The notes under the pieces: generated by a model | The model's database searches: none | The model's input: only the letters and a program-made list of their open reading frames with translations | Told to the model about the DNA's origin: nothing | Shown here: piece by piece, positions 1-64,000 of the stretch | Layout of the letters: each line of letters begins with the position of its first letter | Numbering within the stretch: the first letter of the stretch is position 1 | Made by a program: the position numbers and the translations under genes | DNA from: Rhizaria sp. SCN 62-66 | Lineage: Eukaryota | DNA length: 64,000 nt | Assembly (NCBI GenBank): GCA_001724265.1 | Contig: MEDY01000055.1 | Span: forward strand, 1-64,000 | Reading direction: 5' to 3'

Positions 1-3000
1 ACGACGAGGACGCCGACAGCTTCGCCGCCGCGTCAGCCGCGGCGGCTGCGGGCGTGGCGGGGGCCAAGTACGGCGCCGCCGCGTCGGCCGCGGCCGCGAC
101 CTGGGCCGCCGAGGGCGCGAGCGGCACGACGGCCCCCGCGCAGGCGCGCGCGAGCGGCGAGAGATACGCTGTGGCGGCCGAGAGCGATTGGGGCACCGCC
201 AGCGCGGCGCCGGGCGGCAGCGCGGAACACGCGGGCGAGGACAGCAGGCCGCCGCCCGCCGCCACGGCCGAGGGCGCGGCGGCGATGGCGGCGGCGATCG
301 GGCACGGCAGTCCGGCGGCCGCGGCGGCGGCGGCGGCGGCGGCCGCGCGGCGGGTCATGTCGTCGGTCGGCGTGAAGGGGATGACTGCGCCGGCCGCGGC
401 CGAGAGCATGCCAGTGCCGACGGGGGCGCCCGTGGGTAGCGCGGCGAGAGGCAGCGGCGTCGGGTAGCCCGCGGGGGCGAGCGCCGAGGACGTGACGCGC
501 GCGGCGGCGGCAATTACGGCGGCGGCGGCGGCCTCGGGCGCGGTGTCGTCGCCGGCACGCTCGTCCGCGGCGGCTGCGGCGACGGCGGCAGCGGTCACGG
601 CCGTAATGTGCGCCGGCGGCAGCACGTCGGCGCAGCCCGCGAAGAGCAGCGGGTTGCGGAGCCCGCGCGTGGAGGCGCCCGGCGCGATAGCGGTGGTGAC
701 GTCCCCCGTGTCAGCTGCAAGCAGCTCCTCGACGTCGTCCTCGTCGTCGGTGTAGTCGCCGTCCGAGTCGTCCGAGCCGTCGGTAGCGCTGTGGTCGGTC
801 GCCGCGCCGCTCGCGGCGGACTCGCTGTCTTCGTTGTAGCTGCTGACGCTGTCGCTGCGCGCGGCGACGCGCTGCTGTTGCTGCTGCATCTGCTGCTGTG
901 GGTTAGAGAAGCTCGAGCTTGAGACCGGGGGAGTGGCCTGAGCCCGGCCAGGATTTCGACTGTTGTTGTTACTGTTCCTGTTGCTGCTGTTGCGCGCGAC
1001 GGGCTCGTCGTCGGAGGAGGGCTCCTCGGCGGGCCCGCCGGTGCCGCGGTCGCCGGTGCCCGCCGCCGCGACGGCCGCGGCCACGCTCGCGTTGCTGAAC
1101 GAGCTGTTCTGGCTCCGGCTCATCTCGCTGCCAGCTACACTCTTCGCACCGCCGCCGCCGCCGCTGTTGAAGAAGAAAGAGCTGGCGATCGACGGTGGGT
1201 TCGTAAGCCTCGACGCGTACGGGTTCACCTTGTCCGGCTCGTCGTCGTCCGCGGCGCCGACCCCGCCGCCGCTGGCCGCGCTCAGCGTCGAGGACGAGGC
1301 CGAGAGGCGGCTGGCGAAGGCCGCACGCTGCGCAGCCGAGGGGCCGGGCGCAGGGCCCTCCTTGACCAATGGCGCTAGGGCCTTGGGGTCAAAGGGGTAG
1401 TAGCCCAGCGTCGGCGCAAGCGTGAAGACGAAGGTGCGGCCGTCGAGAAAGAGCGACTCCGAGTCCTGCCAGCGCATGGCGAAGCAGCCGATAAGCCCGC
1501 GCGCGTGCTTGACCACGAGCAGCTGCGGCCCCGCGTTGCGCGTGCGCGCCAGCATCGTGGCGAGGCTGTAGCCGTGCAGCGAGGAAGAGTACAGCAGCAC
1601 GGGGTCGCGCACCTTGACCTTAGCGGGCATCCAGTGGTACAGCACCATGAAGTCGCGCATCGATAGCAGCGACATCGCCAGGTCGCTCGGCGGTTTGGGC
1701 ACATAGAAGCACTTCATGCCGCTAAGTCCCGGCGGCAGCGGGCCCACAGCGGGGCCCTGCTGCATGAGCCGCGTGATGTCCTTGCGCGAAATCCCCAGCG
1801 CGCGCGACTGCTTCAGCAGCCCTTCCACGTCGTCGACGGCCTGCAGCAGCGCGAGGTTGTGCAGGAACTGCGCACGGGAGCCCGAACGCGCCAGCACGGC
1901 CTGGTGTTGCGTGAGGAACGCGACGCCGACGGAGACAAACGCCAGCAGCCCCTCAAGCACGAAGTAGTCGATGAGGCGCATGACGGTGTTGACGGAGAAG
2001 AAGGACACAAAGAGGCGCGAGAACCAGGCCCCGAAGACGGCCGCCGGGTGCAGCCCCACGCTGCACATGGCCGCGTAGAGCGCGGGCGCCGTGGAGCGGA
2101 GCACGGCGGCCGCGGCGCGGCACAGCGCTACGAACGACTCGCCGTCGGTTACGAGTGCGGGGCCCGAGGCCGCGAGACCCAGCGAGGACGATACGCGGAC
2201 CCCGGGCTGCCCAGGCTGCTGCTGCTGCCTCTGCGCCGCCGCCGCCGCTGCCCGCGCCGCGGCGGCCGCGGAGGAGGAAGAGGCGGCGACGGACTTGCGC
2301 ACGAGCGCCTCGGCGCAGGCGTAAGCCTCCGAGGGGGACATGACCGTGAGTAGCAGAAAGACGAAATCGGGCAGCGGCGGGCACGCCGAGAGCTCTGGGT
2401 GGCGCGCGGCGACGAGCGTAAGAATTTGCTGGCAGTGGTACAGGTGTCCGCGCGGAGGAAACGGGTGCGCCGCGCCGCGGTACGGGTACATCGGCGCGCG
2501 GTCTGCCGCGGGCGGCGGCGGCGGGCCCAGCGGCAGCAGCAGCGCAGACGCCGCCGTCGGCGCCGGCGACGGGGACCGCGGGCGCTGCTGAGGCTGCGCC
2601 TGCGACAGCGGTTGCTGCTCAGTGGCGCGGGAGCGCGGGCGGGCGGGCACGACGAGCGAGGGCGCGGGGGCCGGGGCGAGCGCCGAGGCGGCCGCGGAGG
2701 CCGAGGGAGCCTGCAGCGGCACGGGGCCGGCGACGCTGGGCGGCGGTAGCGGCCCCATGGTCATCTGAGGCGCTGCAGTGCTGGTCACGGCGGCGGCGGT
2801 CACGGCGGCGACGGCGACGGCGGGGCCCTCGAGCGCGTCGGCCATGGCCATTGCGGTGCTCCAGTCGAACGGCGAGCCGAAGGACGGGATCGCCTGGTGC
2901 GGCACGCCGCGCGGCAGCGCGCCCGTGTTGGGGAACAGCTGCCGTAGCTTGCGCGCATAGTACCGGTCGATCTCGAAGCGCGTGATGGCGGCGCTCTCCT

Positions 3001-3328
3001 CGGGAGAGCGCCCGGGCACGGCGTCGTAGGCGTCGCCCAGCAAGCAGCGCCGCCAGAAGTCCGCGCGCGTGCGCCACGGCGTCCCGTCGGGGTGTGGGCG
3101 GCGCCGCGCCGGCGCGGGCGCGGCGACGGCTCCGCCGTGGCCGTGGCCAACGGGGCGCGCCGAGGCGGCAGTGGCAGCGGCAGCGGAGGAGGGTGCGGCG
3201 GCCCTCTGCGGGGCTGGCGCGGCAGGGGCGGTGCCTGAGCGCGAGGAAGCTGTGAATGTGGAAGAGCGAGGAAACGACTGCGCGGAGCCGACCTTGAGAC
3301 CGTCCATGTTGGACGCGGAGGGGCGCAT
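1..3328 (-). CDS. TBC1D24/Skywalker-like Rab-GAP TBC + TLDc domain protein (3' end runs off the window)
   Basis: ATG at 3328, frame appears open to the window edge, so it is absent from the ORF track. Contains 'QQILTLVAARHPELSACPPLPDFVFLLL' (cf. TBC1D24 '[27 protein letters not shown]') and 'WFSRLFVSFFSVNTVMRLIDYFVLEG' (TBC). TLDc start 'HWMPAKVKVRDPVLLYSSSLHGYSL...TFVFTL' follows, then a long low-complexity insert. Confidence 0.8.
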   Translation of the reverse strand, partial: MRPSASNMDGLKVGSAQSFPRSSTFTASSRSGTAPAAPAPQRAAAPSSAAAATAASARPVGHGHGGAVAAPAPARRRPHPDGTPWRTRADFWRRCLLGDAYDAVPGRSPEESAAITRFEIDRYYARKLRQLFPNTGALPRGVPHQAIPSFGSPFDWSTAMAMADALEGPAVAVAAVTAAAVTSTAAPQMTMGPLPPPSVAGPVPLQAPSASAAASALAPAPAPSLVVPARPRSRATEQQPLSQAQPQQRPRSPSPAPTAASALLLPLGPPPPPAADRAPMYPYRGAAHPFPPRGHLYHCQQILTLVAARHPELSACPPLPDFVFLLLTVMSPSEAYACAEALVRKSVAASSSSAAAAARAAAAAAQRQQQQPGQPGVRVSSSLGLAASGPALVTDGESFVALCRAAAAVLRSTAPALYAAMCSVGLHPAAVFGAWFSRLFVSFFSVNTVMRLIDYFVLEGLLAFVSVGVAFLTQHQAVLARSGSRAQFLHNLALLQAVDDVEGLLKQSRALGISRKDITRLMQQGPAVGPLPPGLSGMKCFYVPKPPSDLAMSLLSMRDFMVLYHWMPAKVKVRDPVLLYSSSLHGYSLATMLARTRNAGPQLLVVKHARGLIGCFAMRWQDSESLFLDGRTFVFTLAPTLGYYPFDPKALAPLVKEGPAPGPSAAQRAAFASRLSASSSTLSAASGGGVGAADDDEPDKVNPYASRLTNPPSIASSFFFNSGGGGGAKSVAGSEMSRSQNSSFSNASVAAAVAAAGTGDRGTGGPAEEPSSDDEPVARNSSNRNSNNNSRNPGRAQATPPVSSSSFSNPQQQMQQQQQRVAARSDSVSSYNEDSESAASGAATDHSATDGSDDSDGDYTDDEDDVEELLAADTGDVTTAIAPGASTRGLRNPLLFAGCADVLPPAHITAVTAAAVAAAAADERAGDDTAPEAAAAAVIAAAARVTSSALAPAGYPTPLPLAALPTGAPVGTGMLSAAAGAVIPFTPTDDMTRRAAAAAAAAAAAGLPCPIAAAIAAAPSAVAAGGGLLSSPACSALPPGAALAVPQSLSAATAYLSPLARACAGAVVPLAPSAAQVAAAADAAAPYLAPATPAAAAADAAAKLSASSS

Positions 3329-4009
3329 GGTGGCGGCGGAGCGCTGACGAGCGCGACAGGCCTGCGGAGATTCAGGGCGCGGGCAGGCAGGCAGAAGGGG
3401 TTCAGAGGCGTTTAATGGCAGATTAGGCAGAATCTCAAGTAGCAGTGGTGTAGGCACAATGTAGATATACGCGGATAGCGAGTGTTATAAGTTGAACGCG
3501 CGGTTTTAAAGACTGGCGGTAGTGAAAAGTCGGGAAACTCGCTGGAGAAATGAAATGACGCTAGACTCAGCAAAAATGTTGTGCAGCTCGACACAAAGGC
3601 CGTCAAAGTGCATTATCAAATCATGCCCAAATACAGAATCCAGCGTTCACCCATTAAGACTTATCAGAGAATTGTAACAATCTGGTAGACGCGAGATATT
3701 CCCTAGATTCATCACCCCCTTCCTCTCCAAACCCACGGCGCCCGGGTTGATCGACACCCGACCGTGGAAGGGTAGGTCTCAACTGGACAGCCAAAAACAA
3801 TTGCCAGGTATACCATACGCCGCCATAGCTTGCGTTTGATACCGTTACCCCAGCCTTTAAATTAGGCGCATGCATACATTCATGAAATAACATTTTACAA
3901 TATCGTGTCTATATGCCCCTGTGCGTGTTTCTGTCCTTGCTAACCGTTACACTCCTCGTCCCATACGTTTCCTGCTTTCCCTTGCTCCCGTCCCCTCCCA
4001 GCGCTTCCG

Positions 4010-5959
4010 ATGTCTTCCGCGGCAGCGCTTTCTGCCACCCACGGCGCTTTTCACCACTCCGGCGGCGCGTCCTCATCATCCCGCAAGCCCGCGGGCGCGG
4101 GCGCGGCCTCGGGCGGCGCGGGCTCGAAGCTTGTCGTGACGCACCACCCCGCGACCTACTGCAAGCGCGTCATCGCGCGCGTCGAGGAGCCCATCGCGCT
4201 CCCCGCCGCGCTCGCCTGGTCCATCATTGGCGACTGGGCCGCGGACTGGCTCTCGACCGACCTCGCCACCGCCGCCGCCTCCGTGGCGTCCCCGTCCGAC
4301 TCGCTCCTCGCCGCGCCCCCCGTCAACGCCGCCGCCACCGCTGCGGGCGCCGCCGCTGCTGGCGCGGCCGCGACGCCCGTCGCGTTCGTCGTGTCGCTCT
4401 CGCAGGACGGGCTGACGCGCGAGCTGCGGTCCGCCGCGGACGCTGCCACGCACCCGCTGTCCCCACGCGCGCAGACGATCCGCCCCGTGACCGAGACGCT
4501 GCTGTCACAGAACCCCGCGCAGATGACCTACACATACACCCGCAAGTGCGCCACCGCGCTCGCGTCGCCCGTCGCCGCGCTCGCCGCCGATGCCGCCGCG
4601 GGCCCGCTCTTCGCCGCCTCCGCCCTGGCCTCCGCAGCCAACGGCGGCAACGGCTCTGCCGAGACTGACGACGATGAGGGCCTCCGCGCCGCAGACGCCG
4701 CCGCGGCCGCCGCGCTCGCCGCCCACCGCGCCGCGGCCGCCGCGCGCCTTGCACCTTTTGCCCCCGCCGCCGCCGCGGCCGCCGCGGGCGACGCCGCGGG
4801 CGCCGAGGCCGCCGCCGAGGCCGCCGGCGCTGCCGCCAACGCGTGCCCCTACGCACGCGCGTTCGGCGCGGCCGGGCTGGAGGCGTCCCCGCTGGCGCTG
4901 ACGGACCGCGGATCGCCGTTCGCGGCCGCGTTCCCGTTTGTGAATCACGTCGCGACGTTCCGCGTAGTCCCCACCGCCTTCGACCGCTGTCTGCTCGTAT
5001 GGGAGATGTCGGCGCAGCCCTACATCCCGCCCTACTCGACCTCCGTGTCCACTGCGGCGTCGTCCTCTTCCTCGTCTTCCTCCGCGTCCTCGTCCTCATC
5101 GTCCTCCGCCTCGGGCTCGGTCGCCCCGTCCCCCGCCGCCGCCTCGGCGCCAGCCGCGGGCTCTTTCTCCGCGCTCGCGGCCTCCATGCGCGCCTCCTCC
5201 GCCGCCCGCGCCCGCCCCCCGGTCTCCACCACGAACGCTACTAGCAGCGCCAGCAACGCCAGCTGCGCCGCGCATGGCGACGACGGCGAGCCACTGGCGG
5301 TGCGCTGCGCGCGTGCCGAGCGCGACGTGTGGTTCGAGCTGCACCGCTCCATGCTCTGCTGCCTGCCCTTTGTCCGCGCCACTCTCGCGCCGCTCCTTTC
5401 GGAGCCCTCGCTCTCGGCCGGCCACGCTTCCGCGGCCGGCGCCGGCGGCTTCGTCTCGCCGCCCCCCGTGGCCGCGGGCGCGCTCGAGGCCCTGCGCGCG
5501 GCCGTGCCCGCCGCCTTCGTGCGCGGGCTCGCCGACCAGTGGCCCTCGGTCCTCCCCAGCCCCAACCCCGGTCCCAGCGCCAACAGCGGCGTCAGCTCGT
5601 CAGCCTCGACGGGCAGCAAGGCGGCCGCCGTGGCGGTTACGGGAGCGGCCCGCGCGACGCTGCCTGTGCTGGTCGCTGCGCTGGCGGCCGCGGCCGAGGC
5701 CGTCGAGGACTGGGAACGTCGCGCCGAGGAGAACCGCCGTGCGCGCGCGCGCTCGCCGCTGACACCGGCGCTGCGGCCGTTCAACCCCGTGCACTTCGTC
5801 GCCAGTTACATCATGCAGCACAATCCGAGCCAGGCGTCAGCGCAGCAGCACGGCGGGCAGGGCCAGGATCACGGCGCCGGCGCCGACGCCGTGGCGCAGT
5901 TCGAGGGCGCGATCGGACAGATGCTGCAGCAGCGGCAGGCGTCCTCGGCCAACGCATGA
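4010..5959 (+). CDS. SRPBCC/polyketide-cyclase-like domain protein with C-terminal Dpy-30/RIIa-like motif
   Basis: 649-aa intronless ORF ending in TGA. SRPBCC-like segments 'VEEPIALPAALAWSIIGDW', 'VTETLLSQNPAQMTYTY' and 'NHVATFRVVP...LLVWE'; C-terminal 'LPVLVAAL...PFNPVHFVASYIMQHNP'. Confidence 0.6.
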   Translation: MSSAAALSATHGAFHHSGGASSSSRKPAGAGAASGGAGSKLVVTHHPATYCKRVIARVEEPIALPAALAWSIIGDWAADWLSTDLATAAASVASPSDSLLAAPPVNAAATAAGAAAAGAAATPVAFVVSLSQDGLTRELRSAADAATHPLSPRAQTIRPVTETLLSQNPAQMTYTYTRKCATALASPVAALAADAAAGPLFAASALASAANGGNGSAETDDDEGLRAADAAAAAALAAHRAAAAARLAPFAPAAAAAAAGDAAGAEAAAEAAGAAANACPYARAFGAAGLEASPLALTDRGSPFAAAFPFVNHVATFRVVPTAFDRCLLVWEMSAQPYIPPYSTSVSTAASSSSSSSSASSSSSSSASGSVAPSPAAASAPAAGSFSALAASMRASSAARARPPVSTTNATSSASNASCAAHGDDGEPLAVRCARAERDVWFELHRSMLCCLPFVRATLAPLLSEPSLSAGHASAAGAGGFVSPPPVAAGALEALRAAVPAAFVRGLADQWPSVLPSPNPGPSANSGVSSSASTGSKAAAVAVTGAARATLPVLVAALAAAAEAVEDWERRAEENRRARARSPLTPALRPFNPVHFVASYIMQHNPSQASAQQHGGQGQDHGAGADAVAQFEGAIGQMLQQRQASSANA

Positions 5960-6665
5960 GCCGCGGCTGGCGAGGCAACGCAGCGCCACAGCCGGTGAAG
6001 GGCTATGAAGCGCAGTTGAAGTGACGATGATGAGCAAGTGTCAAGCCGTGACAGACAGTTTTTAGACGCAGTTACCAGTGTCTTGTATGCTGAGTTACGA
6101 TGATATTTCTCGAAGATGGCCACATTATGATTGAGATAGACTTGGTTTAGCGTGAAGCAGGCCTAAATATTATCTCAATAATACAATAAACAATTGAACA
6201 AGCTTTTACAATCATACTTTAGCACATAAAGTGAATGTACGAACGATGTGGCATGCTACTCTTAATTCAAATATTACGCTATATATTCGGCATGTACGAG
6301 ACAATAAACGTTTTACACAAAGAACACGAATTATAACAATATAAAACTGTATTCAATCTAACTAATGTAAACATAATTTTCAACTCTTCTAAAGAGCGAA
6401 AAATCAACAAATTGCGATTGGGTTGTAGTCTGACAACTCGAAACCACGTCAAGTAGACTAGGGAACCACGATAAGTGAACAAAGTAAAGAGAAACAACAC
6501 TTGATGACACTTTTCCGGTCTTTACTGAATAGAAAAAACACGAAGCAGTCAAAAAGCATCATATATCGTGTTATTTCTCTTCGTTTGCAGAGGTTTCACC
6601 AATCTGTCATCGATTTTCCTGATTTTCTTTTCTTCAACTGCTGCTCGTTATTTCAATCACCTCGC

Positions 6666-8078
6666 TTAGGGCTTGACGTAAACCTTGTCGTGCGACAGCG
6701 CCTTGATCATGCCCTCGAGCTGCTTCACCACGGCCTCAGCCTCGGCCTTCTTGCGCTTGCGGCTCTCGGTCTCGACCACGAGCGGGAAAGCCGCCAGCGC
6801 GCGCTCGGCCGCCGTGAGGCGCTCCTGCAGCGCCGCCAGCGTGGCCAGCCGCTCCGATTCGGGCATCAGCACCATCCCGCGCGACGCCTCGCGCGCGCGC
6901 GCCTCGGCCTCGGCGGCGGCGGCGGCCGCGGCGGCCTGCTCCTGCTGCCGCTGCTGCAGATACGCCGGCACGCGACCGTAGTCGTTGTGCACGTCCACTG
7001 GCCGGTGCGGGTTCGTCTAAATAGTTCCAAGCATAAATCAATATATCGCCAAATTGTGCAAAAATGAGGCGTACAACCCAAACAAGAATGATACGTAGTG
7101 CTATGTGAGCGTTTGTGAAAAGGAGTGAGTGTTGTAAAATGGAATACAGAATCGAGATTATATCCACCAAACAATACGATACTAGTACAAACTAAAGGCA
7201 AAGTACATGAAATAGTTAATTACATCCTGTAGCAAGAATTTGTCTCAATATTCAATTAATAAAGCGTTCAAAGCCACTTAAACGAGTGCTCCTATCGCAA
7301 CGTACCTCGGGCTCCGTGGCCCGGACGGAGCCGCTGTGGTAGTTCTTGGAGTTGAACTGCGAGCTCGTGATGGCGTCCACGGTGTTCTTGGCAACAAAGT
7401 TCACGTTCTCGCTGCGCGCGTGCGTGTCGGCAAGCGCGCGCGACTGCGCCGAGAGCTCCGCCTTGCTGGGCAGTGGGGCCTTGTTGACCCCGACACGGGT
7501 ATGCGGGCCGGCTGCCGCGGCGGCGGCGGCGGTGGCGGCGGAGCGGCGCGCGGCGGCGGCGGCGGCAACGCTGCTGCCAGACGCACGTGGCGCGTTGCCA
7601 CCGGCGGCGGACGACGCGCCGTGGCTGCTGTTGCTGTTGCCGTTGCCGCTGTTGATGCTAGGAACGGGGGTGGAGCGGGTGTCAGAGTGCAGGCGGCCGG
7701 GCACGTCCTGGAAGCGCGTCATCTTGAACTTCTCTGCGGCGGCCTGGTCCGCAGCATCGGCGTCACGCGCCTTGACAATCGCTTGCATGGACTTGATTCG
7801 CTGGCGGTTCTGCTGTGCGAAGTTGGGTTGCGCCGCGCTGCCAGCAGCGGGGCGAGGGGCGCCCGCGCGGGGACCGGCCTGGGGGCCAGCCATCGCACCA
7901 GCAGCGCCAGAGCCTACACAAGGAGAAGGATAATTATTCAATAATGCAATAAGTAAGAGTATATTGTGGATAACTGGACAATCACGTCGGTAGCTGTTGA
8001 GAAAAACGATGGGGAGGGGAGGGACTTACCGGACATGGCCTGCATCATGCGCTCACGCGCATTAGCGGGATTCTGCAT
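6666..8078 (-). CDS. Enkurin-domain protein (ENKD1-like), 3 exons: 8078-8030, 7913-7306, 7016-6666
   Basis: Phase-consistent GT-AG introns. C-terminal 'YGRVPAYLQQR...GMVLMPESERLATL...FPL...KVYVKP' is the enkurin domain. Ends in TAA. Confidence 0.8.
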
Positions 8079-8502
8079 AGAAGCACCGCTATGAAACCAA
8101 AAATTAAAGTAAGGAATGTAGTTGTTAGCTTACATTATATAACGAGAAGTCCAATTTAAAGTTGTGTGACGGCGGGTCATGCTGTACAGAGAACGTTTTT
8201 TTAAGAGGTCATCGGCCTCAACGGCTCGATTCCCTCTCCACCGTTCTTACTCCAGAAACACTAATCGTGCATTATCTCACAGGTTGAACAAGTTTTCAAG
8301 TTATAGATGCGGAATATATGAATTATGACTAATGTATTATTATGATACGGCACTATTTACTCTTGATTATGCAATTACATACGGATATTGTGTCAATATT
8401 ACTGATGGCCACAAACTTACATTGAATGGCCATACTACCACTAACAAAGCACGAGTTCACAGTATTATTCTCAGACTCTGCGTGTACATGTGCATATAGG
8501 TC

Positions 8503-10873
8503 TCAATCAGCCCCGGCGTCGGCGTCCGCGAGCGCCTGTGCGTTGGCAACGATGGCCTCGGCGAACTCGCTCGCCACGGCGTCCATGTCTGCGTCGCTGG
8601 CGGTCAACAAAGCGGTCACAGACTCGACGTCAACTGCAGTGGCACCAGCGGCACCACCAGCCACACCACCGAAACTATTGCTGCGACCATAAATACTGTC
8701 CATATTGTCATTATTCACGCCGTCGTCGCCGTTAGCGGCGCTGCTGAGCTGTTCGTTTTCGCTCTCTGCAATGGCGGCGGCGGCGGCGGCGAGGTCCTCA
8801 GGCGACAGCGAGGCCAGCAGAGCAACCACGTCCGTCTCTGTCTCCGTCTCAGACCCAGAGACAGACTGTGAGCCTGAGGTCGAGTCGACGTGCAAGTGGA
8901 GGAATTCAGCGTCTGCGTCTGCGTCTGCGTCAGAGTCGAGGAGCAGCGACATGAGGTCGATATTATCGCCGAACACGTCACTGTCATCGCCCCCACCATC
9001 GCCATTGTACACAGTCTCTGACGTCACCGTGTACGTCTCCACGGTGTTGCCGTCGGAGTTGCGATCGGTGCTCACAGTCTCTGTGCGGCTCTGTGAGTAA
9101 CCGACACCACTCTCAGTGCCGCGCACCTGCTGCTGTTGCTCACTCTCTTGCTGACTCTTTTCGCGGTTACTCACCATCGCGCCAAATCCAGCGCCCAACA
9201 GCTCAAACATGGCTTCTTCGCTCATATCTTCCAAATCATCGCCGAATACAGCAAACTCATCGTCGCTTTCAGACTCAGCCGTCGTGTCGGTGGCTTGACC
9301 CTTGGCCTTTTTGGGTCCCATAGAGGCAAACAAAGCGCGCGCTAATGCGTCAGCCTCTTCGTCGCTCATCTCATCACTCTCACCGTCAGAGACAGTGTTA
9401 CTTTCAATGTCACTGTCATCAACACTCGCATTGGCCATGTTGCTACGGTTCACACTCGTGGAAGCGTTGCCGTCATTGCCGGCGCTGTTCATTTTCGTGT
9501 CGTTCATCTACATCGGAACACCGCCGTCCACCCCATATCCCTCACTCTCCTCATACGCTATCCCGTCAGCGTTGCCATCGCCATTGGTTTTATCACTGAA
9601 GTTGTCACCGTCACCCGCACCGGCAGCGTTCCCGCGGCCCGTGAGCGCCTCCGGCCCGCCCATGGCGAGCACGTCGCGCCACAGCTCCTCCAGCGCGTCC
9701 CCGCCCTCCCCGCGGGCCGCCTTGACGTCTGCGGCGAAGCCGGCGCCGGCGCGGCGGGTGGCGATCGCGCCAGAGCCGTCGAGGTCCTGCGTGACCGAGG
9801 CGGACAGCGACGGGGACGAAGCGGGTGAGGAGAGGTCGTCGAGCAGCAGCGAGGAGTAAAGGCCGAGCACGACGGCCAGGCGGTCGAAGGCGGGCAGGGT
9901 GCCGTCTGCGAGTGGGGCGAGGTAAGGCAACGTTAGTTTCAGAGGGTAAACATAAACATAGTTGACGTGGGTCAGTGAAGAGAGAGTCAAGAAAAACTGA
10001 GAAAACGATTTAAAAAGTCAATATTAACATAATAGCTAAAACCCCGGATAAATTCACCTCATCAAATTGGTTTGTAAAGGTATAGCAAAGCTATATGACG
10101 ATTAAGTGTGTTATGTACGGTATGGCGTTGATGCGTACCGTCCTCTGGCGTGATGTAGATGTCCTTGTCTGAAAGCCCAATAAAGTGGTCAAACAGCGGC
10201 GCGGGCAGAAGGTGCTCGACGCGGATGCTGCTGCACGAGGCTAGGATGACGCAGTGAAAGCGTAAGAACGGGGACAGCGCCTACAAACGTGCAAAATAGA
10301 AAAAGACACGCATTGGTTCACATAATATAGACACATACGGGGTCAGCACAGAGGTATAACAAAGAAGGAGCATAAAAAAATTAGTATATATGAGATTCAC
10401 ATTGTTTCGTTACGTTTGTGACGTACCGCGACGGCGGAGCGTGCGGGCTGGACCGCGGTGTCGTTGAGCCAGGGAAAGGGCTCGGGCCAGCCCCAAACAA
10501 AAGGCTCCTTGACGCCGTGGCGGTACAGCGGGTCCGCGAACGGCGGCGTGACCATGTACGCGAACGAGTCCTGCGGGTTGCCAGTCTCCGAGGGCGTGAT
10601 GGTCTCGTTGTCGTTGGTGGTGTGGGCGAGCACGATCACCAGCGTGTCAGTCGGCAGATTCAGCAAGTCGCTCTCGGTGGGGCCGTAGAGGACGTGGGGC
10701 GCTTCGAAGTCGGGGTAAAACTTAAGAGCCTTGGTGATGGGAGTGATGTCCAGATCAAGGTCGCCCTCCTCGCCGAGGACGGCGATCACGGGCCGAAACG
10801 GGTCGCCCAAGGAAGCGGGCAGCAACGCGAGGAGCACCGCTGCACACAACAGCGCGTACAAGGATACGCGCAT
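8503..10873 (-). CDS. Secreted protein of unknown function with acidic D/E/S-rich C-terminal half; exons 10873-10427, 10280-10139, 9905-8503; one in-frame TAG (9508-9510)
   Basis: Signal peptide 'MRVSLYALLCAAVLLALLPASLG'; phase-consistent introns. The coding-like acidic frame continues 334 codons past the TAG to a TGA. Confidence 0.6.
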
Positions 10874-11381
10874 CACCTGGAGAGATATTATATAAGGGGC
10901 ACATGTGAAACAAATATAAGCACAAGAAACCGCATGTTAAATCCCGATTGACGATCAAATTGTGGTGAGGCCCAAGTGAAAATCATGTGCTACCCCCATG
11001 GTGTCACCACTCACGAACGGCTCGCTCAGCCTAAAGTTGCTTTCCGCAGTCACAGCGCGATAGAGACATTTCAGAGCGCACATAACGGGGTATCCGTAAG
11101 TTGAACTAAAGTATGTTGTATGTAATCTCACGCATAATTCCGCGGAGTGCATGTTTTGTTTGCGACAGCGCGCTTCTAGTGCTCGTCCCACCGCCAAGAC
11201 TCGGTCCCCACTCCTTGCATGTCCACACTAGCACAGCGTCTTTCGACACCACACCAGCACACACACACAGACAAGCGAGTCCCGCCGCCTCGACCGACGC
11301 CGACAATGCTCCGTCAAAGCCTCACGCCGTAGTTTCTCTTCATCCTCACCCAACCAATTCACTTTTCATCGTGCAGACATC

Positions 11382-12050
11382 TTAAATGGCCTCGGGAAGG
11401 TCCTCGACGAGCGTGCGCTTGCCGAAGATCGAGGGGCGGTAGATGCGACCGATGGGGCCCGACGACGGGGGCAGCTCGGTGACGAGCTCCTGAATCTCGT
11501 TCAGCCCGCCCTTGCGGAGCGACGCGCGGTGCTGGGCGACGCGGCGAACCTCCTGCTTGCGAGCCTCCTCGGACTCCTTGGCCTTGAGCACCAGAGCCTC
11601 CATGCGGTCGTACGCCTCAGGGTCCGCCACAGCCTCGTGGCGCACCGTCAGGGCCTCGCGCTGCGTCTTCTGCGTCTGCGCGAGGTCGGCCTTGGCCAGG
11701 CGCTGGCGCAGCGCATGCTGCGAGCGCAGGGAAGCCACCACGTCGGCCTGGGCCTGGAAGCGAACGCTCTCGCTCACGCTCGCGAACGAGCCAACAGGCT
11801 CCGCCGCCACAGCTGTGACAGGAAAAGGGAAAAGAAAGAAAGAAAAGAGGCCGTTTTAGAGGATACGCGCATTTTCAGAGACAAACATAGAAGTACAGGC
11901 TCGTAAGAGGGCGTGGAAGGGGAGAGGTGGGGGACCAGAGAAGGAGACGACGAGCGGTCAACAAATTAGGCAATATGTCGTGGACGTACCCGTGGCGAGG
12001 AAAGCCATAATCACTGCAAGAACGACAACAACGAGATTCGACATCATCAT
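11382..12050 (-). CDS. Small secreted coiled-coil protein; exons 12050-11990, 11812-11382
   Basis: A phase-1 GTACGT...CAG intron joins signal peptide 'MMMSNLVVVVLAVIMAFLATAVAA' to the 142-aa ORF. Ends in TAA. Confidence 0.7.
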
Positions 12051-12510
12051 TTCTGATTTGTCCCAAATAGCTCTCTGTGCCGCTTTTGTCAACTTTTCCC
12101 AACGCCCCCAGTCGCCCCATGACTCGGTCGAACTCCTCGGTCCAACCTCGTCCAGTCGGTCAGAGTCAGACTGGCCAGTCCACTCCAGTCAAACTTAATT
12201 AGGCCGCTCGGTTCTCAAAAAAGCGCTGTGGCCACACAGCACTGCCCTCTCGAGCTTTTTGTTTAATTCACCCTGCTCGTATTTCTTCGTAAGTTGACGT
12301 AGAATCCAACCAAAAGACATGTCACTACTGTTAATATATAAATTTATTGTTTTTATTTCGCACTGTGGCTTGCTTGTGCCTACGACGACCCTGGCTCATG
12401 TCCCCTTTTGCTCCCCCTTTGGTCTTAAACCTGTCTCCTGCCTCTCTCGCTCGCTCCCGCCCCGACAGTGTGTTGTGGTGGTGAATCAGCCGCGCCAGGA
12501 GACGTGTGCG

Positions 12511-13338
12511 ATGATACCCGTCACAATGCGTGGTCTGTACCACGCTTCTAGCCCACCGCGCCCCCCTGGGGGCCGCGGACTGCGGGCCCTGGCGACTGTG
12601 TTGCTCTCAACAGCAGCCGCCGTCCTTCTCCTCTGTTCCGCTCCTGCCCTCGCTGGCGGCGGCGTCGCGACGGTCTCGGTACCTGCCGGGTCGCTGCTCA
12701 CGCGCCTCCACGACGGCATCGCGACTCTCCGCCCCGAGGCTGCATCTGATGACACCACGTCATTGTCTGCTTCTGCTTCAGCTTCGCCAGTGTCAGCGCT
12801 GCCCTGCGAACCCTTCACGGTCACGCAGCACACCGTCTCGCTCTCTGGCGCCGCCCCTTCCGCGTCTGGGTCTGCTGCGGCCGTAGCTGCTCCGTTGTCT
12901 ACGGCCGCGTACCGCGTCGGCGTCGCGCTCGCGCCCCACCGCGCCTGGCTCCGCGCCGCGCACGCCGCCGCCTTCGCCTTCGAGGCCGCCGCGGGCCTCA
13001 GCGACGCTGGCGACACCGCCGGCGCTGCGCCCGACGCGTACGCCGCCTTCCGTCTCTCGTTTATCTGCCCCGCGCCGTCCGCGGCCGTTGTTGCCGCGAC
13101 TATGGCTGCGAAGAACGCAACCGCTGCTGCCACTGTGGTGGTGGCGGCCTGGGAGCGGCCCGTGGTGCTCGACGCCGCCGACGCCGCCGACGTGGCCGCG
13201 GAGGACTTCGCCGACGGCTGGAGCCTCAGCAGCTTCGGCACCGCGGCCGAGACGTCTGGTGCGCTGGCGCTTGACGCGCTGGCGCTGGCGCCGGTGCTGC
13301 TGCGCGCCGGTGGCATGTTGTCCACTAACACCGCTGAC

Positions 13339-13407
<69 letters not shown>

Positions 13408-16239
13408 GACAACAATGATAGTAGTGTGGCTGCGGCGGAGCAGCGCACGCTGGCCCGTCTGCGCGGCCTCGAGCTCTTTAGCTCCCCGCTGCATCTGGAG
13501 GCGCACGCGCCCGATCAGCTCGGCCACAAGGACCCCGACCTCACGGTCATCGTGCCCACAGTCTCGGGCACTGCCACTACCACTAGCGCTGCGCAGAACG
13601 CCGCTGCCGCCGCCGCCGCCGCCGCTGCCGCTGCTGTTACTGCGCACTGCGGCTGCTCGCTGACTCTCGCAGTCACCGTCACCGATACACGCGCCGGTGC
13701 CAGTTCCGCTGTCCGTGCTGCTGCCGTCAGTGCCGCTGCGGCTGCGCACCTCGCGCCCCTGTCGGCGCTGCGCTTCCAGCTGAAGCCGCTGGTGCCGCGC
13801 CAGTACGTGTCGTTTGACATGCCCGAGCTGCGCCGGGTGATCCACGACCGCGCCGCCGCCGACCTCGACGCCACCGTCGCCGCGGCCGCGCCGGACTCGG
13901 CCGCACCGGCCCACGGTCGCTCTGTGGCGCCCGGAACTGAGAGGAACCAGACTGCCGCGGTCGCGGCCGTGTTTAACGCGGCTGCCGACAAGACCTCGGA
14001 CACGACTGGCGCCGACAGTGATCACGTCAGTGGGTCTGCTGCCGGTGACGACATCCTTGATTTCGCGACGAGCGGCGATGCCGGCAGCGGCGGCCGCCCG
14101 ATGCTGCAGCGGCCCAAGCCCGCCCCCGCAGCGAAGCCCGCCGGCGCCAAGACGTCCGTGTCGGGCGTGACGCTGACGGCTGAGGATAGCCAGTTCTCCA
14201 TCTTCGTGTCGAGCAACATCGACATCGCCTCCCACGTCTCGTTCGCCGAGACTGGCATCAGGCTGCCCGCGACCGAGACGGACAAGGCGCTTGAGACGGG
14301 CTTCGCGCTCTTCCGCGCGCGCCAGCGCTCGCACATTGCGCACGCGCTGCGTCGCGCGGGCGACGCCAACCCAGAAGCGACGCTCGCGCTCAGCCGCGGC
14401 ACCGGCGCCGCCTCCCGCGCTGCGAGCCGCTCGGCCGACAGTCCGTCGTACCCGTCACTTGCGACCTTCCGCCCCCGCGACGCGCGCGGCCGCCCCGTCG
14501 TCTTCTCGCCGGCCGACGGCAAGGGCGGCGCGGGCGTTGAGTCTGAGGTGGCCTTCCTGGAGACGCGCGCCGAGGTCTTCTCGCGGCAGCGGCAGACGTT
14601 CGCGCTCTCGGCGGGGTGGATCATGGCCGCGCTCATGGACGGCATGTGTCCCAACGCCGTGTCGCGCGCCGCGCGCAAGACGCAGGACATCCACGAGAAC
14701 TACGTCGTGCCCGACACAGTTGATATTCTCGCCGGTTCGGAGGACAAAGGTGGCGACGACCCCGACGACGCCTGCTCGCCCACCAACCGCGCTGTTGAGG
14801 TACGCATATTAAGATCTCAATATCAAGTAGATGGCTGAGACATATTATGTTCTTGCTATTTTATCTTTCCATTATTTTTTTAAATTGGTATTTCATGCTC
14901 TATTTTAACCCTCATTGGCTCACATCTTCTTTCATTTCTACTGTCTTTTGTTACATTCGTATTATTTGCGTAGGCCGAGCTCAAGGGCATGGAGGACAGC
15001 GGCGCCGTCTTCTGGCAGGACTCCGCTATCGTCACGCCCACCTCCGCCGCGGCTTCCGCGGTCGCCGGCGCCGCCGCCGGCTCCCTGCTCTCGGAGCACC
15101 AGCGCAGCGGCCGGCAGTCTGACGGCACCGAGGAGTACGCCAACGACGAGGCGCTGCTGGCCGCGCTGGGCGGCAGCTTTGCCGAGTTGGACGCCGCTGT
15201 GGAGCACGCCTCGATCGGCATGGCGCTCGCGGGCTCCCCGGCCAGCGAGGGCTTCTCCGCGCGCGCGCGCGCGCGGGCCATGGTGCGCGCGCGCGTCGCT
15301 GAGCTCACCGGCGCGCGCAACAGCGCTGCCGGCGGCACCAGTCTGCTCGAGACGGGCGCGCACGCGCGGTCGCGTTACGGCATGGGCCTCGGCGCCGGCA
15401 CCGGTGTCACTGATGGCGGCGGCGGGCCGCCCGCGCCGAAGGAGTGCCCGCAGAAGGCGCCGCCGCAGGTGGACCGCGGTGAAGGCAACGACGGGCCGGG
15501 TATGCTGGCGATCCAGATGTCGCGCAACCTGATCGACATCGTGCCGATGATCGTCAAGACGATGGGCGAGCAGGCCGCGGCGGCCATCGCGACGGACCTG
15601 CACGCCACCATCACCGAGCGTATCGACAACAAGGTGACGGACCGGACGTCCAAGGCCACGATCCAGAACCTCGTCGACTCGCTGCAGGTGACTGTGCCGT
15701 TCATCGTCAACGCGGCGCTGATCCGCCTGCTGCCGGCATACCTGCTGCGCTCGCTGACGCACGTGGTGACTCGGACCGCGACTCTCGGGCTGACCCACGC
15801 CATCACGGCCACGCTCGCTCGATCTATGTCGACGTCGCCGCAGCACGAGGGCGCGTGCTACATGTGCGCGTACTTTGCCAAGCAGTGCGAGGTGTGCTTT
15901 GCCAACGACCCCGACCGCACGCTCGAACACGTCCGCTCCTACTACTCGCGCTACTTCGCGGCCTTCTACGGCGATTACTACGCAGAGATGTACGTCAACA
16001 ACCCGCCATGGAACTCCGAGGGCAGCTTCACGAACGACGGATCGCCTAACCAGGGCGCGTACACGCCCAATCCCGAGGAGTACGGCGCGGCGTCGCCCGA
16101 GTTCGACCCCGCGACGTTCGCCACGCAGGACACGCCGCCGGACTTCTTCCCCACGCCGGAGGTGGCCAAGGCCGCGCAGGAGAAGCAGGCCAAGCTGCTC
16201 CAGGCCCAGCTCGCCACGCAGCAGCAGCAGGCGCCGTGA
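12511..16239 (+). CDS. Large secreted protein with S-F/L-x-E motifs and a C-terminal Thr/Leu-rich helix + CxxC...CxxC + Tyr-rich domain; exons ~12511-14799, 14974-16239
   Basis: Hydrophobic signal 'ALATVLLSTAAAVLLLCSAPALA'; phase-0 GTACGC...TAG intron; C-terminal 'CYMCAYFAKQCEVC...YYSRYFAAFYGDYY'. Ends in TGA. Start codon (12511 or 12526) uncertain. Confidence 0.7.
13340..13398 (+). repeat. (AGC)n trinucleotide tract encoding poly-Ser
   Basis: About 19 tandem AGC units inside the CDS. Confidence 0.9.
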
Positions 16240-17019
16240 GGGCGCGCACGACGCGTGAGTGGGTGAGTGAGTGAATGGACGGGGGAGCAGGCCGCATGGC
16301 TCTGTGGTAATGTGCGAGTGCGAGTGCGAGCGCACGAGAGAAGATTTCAATGCAGTTTTGGTGCATGCATGAAGGCAGGCCAACAATGCATATACATGTA
16401 CAAGAACGATATCGTCTTGGTACAGCTTATTAGAACATCTATAATACATAACAAAAAGCATTTAATCACGATTCTAGGGAACATTTTTCCAAGTATCATT
16501 GGATTTCGCCGCTGTTGCCGCCCAGAGAGATGTTTTGTTTTGTTTTGATTTTGATATTTGTTGTATTGAATTGTTTTTGTCATCAGTGTTTTGTTAAACA
16601 ACACTGATTCAACGTAAAAATATGTCTTGACTAACAGTAAACTTCAGCATATCCATCCATAATAATGCCTTTTTTTTGTTTGTTTGTTTGTAGTGTTTAA
16701 CCGAAATCGAATGCTTGTCGTCTGTCGACGACAACCACACGTTTCCATCCAAATAACCCGTAACACACATACTCACATTCTAAAACCCCAACCATACACT
16801 TACACAACCATTGCATCTGTTCGCGCCCGCTCCGTACATTTTCTGTTGAAAGAAAAAAATAATATGTAATTCGTACGCGCGTCGTGAGACACCAGTCTGC
16901 ACCTCCGACCAACCCTACCGATCATCACAAGAACATCATCAACAACCTCCACCTTCCATTCCGTCTGTTCCAGAAAAACTCAACTTAAGTGTACACTTTT
17001 GGCACTTTTGGCACTTACT

Positions 17020-20000
17020 TTAGTTGAGGATCTCGAACGCGGGGCCCGGTCCCTCCTCCCAGGGGTTGTGGGGGAACTGGCGCAGCACGAAGACGGAGGG
17101 GCACATGTCGCAGCACGGCGCCTGCTTCTTGTCGGGGCGCGGCACGAAGGGCACGTTGACGTGGTTGACGTTGGTGCTGAGGTCGACACCGCGCCACGCG
17201 GGGGTGGGCGGCATCGTCTGCGTGCGCTTGCGCTCCAGCTTGGTCAGCCAGTCGCTCAGCGCGGCCTGGGCAGAGATGGTCGAGTTCTGCTTCTCGCTGC
17301 GGAGCCAGATGTCCATGCGGGCGAGGCGGGCGTTGAAGCCCTTGCCCTTCGGCGGGTCGACCTTCTTGACCTCGGTGCCGTTGACGCAGTTAGGCTTGGT
17401 GCTGTTGATGTACTTCTCGATCATCTGGCGCTGCACGATCATCTCGGCGCGCTTCTCGATCGGCAGAGCCTTCGGGTCGTCGGGGAACGGCTCACCCTGC
17501 ACCTTGGCCTTAGCACCAGCAGTCGCGGTGGCGGTGGTGGTGGCAGAGGTCTCGAGGAGGGAGACGGACTCGGGGAAGTCGCGCTGGATGGCGCGGGCGA
17601 CCTTGGCGGCGCGGAGCAGAGAGGCCGACACGGGGACGTCCTCGGCAGTGGCCGCGAGCGAGGGGAACGCGGGGGTGTCGAGCGCGCCGTCGAGCAGCGA
17701 CTCGAGCGAGGCCGTCGCGGTGGGCTTGTGCTTGCGCGCGAGGGCGTCGATCTCGGCCGCCGACATGGAGGGCAGCGCATCATCGCGGAGCACCAGCGTG
17801 AGGCTCTCCTCGATGAACGAGTAGAGGTTGTCCTCGGAGCGCGACAGGAACTGCGCGTCGAGCTCGAGGAACGAGGCCGGGGTCACGTTGGTCGCGCCGT
17901 CAGCGCCATCGGGGGAGTTGGCGGAGGACACGGCGGTGGAGCCGGACTTGTCGAAGATGCCGCGGACGTGCTTGAAAGGGCAGATAGTGCAGCACTGCTC
18001 GTCGTCGTTGTCCTGGTCGTCGAGCCTCTTGATGCTCATCTCAGACGGCAGCGGCGAGTTCGAACGGCGGTTGTACATCGGGTTGGCGACACGCGCAGCC
18101 CACGAGTTGGCGCGCTCGACGGCGCCGCGGCGCTTGAACTTCTGGCCGTCCTCGCGGCCAGTGCTAAGCTTGGTCGCGATTCCGATCTCGTAGGGGTCCT
18201 TGGTGTGGGGCAGCGGCGGGTTGTCGGACAGGCGCTCGACGATGCTCTTCTCGCGCTCGGGCGTGGGCACGAACTTGGGCTCGGGGTCCTTCTGCGGGTT
18301 GTGGTCGCACGGGATGCAGCACTCAGGGACGTGGATCTCGTCCAGCGGCGTGGGCGTGAATAGCGACGACGTGTCCTGCACGATGACCTCGGTCGCCACC
18401 TTGAGCTCCTGCTTCGAGCTGCCCTGCTCGCCGATGACCGACACACCGGGCTGGTCAGACTCCTTGCTCTCGACCAGCGAGTACGCCTTGTTGAACGCGG
18501 ACGTGTAGCGCGAGTCGTGCTCGGCCTGCAGCTGCGCCGCCGTCTTGACGGGAAACTTGGCGGCCGCGCTGCCGGCGCGCGGGGTGGGACCAGAGCCGGA
18601 CTCGAGCAGGGCGAGGCGGGAGTGCTCCTCGGCCGCGCGGGCCTCGGCGTGCGGGCGGACGGCCTCGGCGAACTGGACGTCGAACGCGGCCTCGACCGAC
18701 TTGAGGTCGGCGTTGGTGCGCGCGGCGTAGTTCTCGAACAGAGTCGCCGAGAAGGACTTGGGCTCACTGGTGCGGGCAGTCACGGCCGTGGAGAGCTCGA
18801 CGAACGAGAGGTCGATGATGTCCTTGTTCGTGGGCGTGTCATCGCCGGCGATGTTGGCGGCCCGGATGTCAGGCGAGGGCACGACGCGCTGGCGCGTGGC
18901 GAGCGCGGAACGGATGCACTCGGCGCGGCGCTGGCGGTCACTGATCCACTCGGGGTGAGCGCACTTGGGGTCGACAGGGAAGGCGTTGGCAGACGCGGCG
19001 GGCACCCAGCGCGCCTCGGGCAGAGGGTTGCTCTGCGACTTGCACGTGGGGCAGCACTTGGGGAGGCCGTAGCGGCCCTTAGAGAGGAGCCAGCGGACGT
19101 ACTGGTCGATGTAAATCTCGCAGCCCGTGCCAGTCCATCCGGGGTCGCAGATGCACTCGTAGGGGTGGATGTACGCAGTGCCAGAGGGCGAGAGGAGGGA
19201 CTTGCCGGTGTTCTGGACGCACTTGCCGCGCGCCGAGCACTGGTTGGGGCAGCGCGCAGGGACGTCGTTGATGACCTTGTTGGGCACACTGGCGATGCTC
19301 GTCATCGAGGCCTTAGCCGGGACAGTCTCGTTTGCGGGGGCCTGCACAGTGGAGTTGGTCTTGTTCATGCCGGCGACGATGGCCATAACGTCGGGACTGT
19401 CGTCGTAGGCGGCCACGGGGTCGACGATGGGGACGCCACCGGCGATGTCCATGGCCATGATGTCACCGGGCTTGAACTCGGGCCCCGGCTTGAGGCGGAG
19501 CACGTGCTCCAGCACGTCCTTGTTGCCGATCGCCTCGACCGTCAGCGTCGTGGGGTAGTAGTCGTCGTCCACGGGCTTCTTCAGCGGGTCAGGATCGTTG
19601 GGGTCGTAGCGCGCCTTGCCCTTGGCGCCGGCCTTGGAGCTCGCGCTCGCGCCGGACTCAAGGAACGAGCGGGGCGTCTCGATCTTGCCGAGGATCTTGC
19701 CGAACATCTCGGAGAAGTGCGCTGCGTGCGCAGAGTCGCCGTGCTGGGCCGAGAAGGCGCCCACGATGACCTGGCGCAGCAGCGGCTCGAAGTGCGTGCC
19801 CGTCAGCACGGCGGCCTGGAAAGTGCCGTCGGTGAGCGGGAGCAGTCCGGTCTCGATCCACAGGCGCTGCACGCGCTTCTGGGCCAGCTCGTCGAGCGCG
19901 TCGGGCGCGTTGGGGCGGCCGGCGATCTCCATCATCGGCAGGCAGCCGCCGACGGCGTCGAGGTAGCCCTTGAGCCAGGTCGACGACAAGATCTCGCACT

Positions 20001-23000
20001 CGAGCACGGCGAGCGTCTTAGACATCATGTCGTGCGACGCCTGCGTGAGCGCACGCAGACCGGTCGCGCCGCCGACACCGGAGACGAAGCCGTTGATGCG
20101 GGCCGACGCGAGCGGGGTGCCGAGGCGCTCGGCGACGAAGGCGGCGACGTCCTCGTCGCGGCCCTCGGAGGCGGCCACCATGAGGCCCTGCAGACCGCCC
20201 AGGCGCACGAGCTCCTGCGCCAGCGGCGAGCTGGCCAGCGGGTTGCGCGCCGCGAGCAGCGCGCGGTCGAGGATGCGCTTGAAGGCGGGCGCCGTGAGCT
20301 TCTCCTTGAGAGATACCATGAAGCTGGCGGTCGAGGCCACGGCCGCGGTGGCGGCGTGGTCCTCGCAGTGGCCTAGCGCGGCCTGCGCGGTGGCGCCGTA
20401 CATGTCGGTGATGAGGTACGCCTCGAGCGCGTTGGGATCCTGCGCGACCGACGCGAAGACGTTGTTCAGGCCGCCAAGGTAGCGGAAGCGCTCAGCGATG
20501 GGCTGCGAAGCAGTGAGCTTCGCGAGGCGGGTCAGCAGCGCGGGGTCGTGGCGGGCGAGCGCGGCGAAACCACCGAACTTGGAGGCGAAGGGCGCGATGG
20601 CGGACTTGGCAACCTCAGCGGAGAAGCGGCCGGTGTAGACGTCATTGACGCGGCGGCGGCAGGCCTCGACGTAGGTGGACTCGCGCTCAGAGCGGCGCTC
20701 GCACGCCTCGACGGCGGGCAGCAGCGCGAGCTTATTCATCGTCCACACGAAGTTCTGCAGCGCGGCGAGCGACGTGCGGGCTGCGGCAGCGAGCGCGGGG
20801 ACGCCGCCCATGGGCGCAAGCATCGTGGCCAGCGGGGAGCCGGCGACGCGCTCGTCGAGCGCGAACACGCGGTTCCATGGGACGCCCGCGAGCGCGGTGA
20901 GCGTGCCCGAGGCGGTCGAGACGTTGGCGGTGACGGCGGCGGTGGACGCCGTGTCGAGCACGGAGAACTCGCCGAGCAGAGGCGCCAGTGGCGTCTGCGG
21001 GATCGTGCCGAGGAACTCGTACGTGGCGCGGCGCACCACGCGCTGGCGGCACACGGCGCGGCGCTGCTCGGCGGGCGAGCCCAGCGCGGCGGCGCAGCGG
21101 TCGGCCACGGGCGCGAGCTTGGGCGAGAAGGCGGTCCACAGCAGCGCGTGCAGCGGGCCGGGGCCCTCGAGCACGGCGGTGAAGGCGGCCGAGAGCCCGC
21201 CGTGGGGCGCGAGCAGCTGGCCGGCCTCGGAGCCGGCGAAGAGCAGTGCGGCCTTGCCCTCCAGGTCCTTGTTGGAGCGCAGCGCCGTAGCGAGGCCGAG
21301 CAGCGAGCCGTAGTGCGTGTAGAGGTGGCCGATGCGCGAGGCCGCGAGCGCCTGCTCGAAGAGCTTGACGGCGTACGACGGCAGCGACGCGCGGCCCCAG
21401 CGGGTGACGACCTCGCAGCCCTGCTTGTCGAGAGCGGCCGCATCAGACAGCACGGCGCCGCTGCGCTGGCCGCAACGGTCCAGCGCGAGCTCGACCTTGC
21501 CACCGCCCATCTGCATCACCAGCGCTTGGACCTTGGCCCACGTGTCGGCGTTGCCGGCGGGCGCCTTGAAGGCCTCAACGACGGCCTTGAGGCCACCGAC
21601 GCGGGCCAGCGCGGCGCCGATGTGCGTGTTGGCGAGCTTGGCGTCCAGCGCGGCGGGGTCGTACTTGCCCGCGGCGCCAGCGGCGAGGAAGGTGCGGACA
21701 GTGCTGCCGTGCGTGTTGAACTCGGCCGCGATGGGCGACTTGGCCAGCGCGGTGGCGAGCTTGCGGATCGACAGCGAGCGGAAGCGCATCAGGCAGATGT
21801 CCTTCTGTGCGGCCGACAGCTCAGCCTCGGCGGCGGACGACGCGGCGGAGTTGGACGCCGAATCGGCGGCTACGGAGGCGTCGAGCGTGGAGCGCACCGA
21901 GGAGGCGACTTCGCTGAGCGCCGAGAGCTCGGCCTCGCGGACCGCGGAGAAGCGTGCGCGCAGGGGAGCCGGGAACGCGGTGGACGGGCAGGCGTGCTGC
22001 GTGGCGCCAATGGAGGCGGCGATCTCGGCGCGCGTGACGGCGCGGGCGAGCACGGAGACGGGCATGACCTCGGCGTCGGCGGCCGCGGCCCAGGGGTCGG
22101 AGAAGTACACGGGGCCCGCGACGGGGACGGCGTCGCGCACGAGCGTCTCCTGCACCAGCGCGTCGTTGTAGAAGAGCTGGAGGTTGCCGTCGCGGTGGGT
22201 CACGGTGACGAAGGTGCACTCGTTGACGGGGAGCGCGTTGGAGCAGGCGATGCCGCCCTTGGTACCGTTGCGGCCGTCGACGGTGATGGCGAGCCCGGGC
22301 ACGCCGCGCGCGTCGGCGCAGGCCGAGATCGCGGGAGCGGCGACGGTGCTGCTGGCGCCGTGGCGCAGCAAGTTGCCGCCCAGGCGCGCGAAGTCAGCGC
22401 CGGGCTTGAGCCAGAACTGGTACGTGTAGTGCTTCGAGGCCGGGAAGGTCTGCGTGAGCGCAGTGTCGCGCGCGAGCTTGCCCAGCGCGGTCCACATGCG
22501 CGGCGGCACGTACTGGCCGCCGTCGCCGCCGGCGCAGTGCGAGGCCTTCTCAAGCAGCTTGGGGCCGAAGAGCGCCCAGGAGATGGACTCGAGCCCGTGC
22601 GCGCCCTGCTGCAGGTCGGCCAGGATGCGGGAGAAGCCGCCGACGCGGGCCATCAGCGCGCCCAGGCGCGACGAGGCGACGATGCTGCTGAGGCGGCCCG
22701 TGAAGGCGGCGTCGCGCGCGGCGAGCCCGTGGAGGCCGCCGTACTGGACGGCGAAGGCGCCGATGGGCGACGCGCGGACAGTGTTGGTGAAGAGCTTGAT
22801 GGCGAGGAGCTTGAGCCCGGCCTCGCCCGTGGTGTCGTACGCGTTGCAGGCCTCGCGCTGGAGCGGCGTGGTGGTGAGGCGGTAGGACACGACACAGGAC
22901 TCGACGGCGAGCTTGGCGTTGTCGCCGCCGAGCTCGAGGAAGGCGAGCAGGGCCTCAGCCGAGGGCGCGGGGCCCACGGTGACGGGGCCGACCTTCTTGA

Positions 23001-23424
23001 CGAGGTCGGCGAGCCCGTCAACGACGCTGCCGGAGCCAAGGTTGGCGAGCAGCTGCGCGAGGTGGGGCGCGTGCGTCTGGATCATGGCCGCGTTGTTGGC
23101 GATCATGGCGGGCACGAGCTGCAGGGACTGGAGCCAGCGGGTGACACCGACCTGCGAGACAAGGTAGCCGATGGGGCGCGGCAGCGGCGACAGCTGCTCC
23201 TTGACGAAGTCACGCATCTTGAGCGCCGCACGACGGCGGCAGGCGCGCTTGGCGAAGCCCAGCGACGCGGGGGTCTGGAGAGCAGCCTCAATCCGGGAGG
23301 ACATCGCAGCGTTGGCATCCATGGTCGTGGACGCCAACGCAGCACCACCTGCGGCCAGAGCTCCGCAGGTGATGAACTGCACAAGGAACCCCACGACGAC
23401 AGCGAGTGTCGTAAGGGACCTCAT
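17020..23424 (-). CDS. Giant (~2,130 aa) intronless secreted protein: Cys-bounded helical repeats, LamG/concanavalin-like domain, EGF-like domain, CCxxC motifs
   Basis: Signal peptide 'MRSLTTLAVVVGFLVQFITCGALA'; LamG-like 'YTYQFWLKP...LPVNECTFVTVTHRDGNLQLFYND'; EGF 'CPNQCSARGKC...CICDPGWTGTGC'. Ends in TAA. Confidence 0.8.
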   Translation of the reverse strand: MRSLTTLAVVVGFLVQFITCGALAAGGAALASTTMDANAAMSSRIEAALQTPASLGFAKRACRRRAALKMRDFVKEQLSPLPRPIGYLVSQVGVTRWLQSLQLVPAMIANNAAMIQTHAPHLAQLLANLGSGSVVDGLADLVKKVGPVTVGPAPSAEALLAFLELGGDNAKLAVESCVVSYRLTTTPLQREACNAYDTTGEAGLKLLAIKLFTNTVRASPIGAFAVQYGGLHGLAARDAAFTGRLSSIVASSRLGALMARVGGFSRILADLQQGAHGLESISWALFGPKLLEKASHCAGGDGGQYVPPRMWTALGKLARDTALTQTFPASKHYTYQFWLKPGADFARLGGNLLRHGASSTVAAPAISACADARGVPGLAITVDGRNGTKGGIACSNALPVNECTFVTVTHRDGNLQLFYNDALVQETLVRDAVPVAGPVYFSDPWAAAADAEVMPVSVLARAVTRAEIAASIGATQHACPSTAFPAPLRARFSAVREAELSALSEVASSVRSTLDASVAADSASNSAASSAAEAELSAAQKDICLMRFRSLSIRKLATALAKSPIAAEFNTHGSTVRTFLAAGAAGKYDPAALDAKLANTHIGAALARVGGLKAVVEAFKAPAGNADTWAKVQALVMQMGGGKVELALDRCGQRSGAVLSDAAALDKQGCEVVTRWGRASLPSYAVKLFEQALAASRIGHLYTHYGSLLGLATALRSNKDLEGKAALLFAGSEAGQLLAPHGGLSAAFTAVLEGPGPLHALLWTAFSPKLAPVADRCAAALGSPAEQRRAVCRQRVVRRATYEFLGTIPQTPLAPLLGEFSVLDTASTAAVTANVSTASGTLTALAGVPWNRVFALDERVAGSPLATMLAPMGGVPALAAAARTSLAALQNFVWTMNKLALLPAVEACERRSERESTYVEACRRRVNDVYTGRFSAEVAKSAIAPFASKFGGFAALARHDPALLTRLAKLTASQPIAERFRYLGGLNNVFASVAQDPNALEAYLITDMYGATAQAALGHCEDHAATAAVASTASFMVSLKEKLTAPAFKRILDRALLAARNPLASSPLAQELVRLGGLQGLMVAASEGRDEDVAAFVAERLGTPLASARINGFVSGVGGATGLRALTQASHDMMSKTLAVLECEILSSTWLKGYLDAVGGCLPMMEIAGRPNAPDALDELAQKRVQRLWIETGLLPLTDGTFQAAVLTGTHFEPLLRQVIVGAFSAQHGDSAHAAHFSEMFGKILGKIETPRSFLESGASASSKAGAKGKARYDPNDPDPLKKPVDDDYYPTTLTVEAIGNKDVLEHVLRLKPGPEFKPGDIMAMDIAGGVPIVDPVAAYDDSPDVMAIVAGMNKTNSTVQAPANETVPAKASMTSIASVPNKVINDVPARCPNQCSARGKCVQNTGKSLLSPSGTAYIHPYECICDPGWTGTGCEIYIDQYVRWLLSKGRYGLPKCCPTCKSQSNPLPEARWVPAASANAFPVDPKCAHPEWISDRQRRAECIRSALATRQRVVPSPDIRAANIAGDDTPTNKDIIDLSFVELSTAVTARTSEPKSFSATLFENYAARTNADLKSVEAAFDVQFAEAVRPHAEARAAEEHSRLALLESGSGPTPRAGSAAAKFPVKTAAQLQAEHDSRYTSAFNKAYSLVESKESDQPGVSVIGEQGSSKQELKVATEVIVQDTSSLFTPTPLDEIHVPECCIPCDHNPQKDPEPKFVPTPEREKSIVERLSDNPPLPHTKDPYEIGIATKLSTGREDGQKFKRRGAVERANSWAARVANPMYNRRSNSPLPSEMSIKRLDDQDNDDEQCCTICPFKHVRGIFDKSGSTAVSSANSPDGADGATNVTPASFLELDAQFLSRSEDNLYSFIEESLTLVLRDDALPSMSAAEIDALARKHKPTATASLESLLDGALDTPAFPSLAATAEDVPVSASLLRAAKVARAIQRDFPESVSLLETSATTTATATAGAKAKVQGEPFPDDPKALPIEKRAEMIVQRQMIEKYINSTKPNCVNGTEVKKVDPPKGKGFNARLARMDIWLRSEKQNSTISAQAALSDWLTKLERKRTQTMPPTPAWRGVDLSTNVNHVNVPFVPRPDKKQAPCCDMCPSVFVLRQFPHNPWEEGPGPAFEILN

Positions 23425-24156
23425 GGTTGCACCTGTCGTTAGCAAGCACAGGGACGGGCAAGCAGGGGCAGAAAGAAGCAGGAAGAGGGGGCGATGGGGA
23501 AAGGGGGCGAGGGGAGGAAAGAACCAAAGGAGACAATGCAAAGAGCCGACGGGTAAGAGTGGGGAAGATAGGGAGTGGGGGGTAGGTAGAGATATACATC
23601 ATAATTCAGTGCAATCCCTGACTGACCGCGCTGAGGGTCACGGGGGATGGGGTGACTCATCGAAAGGGGACCTCGAAGGAGTTCTCAGAAGCAAGGTCGA
23701 CAGCCCTCCCTCGAGGCGAAACCAGCACTGCCAGGCCGAGAGAGCGCCCACCACAGACATATGATGTTTAAAGAGCAATACAATTCCCTCCCGAAATTGC
23801 TAAAAGGCTATATATGCTTTCCTGGGCAGCACACAACCAGGTTTGATGTTCCCCACATGGCTCGCCCGAAATTAAGCCGCGGTGGGGGTTCAGCTGCTCA
23901 CGGTCACCTGGCTGGCTGGTCAACTTTCGCGTTCGAAACACGTTTGTGGTGGAGACGAATGTCCGCTTCTTATCATCTCTTATATACGCCCATTTCTCAT
24001 TTCATGCTAGTGTTGTTAAGATATATCATTGTGCGAAATTGCAGAAATTTAGTATATTATTTTAGTGCTCTATCTTACGATCAATGTGCTCACTTTTCAC
24101 TCATTTTGTGAAACTGATGCTGATCTTAACTTCGATTGGATCTCTTAGGTACACCG

Positions 24157-25899
24157 ATGTCCTCGTCGGATGCAGACAGCTTTGCTGCCCGACTGGCACA
24201 GGGCAAGACAGAGATGCGTATTGCGGACGTACCCACTGTAATCTCTTTGCTCAACAATACAGAGACGATCCACGCGACGCTGGAGCACTTAGCGCCCCAG
24301 CTGCCCCAACTCGTTGACAACGTTGCCGGTCTCTTGATCGAAGTTCCGACAGAGCAAGGTTCTCAACTTCTTCATGCGCTTACGCGCCACGGTGACCTCA
24401 ACGTGCGCCGTGCTGTCGTAGAGAGCGGTGTTGCTCAGGACCTCACTTACTTCGCCACGTCGGCCATCTCCAGCGGCTCAGAGACGATCGCACTGCGTGC
24501 TCTCGCGTCTATCAACGCGCTCGTGACGCCCACAGTCAACGACGACGTCGACGCCTTTGTCGCGGCGTCCTCCAGCGAGCGTCGCTCCCGCGCGCGCGAT
24601 GCTGCGCACGAGCGCGCGCTGACTGAGGCCGCCGAGGCGGACCTGGAGGAAGAGTATGACCTAATCCAGTCAACCAAGCTCGAGGTGCGCAAGGGCCGCG
24701 TAGTGCACGTCGTGCGCGCTCTCGCGGCCGAGTCGCCCGAGAAGCTGACGCCGCGCATGATCATTGCACTGGCCACGCTGTGGAGCAATGTGTACGCGAA
24801 CCGTACCGACGGCGACGCGCGCAAAGACGACTTCGCCTTCTCCGAGGTCGACGCCGGCGTGCACATGCTCAAGACGCTCGTCAAGGCCCTCGACGCGCGC
24901 GAGAAGGCCGAGCAGGACTCGCAATCGTCCGACAAAGCTGAAGAGCCCTCGATAGAGGGCGGTGCGGCCGAGCGCGCGCAGAACAGCTCGATCTTGGCCG
25001 CTACGGCCACGGTCGCGGCCGCGTTCGAGAAGCTGTACGCGGGCTTGGGCGAGCAGGATCTCGTGCGGCTGCTCGACGACGCGCTGCTGATGCGCAAGCT
25101 TGCGCTCTGGCTGGGCTCCGCGGACACAGCCGTGGCGGCCCACGCCGCGGGCGTTGTCGCCGCGTTCAGCCGCTTCCCCGGCCTCACCGCGCGGGCCTTC
25201 TCGCCCCGCGGCGGCAACCTCGCGGCCGCGCTCGAGACCCTGCTGGGCCCGCAGTCGCCCGCGCACACGCTGCGCGTCGCCGCCGCCACGCTGGTTGCCG
25301 CGCTCGGGAGCTTCCCCGCACTCGCGGCCCAGACGGCTGCGCGCGGTACTGTGCTCCGCGCCGGCTACATGCTGAACCACACCGACTACGGCGTGCGGCT
25401 GGCGGCGCTCGAGCTGATCCGCGCCTTCGCGCCGCACATGGTGCCGCGAATGGTAGACGAGGTGCTGGGGCTGGGCACGGCGCGCTTCCTCGTCGACTGC
25501 GGCGAGGATATCATCGCCGTGCGCCGCCGGGCCGACGGGCGCATCGCTGCCGCCACGGTGGGCTCCGACCTCGCCGCCGCCACTGCGGGCGCCGCGGGCG
25601 CCACTGCAGGCGCCGCCTCTGCGAGCGCCGGTGGGAGCACCGCGGTGGCGGCGCATGCCGGGGCTGATGTGACCGAGAGCGCTGCGGGGCTGGGCGCGAT
25701 TGACAATGTCGCCGTCGTGACCGCGGCCGCCGCGGTGGCCAGCGACCTCGGCCAGATCGCCATCATGTGGGTCAAGGCCGTCAAAGCGCTCGCGTCCGTC
25801 GCCGGCGGGTCAGACCTGCTCGCGGCAGGCGCGCAGAAGGTTATGGGGCGGGTTATCGAAGCGTTCCCGGAGGCTGAGGCGTCGCTGCGGTTCGCCTGA
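24157..25899 (+). CDS. Armadillo/HEAT-like helical repeat protein (possibly SmgGDS/RAP1GDS1-like)
   Basis: ~580-aa ORF with amphipathic helical repeats, e.g. 'LRVAAATLVAAL...MLNHTDYGVRLAALELIRAF'. Possible upstream exon. Ends in TGA. Confidence 0.5.
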   Translation: MSSSDADSFAARLAQGKTEMRIADVPTVISLLNNTETIHATLEHLAPQLPQLVDNVAGLLIEVPTEQGSQLLHALTRHGDLNVRRAVVESGVAQDLTYFATSAISSGSETIALRALASINALVTPTVNDDVDAFVAASSSERRSRARDAAHERALTEAAEADLEEEYDLIQSTKLEVRKGRVVHVVRALAAESPEKLTPRMIIALATLWSNVYANRTDGDARKDDFAFSEVDAGVHMLKTLVKALDAREKAEQDSQSSDKAEEPSIEGGAAERAQNSSILAATATVAAAFEKLYAGLGEQDLVRLLDDALLMRKLALWLGSADTAVAAHAAGVVAAFSRFPGLTARAFSPRGGNLAAALETLLGPQSPAHTLRVAAATLVAALGSFPALAAQTAARGTVLRAGYMLNHTDYGVRLAALELIRAFAPHMVPRMVDEVLGLGTARFLVDCGEDIIAVRRRADGRIAAATVGSDLAAATAGAAGATAGAASASAGGSTAVAAHAGADVTESAAGLGAIDNVAVVTAAAAVASDLGQIAIMWVKAVKALASVAGGSDLLAAGAQKVMGRVIEAFPEAEASLRFA

Positions 25900-26280
25900 G
25901 GTCGACGTCACACTCAGTAGTACACGGCAAGACCAGTGCTAGGAGTGAGAGGCTGAGAAGTTATATAGAGTTTTATCTTCATGTTTGCACTGAAGGAGGA
26001 TTATGTAGTTATTTTAACCGAATCGTTCATGATTCATGAACGATTCATTTCGTTTATATGGTTTAAGAATACAAACCAGCATTAGTTTCAAGGAATCATC
26101 GCGTTGACAGGAGAAGTCGTTGAGCGTGGAATAATTTTAAAAAATAGTCATGTTTATTTGCAATATAATTCTTTTTAAGTCGATAGTCAATCAAACCAAA
26201 AGTCACTAATGTCAATTTCACTTCTCTTGCACAGAGGCTTTCAGCACAAGGCACGCGCTGGCACACGTTGTTGTCGTTGT

Positions 26281-29200
26281 TTACTTCCAGTAGGACGCGA
26301 ATGAGTGGATCTTGTCGTTGACAACGGTCAGGAACGCGCCCAGCGATTCGTCAATCTTGCCCAAGATGTAGTGCGAAGCCTCCTCGTCGGTAAGCGCGAG
26401 CTGGAAGTTGTCCTGGACCTTAGAGATATGCGTCTCGGGCGCGTCCATCATGTTGGGGATGCCGGCGTCGGCCATGAGCGTCAGCAGCGTGATGATCAGG
26501 TTCGCGTGCTTGCGCAGGATGTTGAACGCCAGACAGCAGTAGTGACGGAAGTCCCGGTAGTGTGCAGACTGCGCGCCGCCCATGGCCTCGAACATCTGGC
26601 GGCTGAACTTCATCGGCGGCGGTCCCGGCTTGGGGTCCTTGCCGAAGATGAAGCCGAAGTCGATGTGGAACATGTGCCCGTCGGTCGTGATCAGGATGTT
26701 CTCCAGGTGGCGGTCGCCGATGCCGAGCAGATAGGTCATCACGCAGTAGCCCGCGCAGCTCTTGACAAACGTGTTGAGTACCTCGGCCTGGTCCTTCTGC
26801 TTCGGGTTGTGGTGACAGAAGAACTTCTTGAGGTCTTTGCTGTGCTCGGCCTCGATGTCCTGGATCGTGTGCGAGTTGGCCACGAACTCGACAAAGCCGT
26901 CGTCGGGCGAGGTCGCGATCACGCGGTAGGGCGTCAGCCGCAGGTCCAGCAAGTGCGTCTTGAGCAGGCGGTCCATCAGGCCGAATAGCTAGTGTTGAGA
27001 GAGAAAAGAAGGAGAGAGAGAGATACAGACAATGATTGGTGAGTTACACGTTCCTCAGAGTGCTTGATTTTGATTCAAGAGTTTTAAGAATCGTGAGGGA
27101 ATCGAAATGACAACATATCACGTACCTGTAGAATGAGCTGATCCTGGCGCAAGTCGTCGCCGGACTTGAATATGACCTTGTATTCGCCACCGGGCGCGAC
27201 GACCTGCCGGCCCAAGTGCGCGTCGCCCTTGGGCTCGCACCCCAGCGTCGCAGACATCCCCATCGGCAGCGGCCCCGGCGGCGGCGCGCTGAACGTCACC
27301 ACCGGGTCCGCCGCCACCGCGGCGGCCTCGGCGGCGGCGGCGGCGGCGGCCGCGGCGTCGTCATCGTCGCCGGCCGAGGCCGTCTCAGCGGCCCCGGCGG
27401 TGGATGCGCTGGGGGACGTGTTGCTGCCGGAGAGATTCGCGATAAAGCGCGACGTGGCACTGGCGAACATGGCCGAGAAGGTGCGCCCGGCGGAGCGCCC
27501 GCTGTTGCCGTTGCCGTCCGCGCCGTCGGCCGCAGAGGCGGTGCCCACGGTGCGGTGCGTCATCAGGAATGGCGCTTTGGCGGACTTGAACACCGTGCAA
27601 CTCGTCGCGACTGAAAGAAATAAAGAAAGACACAATAAAAATAAAATAAATTCAGTTAGGACGGACATACAGGTATTTCCTAAGTAAGTTAAAACATAAT
27701 GAAATAATTTGTTGCTAAGTAGAGTCAAAAAACGAACCTGTGCTTGCGAGCTGGATCTGCGGAAATAGCGGGAGCGCGATGGGCGGGCTCATCACGGCCA
27801 GGTCCTGGAAGTTGTCCACGGGCGCCTCGAGCGCGGGGTCCGCGCCCGCGGCGGGCATCGGCAGCGACTCGTCGCGCGCCAGCAGCCCGCGCAGCAGCGG
27901 GATCTTCTGCGCCGCCTTGGACTTGCTCGACACGGCGCGCGAGAGGTCGTTCATGCGCTTCAGGTAGCGTGTCTGCGCCAGCAGCTCGGCGTGCCATGCG
28001 GGCCGCACGGCCAGCAGCGTCGCCATAAAGCGCTCCAGCACGCGCTTGAACTCGAGCCCGCGGCTGCGGTCGTAACCCTCGGTGACGAGGAACCAGTAGA
28101 GCGCGTTGGCCAGGTACCCGCAGCGGGCGCAGCGCTCGATCAGCAGCGTCGCGAGCAGCCCCGTGTGCATGGGACCCGCGCGCTCGTAGCGCAGCGCCTG
28201 CACCAGCTGCAGCAGGAATGTGTCGATGTCCTCGTCCGAGGCCGACTCGCGCAGCTGCTTCACCGCGAAGTGCCACACCTGGGAGGGCAGCGACGGCCGC
28301 AGCAGCGCCAGCGCGCTCGCGGGGGAGATGCGCGCCCACGTGGGCAGCACGCGCAGCGCCTCCTCGGCCTCGGCGCGGTCCGACCACGCGACGGCGCCCA
28401 GATACGGCGCCAGCGCGGCCGGGTCGGCCGCCAGGTAGGCGCCGTTGCGGACCATGGCCATGCGCTGGGGCAGCGTGAGCCGCGTGCGCAGCGGCTGTCG
28501 CAGCACCTCGGCGATGGCGGCCAGGTCGCCGGCCGACGGCGGCGGCGCGGGCAGCCCCGCGGCGAGCGCCAGTACCGCCGTCAGTGCGGCCGAGGTGGGC
28601 AGCGGACACGCGGCGTCAGGGTCGTACGTCACCAGGCGGCGGTGGCGGTCCGTCACCGGCAGCACCGATGGGATGCGCTGCGGCGCCTCGTTGTGGTGAT
28701 ACACCACAGGGAAGCGGAACGGCGCAGAGTCGATCGTCAGCGTCAGCGGCGGCGCGTGAGAGAAGTGCGCTGCTGGGTTATATAAAGAAGTTAGGCCGCT
28801 GCCGTCCGCGGCGGAAGTCAGGCCGCCCCCGTAGAGCGCGACGGCGTCGCGGGGCACGGCGCCCGCGCCCTCTGGCGGCGCCCAGTGCGTGCACGCGAGC
28901 GCGACGGGCGCGGGAGCCAGCGCGGCGAGCCGCTCCTGGGCCTCGGTCTCGGCGAAGCGCGCGGCCGCGAGCGCCGACAGCCAGTCGGAGCCGGGCGCGA
29001 GCGCCGCGGCGCCGGCGGCGGGCGCGACGGGCGCGGCGGGCCGGCGCGCGGTGCGGGGCTCGGCGTCGAGCGCGCCCAGCAGCGCCGCGTGGAGGGACTG
29101 CTCCAGCGCGGGCAGCGCCGAGGCCGCCGAGGACAAAGACAGCGGCGCGGGCGCCAGGGCCGAGCTGAGGAAGCGCGGTGTGGGGTCGCCACCCGGCAGT

Positions 29201-30746
29201 CCGCCGCAGACGGCGGCGGCGCTGTTGCTCCCGTTGCAACCGTTGTGGAGTACAAGAGCGCGCGAGACGCCGGTGCTGCCCCCGCTCTCGGCCCCGTCGC
29301 CGTAGCCGCCGCCGTCGCGGTTGCCGTTGTTGGCCGCGACGGGGCGCGTGGGCACACCGAGCAGCAGCGAGGCCGTGAGAGCGGCGTCGGCGGGGGCGAA
29401 CCGCGAGGCGCGGGCCAGCACCCGCCCAATGGCCTCGAGATCCGCGCCCGCCACGGGGGGCTCGGGCCCGGTGACGTGGGCGCTGCTGAAAGTCGCGATC
29501 AGCGCCTCGTCGGCCTCGGCATCGGGCTCGGTCTTGGACTCGGCCTCGGCGCCGGCGTCGGCGTCGATCGCGGAGCCAGCTTCGGAGTTCGCCAAAGTCT
29601 TGACACTCTTCGCGTTGTCTTTGTTGTTGTAGTTGTTGTTGTTGTTGTTGTTGTTGTTAGCGGCAGCGTAGTGCGCGGCGGCTGCGGCCGAGACCATCGC
29701 GATTTCCTTCGCCAACAGCGCATTCTGGGCCGCCACGTCGCCCGCAAGCACTGCGGCGTCCAGGTCGGGGTGCGCAAAGCGGTACGCGCCGTAGCGCGAC
29801 AGCGACACGCTGGGCTCGGCCTCCGCGTCGCCAACACCGTTGACGCCGCCACTGTTGCCGCTTCCACCGTCGCCGCTCCAGTCACCAGAGCCAGCAGCGG
29901 CGGCAGCGGCGGCGGCGCTGCTGCTGCTGTTGCTGTTGCTGCTGGCGACGGGCTTCTGCCCCGCCGCGCGCGCGAGCCCAAGCGCGAGCGAGGACGCTGC
30001 GGGCGCGCGCTGCAAGTGGTCGCGGGCCTCGTCGCGCACGCCCAGTGCGGCCGCGCGCTGCGGGGGCCTGTGGGGCGTGGCCGAGTCGACACTGCCGTCA
30101 CCGACGACACCCGGAGCAAGCGCGAGGCGGCGCGTGCCCAGCTTGAGGCGCCCGTTGCGGTCGAAGAAGGGCAGGCAGGTCCCGCCGACGGGGCGGACGC
30201 GCGGCGCCCACAGGCCCTCGTCGTAGAGCGTGGCGGGGAAGTCGAGGAAGACGTCTGGGTCGGGCCGCAGCGCGCGGGGCGGGACCGGATGCGCGACCTC
30301 GTAGACAGTGAGCGCAAGCGTGGACGACGGTGTGAGCTCGCGGAAGCAGACGGGGAAGGTGACCCACTCGTCGAAGGCGACGTCGAGCGACGACGCGAAA
30401 GTGCGCGGGGTCGTCTGGACCGGGACGCCGACGGGCATGCCGCTGTTGTGAATCTGCGCGACAACGAAGAGCTCGGTGCCGCGCAGGGGCAGCGCGGCGG
30501 CGTCGCGGTGGGTCGCCAGAAAGGCCGCGTCAGGCAGCCATTTGCCAGCCAGAGATGTGCTGCGGAGGAGCAACAGGCAGGCAATCACAAAGGACAACAT
30601 ATGGTGAGAGAAGGTTGCGAGAAACAGTTGATGGAGACAAAGATATGCTTGGCATGAGCATAGTTTCAATGCGAACGAGGAACGTACATCTTGACCTTGA
30701 CGGGGAGGTCGAGGTCCGAGAGACAGAAGAAGTGCTGCAGCGACAT
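26281..30746 (-). CDS. VPS34: Class III phosphatidylinositol 3-kinase Vps34; exons 30746-30688, 30559-27738, 27610-27126, 26988-26281
   Basis: N-terminus 'FFCLSDLDLPVKVKI', C2 'FDEWVTFPVCFREL', PIK 'FLLQLVQALRYE', kinase 'IFKSGDDLRQDQLILQ', 'SCAGYCVMTYLLGIGDRHLEN', 'FHIDFGFI', C-terminal 'IHSFASYWK'. All introns are phase-consistent. Ends in TAA. Confidence 0.95.
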
Positions 30747-31313
30747 GGTGGTTCAGTTCAGTGGTCGCTGCTTCTCGTCACTCCTGCGGACAGAAGCCGC
30801 ACGCACAAGGCGGCAAGCGCGTCGGCGCGCGGGGCGGGGAAAGAGCGGGGCGCGCTGTGGCAGCGCTGGCAGGCGGGGGCAGTGGCCTGGTGGCGCGGGG
30901 TGAGGTGGGAGGGAAGGGGCTAAGACTGTGGGGCAGTGGAGTGAGGTGAGGGATCAAACAAGTGGATATGGTGAGTGTCTGCCGCCATGAGCATAAATCA
31001 AAATTAAGATCATACACAAAACACTCGCAAATAATATATATTACGCGGATGCCGCAACTGACAGATGTTTCGCTTCGCACGAGCTCGTGATAAAGAACGC
31101 GAGACGTCGACGGCGGAAGCTTGAGGTCGAGGTCGAAGCCAAACCGAACGCGTGTCAATTTGACCCTGAAAGTCACTATGTCTTCCGACAATAGAGAGTT
31201 TACCGACATAACCAATTTTTCAACGCAGGTTTGACTTCATTAATAAAACTGCATCGATGCAGCAGGATATATCTGATGCGCAACCTCTCTTGTAAGTCAA
31301 GCACCTCCTCGAT

Positions 31314-36677
<5,364 letters not shown>

Positions 36678-37763
36678 GCTAAATGGCCCAGTTCTTGCAA
36701 GGCTTTTGCTGTGCGACCAGTTAGAAATACTCGATTCTCTTCATATCTGAATCTCTGGTAACAAATAATAATGTGACAAACGTGACGTTGTATGTGCGTT
36801 GATTTAGTTTTGTATTTTTGTTCAGTTCTATATTCTACACCCTTCCATGTGAACCTATGAGTAATGGCTCCTTCTGTTCTGCTTATTTTTTTTTCTTTCG
36901 ACTGCAACCAGTGTTCTGATTTGTTAACCTGCGCGTGGGCTTGCTGTGTCTGCGCTTGCTTGCTTGTGACCAGTGATGACAGTGACTCTTATTACCCTGT
37001 CACACTCTCGTTGCATCAGGAGTCGCCAGCCTGAGTGAACTTGCGTGCGATGATTTTGATTTCGTTTTTGAAAAGTAAGCAATGCCTTCCATATTTCTCC
37101 CTATAACTTTATATATTTTAACCCTGTTGTTCGCCCGCCGTATCTTTGACGCAGGCGCGCGTGCATCGTCAATCAATACATCAAATGCTTCATTTGTTTA
37201 ACATAGCATTGCGAAGACAGGATTCTATGCAGATGTAAAAGTTAAGAGATATTGTTTTGAAAATTGGTCTGTATTTTTTTGTTCTATCTTGTCACTACCA
37301 CACACCGCACTCGCACAATGATCACAACAACACTTGCAACTCCCACAAAAAAAACGATGGGCGTCGCACGTAAATATGCGCAACTCGCACAGAGAATGCT
37401 TTCATACCCACACACTGACGACAGCGGGTGTTTAAGACACACTGTCGTCGGGACACGCGTGCGTGCGCCGTGTGTGAGAAGTACACAGCGACGCGCGCGC
37501 GCGTTGGTGCGTGCGGGCAGACACCGCAGTGAGGCACCGCAAAGCGAGGGAGCTAGAGACTCACACGCTGAGTGGCGCCAAGAGCGGCGGCGTCGGCTCC
37601 CCGTAGGGAGGAGAAAGCGGGGACGAGTGGCGCAGGATGCGTTTACGCGCAGCAGCTCATGGTGATGACGTTATGATGAGACGATAGCAGATGTGGTTGT
37701 TGAAAGTGAGGTGTATGGCAGAGACTAGAGGGTAAACGGACTTTGTCTGGAGACAATGCACGC

Positions 37764-38321
37764 TTACGCCTTGGACTTCTGGCCACCGACCTCGACGTGG
37801 AGGGAGCGCTTGAGGGAGAACTGAGCCATGCAGCCGCAGACGGTGCACTTGAGCTTGAGGACGACCTTCTTGGTGGTCTTCACGTTCTTGCGGAAGACGG
37901 GCTTGGTCTGAGAAGAGCAAGTAAAGAACAAGGATGGAATTATGCAATGAGACATCGGTTGGTCATTCGCGCAGATGTGTGGGCAGCGCAGAGCGACACA
38001 ATAGAGATGCAATGTGTTTTGACGAGTTGCGAGTGGGTGGGAACAGAAACGTACCCTGAGCGAGGAGGGAGGCCTTGCCAGCCTTCTTCTGCCAGGTGAT
38101 GCCCTGGAGAGTGTGCTTCTTGCAACGCTTGCAGTACGTCTTCTTCTGCTTGGGGAAGTTCACCTACGAAAGTCGAAAGAGAAGCCAGAGAGACCAAAGA
38201 GAGACCGAGGGTGAGCCATACGACATTGCACGGGTCATTGCACGCCAATTGGCGGAGAAACAGAGCTGGGAATGAAATGAATAGATATTATAGTGCGAAT
38301 ACAGTCACAACTACGTACCAT
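37764..38321 (-). CDS. RPL36A: 60S ribosomal protein eL42 (L36a/L44); exons 38321-38319 (ATG only), 38163-38055, 37907-37764; apparently missing ~44 nt
   Basis: '[19 protein letters not shown]...GKASLLAQG' and '[21 protein letters not shown]...VGGQK'. Exon 2 ends in phase 1 but exon 3 starts in phase 0 (see findings). Ends in TAA. Confidence 0.85.
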
Positions 38322-39227
38322 TTTGAATGTTGACCAATCAGTGGGATCAAACAGACTCTCTCGAGGTGAGCTCCAGAAGAGTGCGCCACCGACCGACCGC
38401 AAAGTTGGCCAAAATCACTTTCTTTTTTTGAGAACCTCACGCTTGAGGCTCTCATGGTATTTGTACACTTCTTTCACTCAGCACAGGGAGACTAGCTCTT
38501 ATCAGAATATATCAAAGCAGTTATTGTTGTCGGCATGTTAAAATGTTTGTTTCTTGTATTTTATGTTGTTCTTAATCATTTTATGCCTCGAACCCCTCAA
38601 CAACCCCGCCTACCACAGATCACTGGTTCAAGTGCTTACTGGCCTTTGCTCTTCTCCAGTCCTAGTGACACAAAAGCAAGATAAAAATGTCCTAAGACTG
38701 AAGTATTACACTCAAGCAAACTCTTAGAAACTCCCAACATACAATGAAAAACCAGATCATCACGTTCAATGTTGGTTCTAGACACATTGAAACGTGTGTC
38801 TAAGTGATTATGCTGCCGAAGCCTCCGCACTGAGTTTTCTTCTCAAGGCTACTCCTGCAGCCATTGCCGCTGTGCTGCGTGTTCACATAACGCAGCAGCC
38901 GCCGCACTGTGACCGGTCGTTGTCCCCCGGCCCAGTGCCCGGCTGCTGCTGACTGCCGCCGCCGCCGCCGCCGCCGCCGCCGCCCTGAGGCAGCGGCAGC
39001 GGCAGCGGCGGCGGCAGCTCGCGGACCCCTGCCCCCAGCTCGGTGCCGGGCGGCGGCCGCGCGCCCCCCGCCCCCGCGGCGCCGACACCGACGCCGCTGG
39101 GCAGGGAGCTGCTGCTGCCGCCGCCACCGCTGTTGCCGCCGCCAACACTGCTACCGCTCGACGTCGAGGACGACGACGAGTGCGGAGCAGTGCTTCCGGC
39201 GGCGACCGAGCTCGGGGGGGCCTCGAG

Positions 39228-40091
39228 TCAGTTGGTGAGCTGCGCGACTGCGGCGCCCACGTCGCCCTTAGCGGCCAGCAGCGCGCGCTTGGACTGCGCC
39301 TCCTCGAAGCCCATCTCCGTCAGCTGCGTAAGCGCGGCTGGGAAGGCGAACGGCGGCGCCACGGGGGCCGCAGCGGCCGACTTGGCGGCCTCGGGCTTGG
39401 CGTAGGTCGCGGTCCACTGGCGCGCCTCGGCCTCGAACTCGCGGACGGACCGGCGGTACATCTGCGCCACGACGCCGTCCTGCGGGTCGTCGGGGTTGGG
39501 CGAACACAGAAGCAGCGCGATCGACAGCAGCACCGTGCGGATCGTCTGCGCGGGGGACCACTGCGGGGGCGGAGATGCAGGGGAGCAAAGAAGGCGACAG
39601 ACGCGACAAACCAGCAGAGCGAAGGGAGAGAGGTTAGAGAAGACTTCAAGTTGGGGTTAAAATCGTGACATGCGAAAGCACGACCGAGATAAATATATGC
39701 AGAAGCACGATCATCAAGTTACAAAAGATGAGATTCACAGATGGACAGAGCAGCAACACAATCATTTCACTGCTTTTGCGATTGTTTCTAGTAGTGAGTC
39801 AATACGTACCTCATTCTTGAGGATGTCGAGGCAAATGACGCCAGTGACCGAGGACACGTTGGGGTGCCAGACCTTGGTGAGGAACTTGCAGATCGGCGGC
39901 GTGAACGGGTACCCTTCGGGGATGACGATGTCGATGTAGAACTTGCCGCCCTCGTAAGGGGAGCCCTCGGGGCCCTTAATCCAGCCGCGCCAGTGCAGAC
40001 AGGTCGACTCGTCCAGCGGCTCGGCGCCGATCTCGGAGTCCGCGGGGAGCTTCCGCAGCTCCTGCAGCTCGCGACCAAGGCGGAATGCCAT
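39228..40091 (-). CDS. Ubiquitin-conjugating enzyme E2 with C-terminal UBA (UBE2K/Ubc1/UBC27-like); exons 40091-39810, 39560-39228; possible upstream exon near 40333; possible read-through to 38883
   Basis: 'GPEGSPYEGGKF...YPFTPP...[26 protein letters not shown]', 'PNPDDPQD', UBA 'LTEMGFEEAQSKRAL'. Ends in TGA. Confidence 0.92.
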
Positions 40092-40560
40092 CTGCGGCGC
40101 GAGACGGGGAAGGGATGAGAGTACATAAGGGAGCATCGGGCAACGATAGGCGGTGAGCAGTGCAAGAGTGGCAGTTGTCGAGAATAGGGAGACGCGGGCC
40201 ACAGGAAAGCGCCGGCAAACAATACAGGCACAAAGCAGCACAGAAATGATTTAAACACGTTTAATAATACGAGCGCACGTAGCTGGACACGAGAAATCAC
40301 AACCGTCTGCGGTCGTTGCGGCGCTTCTGACATGCCGATTTGTTGGCGAGCTTCGGCCGTTGAAATTGCTGCACAATGGAGCCGAGAGCCGATTTGTGGC
40401 TGCTTCGAGAGCCTCCCATCGAATCTGACAAGCTGCACACACAGTAACATCGTCAGGCGGCTATATCATTTTAATTCAACATACTAGATGTAGTATCTGA
40501 TACGACACGCATACTGACACCCTATTATCTATTGTGTTGCGTCCGTGCAGTCGCCCCCAA

Positions 40561-42478
40561 ATGTCGCGCCGCGCTGTGGGCTCCCTCGCCCTCCGGGCGT
40601 GCCAGCAGCCCGCTGCCCTGGCCCACCTCGCCCGCATCGCCGCCAGCCAGGTCCCCGCCGCGCTTGGCCCCGCTCCCCTGCGCGCCGTCCACACCCCTGC
40701 GGCGCCGCACCGCGCCGCTGCCGCCGCCCTCGCAGCGCAGTCGTCGTCTCTCGCTCGCTTAAGCACGTGCTCTGCTGCGTTTGCGGCGACTAAGTCTGTC
40801 CCGCGCGCCTCCCTCTCCACCACCGCCGCTGCCACCGCGCCCCGCATCGTGCCCGCCGCTGCTGCCTCCACCTCTTCCCTCGCCCGCTCCGGCGCCGTCA
40901 ATACCATGCTGTCACATATCCTCTCCGTCCAGGCCGCCGCCGCCTCCACCTCCGCATCTGCTGCTTACAACACTCGCGCTAACGGCGCCTCCCGCCCCGC
41001 CGCCGCGTCCCAGCGCGCGCCCGCCGTCGAGTACCGCGCCGTGCTTACGGGCGCCTCGCTTTCCCCGCGCTTCCGCCGCGCCCTGCTCGACCACGTGGCC
41101 CGCGCCTTCTCGACCCGCGCCGCGTTCCTCGCGTCCCGCCGCTGCAATGCCAACAATGCCGACAACGCCAATAATGCTGGCAACAGCAAGCCTGCGGTCG
41201 CGGATGCTGCCGCCGCGCAGGCCGCTCTCGCCGCGCAGCCCTGGGGCTCCGCCTCCGCGCCCGCCTCAAACGCGAGCGCGGGCGCGGGCGCTGGCTCCTG
41301 GGCGACCTCCAGCACTGCTGCCGCCGCTAAGCCTGCCGCCAACGCCGCCAATGGCGCTGCTGCCAGTGCTGCTGCCCCTGGCAACGCGGCGCACGAGGCT
41401 GCATACGTCATCAACGATACCGGCATGCACACCATCGGCGGCGGTAACAACAACAACAACCCCGCTGCTGCTGCTGCTGCTGCTGCCGCCCGCGCCCATG
41501 CAGTCAGCGGCGGCGGCGGCGGCAACAACAACAACAACAACAGCAATACTGGCAAGGAAGGCGAGAGCACGTCTGAGCGCAACCTGCGCTACGGCTACTA
41601 CATGATGGCGCTGGCGATTGTGTCGCTGGGCGTCTCGTACCTCGCCGTGCCGCTCTACGCCGCCTTCTGCCAGATGACCGGGCTGGGCGGCACCACGCAG
41701 CGCGACGTCAAGGTCGAGGAGCGCAACCAGTACCAGCAGCGTACGGCGCACCTGGACCCCGACGCGCCGCCGCTGCGCGAGATCACCGTCCGCTTCGAGG
41801 CTATGGTCGCTCCCGCGCTCGACTGGGAGTTCCGCCCCTGCCAGGTACGCGTGCTCGCTTATCTCAAACGCATATTTGATAACATTCATGCATGTATTTC
41901 GTAAATATATGTTGGCTTTCATTTTAACACAATATTGTATCTCTCTATCCGAGTTTTGTGCACATGCGCTTATATCTTTGGCTTCAAATTTCTCGATTTG
42001 TTCTTCATGTTAGGAGGAGATCAAGCTGCGCATCGGCGATACGGCGCTGGCGTTCTACAAAGCCAAGAACAACATGACGCAGCCGTGGGTGGGCGTAGCG
42101 ACCTACAACGTGCTCCCGGCCTCGGCGGGGCTGTACTTCAACAAGATCCAGTGCTTCTGCTTCGACGAGCAGCGGCTGCGGTCGGGCGAGGAGATGGACA
42201 TGCCGCTCTTCTTCTTCCTGGACCCCGCGATGGCGGATGACTGGCGCATGGACGGCACGGACCTCATCACGCTCAGCTACACCTTCTTCCCCGTCGCGGC
42301 CGACGAAGTCGAGGCCATGGACCCCCGCGTCAACCGCGTCACACCCCTCAAGACCAACAACAGCACTGCCACGACGCTGCTGCCGACGACGCCGGGTGTG
42401 GTGCAGCTCAAGCCCGGGCAGAGTCCCGAGGACCTGCTCGTGTGCGAGATTCCGCCCAAGAAGACCGTGAGCAAGTGA
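40561..42478 (+). CDS. COX11: Cytochrome c oxidase copper chaperone COX11 with long N-terminal presequence/extension; exons 40561-41844, 42014-42478
   Basis: TM 'SYLAVPLYAAFCQMTGLGGT', 'WEFRPCQ', 'GVATYNV', 'YFNKIQCFCFDEQRL', 'ITLSYTFF'. Ends in TGA. Confidence 0.95.
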
Positions 42479-43097
42479 AGAGCAGGCGAGCAAGCAAGTG
42501 AAGAGCAAGCACACAGTGACAAAGCAGCGACAACCAATCTGTGTTGGACAAGCACAAGGAGGGACGCAAGACAGACGTCTTAGATGAGACAAACTGGCCA
42601 TTTGTGTGAGCCATAGCCGTCTCGTGGCTGCACACAACTTTTTCACACAGTATCAATGTACTAGCGCACATGTCTCAACCCTTTTCTTGTCGTAATTAAT
42701 TATTATTTTCATTATTTATTGCAACATACGAATTGCCAAATACAATCGAAACAGTATCATATCTCTAAATGATAACTAGACAGTGTATTGGCGGTACAGG
42801 TTCAACGGTCCTCTGCTTGAGATTGACAATCAAGACAAGAGCAACGACACATGCTCGCATATGCTAACATGCCGTCACAATCAGAGCCCAACGACAAGCG
42901 CTCGTGACAATCCATCAGTACAATATAGATTAAAACACACACACAACAAAGTGTACGTGCTCAACTTACAGTACAAGAACCAAGCTCGGCACAACCCGGC
43001 AACACGCTGTCAGCGGCGACGACTGCTGCTGCTGATGCTGCTAATGCTGATGCTGTGACTTGACTGGCGTGATTCATCAGTCAACCGGCGGCTTAAC

Positions 43098-45193
43098 TTA
43101 TGCGTTGAGCTCGTTGTACTGGGGAGCGACGTCCTGCTGCTGGGCCTTGGGGCCGAACTTGCGGAAGACAAGGATACCGACGCCGGCGCCGACAAGCAGC
43201 GAGATGATGACGACGAGGAAGACGTAGCCGGCACCGAGGCCGTTCTCGACGAGGCCGTACTTGTTCTAATTAGAAAGAAAAACAACAACAACAACAACCA
43301 AATAGAGGACAGATGGCGACAAAATGTGAGTCATTCGTTCTACATTTAGTACACACCGTTTTGTTATTCGAAACAACAATGTGAAAAAAACAACACAATT
43401 CAAGTTATATGAGAGAGATATATACAGAGTATTTGAACTCAACGTACCTGGCAGATCTTGGAGTTGATCTGGCAGTCCTTGCCCATATAGCCCTCGTCGC
43501 AGACGCACTCGCCGAGCGCGGTGCAGCGGCCGTGCTCACTGCACTTGGCCGGGCAGTTCGGGTCGAACTTGAGCGTGAAGGTGTAGTTGAGCGCGCTGGC
43601 GGCGAGCGACTCGACGGCGAGGGTGTAGAAGCCCTTCTGGAGCTGCGCGGCGGGGACGTACATGCTCTGCACCTGCGTCGCAGGCTGCGCCGACACGAGG
43701 TCGTAGTGGGTCATGTCGGGCTGGCCGTTGTGGCGCAGGTAAAGGCGCGTGTAGGCGGTGCCGACCTGGGAGGCGGCGGCGATGATGCTCATCTCGACGC
43801 TCGCGGCAGCGTAGGCCTCGGGCACCGAGACGGAGAAGTAGAGCGTGACGTAGGGCTGGACGACGGCCGAGATGGGGGCCTGGTGGGTGAGCGCGGTGGC
43901 CGAGAGCGAGCAGTCGGGCTGCGAGTCGTAGCCCTCGTCACAGGTGCACTGGAAGGTCGTCTCGTTGCACTTGCCGTGGCCGGAGCAGCCAGCAGGGCAC
44001 ATGTGGAGGTAGCCCGTGAAGGTGTACTTCATCTCGGCCGTGGTGGGTGCGATGATCGCGACGTACCAGTCGCCGCCGACGTACTGCGCGGTGGGGATCG
44101 CGAGATAGAAGTCTTGCTGCCCCCAGTAGATGGACTGCACGGCGTCGTTGTCACTCAGCGTGGGCACGCGGCCGAGCGCGGCGACGATGTAGCCCTGGCC
44201 GGAGGTCCCCTCGCGGGAGCCGGCGAAAGCGAGCTCGTAGCCGTCGTCAGTCAGCGCAGGGAACTTGTAGTAGGCGGACGCGCCGGAGGACAGCGTGTTG
44301 GTGTACGTCTTGGCGGGCTCGGCGGTGAAGAGCTGCGCGGAGCAGTCCTCGGCGATGTTCCAGCCAGCGTTGCAGGAGCAGACGCCCGTGGCCGAGGCGC
44401 ACGTGCCGGCATTCTGGGACGCGCCGCAGTTGCGGTTGATGCAGTTGTAGGCCTCGACCATGAAGGTGACGTTAGTGTCGACGTTCTCGTAGCCGTAGGC
44501 GTTGGCGAAGTAGGTGCCCGTCTCGAGAGCCTGGGCGGCGGCGCCGCGGCGGAAGCGGACGGAGTGCTCGTCGACGATGCGCTGGTCGTGGCCGTCGTAC
44601 GTCTGGCGCGTGGGGGCGCTACCGCGCTTGACGAAGAGGTCGGGGTCAGAGGTGTCGGCCTTGGACTTCTTCATGTAGAACCACACCTCACGGTGGGTGT
44701 CGGTCACCGCGAAGGTGTGGTCAACGGAGTAGTTGAGCTTGGGGACGAGCGTGTCGCCGGTCCAAACGCCGGGAGTGAGCGGGACAGGGTCTAACAAGGT
44801 GCAAGATACGCGCGAGGGAGTGCGGGAAGTGAGGAAGATGGAGGTGAATAGGGTGTGGTTGCGTCAACACGCGCGAAAGAGATCTGAGATCGGAGTGGCA
44901 AGGATTGACGAAAGAAAAGACTGTTTCTGTTCGGCAACAGGACGCAACTAACGAGATCTAGAAGTGCCACGAAGAAGATCTCCGCGTTATTACGGGGGAC
45001 AAAAAGAAAAACAGAGCAGAGCGCCGCACACAGGACGTGCGACACCCGAAAACAGGGGTGGCAACGTCGTCTGCGGCGAAGTGAGGCGATCGATTCGCGG
45101 ATGGAAAGATTTCACTGGATACGTACCCGCGGCGTAGGCGCCCACAATGGCGGCGCCAAGAACAGCAAGAATCTGGAAAACCTTCGAAACCAT
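43098..45193 (-). CDS. Type I membrane protein with three PPC-like beta-sandwich + EGF-like modules; exons 45193-45127, 44790-43448, 43265-43098
   Basis: Signal peptide 'MVSKVFQILAVLGAAIVGAYA'; 'DPDLFVKRGSAPT'; EGF 'CPAGCSGHGKC...CTCDEGY' and 'CPAKCSEHGRC...CVCDEGYMGKDC'; TM 'YVFLVVIISLLVGAGVGILVF'; cytosolic tail ending 'QYNELNA'. Ends in TAA. Confidence 0.8.
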
Positions 45194-45970
45194 TTTTGTG
45201 GAGTGAAAGCTCAGTTGCGTGCAATCGTAAATCAACCGAACCCCACCACTCGTCAGACCGGCCGGTCGGAGCGAGGCTGGCATCCGCCCACTGGCGCCCA
45301 CGGTCACTTGGACCACACCACAGACGTCGGTCACGAAGAGGGTGTAGGCACGCAAGTTACGAGAAGCTTGGCGAGGCACGCCAACGTCGCGAGATCGAAA
45401 GAAAATGACCGCAGACTTTTACACCCTTTATTCTGTGGTGCCATTCTCTGAAAAACCAACATATCCAAATTTTACGCCACTGGTGCTGCTTTCGCGTTCG
45501 CCTCTGGTGACGTATCCCGGCTTACGAGTTGGAGACGCGAGCGCCTTCTTCGCGCTCTCGTGCCCGTCTTGACATCGATGTGCTCATACCAACGTTTTTT
45601 TTACTGACTTCACCAAGTATGCCATCTCGCTCCGCTACCTATGTCCCACTCCGTTACCGTTAAGACTGTTATTAAGCTCACTATATTCCTGTTGCTTCCT
45701 TCTTCCGGCTGCCCCCTTCTTTCTAATATAGCTTCACGCCACCCGTCCGCCCGCTTCTGCGCTCGCACGTCAGGCCTTCTCAGACCCCCACGCCTTGCAC
45801 AACGACATCTTCTCGCCGTTGCTGCTGCTCTGCACACCGCTGCCTGCCGCCGTCGCCGTGGAACTCCTCGCGCCGCCGCCGCCGCGCTTTTTGCTCAAAG
45901 CTTTCGCTTCTCACACTCACACACGCACACAAAAGCTGACGCTGTGTCCGCTTAAGCCTCTCTGTTCCGC

Positions 45971-46588
45971 ATGAGCGCCGTTGCCGCCCAGGGCCCGAAC
46001 AACCAGCAGGCGTACCTGAAGCTCGTTCTGCTGGGCTACAAAAACGTCGGCAAGACGTCGATCTTCAACCGTTACCTGTACGACGAGTTCATTAAGACCT
46101 CGATGACCATCGGCGCGTACTTCGGTATGAAGAACTGCGTCGTCGGCGGCGTGTCCCACTCGCTCGCCATCTGGGACACCGCCGGTGAAGAGAAGTTCGA
46201 CTCGCTGACGTCGTTCTACTGCCGCAAGGCCCGCGCCGCGCTCGTGTGCTACGACATGACCTCGCTCGAGTCGTTCAACTCGCTCCCGCGCTGGGTCGAC
46301 AAGGTCCGCAATGAGGCCTCCCCGCACTGCGCCATCATCATCGTTGGCAACAAGGCCGACCTGGTTGCGGACCGGCCCGGCATGCGCCAGGTCGACACGG
46401 CCGAGGCGCGCCGCTACGCGCACAGCATCAACGCCGAGCTCTTCGAGGTCTCCGCGCGCACCGGCGCTGGCGTCGAGGCCGCGGTGCAGCGCGTGGTGGA
46501 GCTGGCGCTGCAGGCGGACCCCGAGCTGGGGCCCGCACGCCAGTCGCTGCTTGACCAGCCCGAGAAGGAGAAGGGCTGCTCCTGCTGA
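45971..46588 (+). CDS. Rab-family small GTPase (Rab20/Rab24-like)
   Basis: G-boxes GYKNVGKT, TIGA, WDTAGEE, GNKAD, EVSA; C-terminal CxC (CSC) prenylation motif. Intronless; ends in TGA. Confidence 0.88.
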   Translation: MSAVAAQGPNNQQAYLKLVLLGYKNVGKTSIFNRYLYDEFIKTSMTIGAYFGMKNCVVGGVSHSLAIWDTAGEEKFDSLTSFYCRKARAALVCYDMTSLESFNSLPRWVDKVRNEASPHCAIIIVGNKADLVADRPGMRQVDTAEARRYAHSINAELFEVSARTGAGVEAAVQRVVELALQADPELGPARQSLLDQPEKEKGCSC

Positions 46589-47378
46589 GATGCAGCGCGA
46601 GCAGGGCATACAACGCGCGGCGATGTCGAGCGAGAATAGCAACGTAGCAGTATTAATCGCGACGTAGCGATATGTATTGGGGCCACGGTGTCACATGGTC
46701 TTCGCATTCGTGAGTGTTGAGCGAATGATGCAGGCAAACATGAGAGGAGAGATACCCTATCCGTTCTTCGCGACATTGCATGCTTATGCTATTGAACAAG
46801 AAGATCAGCGTTACATCTTGGGCTTGCTGGAGTCGGATTGCACAGTAGACCTGCTGTGTTGGTGCTCTCTCCACGAGTGTTCACCGGAGCTGTCTTAAAA
46901 GATGCTTTTGTTTGTGTTTGTTTTGCTCTTGGTCCGATCCTATTCTTGTACTGTACATTCGTTTTTTTGTTCCTTATTTCTTCTTCTTGTCTTTGGCTGG
47001 TTGGTTCATTATAGTGCGTGCGTATGCCTCTGTTGTCTGTCGCGCTGAGATCCTCGTCGCATTAGGAATCGTCGAATGTCTCGATACGTTAGTGATATTT
47101 CCCCTCTTGTTTGTCCCCTCTTGTTTGGTTTGCTTCATCCAGTTTCCTTTGTCGTAGTTTTAGTAATATTAGCCTTGTATTGTGGAACCCGCGCATCTTA
47201 GAGTAGTACTACACATGTTTATCGTCTTTATATCTCGCGCGTCCGCATCAGTGGAGTTCATACATAAATTCAAAGTCTTATTGTTTACGCAGTAGGATGC
47301 AGAGACAACGGATGATTGCGTGAAAAAGTAAACCAGATGGTGTATTGTGGATATAAACGTCCGTGGTGATTTACTTAC

Positions 47379-47859
47379 TTACGCCTTGACGCCGTAGGTC
47401 TTGGCAGCCTCGTTGGCGAGGTTGATGTACTGGGCCTTGGCCTCGTCCTGGGACTTGCCCTTGTTGGCCTCCCAAGCGTCGTACTTGCTACGGGCCTCGA
47501 TCTGCACAGCCCAGGGCTGGGAGATGTTGACGTCGCCCTGTAACGCACCAGAGTGACGGAGAGAGAAAAACAAGCACATGTCATGAAAGTGGACGCGAAC
47601 GAGCAAACAAACACAAAAAGGGAAGCGATATAGAAGAATCAAGAAAATGAGCAAAAGTATGGCACTACTAAAGCAACGTGTCGCGAAGAAAGTTGCACAA
47701 ACCGGAAAAGCGCGCGCGAGTTTCGAGAGAAGGGGCGATGGGACGTACGACAGTGGCCTGCTTGTAGAGACCGTAGATGGCAAGGAGCTCATCGTTGGAG
47801 GGCTTGGAGTTAAGGTTGTTGACAAGGGCAACGGCCTCCTCGAAGGTAGAAGCGGACAT
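47379..47859 (-). CDS. ACBP: Acyl-CoA-binding protein; exons 47859-47749, 47537-47379
   Basis: 'FEEAV...[26 protein letters not shown]...KYDAWEANKGKSQDEAKAQYI'. Ends in TAA. Confidence 0.95.
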
Positions 47860-48301
47860 GGTGTCTGAGTCTGTCGGAAGCGATCATCGAAGAAGAGAAG
47901 GGGGGTTTCACGGTGAGGGAGACGAGGTCAGCGAACTAGCAGGAGAATATTCGCATACAAAATGGTGCTACCACACTGCTTGAAATTGAGAAAGTGTACA
48001 AAATCACGCGCACTGCCACAAAAGTCAATCATTTTGCATATACACGTCGCTCATCGCGCCATAATGCATCGCTTTCGCAACCCCGAATCCTGCCCCAGTC
48101 ATCACCGCAAAGTTAAGCCCATCGACTCGCTGCCGTCGCTTTTGAGAGCACGGTCAGTTTGACCGCTGACCGCTGACCGTTTGTTGCCACAGCCCGACCA
48201 GTCGGACTGGACTGTGATGAAGTGAAGGGCGTGTGTGGTGAGTTTTTGAAATCACATCGCTGGGATTTGTTTCTTACAACACACAGTTTGTACAGAAGAG
48301 A

Positions 48302-51102
48302 ATGAGTAGTGAACAGGTTGATACTACGGGTGATGCCACCCATGCCGCGTCTACTGGTACGTTTGATATCGATCCATCCCTCCAAAGTTGTGCTGTGTCC
48401 GAGCTTTGCTGCGCACACCGCCTGTCCCACCTTTCCTTGCCTCCCCAGGACACCACATGAATGTTTTTCACTCCCAGTTCAAATGCTCACATACGCCACA
48501 ACCTCATCATTAACGCCAACATCTTTCTGCGAATATCCCCCCTCATTCTGCATCTCAGCCGAGGACACTAAGCAGCAGGACCAGCCGCAGGAGCAACAAC
48601 AGCAGGAGAAGTCTTCTGAGGCCGCCCCTGCTCCGTCCACTGCGTCCACCACGGCCATCCCCGACGCGTCCGCGCTCGAGGGCCGCAAGCAGGTGCGCGT
48701 GTACGTGCCCGAGTCGTCCCGCTCTGACTGCGACTGGGCCGCGCTCTTCGCGCAGGCCAAGGCCGGCGTCGAGGCCGCCTCCAAGGCCGCGCTCTACGTC
48801 GGCTCCGACACCGAGAACAACGGCGCCGTGTACGCGCTGCTGGTTGCGCCCGCCGGCGAGGACGATGCTGCGGCCGACGCCGTGGTGGCCGCCGCCAAGG
48901 CCGAGGTGGAGACGCTGTTCTCAGATCCCGTTAAGCGCGCCACCCTCACCGCCGCAGCGCTCGCCGCCTCCGCCACGAACAGCAGCAACAATGGCGACGG
49001 CGCGATTGAGCAGGACACCAAGCGCTCCCGCCCCGCAGGCGAGTCTGCGGACAACGCGGACGAGCCCCTCGTGGAGCTGCCGCTCGGGTTGTACGCAGCT
49101 GACGCCAAGGATACCCGCGCCTCAACCTTCTTTAAGCGCAACGACGACAACTCCGCCAACGCGGGCGGCGCCGTCGGCTACGGCCAGGCGGGCGCGGGCG
49201 GGTACTCGTCCATGCCCGCGGGCCCCGGCTACGATCGTCCTCACGGCAACAGCGCCGTGCACGACAACGCCGACTTCATCGAGATCCCCAACGACAAGGT
49301 CGGCATGGTCATTGGTCGCAAGGGCGAGACGATCCACGTGCTCCAGTCCATGACGGGCGCGCGCATCACAATCGCGCGCGAGTGCGACCCGGGCTCGCAG
49401 ATGCGCAAGGTGAACATCTCGGGCAGCCCCGACGCCGTGGCCCACGCCAAGTCCGAGATCAACAAAGTCATCGCGCGCGCCGCTCTCACGCCCTCGGGCC
49501 CCGACGGCGCCTCTGCGGGCCCACTCGCGCCCGCGCCCGGCAGCGACACCGTCAAGATCAACGTCCCGAACCAGTTCGTGGGCATCCTCATCGGCCGCCA
49601 GGGCGAGACGATCCGCGCGCTCCAGGTCAAGTCCTCCTGCACCGTCCAGATCCAGCGCGAGGTACGTTCCACAGAACAAGATTTCGCAGCGTATTCACGC
49701 ATTTCTTGATTTTCTTCGTCGATATGTTAATAGCTCATACTAGAGCCTCGTTTTTGATCAGCGCACTTACATCTATATTGCTTTTTGTTCTCATTTGTTA
49801 CTTGTTCCCCGACTTAGGCCGACATGCCCCCCGGTTCCACGTCGCGCGAGGTCACGCTTATTGGCCTGCCCGACGCCATCGCCACCGCGCGCCACGAGAT
49901 TGCGCTGCTGGTGCAGAACGCCGAGAACCCCGGCTCGGTGCCCGCGGCGCAGCTTGTGTCGCACCTGGGTCGCCGCGAGGACCGCACCATGACGATGGAG
50001 GTCCCCCACCAGGTACGAAGATCGAGATATATACGCTTCTATTGGGTGATATTAACGCAAATGTGTCATATTTAGTGATCGAATCTTCTTGTATATCTAA
50101 GTCATTTTGTTTTGTTTCTGAATCTCACGAATCTTCATTGCATTGTACTCCGCCTCGTTTCCGTCCTCTCACCCCAGGCCGTCGCGCTGGTCATCGGCAA
50201 GGGCGGCGAGAGCATCCGCACGATTCAGCAGCAGACGGGCGTGCGCGTGCAGGTCAGCAAGGACCAGACGACGCCCCTGCGCGGCGTCACGCTTACGGGC
50301 CCCTCGATGGACGCCCTGCAGCGCGCGCGCGCCATGGTCGACGGCTACGTGTCGCAGTCCTACCAGCAGTCGGGCGGCGGCCACGGCGGGCCCGGCGGCT
50401 ACGGCGGCCCCGGCCAGCAGGGCGGCTACGGCGCCGCCCCCCGCGGCGGCTACCAGGGCCGCGGCGGGCCCGGCGGCTACGGCGGCCCACAGGGCGGCTA
50501 CGGCGGCCAAGCCGGCTACCAGGTATGTTTGCGCAACAAGATCTACACAACGAGATTGATTGAATTTAGCACATCTAATACTGCATATATATATGCGTGT
50601 TTACTATACGTCCCCTCTAGACGAAGCTATACTGAATTTGTATTTCTAATTTCATCTCACCACATCTGGTTCTTCTCTTTCTTGCTTTGCTCGTTCATGA
50701 TGACGACGATCATGACAACCACAGGCCGGCTACCAGCAAGGCGGCTACCAGCAGGGCGGCTACCCGCCCCAGGGCGGCTACCAGCAGGGCGCCTACGGTC
50801 AGGCCGCCTACGCCCAGCAGGGCTACGCGGCGCAGGGCGCCTACAACCAGTACCCCACGCAGGCCGCCGGCAGCTACCCGGGCGCGCAGGGCGGCTACGA
50901 CCCCTACGCGCAGCAGCAGGCCGCCTACGGCCAGCAGCAGGGTGGCTACAGCGCGGCCGCGGCCGGCGCGGGCGCGGTTGCGGGCACTGGTGCCACCGCG
51001 GGCGGCTACAACGTGGCCGAGCTGGAGGCGTACTACGTCGGCCAGGGCTACACCCAGGAGCAGGCGCGTTCCTTTGCCAAGCAGTACACCGACGCCAAGT
51101 AA
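48302..51102 (+). CDS. KH-domain RNA-binding protein (FUBP/KSRP-like) with G/Y/Q-rich tail; exons 48302-48356, 48559-49661, 49818-50012, 50178-50522, 50725-51102
   Basis: Three KH motifs 'VGMVIGRKGETI', 'VGILIGRQGETI', 'VALVIGKGGESI'; four phase-consistent introns; tail of 'GGYQQ' repeats and 'ELEAYYVGQGY'. Ends in TAA. Confidence 0.85.
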
Positions 51103-51556
51103 GGGCATCACTGCTCCTGCTAACGGTCACCTCCCCACGGTCACCTGCTCTCGGTCACCTGTTCACGGTCACGCGCGGACGCGATGTGCTTTCTAAGCCG
51201 ATGAAATACCAATAAGAATGACGTTATGGATGGATATGTTTTGCTTAATTCTCGTTTAAATGTACTGTCTTACGATTCGTTAGATCCGCATGATGTATCT
51301 ATTCAACGAAATGCTATTATCTGCTGCTTGTTTCGCTGCTTCTTCTTGTTTGTTGTTCCTCAATGGCTTGCTGCTGCTTGCTGCTGCTTGCTCGTTTGTT
51401 TTTCACCGAAGTTTTATACCTAAAAATAGTTCACACACACAATAATTCTGCCTTATTGTTTCATTTGTTCAAATTCCCCTGTGTCTTTACTGCTTTTGTC
51501 TTGACCTTGCAGTTATTTTATTGACATCACTTTGCCTTCAACATCCTTTGTTATCA

Positions 51557-51751
51557 TATTCATTCATTCATTCATTCATTCATTCATTCATTCATTCATT
51601 CATTCATTCATTCATTCATTCATTCATTCATTCATTCATTCATTCATNNNNNNNNNNNNNNNNATTCATTCATTCATTCATTCATTCATTCATTCATTCA
51701 TTCATTCATTCATTCATTCATTCATTCATTCATTCATTCATTCATTCATTC
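51557..51751. repeat. (ATTC)n microsatellite spanning an assembly gap (Ns at 51648-51663)
   Basis: Perfect ATTC tandem array on both sides of the N run. Confidence 0.97.
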
Positions 51752-52514
51752 AAAAGTCATGTCACATTCAAACCATCCTTGTGTATGTCACTTGCCTTGT
51801 CGTTGCCACTGCCATGGTTGATATAGACTTCAATGTCTCCGTCTTGTTTCTACCTATCGTCGATGTCACTGCCCTTGTTTGTTTCTATCTCGTCGATGTT
51901 TTTATTTCAATGCGACATTACGCAAGCGCTCTCTTGCACACTCGCGACTTTCTTGTCCGCTCACTCTTTCCGTAGCCCACAGTCGCTGTCTGCAGTCACC
52001 GCCAACGGTCATTGCGGCCAGCCTCTGCTCGCACGGTCATGCGCTTCCGTGCTGCGCTGGGTACGCTTGCACTCACTGCTGCTCACCTCACTTCATTTCA
52101 CTTCATTGCGCTATGCTTTGACTGATAGACTGACTGATTGATCTTGCAATGCTGTGCTCGTATTTTGTGCCGCGCGCTTGTAATGCTTGCTTTTATGTAT
52201 GCGATGGATACGTTGTGTGATGATACTGCTGATGCTTGTGATGCATGCTGAATCGAAAGTGATGATACGATGCGAACTTGATGATGATGACGATGATTAT
52301 GATGATACGATAATGATGATGATGTTTACGACTGATGCTGATGATAATTTTTAATGGTGTTTATGCTACGTGTGTCTTGTTACATACAACTTATTCATTT
52401 CACAGCTGTATTATTGAAAATCAGCATTCGACTGCGATTGTTCATAGCATTTTATCATACTGTAGCATTTTATCGTCGTGTTGCCAATTAATAACACCAC
52501 CTTGAATTAGCAGT

Positions 52515-54337
52515 TTACTCAACGTGCTTCGTACTTCCAACTTCCTTGTTATCACAGCTGCTCATTGCACAGCTCTTATCGCCATTCATATCACACTTGC
52601 TATTGTTGTCGCTGTTCCCTGAGCAGTCATGATCGTTTCGCTTGCTCATTGCCGCACTGGTCACTTCCTCGACCTCGTCCCTGATCTGCTCGCGCGTCGC
52701 CGCATAGCCGAACTTGCCACCGCCGTAAAACGTCAGGTACGGCGGGAAGTTCGGCCTCGTCGGCGCAAACTGCGCGCTGGCCCAGTAGCCCGCGCGCACC
52801 CACGCGCACTGGACGTGGGCAAAGATGGTCAGGTGGCCGGGGGTCCCGAGCCCGGCCAGAGCGGCGAGCGCGCCCGCAGTCGCTGCGTCACCCTCAACCG
52901 CACTCTCTGCGCCAGCGCTCTCTGCGCCATTGCTCTCAGCAGCGGCGGCGGCGGTGGCGGGAACCGCGACCCCTGCTGCGTTTGCGCGCGGCGCGGGGAT
53001 GATGTGCGCCACGGTGCACACGAGGTGCGCCACGCAGTCCGCCACGGCGACGTCTCCGTGCGCGCGCGACGCCGCCACGGCCTCGCGTACCGACGCGGGC
53101 GCGTTGGACAGGGCCTGCGCGCGCCGGCGGGCGGCAGCGGCGGCCAGCGCAGCCGCCTTAGAGGCCTCGGCGACGGCGGCCTTGGCGGCGGCCGCGGCAA
53201 CCTTGCCAGCAGCAGCCTTGGCAGCCGCGACGGCAGCCTTGGCCTAGGCGTCTTCAGTCGAGGCGAGGGCGACTGAGGAATCAGTAGCAGTCGCTTCAAC
53301 GCTGTCACCAACGCTAGCAGTGTTGCCCGTGAACTGAGCGAGGCAAGGGCGCTTGGCGACGTGCTCAGGCGTGGCGTCGTCTTTGTCGCCACAGCGATGC
53401 GCCTGAGTCGTGACGCTGGCACTGGCACTGGTGCTTGCGCCAGCACTGGAGCCAGCAGTTCCAACAGTGGAGCTCTCTAAGGTAGAGGCAGCGGTGCCTT
53501 CACGGGTCTGCTTTTGCTTGCTATTCTGATGCTGTTTGTCGCTACCCTTGCTGTTGATGATGCTGTTGTTGTTGCTCGCCACAGCGGGCAGAGGCGCGTC
53601 TTCCCAACCCGGAACGCATGTCGCGATGCCCAGGCGGGCCAGCTTTGGCAGTGAAATGACATCGCCCTCGTTGTTCACAGTCTCCTCAGCCGAGGTGCTT
53701 GCATCAGAGCTACTTGCTGTTGCTTCAGTCGTCGCTGTCGCAGTGCGAGCGCTATTCGCAGGGGCGGGCTGGGGGCCGTATGTGTCGAAGCCGGAGCACT
53801 TGCCGATGCTCTTAACAGTCTCTTCCATGCCCATGACGGGGATGTTGAGCACTAAGCACGATGCAAATACAATACAAATCAACGATGAGGCAGAGACATC
53901 AGTAGGTTAGAGAAAGCACGTGCAATGTCGGAGTATGAAAGCGCAAGATGAGGCTTCGATTATAACGTACCGAAGCGGCGTGTTTTCTGCAGCAATGTTG
54001 CGGAGAATCGTGTCTCATTCATGGACATGATGAATGCACCGGCGACGTTTGTGGTAGGCGTGAGCCAGCTGATAGTCATCGCGTTGCACTTGCGCTGCGG
54101 GCCAGCAGTCAGGGGCTCGCTCGTCGTCAGCACGCACACGGGGTTCGTGTACAGCATGCGCGCGTAGTGCGACGGCGCAAGTAGCACCGGCTCGCCGTAC
54201 GGGTGCTTGTTAAGGACCAACGTGGGCAGGACCAAGATCTTCTTAGCAGAAGTTGTGACTATCTTGCTGTCCGCAGTGTGCTGAGTGGTCGCTGTGGGGT
54301 CCGCGGAGACGGGTGTAGTCTGTTCCTGTTGCGACAT
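52515..54337 (-). CDS. Flavin reductase-like FMN-binding split-barrel protein; exons 54337-53971, 53851-52515; one in-frame TAG (53244-53246)
   Basis: N-half 'RMLYTNPVCVLTT...NAMTISWLTP...FVLNIPV...IGKCSG'. C-half 'AVADCVAHLVCTV...GHLTIFAHV..AWVR..YW...PPYLTFYGGGKFG' is in the same frame after the TAG. Ends in TAA. Confidence 0.8.
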
Positions 54338-55169
54338 AATTAGAGTGGGCAAGCTTTCTCCCAAGGAAAACAACAAACAAAGTTGCTTTAAGCCGTTTGA
54401 CGATCAAATTCAGGCTGTATGATATGTTCTTGTTAAACTCGCTGCCAACCTTTTTTCGGTCCAGCAACGGTCGAGAGAGCGGAGGGCGTGCGTTTGGCCG
54501 AACGCAAAGAGCAGGCTTTCAAATGACCTGGTTTCGTATACATATCGCGGTAATTTGACATTACAAATGGTGTTTGCCGGTGTTGCTAGTCACAATTGAA
54601 GGCGTGCCATTTTTGTTTCAACCTGTTGCAGTGTGCGCGGATGCGTCGCGACTCCTTGAGCTATGTGTGCCGACCTCGGCGACATCGTCTTTCCTAAATC
54701 CAACACTCTCGGCCCTTTTGCGCGCCCTTCCGCTCCTGTGCGCGCGTCTGCTGGCGGATGATTTACTTGGTCAACACTCATCACACTGCTTACAGACTAC
54801 TGTGAGCCTTCTAATGACTGTTATGCTCCGTATTGCCCCGTGGCGCGTGCGTCATATCCCGTTCGACACGAGCTCACGCCCACCTCGTGCCGTTGGCCAG
54901 CGCTACTCGTGTTCCTCGATTGCGCTGCTGCGCGGCCCTAAATTCGGAAATGGCTACTGGAATAGACTACATCAAGTGCAAATGCACACGTGTGTTGTGC
55001 TTTATTGTCATGTTAGTCGTTTTTCCACGCGTATATTCCTCGCTAATACGCCCACGTACCACCCCAACGTCTCACTCCGCCTCGCTTTCACCTTCTGTTC
55101 ACCCACCGTCTTCCCTCTCATATTACTTCACCACACTGCTCCTGCCCTACCTGCGTTACATAGCCTGAG

Positions 55170-57467
55170 ATGTCTGAGCAAAAGCTGAAATCTCAGCTGG
55201 CCGATGTGACGGACCTGTATAACAAAGAGTGCGAAAAGGTCCGCGCACTCGAGGCCGCGCTGACCAACTTCAAGCGCCGCGAGCCGCTCGTGCAGATGTT
55301 GTGGCAGGAGACGTCCCTGCTGCGCCGCTTGCTCGACCGCCAGATGCAGACCAACCTGGCCGTGATTGACCTGCCGACGGGCCGCCTGAAGCCCGGCGTG
55401 AGCGGCGTCCAGCTCACCGACAAAGACCGCCTCGCCGTCATGGCGCTCAACCTCGTCCAGACCGAGAACGCCACGGCCGCGTTCCCGCCCGCGTTCCTGG
55501 CCGGCGCGACGTCCCCCGAGCAGGCCGCGGCCGTGAACAAGGCCGCCAGCTCGGCCGCGCTGACCGGTGGCAGCGACCCCGTCGCCGTGGCCACCGCCAA
55601 CGCCGAGGCCCGCGTCGCTGCGCTGCAGACCATCGTAGACTCGTCCTCCAACGCCTCCTCCAACGGCCCCGCTCCGGACATCTTCGCCGATGCCCCCGTG
55701 GCGCCCGCGCCCGCGCCCGACGCGTCGATCCCGCTGCCGCCCATGGACCTCTTCGGCCCCGGCTCCGGCATCCCCCCCGCGCCCGCCATGGACGGCGTCC
55801 CCGCGCCTCCCGCGGACCTCTTCGGCGCGCCCCCGGCCCCCGCAGACCTGTTCGGCGCCCCGCCCGCGCCCGCCGATCTCTTCGGCGCGCCGCCGCCGCC
55901 CGGCGACCTGTTTGGCGCCCCCGGCGCGCCCATGTTCGACCTCTTTGGCGCATCCGAGCCCGCGGGCCCGGAGCTGACGAAGCCGCTGGTCAAGCCCGGC
56001 AAGAAGATGAAGGCGCTGCACTGGAAGAGCATCATTGTTGGCGCCAAGGACAAGCGCTCCGACACGGTTAAGAACTCTATCTGGGTCGAGATCGAGAATA
56101 TGTACGACTCTGTCGTCAAGAAGGCGCTGGACAAGGCCGAGCTGGAGGAGCGCTTCACGGGCCTGCCGGTCAAGAAGGACCTGTCCAAGCCCGCGGCCAA
56201 GAGCGAGGAGGAGGACGACCTGCCGAAGCGCGTGTTCGATCCCAAGCGCCACGACCAGCTCTCGATCATGCTGTCCAAGATGCCGGCCAACGACGTGCAG
56301 CGCAAGGCGATCCTCACACTCGACACGAAGCTGCTGACCATGGACCAGATCGAGAACCTGCACAAGGCCATCTTCACCTCGGAGGAAGTCGCCATGGTCC
56401 AAGCCGCGAACCTGCCCAAGGACAAGATGCTGCTACCTGAGAAGTGGGTCACTGCGCTGTGCACCATCCCCCAGATCGCGGCCCGCCTCGAGTGCTGGCG
56501 CTTCTCGCTCACCTTCGACGCGTCCTTCAACGACGTGCACAAGCCGCTCGCGCGCGTCGAGTCGGCGTGTACGCAGATCCGCCAGTCGCAGGCGTGGAAG
56601 CGCATGATGGCCATTATCCTCGTCATCGGCAACTACCTCAACGGCGGCACGCCCCGTGGCCAGGCCGACGGTTTCGAGCTTGAGTCGCTGAGCAAGCTGG
56701 CGCGCATCAAGGACGGGTCCGGTGAGGTCTCGCTGCTCGACTACATCATGCAGGTCGCCATCAAGGTCCACGGCGAGGACTTCCCCGAGAAGCTCTCGGA
56801 CGAGCTCTCGCTGGTCGCGGAGGTTAAGAACTTCTCGCTCAAGACCATCGCAGGTGACTGCCGCCGCCTCGTGTCCAAGACCAACCTGAACAAGAAGATG
56901 CAGTCGCTGGTGTCGGCGCAGATCACCGACAACAACGACCCCTTCGACAGCGTGCAGACAGCCTTCAACGACAAGGCGGTCGCGCGCGTGAGCTCGCTTG
57001 AGAGCAAGGCCAAGTCGGTCACGGACGCCTTCGTGGAGCTGCTGCAATACCTGGACCCCGACATGCCGCGCAACAAGGCCGAGGGCGCCGACACGGAGGA
57101 GTTCTTCGCATCAATCAACGATTTCGTGCAGTACGTTGTCAAGTCTGCTGCCGACGCCAAGGCGCGCAAGGAGAACGAGCAGCGCGACGCCAAGCAGGCC
57201 GGCCACCTGGCCGAGCTCAAGAAGGCGCTGAGCAAGCCCAAGGGCCCCGCGGTGGGCGCCAGCAAGGGCACCGACGCCGCCAAGGACGCCCCCAAGGAGG
57301 AGAAGCCCGCGCTCTCGGCCAAGGAGATCGCGCAGGCGCAGAAGGCCGAGCGCGCCGCCGCCGCCGCCGCCGCTGCTGCCGCCGCCGCCGCTGCGGGCCC
57401 CGAGGGCGATGCCAAGGCTGCTGATGCTAAGGCTGACGCTAAGGCTGAGGACAAGAAGAAGAAGTAA
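55170..57467 (+). CDS. Formin (FH1-like Pro-rich region + FH2 domain); possible additional upstream exon
   Basis: FH2 motifs 'KKMKALHWKSI', 'SIW', 'LSIML', 'ILVIGNYLNGGTPRGQADGFELESLSKL', 'SLLDYI', 'EEFF'. Ends in TAA. Confidence 0.92.
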   Translation: MSEQKLKSQLADVTDLYNKECEKVRALEAALTNFKRREPLVQMLWQETSLLRRLLDRQMQTNLAVIDLPTGRLKPGVSGVQLTDKDRLAVMALNLVQTENATAAFPPAFLAGATSPEQAAAVNKAASSAALTGGSDPVAVATANAEARVAALQTIVDSSSNASSNGPAPDIFADAPVAPAPAPDASIPLPPMDLFGPGSGIPPAPAMDGVPAPPADLFGAPPAPADLFGAPPAPADLFGAPPPPGDLFGAPGAPMFDLFGASEPAGPELTKPLVKPGKKMKALHWKSIIVGAKDKRSDTVKNSIWVEIENMYDSVVKKALDKAELEERFTGLPVKKDLSKPAAKSEEEDDLPKRVFDPKRHDQLSIMLSKMPANDVQRKAILTLDTKLLTMDQIENLHKAIFTSEEVAMVQAANLPKDKMLLPEKWVTALCTIPQIAARLECWRFSLTFDASFNDVHKPLARVESACTQIRQSQAWKRMMAIILVIGNYLNGGTPRGQADGFELESLSKLARIKDGSGEVSLLDYIMQVAIKVHGEDFPEKLSDELSLVAEVKNFSLKTIAGDCRRLVSKTNLNKKMQSLVSAQITDNNDPFDSVQTAFNDKAVARVSSLESKAKSVTDAFVELLQYLDPDMPRNKAEGADTEEFFASINDFVQYVVKSAADAKARKENEQRDAKQAGHLAELKKALSKPKGPAVGASKGTDAAKDAPKEEKPALSAKEIAQAQKAERAAAAAAAAAAAAAAGPEGDAKAADAKADAKAEDKKKK

Positions 57468-58122
57468 ATGCCTGAGTCGGAACCCCGCCCAGTCGTGGTA
57501 ATCTATGCTAAACTTGGAATTTTGATTGAAGCGTGTTGTTGTGTGTTTTATCGTGGTATGGTTGTGGTTGTTATTGTTGCGCTCACTTGTACATGTGTAG
57601 ATCAGCAGAAAGAGCACAGTGACTAAACCTTGTCCCGAATGCGACCGAGACACCGCACGCACTCAGTGCGACTCAAGTTATTGATGCTGCAGCTGCTATA
57701 TGCTATACGCTTCGCCTTTTTGTTTGTTCTTTTCAATCTTATGTTCTGCTGCTGCTGTCAGCTCTTTTGCTGTCTGCGAGCTTTTGTTTTTGTTTGTGCT
57801 ACCCCATTTCTTTTGATCGTTCTTTCAATACTAGCTTTCACATGATACGTATTCCAATAAGGTAACCATGTATTACCCGTTATACACAAGATTTATCCTA
57901 CCATCGCTCGATTTTAACTTTCATTCAATGTTTTCAGTGGTGACCAGTGAGAGTGACTGGTGACTAGGGCTGGGGGCGGTGACGAGGGCTGTCTTTGAAG
58001 AACGATATCTCGTTCAAAGCTCCGTCTATAGACGTGCACTTTAAACCAAGGGATTTCGACGTACTTTTATTTAAGTTCGGTAAATACACACTTCACTGGC
58101 AGCTAGCTACCTTCGTGGAGCG

Positions 58123-61100
58123 ATGCCTCCTGTGAGTGCTACCCCCAAGGTAGACGCCATGCTTGGGGGCATCACTGCTAATGGACTCCCCACCTACCCA
58201 GGACGTTTTCACGTCATTGAGAAGGTTGGATACGGTATGTCATACATTTTTACGGCCACTTGCGCTACCATCTTATCCACCACAGCTGTATACATATGCT
58301 CCATCTGACTGCGTGATCCTTAATCGCGATCTTCCCGCCTTGCCCTGTGTCGATATTGTTCACTACACAGGCTCATTCAGCGAAGTCTTCAAAGCCGTTC
58401 CGCTCGACAACGACGGAAACCCCGACTTTTCTCAGCCATTTGTCGCGCTCAAGCGCCTCGTCCCGCTGTCGACGCCACAGGACGTGCTCAACGAGGTCCG
58501 CCTGCTGCGCTGCCTCGGCGGCACGGACCACATCATCAAGCTGCTGGACGTCGATTTCTGCCCGGAGACGCGCCGCATCACGCTCGTGCTTGAGTACGCG
58601 CCGCATGAGAGCTTTAAGGTCTGTCGTTACATCCCAGTACTTCCATATACTCTCAGAACGCTCTTTTATGACCAAGATTCGATCTCACCCCAGCCTATTT
58701 ATACTTTTCTGTTGACAGGTCTTTTTCATGCGCATGCTCCTCACGGACATCATGCACTACATGCGCGCGCTACTAACCGCGCTTAAGCGTCTCCACAGCT
58801 TCCGCATTATCCACCGTGACCTCAAGCCGGCCAACTTCCTCCACCTGCCGGGCACTCAGCACTACCACCTCGTCGACCTCGGGCTCGCCTCGGTCCAGCA
58901 AGACGCGCTCCTGGACGCCCCCGACGGCGCGGACGACGCGAACCCGCTCTCCGCGCTCGCGTCCTTGGCGGCGGAGGCTAACAGCGGATACCAGCAACAG
59001 CGGCGTCTGGCTGGGCTCAGGAACCCGCTGCAACAGCAGCATTAGCATCAGCAGCAGATGCAGCGGCAACAGCAGCAGGGGCGTCGGCTGAGCACTGCGG
59101 ACGCGATTAGCGAATGGTTTTCATCCCACATGGGCCCGCTTGCGGCTGCCAACGGCCTACCCCTGCCGCCGTCAGCCGTGGACACACCTAATGACTCTGC
59201 TTTGAGCTATGCTTCTCAGGGCGGCAGCGCTAAGGCAAAGGGCAAGATGGCTGGTAAGACCACAGACACCACTGCTGGGAAGCATAGGTTGACGCCGGTG
59301 CCACCGCCCGCTACTGCGCCAGACCGCTGTGCCAGCGCCGCTGGTGCTGCTAATAGAGCGAAGCACGCGCTCACCGATCACGTCGACATCACCACGGACA
59401 TCGATGCCAGTAATGTGGTCGGTAAGAGTAAACAGAAGTCCGTGAACCCGTTCAAGATTAACCCCGCGTCTGCTAGCACAACGGACGCCGTGACGACGCC
59501 AGATACTGCAGTTGCTACACTTGCGCCTGCGAAGCCGGTCCGTGCGTCAGCTCTTGACATCCTCCTCCAAAACACACCTGCGCCGACACCAGCTCAGACA
59601 AAGCCGAGCTCGGCGGCAGCCGTGAAAACTGCGGTGAATCGTGGTGCTGCTGCGAAGTCGAACGACATCCCCGGGCACGCGTACGGCTCCGCGTCTGAGA
59701 ACATGCCGGCCAGCGGTGGTGATGCTCCGATGAATATAGCGCTGCATGTTTCGCATGACCACACTGGAAATGCGATCACTGGCAATGACGCCCCTAAGGC
59801 TGCCAGCGAGAACCCTTACGCGACCTCGTTCGTGTCTGCGCTGGCGCAGAGCGGGCGGTACTCTGCGCAGCGCGAGGCCGAACGCACGCGGCAGCTGCTG
59901 CGCAGGCAGCAGGAACGGGACGACCTGCGCCGACAGCAGCTGCTCGATCAGCAACAGCTTTAGCAAGAGGAACAGACAAGACTTGCAGAGATTGCCACGG
60001 CTGAAGCTGCATCTAGCGCCGCTGTCCTAACTATCGCGACTGCGATGACCGCCAATATGACTGCCTCTTTGACTGTATCGACAACATATGCTGCATTGTC
60101 TCCGGCAGAGACGCCCTTGCCTGCGAGTCCACAGGCCGACCGGGGCATGGCCGGAGGTGACGATGATGCGGACTACGACGCGGTCGAGACCAAAGACGCC
60201 GATGGTGGCTATGACGTGGGATATGATGACCACAACACGTACGACGCTGGGTGGGGCGACTGGGACTATGGGGAGAACAACTACAACAACGACGACAACG
60301 CCGACAACGCCGACGCCAACGATGCCGATGTCAATGACGCTGACGGCAACTCGTCCGCCCGGTCACAGAAAAGCCGTCGCATGCAAGATATCGACCACGA
60401 TATCGGGGCGGGCAACGACAGCAGCGACGACCACAGCGATGACGGCGACGACGGCAACGGCGGCGACCCGATCCTTCGCCGAGTCTATCATCGTTCTTCC
60501 GCCATCTCTGGTGCTCCTCGGAACGCGCTTGCTTCTTTTGCCTCACCGCTTGAGGGCCAAGTGGAGTTTCGATACGGCAACGTCGAGGTGCGGTCAGCGC
60601 ACACAGCGCAACGACCTCCGCGGCGGAGCGCCGGCGCCGGCGAGACGGTGGGTGGACTGCGCGCGTTTGTCAAGGCCCATACCAACGGTGCTGCGAGCGA
60701 GACTGACGCCGGCGACGGCTCTGACGCGGCCGACAGTGCCCACGTTGGCAGCGACCGTGGCAGCTACCGTGACCGTGGTCGCGACCGTGCGGGCGGTGAA
60801 TCTCGCCGCGATCGCCGCGACCGGGACCAGAACGTTGACCGTGAACGCCATGCGCGCGACCGTGACGGCGGTGGCGAGGACGGTTACACTGGCCGTAGGG
60901 ACAATGCAGCCGACAAGGCTACCCTGCAGCATAGCGTGACGACAACGCTGGACGCAGATTCTGTGCAACAACAAGGTCACACTGTTCATAGCGTCCATAG
61001 CAGCCAGTTCGTCGAAGACGATGACCGTGACAGGGACGCGGGCTCGGAGGCAGTCTACGATCCGTCACTTTTCCCTAAATCTTCTCAGACTGCCGCGCAA

Positions 61101-64000
61101 GTCAGCGCAAGCGTAAACTCAAACACTCGCACTTTGCCTCTCCACAACCTGAATGTGAGCAGCCCTGGTGCTGTGAGGGTGCAGAGCGCAGACGACGATT
61201 ACGACTACGACGACGACCGTGACGCAGTCAAAATATCCATCTGCAGTAGTGGAAACAGCAGCACGCGGAGCCTTGCTAACAATCTTCGCAGTTGTCAAGT
61301 CATTGCAAACAGCCTTCACGACGATGACGATGACAACGACGATGACCGCGACGCTGATCTAGATGCCTTGATTTCGAGCTTCGGCAGAGATGGTGAGAAA
61401 AAAGTCGCGGCTCAAGATGGTATGACACCGCCTGCAATGAGCCAGTCTCTTAGCGCCGGTCTGAGCCAGATCCGTTCTCTTAGTTTGAGTCAGGGTCACA
61501 CCTCTCTTAGTCAGCAGCACCTGTCTCAGCCGCGTCACGGCGGTGGTGCTGCATTTGTCGACACGCATCTGCCCGTGCACGCGCCCCCATTCTCGCAGTC
61601 GCCCGTCGTGTTCCCATCACTGGCGTCCCACACGAACTCCACGACCGTCACGCCCACGACACGATCGCGCCGTGTTCCGTCCGCCGCTGCGGCTGCGCCT
61701 GCCGCGGCGCAGGATCTGCGCAGCTCGCCGCGCCGTGCGAGCATGCGCGCCGACACGAACGTCGGCGTGCAGCGCGCTAATCTGCTGACCAGCGCGCATG
61801 TCATTCTTGGCGATAGCGGAAGCGAAAGCGACACGCCACACTTCGCAGCGTCGCCAGTTAGCCTCAGGTCACTGGGAAACAGCAACGCCGGCAGCAGTGG
61901 CGGCAGACGCACGGCGAGCCCAGCCACTCGCGCGAGCACGCGCAGGACTACCAACCTGAGTCCCAACAGACCGAGAGCGTCTGGCGGCACCCGAACGCGC
62001 GCCAAGGGTCCGTTGCCCCCGCCGCCGCCCCCGCTGCCGCCGCCGCAGCCGCCACAGCCGCACCCGAGCGCGTCCCCGCCCCTGCCCCACCCTTCGCACA
62101 ACCACAACTATCCCGCCGCGCCCGGCCTCCGCGCGGGCACTGGCGCTGGCAGCGGCGGCGCTGGCGGCGCTAGCGGCGGGGTTGGCAGCGGCGGCAACGA
62201 CGTGGCCCGCCGCGCGGCCGCGTCCGCCACCGCGGCGGGCGGCTCGCTGTCGCACCAGTCGCGGCGCTGGATGGCCGCGGTTACGGGCCGCACGTCGCTG
62301 GCCGAGATCGCGCCGGTGGCGCCCTTCAGCGCCCACAGCAACCGAGCAGTCGACGGCTACAGTGGCGGCGGAGGACAGGGGCTGCATAAGCGATCGCGTA
62401 TCGCCGCATCTGGAGGCGCACTGTCTGCGGCGACAACCTCAATGCCGGCCTCGCTATCAAACGTCGCAGCCGGCGCATCTCTGCACGGCCGGAACGTCAC
62501 CGCGCCCGCGACGCTGCCCACCCGCAGCAGCAGCAGCAGCACTGCGGTTGGCGGCCCTACTGTGAGCGCAAGCAACGCGGGCATGGGCGCTGGCAGCGCC
62601 GAGGCCGGCAGCAAGGCCGCCGCGCTGCGCCAGCGACTGGAGAGCCTCAGCGCCAACCGCAGCGTTACTGCGAACCACCACAACAACAACAGCAGCAACG
62701 CCAACAGCGCTGGCGGCGGGCCCGGGCACGTCCGCGGTGTTGGCAGCATCAGCAACGCTGGCAGCATGCCACCACCCGCGCATCCGCCTGCACATCACTT
62801 CTTCCGCGCCGCGACTGTATCTGCGACCACAGCGTATCTGTCCGCGGGCGCCGTTGCGGCCGGCCAGTCCTCGAACCGGGACTCGTCCTCCGCCTCAGAC
62901 TCCGGCGCCGCCGCCGGTGCCGCAGCCGCCGTCCCGCGCTCGGGTTCGTCGGCCTTCCATTCCGGCGCGGCCGGCGTTGTCGTCACTGGGACTGGCGTCG
63001 CCGCGCGCCCCGCGGCCCGCGTCCGGGCTGAGGTGGCCTTCGCGGCGGCCACGGCGGCGGCGGCGGGCGCGCGCGGCACGCACACGTACGCCGGCGCCGC
63101 GCTCGTGGCCATGGGCCGCGGCGACGTCGAAGTCCCCATTCACCACCACCCCAGGCAGCAGTACCAGCCCAGGCCGCCGGCGGGGGCGCCGCGGAAGTTC
63201 GTGCCTCCGCAGCAGCAGAACCAGGGCCAGCAGCAGCCGGCGGGCCGGGGCAGCCGCGGCAGGCCGCAGGTCGTGGCCGCAGTTGCGCGCGCCGGCACGC
63301 GGGGCTTCCGCGCGCCAGAGGTGCTGATGCGCGAGAGTGCGGTACGTGTGTATTATATTGTTGTGTGTATTCTTTAACTTAATCGACCCTGAACATCTGT
63401 TTCTCTGCATACTTCCCCATATTTCCTGCTAACTTCGCTGACATGATTTTCCGTGTTTTTTTTTTTTTTTTTTTTTTTAAGACGCAAACTGTTGGACTCG
63501 ACACCTGGAGTGCTGGAACAATCCTTCTCACACTGCTTTGCCGCAGGTACCCCCTGTCCGTGGCAAACGAAGACATTGTATCTCAGGCAGAGCTGATTCG
63601 GTTGATGGGGACACCAATCGACCAGGACCCTTCGCACTACATCCTCAGCGACCGCGCTGTGAGCACCGAGTCCGTTCCCGAGACTATGGACGGCGCGCGC
63701 GGCCTCTGCGCCCGTCTGAACCCTTCCGTGCGATGGCCCGAGCCCGTGCTTGCGCTACTGGACGGTCTGCTTGCCGTTGACCCGCGCGAGCGACTGTCGG
63801 CCGCTGCCGCGCTGGAACTGCCGTTCTTCGACCCCGCGCAGTTCGACGCTAAGGCGTGGGACGACGCAGCATTCCCGGGCTGTGTGTCGCTGACCGAGGG
63901 CGGGAAAGGCGCGCCGCTGCCCGGGGGACCGATGCCTCTGGGCAGCGCCGAGGATGGCTTCGTGGTGGCAGGCTGCGCGGAGTGGAGCGATGACGAGTGA
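58123..64000 (+). CDS. CDC7: Cell division cycle 7 kinase with giant kinase insert 2; exons 58123-58234, 58371-58618, 58719-63341, 63482-64000; two in-frame TAGs (59043, 59961)
   Basis: 'KVGYGSFSEVFKA', 'VALKRL', 'YMRALL.AL', 'IIHRDLKPANFL', 'LVDLGLA', CDC7 signature 'RAGTRGFRAPEVL', 'QTVGLDTWSAG'. Ends in TGA at 63998-64000. Confidence 0.9.

What the first reader, a model, noticed from the sequence alone, without database searches (positions are those of the whole stretch)
8503..64000. Variant nuclear genetic code: UAG is a sense codon (most likely Gln) while UAA and UGA remain stops
Seen: five in-frame TAGs interrupt otherwise continuous frames in four unrelated genes: 9508(-), 32385(+, FAM135-like), 53244(-, flavin reductase), 59043 and 59961(+, CDC7). 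In three genes conserved blocks lie both upstream and downstream of the TAG in the same frame, and I see no donor/pyrimidine-tract pair that would splice it out. I saw no premature in-frame TAA or TGA in conserved regions. The 19 gene ends I could define are 10 TAA, 9 TGA and 0 TAG. Contexts 'QQQH*HQQQMQRQQQQ' and 'DQQQL*QEEQ' point to Gln (CAG/TAG). Known: UAA and UAG are usually reassigned together; uncoupled UAG reassignment is rare (UAG=Gln in the fornicate Iotanema, UAG=Leu in an uncultured rhizarian, some ciliates). Inference: this GC-rich protist may be an independent case needing a tRNA-Gln(CUA) and an eRF1 that poorly recognises UAG.
Basis: partly seen in the sequence, partly recalled or inferred. 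Interest (0 to 1): 0.95.

Follow-up and report, generated by a model that had tools for sequence, protein, structure and literature searches.

The report
Stop codon TAG probably read as sense
An uncultured, GC-rich wastewater protist carries TAG "stop" codons inside four otherwise intact genes and never ends a gene with TAG, so it probably reads TAG as an amino acid, a rare kind of genetic-code change that this one DNA fragment cannot prove.

Summary
Five in-frame TAGs (9508-9510 minus, 32385, 53244-53246 minus, 59043, 59961) interrupt frames that have no TAA or TGA over 3,220 codons. The other five frames of the same regions hold 398 stops. None lies in the AT-rich sequence typical of this organism's introns. 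Three TAGs sit between profile-verified halves of one domain: two in CDC7 and one in a FAM135-like protein. Three TAGs recur in independent DNA assemblies. All 20 gene ends I could define are TGA (11) or TAA (9), giving P about 0.01.

Best reading, 0.6: UAG is translated, and UAA and UGA terminate.

Not shown: the amino acid, because all five sites are low-complexity and cannot be aligned. Also not shown are a tRNA(CUA), the eRF1 sequence, and RNA across the TAGs.

Against:
- "Only TAG" is what random nonsense mutation would give here (about 70% TAG).
- One other assembly carries a frame-shifting 26-nt deletion in the CDC7 insert.
- TAG is only about 1% of CAG+CAA+TAG codons.

If true, this is a new member of a known kind (Iotanema, rhizarian exLh, phyllopharyngean ciliates).

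The parts
9508..9510 (-). In-frame TAG, codon 170 of the 504-codon frame 8503-10017 (acidic low-complexity protein of no known family). The next codon is ATG.
   Evidence: Frame 0 has 0 TAA/TGA, while the other frames have 8-41 stops each. No independent assembly was checked at this site.
32385..32387 (+). In-frame TAG, codon 364 of the first exon frame 31296-33398 of a FAM135-like gene. It lies in an insert of about 270 residues between two conserved blocks.
   Evidence: Eleven of 11 homologues match query residues 94-159 and 298-646 within one protein. Public gene calls end and restart at this TAG.
53244..53246 (-). In-frame TAG, codon 221 of frame 52515-53906, the second exon of a putative flavin-reductase-like gene. 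It sits in an Ala/Ser-rich insert.
   Evidence: X3 DNA contig 53166-54069 has 0 other letters. The upstream exon 53960-54403 hits PF01613 positions 4-57 at E 2.6e-4. The downstream half is unconfirmed.
59043..59045 (+). In-frame TAG in a polyQ/His stretch of the CDC7 kinase insert.
   Evidence: X3 contig 57403-59496 has 0 other letters. L001 is identical over 56464-59719.
59961..59963 (+). In-frame TAG in a Q/E/L-rich stretch of the CDC7 kinase insert.
   Evidence: X3 contig 59762-62055 has 0 other letters apart from the 26-nt gap.
58716..63377 (+). CDC7 exon frame of 1,553 codons. It runs from kinase subdomains VIb-VII (HRDLKPANFL, DLGLA), through an insert of about 1,400 residues, to GTRGFRAPEVL, all in one frame. 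An AT-rich intron (about 63351-63518) and the last kinase exon (63383-64000 frame) follow.
   Evidence: Pkinase 99-149 and 176-263; human CDC7 is the top PDB hit on both sides; 0 TAA/TGA against 19-64 stops in the other frames.
61383..61408 (+). 26 nt that are missing in the DNA contig of run X3. The deletion shifts the CDC7 frame. The first TAA in the shifted frame is at 61778.
   Evidence: tables 4 and 8.
31296..36677 (+). FAM135-like gene. The exon frames are 31296-33398, 32579-35413 and 35085-36677, the last carrying a DUF676 esterase domain. AT-rich introns lie at about 33363-33471 and 35011-35141. The gene ends in TGA.
   Evidence: (PF05057, E 1.7e-35).
26281..30777 (-). Vps34 (class III PI3K) gene. 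The TAG at 27715-27717 lies in an AT-rich intron, so it is not a TAG terminator. The gene ends in TAA.
47537..47747 (-). RNA-confirmed intron of the ACBP gene (211 nt, GTACGT..CAG, AT/pyrimidine-rich). It serves as the reference for what introns look like here.
   Evidence: table 5 (X7 and X5).
50520..50721 (+). RNA-confirmed intron of the KH-domain gene (202 nt, GTATGT..CAG, AT-rich).
   Evidence: table 8 (X7 record 27).

Best explanation
In this uncultured GC-rich eukaryote, UAG is not an effective terminator and the ribosome translates it. UAA and UGA end genes. The code would formally match NCBI table 15 if the residue is Gln.

Shown:
- Five real in-frame TAGs in four genes.
- Three of them lie between verified halves of a single conserved domain.
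- There are no TAG terminators.

Inferred:
- A tRNA with anticodon CUA, or efficient near-cognate reading by tRNA-Gln(CUG), together with an eRF1 that recognises UAG poorly.
- The residue is most likely Gln, but this is untested.

TAG is a rare codon. It makes up 5 of 464 CAG+CAA+TAG codons overall and 5 of 115 in the four genes that carry it. It is seen only in disordered inserts of weakly codon-biased genes. This fits a young or still costly reassignment.
For: 1. Open frames. Over 3,220 codons the four frames have 0 TAA/TGA and 5 TAG. The other five frames of the same DNA carry 398 stops, of which 82 (21%) are TAG. If these stretches were non-coding, five stops that are all TAG would have P about 4e-4, and the open frames themselves would not exist.

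2. Not introns. The two RNA-confirmed introns and the Cox11 intron are 150-210 nt, AT-rich and of the form GTAYGY..YAG. No segment under 50% GC lies within 300 nt of any TAG.

3. CDC7. The Pkinase profile matches 99-149 upstream and 176-263 downstream. Human CDC7 is the best PDB hit for both pieces (E 2e-10 and 1.7e-10). The GTRGFRAPE motif is in frame with the upstream part.

4. FAM135-like gene. Eleven of 11 homologues match a block before and a block after the TAG in one protein.

5. Terminators. 0 of 20 gene ends are TAG (11 TGA, 9 TAA). With a TAG share of 0.20-0.22 among stop trinucleotides in this DNA, P(0 of 20) is about 0.01.

6. The TAGs are real DNA. X3 contigs from another study cover three sites with 0 other letters. 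L001 is identical at 59043. Public gene calls break at 32385.

7. The lesions are all nonsense and none is a frameshift in the window's own alleles. This is the opposite of what neutral decay of low-complexity coding sequence should give (inference).

8. PolyA-RNA contigs of X7 splice out the known introns and cover 61561 and 62484 inside the CDC7 insert (tables 3, 5 and 8).

9. With 100-codon flanks, 9 of 10 flanks fit the in-frame codon model best, against 0 of 15 control frames of non-coding DNA. With 40-codon flanks the figure is 6 of 10.
Against: 1. Only 5 codons and 20 gene ends, from one 64-kb fragment. No genome is held.

2. None of the five TAGs falls in an alignable conserved column, so neither translation nor the residue is shown directly.

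3. 'Only TAG' is not specific. From this window's codon usage and a transition weight of 2, 70% of single-base nonsense changes give TAG, so five of five has P about 0.17.

4. The DNA contig of X3 lacks 26 nt (61383-61408) inside the CDC7 insert. This shifts the frame onto a TAA at 61778. At least one population therefore carries a disabled allele of the very gene that supplies two of the five TAGs. The three other indels seen in coding sequence are each 3 nt in total, and one more lies in a 3' UTR. Contig depth cannot tell the allele's share.

5. TAG is 10 times rarer than CAA (5 against 47). It is absent from the 20 other coding stretches, although these hold 27 CAA.

6. No tRNA gene was found in the window. 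eRF1 was not available.

7. RNA cover exactly at the TAG sites was not visible, because the table was cut.

8. The post-TAG half of the 'flavin reductase' and the whole acidic gene have no homology support.
Confidence: 0.6

Rival explanations
1. The code is standard and the TAGs are genuine nonsense alleles. They would be recent, tolerated or polymorphic loss-of-function mutations in dispensable or decaying genes, mostly CAG to TAG. Metagenome contigs, which keep one allele, would carry them along.
For: The nonsense spectrum predicts about 70% TAG (arithmetic). CDC7 carries two TAGs, and in run X3 it also carries a frame-shifting 26-nt deletion, as a young pseudogene would. All five TAGs lie in low-constraint inserts. 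Contigs drop minor alleles (note).
Against: Four of about 22 genes in a compact region would have to be hit, including a CDC7 orthologue. The window's alleles show 0 frameshifts and 0 TAA/TGA. After the first CDC7 TAG, 1,444 codons stay open up to the conserved APE motif. The same TAGs appear in every assembly seen, from several studies and years. This rival does not explain 0 of 20 TAG terminators (P about 0.01).
Confidence: 0.17
2. UAG has a dual or leaky meaning. It remains a stop in principle but is read through at these sites, either by programmed or context-dependent readthrough or by a context-dependent stop/sense code of the Condylostoma or Blastocrithidia kind.
For: TAG usage is very low. 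Two of five sites have CA after the TAG (TAG-CAT, TAG-CAA). Near-cognate reading of UAG by tRNA-Gln is known in other eukaryotes (established knowledge, not tested here).
Against: The five sites share no downstream context: the next bases are A, G, G, C and C. TAG is never used as a terminator in 20 gene ends, unlike ambiguous codes in which the reassigned codons still end genes. Readthrough of two successive stops in an essential kinase would give little product.
Confidence: 0.12
3. The TAGs never reach the ribosome. They would be removed from the mRNA by unconventional GC-rich introns or changed by RNA editing.
For: No RNA contig was shown across any TAG site (table cut). 59043 and 59961 sit in YTTAG-like strings that resemble acceptors.
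Against: The confirmed introns are AT-rich, about 200 nt, with GTAYGY donors. The TAG surroundings are GC-rich, keep the frame open for hundreds of codons on both sides, and mostly keep codon periodicity. X7 polyA-RNA contigs that splice the known introns still contain insert sequence at 61561 and 62484.
Confidence: 0.08

Closest known systems
Iotanema spirale (Fornicata): UAG = Gln, with UAA (primary) and UGA as stops (Panek et al. 2017, PMC5304391; abstract and sections 6, 8, 9 read)
   Same: UAG appears in frame while UAA and UGA terminate. UAG is a minor codon there too (about 8% of Gln codons, section 8). A tRNA-Gln(CUA) and an eRF1 change (T32G in the GTS motif) were predicted there and are predicted here as well.
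   Different: That case rests on many UAG codons at conserved Gln columns in a transcriptome. Here there are 5 codons, none alignable. This organism is aerobic (it has Cox11), GC-rich, and not a metamonad on the available evidence. TAG usage is lower (about 1% overall, about 4% in the genes that carry it).
Rhizarian exLh (Cercozoa: Sainouroidea): UAG = Leu, with UAA (56) and UGA (15) as stops (PMC5304391, section 6)
   Same: The pattern is the same: in-frame UAG only, and terminators exclusively UAA or UGA. UAG is rarest in highly expressed genes. The nearest named Vps34 sequence to this window is from an unidentified cercozoan, so the two may share a phylum.
   Different: exLh has 384 in-frame UAGs in 71 genes, mostly at conserved Leu positions. 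Here the residue is unknown and the contexts at two sites are Q-rich. A relationship to Sainouroidea was not tested.
Phyllopharyngean ciliates: UAG reassigned to Leu (three TARA taxa) or Gln (Hartmannula sinica, Trochilia petrani), with UAA the preferred stop (McGowan et al. 2024, PMC11687900; abstract read)
   Same: UAG is uncoupled from UAA. The discovery came from environmental or metagenomic assemblies. Suppressor tRNA genes are the expected mechanism.
   Different: Those are ciliates. This contig has about 200-nt introns, 56-70% GC and a long multi-gene contig, which is not what I recall of ciliate macronuclear DNA (recalled, not tested). No suppressor tRNA was found here.
NCBI translation table 15 (TAG = Gln; TAA and TGA stop)
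   Same: Read with table 15, the interrupted frames become continuous (and with TAG=Q).
   Different: A table is a formal description only. That a frame is open under it is no evidence that the organism uses it.

Membership tests
UAG-only stop-to-sense nuclear codes (Iotanema / exLh / phyllopharyngean type) | In-frame UAG inside genes whose conserved parts lie on both sides in the same frame | tested here: met
   Three of the 5 TAGs are flanked by profile-verified blocks: CDC7 twice and the FAM135-like gene once. One of 5 is half supported (flavin reductase). One of 5 has no homology.
UAG-only stop-to-sense nuclear codes (Iotanema / exLh / phyllopharyngean type) | UAG not used as a terminator; genes end in UAA or UGA | tested here: met
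   0 of 20 gene ends are TAG (11 TGA, 9 TAA). P is about 0.01 at a TAG share of 0.20. The sample is small.
UAG-only stop-to-sense nuclear codes (Iotanema / exLh / phyllopharyngean type) | UAG positions coincide with conserved columns of one amino acid in homologues | tested here: inconclusive
   All five TAGs lie in lineage-specific low-complexity inserts. The homologues found do not align there.
UAG-only stop-to-sense nuclear codes (Iotanema / exLh / phyllopharyngean type) | A tRNA able to read UAG (anticodon CUA) | tested here: inconclusive
   ARAGORN found 0 tRNA genes and Rfam gave 0 matches in the 64-kb window. The rest of the genome is not held.
UAG-only stop-to-sense nuclear codes (Iotanema / exLh / phyllopharyngean type) | eRF1 N-domain changes that weaken UAG recognition | not testable with these tools
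   No eRF1 gene lies in the window, and other contigs of the organism could not be reached.
UAG-only stop-to-sense nuclear codes (Iotanema / exLh / phyllopharyngean type) | UAG present in mature mRNA (not spliced or edited out) | tested here: inconclusive
   PolyA-RNA contigs of X7 cover insert positions 61561 and 62484 and splice the known introns. Cover at the TAG codons themselves was not shown.
Ambiguous stop/sense codes (Condylostoma, Blastocrithidia type) | The reassigned codon also terminates genes near 3' ends | tested here: not met
   0 of 20 gene ends use TAG. There is no in-frame TAA or TGA in 13,946 codons, although the frames were chosen as TAA/TGA-free.
Programmed stop-codon readthrough | A shared stimulatory context downstream of the stop | tested here: not met
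   The downstream codons are ATG, GAG, GCC, CAT and CAA, with no common motif. RNA structure was not examined.

The most novel reading that the evidence does not exclude
This is an early-stage capture of UAG in a previously unsampled GC-rich protist lineage, possibly a second, independent UAG reassignment within Cercozoa. UAG has already vanished from terminators. It is still only about 1% of its synonymous family and is confined to disordered inserts. That would be a natural snapshot of the 'unassigned, then weakly decoded' stage that codon-capture and ambiguous-intermediate models argue about.
Probability: 0.3. Interest if true: 0.8.

Novelty: new member of a known kind. Interest (0 to 1): 0.62.

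Why it matters
Nuclear codes in which UAG changes meaning while UAA stays a stop were unknown before 2017 (abstract of PMC5304391). The cases I found described are Iotanema, the rhizarian exLh and some phyllopharyngean ciliates (PMC5304391, PMC11687900).

A further case would add an independent data point on how eRF1 and tRNAs separate UAG from UAA. This one would be in an abundant wastewater protist with a GC-rich genome and very sparse UAG use. It could also show what the earliest stage of a reassignment looks like.

There is a practical consequence. Standard gene callers already split this organism's genes at TAG (P0166 and P0167), so its proteome in public databases is fragmented.

Tried and rejected
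- Whole genome: none is held.
- More contigs of the organism. The metagenome scan with the formin returned only one 3,256-nt contig identical to the window.
- tRNA and ncRNA: 0 hits.
- Post-TAG half of the 'flavin reductase': no Pfam hit at E up to 5, no PDB hit at E up to 10, and no Atlas hit. The PDB search with exon 1 gave only a chance hit.
- Dispersed repeats, or a paralogous EGF family that could have served as bait for other loci: none. The two EGF proteins share only EGF motifs.
- TAG at 27717 as a possible real terminator: rejected. It lies in a Vps34 intron between the PIK-domain exon and the kinase exons.
- TGA at 43441 as a gene end: rejected as a probable intron start (CAG|GTACGT).
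- 'Only TAG because of GC3 composition'. This holds for some antisense frames; for example 19115-23764 (+) has 15 TAG and no TAA/TGA. It does not hold for the four TAG regions, where TGA dominates the other frames.
- RNA cover at the TAG sites: not visible, because one search lists only part of the pieces. No statement is made either way.
- Earlier findings of this scan: nothing on this genome, and the word searches returned only phage, bacterial and giant-virus cases.
- Literature. Searches for a UAG reassignment in activated-sludge eukaryotes or amoebae found no description of such an organism. Supplements were not seen.
- Taxonomy. The Vps34 kinase-exon tree puts the window, on a long branch, in a 13-row set (support 98/91). 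That set also holds an unidentified cercozoan (62% identity), unnamed environmental sequences and a long-branched trypanosome. Plasmodiophora falls outside it. I treat this as a lead only.

Full report
**What the window is.** The 64-kb window is a metagenomic contig of an uncultured eukaryote. Its sequence is held by bioreactor, wastewater, activated-sludge and microbial-fuel-cell runs of seven studies. No whole genome is held. GC content is 56-70%.

Coding frames have GC3 of 0.7-0.93. Introns and intergenic DNA are AT-rich. Two introns are confirmed by spliced RNA contigs: 47537-47747 on the minus strand and 50520-50721 on the plus strand. With the Cox11 intron they share a form: 150-210 nt, GTAYGY donor, pyrimidine-rich, YAG acceptor.

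Pfam identifies these genes:
- a TBC/TLDc protein
- Vps34
- a DUF676 (FAM135-type) esterase
- Cox11
- EGF-repeat proteins
- a Rab
- a KH protein
- a formin
- a protein kinase

By eye in the translations there are also ACBP, RPL36a and a UBC-UBA enzyme.

**The observation.** Reading only TAA and TGA as stops gives long frames. Five TAGs lie inside the coding part of four of them:
- 9508-9510 (minus)
- 32385 (plus)
- 53244-53246 (minus)
- 59043 (plus)
- 59961 (plus)

Six further TAGs in such frames lie upstream of the coding signal (5' UTR or an intron) or in introns. One example is 27717, in a Vps34 intron between the PIK-domain exon and the kinase exons. Another is 42011, which is the acceptor of the Cox11 intron.

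The four interrupted frames total 3,220 codons with 0 TAA, 0 TGA and 5 TAG. The other five frames of the same DNA hold 63 TAA, 253 TGA and 82 TAG. The frames are therefore really open. In this DNA a chance stop would usually be TGA, not TAG.

No segment under 50% GC lies within 300 nt of any of the five TAGs. A codon-usage model was trained on TAG-free genes. It prefers the in-frame reading in 9 of 10 flanks of 100 codons and 6 of 10 flanks of 40 codons. It prefers it in 0 of 15 frames of non-coding controls. The signal is weak because the flanks are low-complexity.

**Are the TAGs real DNA?** DNA contigs of run X3, which belongs to a different study from the probable source run, cover three stretches without a differing letter apart from the 26-nt gap discussed below: 53166-54069, 57403-59496 and 59762-62055. 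A JGI contig (L001) is identical to 56464-59719. Public gene calls end exactly before the 32385 TAG (P0167) and restart after it (P0166, seen on 4 contigs).

Contigs keep one allele, so minor CAG alleles cannot be excluded. The 9508 site was not checked in any other assembly.

**Do the genes need to be read through?**

*CDC7.* The piece before the TAGs matches Pkinase positions 99-149. The exon after the intron at about 63351-63518 matches positions 176-263. Both pieces have human CDC7 as their best solved-structure hit, with E 2e-10 and 1.7e-10. The motif GTRGFRAPEVL closes the 1,553-codon frame. Both TAGs lie in an insert of about 1,400 residues at the place where CDC7 kinases carry an insert (the insert position is recalled, not tested).

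*FAM135-like gene.* Eleven of 11 homologues examined match a block at query residues 94-159 and a block at 298-646 within one protein. In most of them the second block begins at residue 401 or later. The TAG is residue 364. A DUF676 domain follows downstream.

*'Flavin reductase'.* The upstream exon hits PF01613 positions 4-57 at E 2.6e-4, below the curated cut-off. The post-TAG part looks like the C-terminal strands only by eye and gave no hit.

*Acidic protein at 8503-10017.* It has no family.

**Terminators.** I could define 20 gene ends: 11 TGA, 9 TAA and 0 TAG. Several are anchored by homology to the C-terminus, namely Rab (CSC), Vps34, Cox11, ACBP and RPL36a.

TAG makes up 20% of stop trinucleotides in the AT-rich non-coding DNA and 22% in the whole window. 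P(0 of 20) is therefore about 0.01.

**Codon usage.** Over 13,946 codons of 24 coding stretches there are 412 CAG, 47 CAA and 5 TAG. In the four TAG-bearing stretches the counts are 90, 20 and 5. If TAG is Gln it is a rare codon: about 1% overall and about 4% in these weakly biased genes. In Iotanema it is about 8% (PMC5304391, section 8). The 20 other stretches hold 27 CAA but no TAG.

**Evidence against, stated fully.**

1. From the codon counts and a transition weight of 2, 70% of single-base nonsense changes would give TAG (2,561 of 3,654 weighted paths). 'Five of five are TAG' therefore has P about 0.17 under simple nonsense mutation and is not evidence of specificity.

2. The X3 contig lacks 26 nt (61383-61408) inside the CDC7 insert. 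The shifted frame meets TAGs and then a TAA at 61778, so that allele is disabled under either code. The three other indels seen in coding sequence are each 3 nt in total, and one more lies in a 3' UTR. Contig depth is a per-contig mean, so the allele's share in X3 is unknown.

3. All five TAGs lie in disordered inserts, so no site tests the residue.

4. No tRNA, no eRF1, and no RNA contig shown across a TAG.

**Weighing.** A non-coding or intron reading is excluded by the open frames and their composition.

A pseudogene or nonsense-allele reading has several difficulties:
- It would need four of about 22 genes to be hit, including a CDC7 orthologue.
- All five lesions are nonsense and none is a frameshift in the window's own alleles. 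Indels should outnumber nonsense changes in low-complexity sequence (inference).
- 1,444 codons stay open after the first CDC7 TAG.
- It does not explain the missing TAG terminators.

I therefore put 0.6 on UAG being translated with UAA and UGA as the stops. The rivals are:
- tolerated nonsense alleles, 0.17
- leaky or dual-meaning UAG, 0.12
- removal at the RNA level, 0.08

**Mechanism (inferred).** As argued for Iotanema and exLh (PMC5304391, section 9), keeping UAA as a stop leaves CUA as the only anticodon for a cognate tRNA. Such a tRNA is most simply derived from tRNA-Gln(CUG) or tRNA-Leu(CAA). An eRF1 with weakened recognition of the third-position G is also expected.

Gln is favoured by three things. 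CAG to TAG is a single transition from the commonest neighbouring codon. Two of the five sites are Q-rich. Gln is also the commonest known outcome. Leu or Glu cannot be excluded.

**Who is it?** The formin's nearest relatives are only 47-51% identical. For the Vps34 kinase exon the best hits are unnamed environmental proteins and one unidentified cercozoan, at 59-63%.

In a single-gene tree the window sits on a long branch inside a 13-row set (support 98/91). That set also holds the cercozoan sequence, the unnamed environmental sequences and a long-branched trypanosome. Plasmodiophora is outside it. This is a lead towards Cercozoa, the phylum of exLh, and no more than that.

**Comparison and novelty.** The pattern matches the known UAG-only reassignments:
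- Iotanema, UAG = Gln
- rhizarian exLh, UAG = Leu, with 56 UAA and 15 UGA terminators
- phyllopharyngean ciliates, UAG = Leu or Gln

These are taken from PMC5304391 (abstract and sections 6, 8, 9) and PMC11687900 (abstract). Formally the pattern is NCBI table 15.

Three literature searches found no description of such an organism from wastewater. Supplements were closed. If confirmed, it is a new member of a known kind. It would be unusual for its GC-rich genome and very sparse UAG use.

Noticed in passing
window 51558-51760: A long (ATTC)n microsatellite interrupted by the window's only N run (51648-51663), in an AT-rich intergenic stretch. RNA and DNA contigs break here.
   Followed up: no
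window 58900-63330: The CDC7 orthologue carries an insert of about 1,400 residues of low-complexity sequence between DLGLA and GTRGFRAPE, all in one open frame. I recall no kinase insert this large.
   Followed up: partly
window 31790-31920: The (GS)n repeat of the FAM135-like gene differs in length between assemblies. The public gene call P0167 has a much shorter GS run and a different reading upstream of it.
   Followed up: partly
window 56018-57047: Run X4 holds a second, more divergent lineage. Of 13 differing letters in the formin gene, 11 fall on third codon positions, which indicates purifying selection and a usable outgroup for the TAG sites.
   Followed up: partly
window 19115-23764 (+): The antisense frame of the 2,192-residue EGF/laminin-G gene runs 1,550 codons with 15 TAG and no TAA or TGA. 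This is a pure composition effect of GC3 near 0.9. It could mimic a TAG reassignment if the strand were misjudged.
   Followed up: yes
window 43436-43447 (-): The TGA that closes the EGF-protein frame 43439-44863 directly follows CAG|GTACGT, the local donor consensus. The gene probably continues in a further exon below 43250.
   Followed up: no
window 9505-9513 (-): The TAG of the acidic-protein gene is flanked by ATG on both sides (ATG TAG ATG). Under the standard code the 334-codon downstream frame would have to start with no intergenic space.
   Followed up: no

Follow-up and report, generated by a model that had tools for sequence, protein, structure and literature searches.

A putative UGA read-through extension ending in a CaaX motif in a UBE2K-type E2 gene of an uncultured protist

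Introduction

Peroxisomal targeting signals can be uncovered by translational read-through. Peroxisomal isoforms of the fungal Pgk1, Tpi1, Art1 and Rpe1 and of the mammalian LDHB and MDH1 are generated by read-through at UGA CU(A)(G) (PMC4207609, PMC4359377, PMC5133446). The locus described here resembles these cases in that a housekeeping enzyme is followed by UGA, then CU, and then an in-frame extension with a C-terminal sorting signal, and in that the proposed product is also a minor, differently located isoform. However, the peroxisomal enzymes carry a PTS1, while the present extension, that of a ubiquitin-conjugating enzyme (E2), would carry a CaaX lipid anchor. Furthermore, the E2 extension is long (114 codons) and of low complexity, has CUC G instead of CUA G behind the stop codon, and coincides with a large RNA structure. 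The peroxisomal cases are defined by conservation, whereas the E2 extension is known from one sequence.

A second group of described systems is viral. In alphaviruses, furoviruses and a coltivirus, UGA is followed by C, a spacer of 7-9 nt, and a long stem that closes a big structured loop; the stem of VEEV has 11-12 bp with a 1-nt bulge in its 5' arm (PMC3159437). A similar arrangement is predicted at the E2 gene, with UGA-C, a 7-nt spacer and a closing helix around ~160 nt, in which a G of the 5' arm is unpaired. The E2 gene is, however, a cellular protist gene, its structure is predicted from one sequence without covariation, and the predicted hairpins spread over the whole extension.

Other systems also place E2 activity on a membrane surface. 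Ubc6/UBE2J are tail-anchored, membrane-bound E2s, and the prenylated ubiquitin-fold proteins UBL3/MUB are said to recruit E2s. The prenylation of UBL3 has been predicted (PMC1847700). While Ubc6/UBE2J use a transmembrane tail and UBL3/MUB act as a separate prenylated adaptor, the E2 itself would be lipidated here, and solely in its read-through isoform. In PRENbase, a prenylated E2 is predicted for Arabidopsis and rice, but with the motif within the normal frame, no stop codon to pass and no long linker; this computational plant prediction was the only one that our literature search on prenylated E2s returned. Plant E2 homologues with a UBA domain, named UBC27, have Cys-containing tails right after the UBA (...LCSSA in Ipomoea, ...LCCG in Vitis and Orobanche). 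The combination of read-through with CaaX prenylation was absent from the literature matches listed, as judged mainly by their titles and abstracts.

Results

The stretch of DNA that was analysed, 64,000 nt long and called the window below, comes from an uncultured wastewater protist of a poorly sampled lineage; the best named Vps34 relative is that of Thecamonas trahens, with 39% identity. On the minus strand of the window lies a two-exon gene of an E2 with a C-terminal UBA domain (E2-UBA). Exon 1 (39810..40091) starts with the ATG at 40091 and encodes, in 94 codons, the N-terminal two-thirds of the UBC core, including the HPN motif and the catalytic Cys; it matches the Pfam family UQ_con with E 4e-27, covering positions 1-89 of the 140 of the profile. 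The following intron (39561..39809, minus strand) is AT-rich, with GT..AG borders, and the exon 1 boundary is backed by a spliced cDNA contig (X6, record 26), which links 39810 to 39560 and skips the 249 nt between them (CT..AC on the plus strand). The coding part of exon 2 (39231..39560, minus strand) has 110 codons, with a GC content by codon position of.71/.54/.94, and encodes the end of the UBC core and the UBA domain, with the terminus ...AVAQLTN directly before TGA at 39230-39228. Exon 2 matches UQ_con positions 91-139 of 140 (E 2.6e-09), and the two exons jointly span positions 1-139, with HPN...C visible in the translation; residues 75-105 of exon 2 match UBA (E 7.1e-08) and UBA_7 (E 3.6e-08). 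Solved UBE2K chains, which have 200 residues, align up to residue 190-192. With a UBC core carrying HPN and the active-site Cys, one C-terminal UBA domain and the protein end just after it, the gene product is a member of the UBE2K/Ubc1 type.

The initial annotation held that this protein ends at a position typical of its family, which the homologues bear out. Of the 65 library homologues whose match extends into the UBA domain, 58 terminate no more than 4 residues before or after the first TGA (39228..39230, minus strand), and the remaining seven have longer tails. The exhaustive protein search covered the best 150 of 1491 matches, a range outside which weak matches to the extension alone would fall; a word-index search, dominated by the tail of low complexity, gave 5 matches, and a 'longer' search gave 2. 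The single close relative, P0003, available as a protein sequence only and 70% identical, terminates at the same residues as the E2 main frame. Moreover, the first TGA is identical in a polyA-RNA contig (X5, 39180-39456), a cDNA contig (X6, 39215-39420) and an independent DNA contig (X3, 39024-39473), which come from three runs of three studies, two of RNA and one of DNA. Since the RNA and DNA runs, the end of P0003 and the 58 homologue ends all agree, the stop codon at the first TGA is genuine and ancestral.

These observations bear on a reading in which the long protein is the normal product, either because TGA is decoded, through a variant code or as selenocysteine, or because a sequencing error or a recent nonsense allele underlies the first TGA. 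A recent nonsense allele is ruled out by the conserved family end, and the sameness of the codon in three runs of three studies argues against an error. As for decoding, another stop codon, TAG, is seemingly translated in this organism, which lends the idea some plausibility. Nevertheless, a Rab in the window terminates with ...GCSC-TGA, other genes of the window likewise end in TGA, about 13,600 sense codons contain 0 other in-frame TGA, and the sequence past the second TGA is plainly non-coding (GC3 0.40). No other in-frame TGA in the window is flanked on both sides by coding-like sequence; the one at 8503-8505, flagged at K=30, is a terminal stop with AT-rich sequence behind it. An Rfam scan of 37000-41000 at E<=1 contained no SECIS element and gave only two miRNA-like matches, of 24 and 22 bits against gathering scores of 110 and 84, and selenocysteine was rejected on this ground. 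Taken as a whole, we find this reading scarcely credible.

The in-frame TAG codons are an observation in their own right. They lie inside long genes of the window, which suggests that the organism reads TAG as sense. No tRNA genes were found in the 64-kb window. Translation of TAG in a GC-rich wastewater eukaryote may add an example of a codon change confined to UAG.

The stop codon of the E2 gene was further claimed to lie in a leaky context. Experiments in human cells and a fungus have defined UGA-CU(A) as a read-through core (PMC4207609). Positions +1 to +4 after the first TGA are C-U-C-G, and thus the UGA-CU core is present, while the complete motif for high read-through, UGA CUA G, is absent. 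Among the putative terminal TGAs of the window, only that of the E2 gene precedes C, the 8 others preceding G (7) or A (1), and a CT right behind the stop is expected in ~5% of cases from the local composition.

Behind the first TGA, positions 39227-38886 of the minus strand are free of stop codons in the E2 frame, which confirms the 114-codon open stretch as annotated. This extension (38886..39227) is rich in Gly, Ser, Pro and Ala, lacks an ATG before its last codon, belongs to no Pfam family, and ends with ...SQCGGCCVM at a second TGA (38883..38885, minus strand) that is followed by A; after another 24 codons, the frame meets a TAA. The GC content is 0.79 across the extension and drops to ~0.4-0.45 directly past the second TGA, where an AT-rich 3' untranslated region (38608..38882, minus strand) begins; by codon position it is.74/.76/.88 in the extension and.56/.72/.40 beyond. 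The GC-rich block thus continues for 345 nt past the E2 stop, up to the second stop. At the other putative terminal stops of the window, such a block is over before the stop or at most 61 nt after it, in agreement with the annotation, which had set the 3' side of the E2 gene apart from those of its neighbors.

The principal explanation that competes with read-through is that the 345 nt are an untranslated, GC-rich, structured element of the 3'UTR (regulatory, stabilising, or a young hairpin-forming triplet-repeat expansion), in which the frame, its phase, the end stop and the CaaX motif are coincidental. The description of the extension as GC-rich and coding-like held up for the GC content, and of all frames that of the E2 has the highest GC3, but other measures give a weak coding signal. 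Stop-free copies arose in 29% of mononucleotide shuffles and in 45% of first-order Markov copies, and therefore an open frame is not in itself remarkable (P about 0.29-0.45); two of the six frames are stop-free over the extension, and the remaining four hold just 1-2 stops. The 3-periodicity is marginal, with AT counts of 30/27/14 by codon position (p 0.047); of 18 coding windows that are as GC-rich, 17 reach p<0.05 (median 2e-4). Compared with 186 leave-one-out coding windows, the extension is at the 14th percentile for frame preference and at the 4th for the preference of sense over antisense codons, which is just 6.5 nats. Tandem repeats (38955-38984, 38989-39018 and 39111-39157) make up about a third of it. 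These features favor an untranslated element. On the other hand, relative codon adaptiveness reaches 0.62 in the extension, compared with 0.19 for the 3'UTR and 0.32-0.37 for the shifted frames. A codon model places the E2 frame 48-57 nats above the shifted frames, a lead that overstates the case because the model contrasts coding frames among themselves and not with GC-rich non-coding sequence.

The untranslated reading also requires several independent coincidences, among them the open frame (about 0.37), an AT minimum that falls on position 3 of the E2 frame (a 1 in 3 chance in addition to the periodicity p value) and the CT behind the stop (about 0.05). Every other GC-rich block of at least 150 nt in the 64 kb has a frame with GC3 0.66-0.97, and in nearly all of them this frame is stop-free or interrupted solely at a gene end or by an in-frame TAG; no other GC-rich non-coding block was seen. 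An antisense gene was considered for the same stretch and rejected: a stop at 38986-38988 interrupts the plus-strand frame that shares the GC3 phase, and this frame lacks a Met and continues antisense to exon 2.

Folding of the sequence behind the stop codon gave new support for the read-through reading. An extended, branched stem-loop is predicted at 39026..39220 (minus strand), in which a closing helix pairs 39220-39206 with 39043-39026 and encloses two long hairpins. This fold of 196 nt begins 7 nt past the stop, with an MFE of -156.5 kcal/mol and a z-score of -9.43, and 0 of 200 shuffles were equally stable. In a 381-nt context, the pair probabilities of the closing helix are 0.97-1.0, except for 39217 (p 0.50) and the unpaired bulge at 39213, and the mRNA strand folds 25 kcal/mol more strongly than its complement. 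One of the predicted hairpins inside the structure (39135..39203, minus strand, 69 nt) has -49.8 kcal/mol and z -6.2, and recurs in another fold. Two more hairpins are predicted, with approximate bounds, at 38893..39015 (minus strand), one pairing (GCYGCC)n with (GGC)10 and the other a CAG-repeat arm with the arm that holds the Cys codons; sliding windows there have z -4.7 to -8.1. In contrast, GC-rich coding windows of 196 nt from the same 64 kb (n=24) have a mean z of 0.15 and a minimum of -2.53, and those of 134 nt (n=35) a mean of 0.02 and a minimum of -2.66; none of either set comes near the stem-loop. The structure signal begins at the stop, the z-scores within exon 2 being 0.15 to +1.5. 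In known cases of read-through, the stimulatory stems start 6-9 nt 3' of the stop codon (PMC3159437). With its 7-nt spacer and its stable closing helix, the predicted E2 structure has the spacing of a structure-stimulated read-through signal.

This structure can be read in both directions. Strong folding covers the entire extension (z -3 to -8), unlike every control coding window, and such structure alone could therefore account for the GC-richness, as an untranslated element would have it. However, folding that starts 7 nt past a UGA-CU stop is the very signal known for read-through, and an untranslated element would have to end, by coincidence, within 3 codons of an in-frame stop.

The extension was also reported to end with a CaaX motif and upstream Cys, and such an end is rare here. 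At 38886..38906 (minus strand), the codons specify Cys-Gly-Gly-Cys-Cys-Val-Met, a putative CaaX box (CCVM) preceded by another Cys at -7. In CaaX boxes, the Cys is at -4, a2 is aliphatic and X selects the prenyltransferase, Met leading to farnesylation. Among 506 stop-to-stop ORF ends in GC-rich sequence, taken from the window in six frames, Cys stands at -4 in 25. A loose CaaX filter keeps 8 of the ends and a strict one 2, the E2 extension included; with another Cys required in -10..-5, the extension is the only one of the 506. If the extension is made, CCVM after a stretch rich in Gly, Ser and Pro would fit the rules for CaaX substrates. In the seven homologues with long tails, no CaaX ending was found. 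The Cys codons are the complement of the CAG-repeat hairpin arm, and therefore need not have been selected as Cys.

The last point is in favor of an untranslated element, and also of a third possibility, namely that read-through occurs but the peptide has no lipid-anchor role, being a by-product or serving mRNA or protein regulation, for example as a degradation tail. The stop context and the structure support such a peptide as much as they do an anchored isoform, and the weak coding signal agrees with it. Against it stand the rarity by chance of a terminal CaaX box with an extra Cys and a frame that stays open across three different repeat blocks. We regard a peptide of this kind as improbable. 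The same terminus is a further coincidence for an untranslated element; on the other side, the case was picked for its motifs from a very large scan. In view of all these points, we consider an untranslated element unlikely, although it is the rival that weighs most.

The annotation required that the mRNA extend beyond 38883, and an X6 contig at 38608-38907 reaches past the second stop; in the same run, spliced contigs are present, and the intron and the intergenic spacer are uncovered. RNA contigs leave 38908-39214 uncovered (38940-39023 was skipped as repeat), and GC content, repeats or structure may be the cause. This gap gives some room for alternative splicing that would remove the stop and join the extension to the E2, and a single donor-like sequence, GTGGGC, lies at 39260, at a distance of 30 nt upstream of the stop. 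However, two RNA contigs are collinear across the stop, with no joint reported there, and GTGGGC is unlike the GTACGT donor of the confirmed intron and of one further likely donor in the window. Its use would also remove the last UBA helix. The GC-rich sequence is continuous from the stop, with no AT-rich, intron-like gap and no pyrimidine tract. Such splicing is thus very improbable. A tiny in-frame intron around the stop (27 nt, GT..AG) is likewise at odds with the collinear RNA contigs and was rejected; a similar construction at the TAG at 59043 fails too, since its 41 nt, counted by eye, are not a multiple of 3.

A scan of metagenome contigs recovered four loci, L001-L004. L001 is the only E2-UBA among them; it is 48% identical, lacks an extension and ends with TAA TAA. 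The other three, L002-L004, are AT-rich and encode E2s that have no UBA. Scans of genome contigs and viral contigs found no close E2-UBA locus.

Discussion

Every check that was run is compatible with programmed read-through as originally proposed, and the RNA fold adds new support, while the argument from coding-like sequence turned out to be weak. We give about even chances to the reading that structure-stimulated UGA read-through yields a minor prenylated E2; the read-through, its level, the prenylation and the membrane function are all inferred. According to this proposal, the ordinary E2, with its UBC core and C-terminal UBA, would normally terminate at the ancestral UGA in its weak UGA-CU context. 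After the 7-nt spacer, the exceptionally stable extended stem-loop would stimulate read-through, such that a fraction of the ribosomes would put an amino acid at the UGA and continue for 114 codons, until the second UGA, in the strong context UGA-A, terminates the extended product. This product would be the E2 with a flexible linker of ~105 residues of Gly, Ser, Pro and Ala, ending with Cys-x-x-Cys-Cys-Val-Met. By the general rules for CaaX proteins, the terminus would acquire a farnesyl group, be trimmed and be methylated, and the upstream Cys is a candidate palmitoylation site. A minor pool of an E2 that builds polyubiquitin chains may in this way be tethered to membranes. The fuller proposal, that a cellular gene of a protist with apparent UAG sense codons uses a virus-like signal to make a farnesylated, probably palmitoylated E2 isoform, is more tentative, and we put it a little short of even.

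If the proposal is true, this would be the first read-through event to create a lipid membrane anchor, and the E2 would be the first to be anchored so. Recoding would switch the enzyme from a soluble to a lipid-anchored form, with an extended stem-loop stimulator of the viral type at work in a cellular gene, and this would add a direct route for bringing E2 activity onto membranes.

The E2 gene and its stop codon

By its translated sequence, the two-exon gene on the minus strand is a UBE2K/Ubc1-type E2. Exon 1 (94 codons, 40091–39810) and exon 2 (110 codons, 39560–39231) flank a 249-nt GT..AG intron that is spliced out in a cDNA contig, and Pfam recognizes a complete UBC core with a UBA at the C-terminus; solved UBE2K chains match both parts. 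The first stop, a TGA, occupies 39230–39228. As the initial annotation described, the frame then stays open for 114 codons, ending ...SQCGGCCVM before a second TGA (38885–38883). No Pfam family matched this extension.

The first TGA is a real stop, because it is unchanged in RNA and DNA contigs, because of where the close relative and the homologues end, and because TGA terminates elsewhere. The reads confirm the codon: it is identical in contigs from the polyA-RNA run X5 (39180–39456), the cDNA run X6 (39215–39420) and the independent DNA run X3 (39024–39473), the last from another study. The protein libraries contain a single close relative, P0003 (70% identity), and its seven final residues are the same. 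Among the best 150 of 1491 matches, 58 of the 65 homologues that reach the UBA finish −4 to +4 residues from the first TGA, bearing out the view that this is the family-typical end; the other seven have long tails (34–390 residues), none with a CaaX motif. TGA also terminates a Rab-like GTPase (...GCSC-TGA) in another part of the window, and no internal TGA lies within the long coding frames. A window scan for stops with 50 coding-like codons on either side returned the first TGA and two TAGs only, and a looser scan added one TGA (8503–8505), which closes an ordinary gene and has AT-rich sequence beyond it. We therefore reject a nonsense allele or sequencing error (TGA identical across runs, at a conserved family end), selenocysteine (no SECIS found by Rfam, TGA terminating elsewhere) and a code with UGA as sense (the Rab-like end and the TGA-free long frames).

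TAG is probably a sense codon in the source organism, perhaps for Gln or Glu, because TAGs lie in frame within long coding frames and none is found among the putative gene ends of the window, which are TGA or TAA; the Vps34 gene carries TAA at its family-typical final residue. Long coding-like frames contain four in-frame TAGs, each within a low-complexity stretch: two in a Cdc7-like kinase (59043–59045 and 59961–59963, plus strand), one in a FAM135-like gene (32385–32387, plus strand) and one in a further frame (53244–53246, minus strand). Their contexts are QQQH_HQQQ, QQQL_QEEQ, AEAE_EDL and TEDA_AKAA. In the kinase frame (58716–63377), which is 1554 codons long and closes with TAA, the two TAGs are the only internal stops; the five alternative frames contain 19–64 stops. 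Upstream of the TAGs lie HRD and DLG, the latter at the DFG position; GT.GFRAPE lies downstream, as does what remains of the Pfam kinase profile, and Pkinase positions 10–86, 99–148 and 176–263 are matched as three separate pieces. Reading TAG as sense leaves the reading of the first TGA unchanged.

Very long low-complexity inserts are seen in genes of the window, such as a (Gly-Ser) run of ~30 pairs at 31296–33398. The catalytic domain of the Cdc7-like kinase (58154–64000, plus strand) is split between DLG and GT.GFRAPE by an insert of ~1,450 residues. The contig is eukaryotic and GC-rich (0.63), with GC-rich exons (GC3 ~0.9) and AT-rich introns and spacers; the sole gap in the window is a run of 16 N (51648–51663). 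Across several studies, runs from bioreactors, wastewater and activated sludge contain near-identical sequence. Sampling of the lineage is poor: besides identical sequences, the closest relative is P0003, at 70% over half of the E2, and the best relatives of Vps34 are Thecamonas trahens (39% identity) and one other protein (37%). Between 37911 and 38052 (minus strand), in the ribosomal protein L44e/L36a gene, 37 letters differ in the RNA and DNA contigs from other runs, whose letters, read by eye, encode a conserved Arg-Arg-Tyr-Asp-Arg-Lys-Gln piece; the window may be mis-assembled there or represent a strain difference.

Stop context and RNA structure

The first stop reads UGA CUC G, and CT after the TGA has a chance of ~0.05 from local composition. 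Excerpts of PMC4207609 describe UGA CU(A) as driving read-through in Ustilago and HeLa cells, with +3 A and +4 G raising it further. At the second TGA the next base is A. Eight other TGAs were judged terminal because GC falls there and no donor is seen; family comparison fixes only the ends of the Rab and the E2. The next base is G in seven of the eight and A in one, so that E2 alone has C. This preference suggests selection for strong termination contexts.

A strong predicted fold begins just past the first stop. The 134 nt from the stop have a z of −3.84, and sliding 100-nt windows give 0.15 to +1.5 over exon 2, then −6.6 where the 100 nt start at the stop, and values between −3 and −8 across most of the extension. 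The 196 nt beginning 7 nt past the stop form a single closed branched fold (−156.5 kcal/mol, z −9.43, MFE frequency 0.32). Its closing helix pairs 39220–39206 with 39043–39026, leaving one G unpaired in the 5′ arm; pair probabilities in a 381-nt fold are 0.97–1.0 except at 39217 (0.50), and one shorter fold, truncated through a repeat hairpin further downstream, lacks the helix. GC-rich coding controls from the window gave mean z values of 0.02 (35 of 134 nt, minimum −2.66) and 0.15 (24 of 196 nt, minimum −2.53). In a GC-corrected scan of 2546 windows, 38801–39200 accounts for seven of the 15 strongest outliers, all of them minus-strand. The complement of the 196-nt structure folds 25 kcal/mol more weakly, with an ill-defined ensemble, which points to a predicted feature at the level of RNA, on the mRNA strand. 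Stimulators described for UGA read-through, as excerpted from PMC3159437, are stems beginning 6–9 nt past the stop and closing a large loop. The scan also returned strong outliers (z ~−3.5) at 23301–23450 and 41401–41600 on the minus strand, the latter opposite the coding strand of a COX11-like gene, over its low-complexity N-terminal part.

Coding signal and transcript of the extension

The coding signal of the extension is weak. Its open frame is within chance, as 29–45% of composition-matched random sequences are also open, and two of its six frames are stop-free. GC by codon position in the E2 frame is.74/.76/.88, or.70/.74/.88 once tandem repeats are masked, which leaves 77 of the 114 codons. 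Relative codon adaptiveness is 0.62 in this frame, against 0.32–0.37 in the shifted frames, 0.74 and 0.82 in exons 1 and 2, 0.47–0.68 in other low-complexity coding stretches and 0.19 in the 3′UTR. AT counts by codon position (30/27/14) give p 0.047; p was <0.05 in 17 of 18 equally GC-rich coding windows (median 2e-4). Ranked among 186 leave-one-out coding windows, the extension falls at percentile 14 in frame preference and at percentile 4 in its preference for sense over antisense.

The main alternative, which we consider rather unlikely, is that the extension is an untranslated structured element. Such an element explains both the RNA structure and the weak coding signal, and the structure is the chief point in its favour: folding of the whole extension could account for its GC-richness without translation, and the Cys codons sit, in the predicted fold, in an arm that pairs with a CAG-repeat arm. 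The remaining features must then coincide. The GC-rich block runs 345 nt past the first TGA and ends at the second, whereas at other putative gene ends it finishes before the stop or at most 61 nt after. Every other GC-rich block of at least 150 nt in the 64 kb has a frame with GC3 of 0.66–0.97, and in nearly all of them that frame is stop-free or interrupted only by an in-frame TAG or where a gene ends. The CaaX end is rare: among 506 ORF ends in GC-rich sequence of the window, 25 have Cys at −4, eight pass a loose CaaX filter and two a strict one (the E2 extension included), and only the E2 extension combines the strict motif with a further Cys nearby.

At least 275 nt past the second stop appear to belong to the transcript, in line with the expectation that the mRNA extends beyond 38883, because X6 has spliced contigs and covers the E2 exons and 38608–38907, with no cover over the intron or 38212–38553. 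No joints bypassing the first stop were found, 38908–39214 lying outside RNA-contig cover; splicing or other routes take the small remainder of our probability. Scanning three collections yielded as E2-UBA only a distant metagenome locus (48% identity), which ends TAA TAA and has no extension.

Discussion

We give roughly even chances to read-through with a lipid-anchor function, and little to read-through that serves no anchor. Read-through would jointly account for a conserved stop whose context is weak, a stimulator-like structure correctly spaced from it, a right-phase frame kept open across three repeat blocks, a GC-rich block ending at a strong second stop, and a terminal CaaX with neighbouring Cys.

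Among the papers listed by a full-text search, none, judged mainly by titles and abstracts, deals with read-through that gives rise to a CaaX end; the 'readthrough' in excerpts of PMC3405040 is transcriptional. Prenylated E2s appeared in the full-text search only as a computational prediction for Arabidopsis and rice (excerpts of PMC1847700). In the homologue set (P0070, P0082, P0096, P0121), plant E2-UBA proteins named UBC27 have Cys-containing tails directly after the UBA (...LCSSA, ...LCCG), and an ENA cluster ends ...LCGGA; the UBC27 tails may offer a lead for this comparison.

As far as excerpts of the sources describe them, the E2 event would work like the read-through that yields peroxisomal isoforms (PMC4207609; PMC4359377) and like the structure-stimulated read-through of the alphavirus type (PMC3159437), but the signal that it would unmask is a different one.

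Follow-up and report, generated by a model that had tools for sequence, protein, structure and literature searches.

In-frame TAG codons in a CDC7-like kinase gene and three other genes of a GC-rich eukaryotic contig: UAG as a possible rare sense codon

The CDC7-like kinase gene contains a giant insert

The window, i.e. the whole stretch of 64,000 nucleotides that was analysed, has a GC content of 52-76%. A gene for a CDC7-like kinase reaches its right-hand end, with the following parts:

58123..58234, forward strand: exon 1, with the ATG (listed as an ORF start) and the beginning of the Gly-rich loop; read from the sequence
58235..58370, forward strand: intron 1, GTATGT...CAG, 136 nt, AT-rich
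58371..58618, forward strand: exon 2, kinase N-lobe with the VALK lysine and the alpha-C Glu
58619..58718, forward strand: intron 2, GTCTGT...CAG, 100 nt
58719..63341, forward strand: exon 3, 1541 codons, from a CAG acceptor to a GTACGT donor
63342..63481, forward strand: intron 3, GTACGT...AAG, 140 nt, with a long T run
63482..64000, forward strand: exon 4, the remaining kinase C-lobe (DTWSAG...), reaching the end of the window

Joining exons 1 and 2 gives G|GC and restores the GxGxFSxV loop. Exon 2 corresponds to positions 10-86 of the Pfam Pkinase family and has yeast Cdc7 as its best PDB match (E 8.8e-5). The catalytic-loop part of exon 3 covers positions 99-148 (E 1.9e-10), with human CDC7 as the best PDB matches (E 2e-10), and exon 4 covers positions 176-263, again with human CDC7 as the best PDB match (E 4.3e-10, aligned from QT..D.WSAG). 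In the PDB sequence search, CDC7 chains are the top match for all three parts tested and the next kinase families score worse, while the core motifs that were read (GYGSFSEV, VALK, HRDLKPAN, DLGLA, FRAPE and DTWSAG) are all intact. The assignment to CDC7 in the first-pass annotation is thus upheld: judged by its sequence, the gene at 58123-64000 is CDC7-like and resembles CDC7 more closely than it does other families of kinases.

Exon 3 contains, in this order, HRDLKPAN, DLGLA, a low-complexity insert and RAGTRGFRAPE. CDC7 kinases (Hsk1, the DDK catalytic subunit) share these conserved motifs and, as here, an insert between the DFG-equivalent and APE, i.e. between subdomains VII and VIII. However, the insert here is about 1460 low-complexity residues long, all within one exon, while that in the solved human CDC7 is much shorter. 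Its codon usage is relaxed, with a GC3 of about 0.64 compared to about 0.9 in the conserved exons. When relatives of the insert were sought in metagenomes, none of the 582 pattern stretches matched could be confirmed. The protein search returned solely the window's own 301-aa ORF, which occurs on seven contigs of up to 217,638 bp, and thus no orthologue that could be compared at the TAGs described below. A separate scan of prokaryote genomes gave 191 pattern stretches, with none confirmed.

Two TAG codons lie within the kinase reading frame

Exon 3 contains two in-frame TAG codons, both located inside the insert:

59043..59045, forward strand: TAG as the 109th codon of exon 3, within QQH*HQQQ and with C at +4
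59961..59963, forward strand: TAG as the 415th codon of exon 3, within QQQL*QEEQ and with C at +4

It had been claimed from the sequence that the ORFs 58728-59045, 59058-59963 and 60045-63377 share one frame and are separated by TAG, in the contexts CAG CAG CAT TAG CAT CAG CAG CAG and CAG CAA CAG CTT TAG CAA GAG. The codons read as described, and the ORF list together with the translation confirms the common frame. When TAG is translated as Q, 58722-63377 is a single open frame, in which residues 108 and 414 alone differ from the table 11 translation. The HRDLKPAN and DLGLA motifs are located upstream of both TAGs, and RAGTRGFRAPE with the rest of the C-lobe downstream. It had also been claimed that a functional CDC7 requires both TAGs to be decoded or removed, since the activation segment and the C-lobe come after them; a CDC7 protein can indeed be made only if both are decoded.

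The frame is far more open than its composition predicts. The 1541 codons of exon 3 include two TAG and neither TAA nor TGA, compared to 12.0 TAG, 3.7 TAA and 3.2 TGA (6.9 for TAA and TGA together) expected from the position-specific composition. The fewest total stops among 2000 shuffles of the exon is seven, and the remaining five frames contain 19 to 64 stops each. Together, these counts show that the open frame exceeds chance, and 1433 codons stay open downstream despite the two TAGs. Both TAGs are also located in unusual surroundings, as at least five of their eight neighbours are Gln, which is true of 16 of the 1541 exon positions (1%).

RNA and metagenome contigs at the locus

Known introns in this region are 100-140 nt long, AT-rich and start with GTAYGT or GTCTGT. 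No GTRHGT donor is found within 400 nt upstream of either CDC7 TAG. As to the suggested RNA check, one contig from a polyA library (58829-59083, 255 nt, depth 2.1, DNA carry-over being possible) crosses TAG 59043 with 214 and 38 nt on the two sides and zero differences, i.e. with neither splicing nor editing. A second contig (59957-60643, zero differences) holds TAG 59961 just 4 nt from its end, and none of the RNA contigs on the window bridges this TAG. No spliced GT..AG joint that would prove RNA origin was found in these contigs, and many bins of the window are without RNA cover. The joints that were listed from these contigs were rejected as repeat artefacts, having non-canonical ends and 20-21-nt sides within simple GC-rich repeats. 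Two further runs carry small shares, chiefly of the FH2 gene.

An independent JGI metagenome contig (L001) is identical to the window at 3256 of 3256 positions over 56464-59719, including TAG 59043, and a metagenome scan with the FH2 protein found one locus, which is this same sequence. The nearest relatives of the FH2 protein are 46-47% identical. Between the samples with these TAGs, no more than a few differences per 10 kb are seen, so they represent near-identical strains and the conservation of the TAGs across data sets says little.

Three other genes have an in-frame TAG

In-frame TAGs are also found in three other genes of the window:

52518..54337, reverse strand: flavin-reductase-like gene, exon 1 at about 54337-53971, an intron, exon 2 at about 53851-52518, TAA terminator
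53244..53246, reverse strand: in-frame TAG at residue 203 of exon 2 of the flavin-reductase-like gene, in a low-complexity insert
32385..32387, forward strand: in-frame TAG in the first long exon of the gene at 31296-36674
9508..9510, reverse strand: in-frame TAG in the acidic low-complexity tail of the gene at about 10873-8506

The first-pass annotation regarded CDC7 as the best local evidence for UAG=Gln. It is not the single best case, as homologues of the flavin-reductase-like gene can be aligned both before and after the TAG in that gene. Its exon 1 has a Flavin_Reduct match (E 3.1e-4, under Pfam's cut-off) and the gene has 92 homologues at E<=0.001. One of these, P0020, aligns to residues 1-101 with E 2e-10 and to residues 247-394 with E 1e-35, flanking the TAG, another, P0049, aligns to 1-23 and 260-381, and P0003 likewise aligns on both sides. 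The two aligned sides are located in one exon and in one frame. A PDB sequence search with pieces of this protein gave no meaningful match.

In the gene at 31296-36674, a DUF676 esterase domain is found downstream of the TAG (35085-36674, E 1.7e-35), and the TAG's own frame has the highest codon score on both sides. TAG 9508 is flanked by 169 and 334 open codons, in a region where the other sense frames contain 1-16 stops per 100 codons. No Pfam domain match on the read-through ORFs spans a TAG. The flanks are open and coding-like up to each one. These three additional in-frame TAGs, together with the lack of TAG terminators described below, support an organism-wide change.

TAG appears to be absent from the gene ends

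None of the approximately 20 likely terminators in the window, a small sample, is TAG. Nine terminators are anchored by a domain, five of which are TAA and four TGA. Among 27 ends of coding-like ORFs there are 13 TGA, 11 TAA and three TAG; two of these TAGs are inside introns and one is antisense to a stronger ORF. The absence is found in spite of a strong bias for G-ending codons (187 CAG compared to 17 CAA).

A census of stops with at least 100 open codons on each side gave 59 cases (22 TAG, 10 TAA and 27 TGA), among which the in-frame codon score is the best of the six frames on both sides for five TAG and one TGA. TGA 39228 passed this filter, yet it is a real terminator five residues after a UBA domain. 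TAGs 42011, 27715 and 47668 were excluded as sense codons, being located inside ordinary GT..AG, AT-rich introns, and TAG 5032 was discarded as a terminator, as the ORF it ends is antisense. The fact that all five in-frame stops are TAG is in itself weak evidence (p ~0.17), because about 70% of one-step nonsense changes of these codons give TAG anyway. In-frame TAG is rare, with five cases in the 14,486 coding codons counted, or about 1% of Gln-type codons, and several long high-GC3 exons are without it (e.g. of 2192, 1161 and 1020 codons).

The residue inserted at UAG

The claim that UAG means Gln has to be divided. Its first part, that UAG is sense, is strengthened by the three further in-frame TAGs and by the lack of TAG terminators. 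For the second part, Gln stays a candidate, as all five TAGs are located in unalignable low-complexity inserts and none in a conserved alignment column. Moreover, a CAG-to-TAG mutation would leave Gln runs around the CDC7 TAGs under any meaning of the codon. Gln is missing from the surroundings of the remaining three TAGs (AEAE*EDL, TEDA*AKAA and GVPM*MND), which have G, G and A as the next base. To our knowledge, Gln is the commonest meaning of reassigned UAG overall. From the context and from prior cases, it is plausible that Gln is the most likely inserted residue.

A sense UAG could also stand for Glu, Lys, Leu or Tyr, and the Gln runs would then merely record a C-to-T origin from CAG in regions that tolerate any residue. 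No conserved column at the TAGs settles the residue, the three sites without Gln neighbours would fit GAG or AAG as one-step ancestors, and UAG is assigned to Leu in the rhizarian exLh (as excerpted from PMC5304391) and in some phyllopharyngean ciliates (as excerpted from PMC11687900). However, two of the five sites are found in Gln runs that cover just 1% of positions, the same excerpts document Gln as a meaning of UAG-only codes, and Glu-to-Gln and Lys-to-Gln changes are conservative, so the remaining contexts fit Gln as well. On balance, a meaning other than Gln appears unlikely, but it is the alternative to which we give most room.

Explanations with a standard code or an altered transcript

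Under the standard code, the TAGs might be leaky premature stops, where a near-cognate tRNA-Gln, Gln-rich surroundings and a C at +4 allow some full-length CDC7 to be made. In CDC7 the base after each TAG is C and the surrounding sequence is Gln-rich, and in excerpts of PMC13192750 yeast premature stops in such a context, with C at +4, are read through with Gln. However, the yeast effect given there is context-dependent and amounts to a few percent (about 1.6-8% per stop), so that a key replication kinase with two successive stops would be made at well below 1% of the full amount. The CDC7 sites are not strict Q-stop-Q cases, the three TAGs outside CDC7 are without the Gln context and precede G, G and A, and the absence of TAG terminators would be left unexplained. 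We therefore regard leaky stops as improbable.

The TAGs could instead be recent nonsense mutations, in null alleles or young pseudogenes, with intact copies elsewhere or in a decaying genome. A stop arises most easily by the change from CAG to TAG, in line with the 70% of one-step nonsense changes given above, and samples that differ at so few sites would have had no time for further decay. This would nevertheless need five hits in four of the roughly 20 genes of a 64-kb stretch, none of them a frameshift, TAA or TGA, and two of these hits would have occurred separately in CDC7, whose downstream codons stay open and whose splice sites and motifs are intact. Nor would it account for the lack of genes that end in TAG. 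Such a coincidence is highly improbable. Removal or alteration of the TAG stretches before translation, through in-frame introns of an unusual kind or through U-to-C editing, is hardly credible. Nothing speaks for it directly, except that no RNA contig crosses TAG 59961, while the polyA-library contig passes 59043 unchanged, no strong donor is located near either CDC7 TAG and the flanks are coding-like right up to each TAG. The three introns of the window that do hold TAGs are ordinary ones.

Comparison with known UAG reassignments

A UAG-only change to Gln is described, in excerpts of the respective papers, for the fornicate Iotanema spirale (PMC5304391) and for the ciliates Hartmannula sinica and Trochilia petrani (PMC11687900). 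There, in-frame UAGs are found in conserved genes, gene ends are UAA or UGA and never UAG, and Gln was proposed. In contrast, the genome here is GC-rich with ordinary introns, UAG is far rarer and is seen only in unconserved inserts, and Gln is putative. Nothing in the 64-kb window appears to hint at a ciliate or a fornicate, and a protein atlas gave broad eukaryote clusters only. The rhizarian exLh (Sainouroidea) is similar in that UAG is sense and only UAA or UGA terminate; the figures excerpted from PMC5304391 are 56 UAA and 15 UGA terminators in 71 genes, with 384 in-frame UAGs, mostly at conserved Leu positions. However, the density of UAG here is lower by about two orders of magnitude, and the surroundings of the TAGs point to Gln, Glu or Lys rather than to Leu. 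In full-text literature searches, no paper was found on a eukaryote from wastewater or activated sludge with reassigned UAG.

A proposed role of UAG as a rare sense codon

We suggest that this organism decodes UAG as an amino acid, most likely Gln, with UAA and UGA as its only stops, so that the CDC7-like gene would be intact; in our judgement the chances of this are about even. The organism is a GC-rich eukaryote with spliceosomal introns from activated-sludge and wastewater samples, and UAG would be one of its rare codons, confined in the window to poorly constrained low-complexity inserts. Ribosomes would pass the two TAGs of the giant insert that separates DLG from APE and produce a complete CDC7-like kinase. 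As in other eukaryotes with reassigned UAG, a tRNA with the anticodon CUA, probably derived from tRNA-Gln, would read the codon, and eRF1 would no longer recognise it. The 64-kb window contains no tRNA genes of any kind, no Rfam matches and no eRF1 gene. It is only slightly less probable that a GC-rich, intron-bearing, probably flagellated sludge lineage reassigned UAG independently and has been caught early, when UAG is gone from gene ends and is re-entering at about 1% of Gln-type codons, in fast-evolving low-complexity inserts only.

Nuclear code changes that involve UAG only are known from few eukaryote lineages. If the sense reading is true, this would be another one, beside Iotanema, the rhizarian exLh and some ciliates, and a further case that does not look like a ciliate and uses UAG very little would inform how stop codons are lost and recaptured. 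It would also mean that standard-code gene callers break the genes of the organism. The protein databases hold only fragments of 301 and 196 aa, which end or begin at the TAGs, so that the proteins of the organism, an essential replication kinase among them, would be mis-annotated in metagenome resources. If the early-stage reading is true as well, the locus would offer a natural snapshot of codon capture.

Structure of the CDC7-like gene

This eukaryotic window is GC-rich, at 52-76% in 2-kb steps; its exons are long, and its introns are short and AT-rich. A CDC7-like kinase gene occupies the 3' end and was modelled from the sequence as follows.

58123, + strand, start codon ATG
58123-58234, + strand, exon 1
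58235-58370, + strand, intron 1
58371-58618, + strand, exon 2
58619-58718, + strand, intron 2
58719-63341, + strand, exon 3
63342-63481, + strand, intron 3
63482 to the window end, + strand, exon 4

The gene matches the Pfam kinase profile in three colinear pieces (profile positions 10-86, 99-148 and 176-263), and all motifs are found, i.e., the Gly loop, VALK, HRDLKPAN, DLGLA, FRAPE and DTWSAG. Three parts of the kinase each have a CDC7 chain as their best solved-structure match, with E 8.8e-5 for the N-lobe, E 2e-10 for the catalytic-loop part and E 4.3e-10 for the C-lobe. The acceptor of intron 3 directly follows a stretch of about 30 T (63457-63479).

In exon 3, a single reading frame of 1541 codons, an insert of about 1460 low-complexity residues separates HRDLKPAN and DLGLA, located at the start of the exon, from RAGTRGFRAPE at the end. 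The frame is interrupted only by the TAGs at 59043 and 59961, whose positions and sequence contexts in the first-pass annotation were reproduced exactly when the sequence was re-read. Position-specific composition predicts 12.0 TAG, 3.7 TAA and 3.2 TGA in this exon, but only 2, 0 and 0 are counted; the minimum in 2000 shuffles was 7 stops, and the remaining five frames contain 19-64 stops each. Thus, selection against TAA and TGA keeps the frame open, whereas two TAGs are tolerated. At both TAGs at least five of the eight neighbours are Gln, which is the case at only 16 of the 1541 positions.

No sign of introns or assembly errors at the CDC7 TAGs

The definable introns are AT-rich and start with GTAYGT, GTCTGT or similar; those of the CDC7-like gene are 100-140 nt long, the others roughly 110-210 nt. 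Most donors in the window are GTACGT or GTATGT. No GTRHGT donor was found within 400 nt upstream of either CDC7 TAG, and the flanks of both are open, with this frame scoring best right up to the TAG. Contigs from four sequencing runs (X1-X4) were compared with the window. One contig from X1, a polyA metatranscriptome (record 4), spans 58829-59083 with 0 differences, so TAG 59043 is bridged unspliced and unedited, at a depth of 2.1 and with DNA carry-over possible. The same TAG is carried by a JGI metagenome contig (L001), identical at 3256/3256 bases over 56464-59719. A contig from X4 covers 59957-60643 unchanged, TAG 59961 being just 4 nt from its end, and further X1 contigs fall within the insert (61449-61710 and 61919-62575). 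No spliced joints of the CDC7-like gene were seen among the run contigs. Removal of the TAGs by splicing, which would have undone the first-pass proposal of UAG as Gln, finds no support.

Apart from an extra A after 57483, differences between the runs and the window amount to only a few sites per 10 kb, and with sequences so nearly identical, shared TAGs say little about conservation. The extra A falls in the FH2 3' UTR and is found in all four runs but not in the window or L001; it may be a strain difference or a homopolymer error. At 62017-62350 contig depth spikes (111 in X1), with many odd joints having 20-21-nt sides, and the GC-rich simple repeats of the insert appear to draw contigs from other organisms.

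In-frame TAGs in other genes

In the window, 59 stops (22 TAG, 10 TAA, 27 TGA) are flanked on each side by 100 or more open codons. For five TAGs and one TGA among them, the codon score in frame exceeds those of the five other frames both upstream and downstream; the TAGs are exactly 59043, 59961 and the following three.

53244, - strand, residue 203 of the 445-codon exon 2 of a flavin-reductase-like gene
32385, + strand, first long exon of a gene with a DUF676 domain downstream, codon score highest in its frame both upstream and downstream
9508, - strand, acidic tail, flanked by 169 and 334 open codons

Each of the five TAGs falls within an insert that cannot be aligned; two are in Gln runs, while the other three contexts are Glu-, Lys/Ala- and Met/Asn-rich. 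The single TGA, 39228, was rejected as a sense codon, as it is a real terminator five residues after a UBA domain, followed by an open stretch of GGC/AGC-rich simple sequence. The codon score alone can therefore mislead, and the strongest cases are the three TAGs that have homologous regions both before and after them.

Downstream of TGA 39228, the terminator of an E2 (UQ_con) + UBA gene, another 113 codons of the frame are open (38886-39230, - strand). This Ser/Gly/Pro-rich simple sequence ends in CGGCCVM, which is CaaX-like, and a Pfam search of it gave no match; as GC-rich repeats it may be open by chance, or it may be a readthrough extension.

Exon 1 of the flavin-reductase-like gene (- strand) matches Flavin_Reduct with E 3.1e-4, below the Pfam cut-off. 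Among 1.84 billion representatives searched, 92 homologues were found at E<=0.001, the majority matching in several stretches. One of them, P0020 (501 aa), aligns to residues 1-101 (E 2e-10) and 247-394 (E 1e-35), P0049 aligns to residues 1-23 and 260-381, and P0003 likewise aligns on both sides of the TAG. The gene shares the CDC7 arrangement, a TAG-bearing insert flanked by conserved halves of one protein in one exon. The window's own product is present in the database only as a 196-aa piece (P0018) ending at the TAG. An assembly gap of 16 N (51648-51663) lies between this gene and a KH-domain gene.

TAG is very rare, making up 5 of 14,486 codons, or about 1% of CAG+CAA+TAG. None is found in exons with GC3 near 0.9, and four of the five have at least one flank of relaxed codon usage (GC3 0.57-0.65). 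GC3 is about 0.9 in domain-coding exons, versus about 0.57-0.66 in low-complexity inserts of conserved proteins (59046-61763, 8506-9507 and 53247-53852). The window also contains very long single exons for proteins of extracellular type, with Laminin_G_3 and teneurin-like EGF domains (17023-23598 and 43442-44863, both - strand); the exon in the former has 2192 codons and zero stops of any kind. An Enkurin gene (6669-7016, - strand) hints at a flagellum or cilium.

Terminators

Of 27 ORF ends in the window with coding-like last 50 codons, 13 are TGA, 11 TAA and 3 TAG. All three TAGs were rejected as terminators: 27715 is within a Vps34 intron, 47668 is within an intron of the ACBP gene, and the ORF ending at 5032 is antisense to a better-scoring ORF. 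Four or more of the TGA and TAA ends are exon ends inside introns. The likely terminators thus number about 20 and include no TAG (p about 0.01 for a TAG share of 20%, which is assumed and not measured). Nine are anchored by a domain ending near the stop.

TAA (5): Vps34, ACBP, eL42 (Ribosomal_L44), Enkurin, FH2
TGA (4): Cox11, E2-UBA, Ras-like GTPase, DUF676

Among sense codons, those ending in G greatly outnumber those ending in A (CAG 187 vs CAA 17; AAG 229 vs AAA 9), which makes ten or so TAA terminators against zero TAG notable.

UAG as a probable sense codon

The five TAGs could instead be nonsense mutations in pseudogenes or null alleles. TAG would result from about 70% of one-step nonsense changes in these codons, so a count of five TAGs out of five is only weak evidence by itself. 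However, such decay requires five nonsense changes in four of about 20 genes with zero frameshifts, zero TAA or TGA, and motifs and splice sites intact, and it leaves the terminator pattern without explanation. Leaky readthrough under the standard code is real for stops in Gln context in yeast, at roughly 1.6-8% per stop according to PMC13192750, but it fits the two CDC7 sites at most. UAG as a sense codon with UAA and UGA as terminators is the reading that explains everything. The decoding of TAG proposed in the first-pass annotation is well supported. Given a sense TAG, Gln is a plausible amino acid and somewhat more likely than not.

The same pattern, sense UAG with UAA/UGA stops, is described for Iotanema spirale (UAG = Gln) and for the rhizarian exLh (UAG = Leu) in PMC5304391, and for some phyllopharyngean ciliates in PMC11687900. 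The closest relatives of the FH2 protein have 46-47% identity. A full-text literature search found no account of a wastewater or activated-sludge eukaryote with reassigned UAG. If the reassignment is genome-wide, this organism would be one more case of the already known reassignment of UAG.
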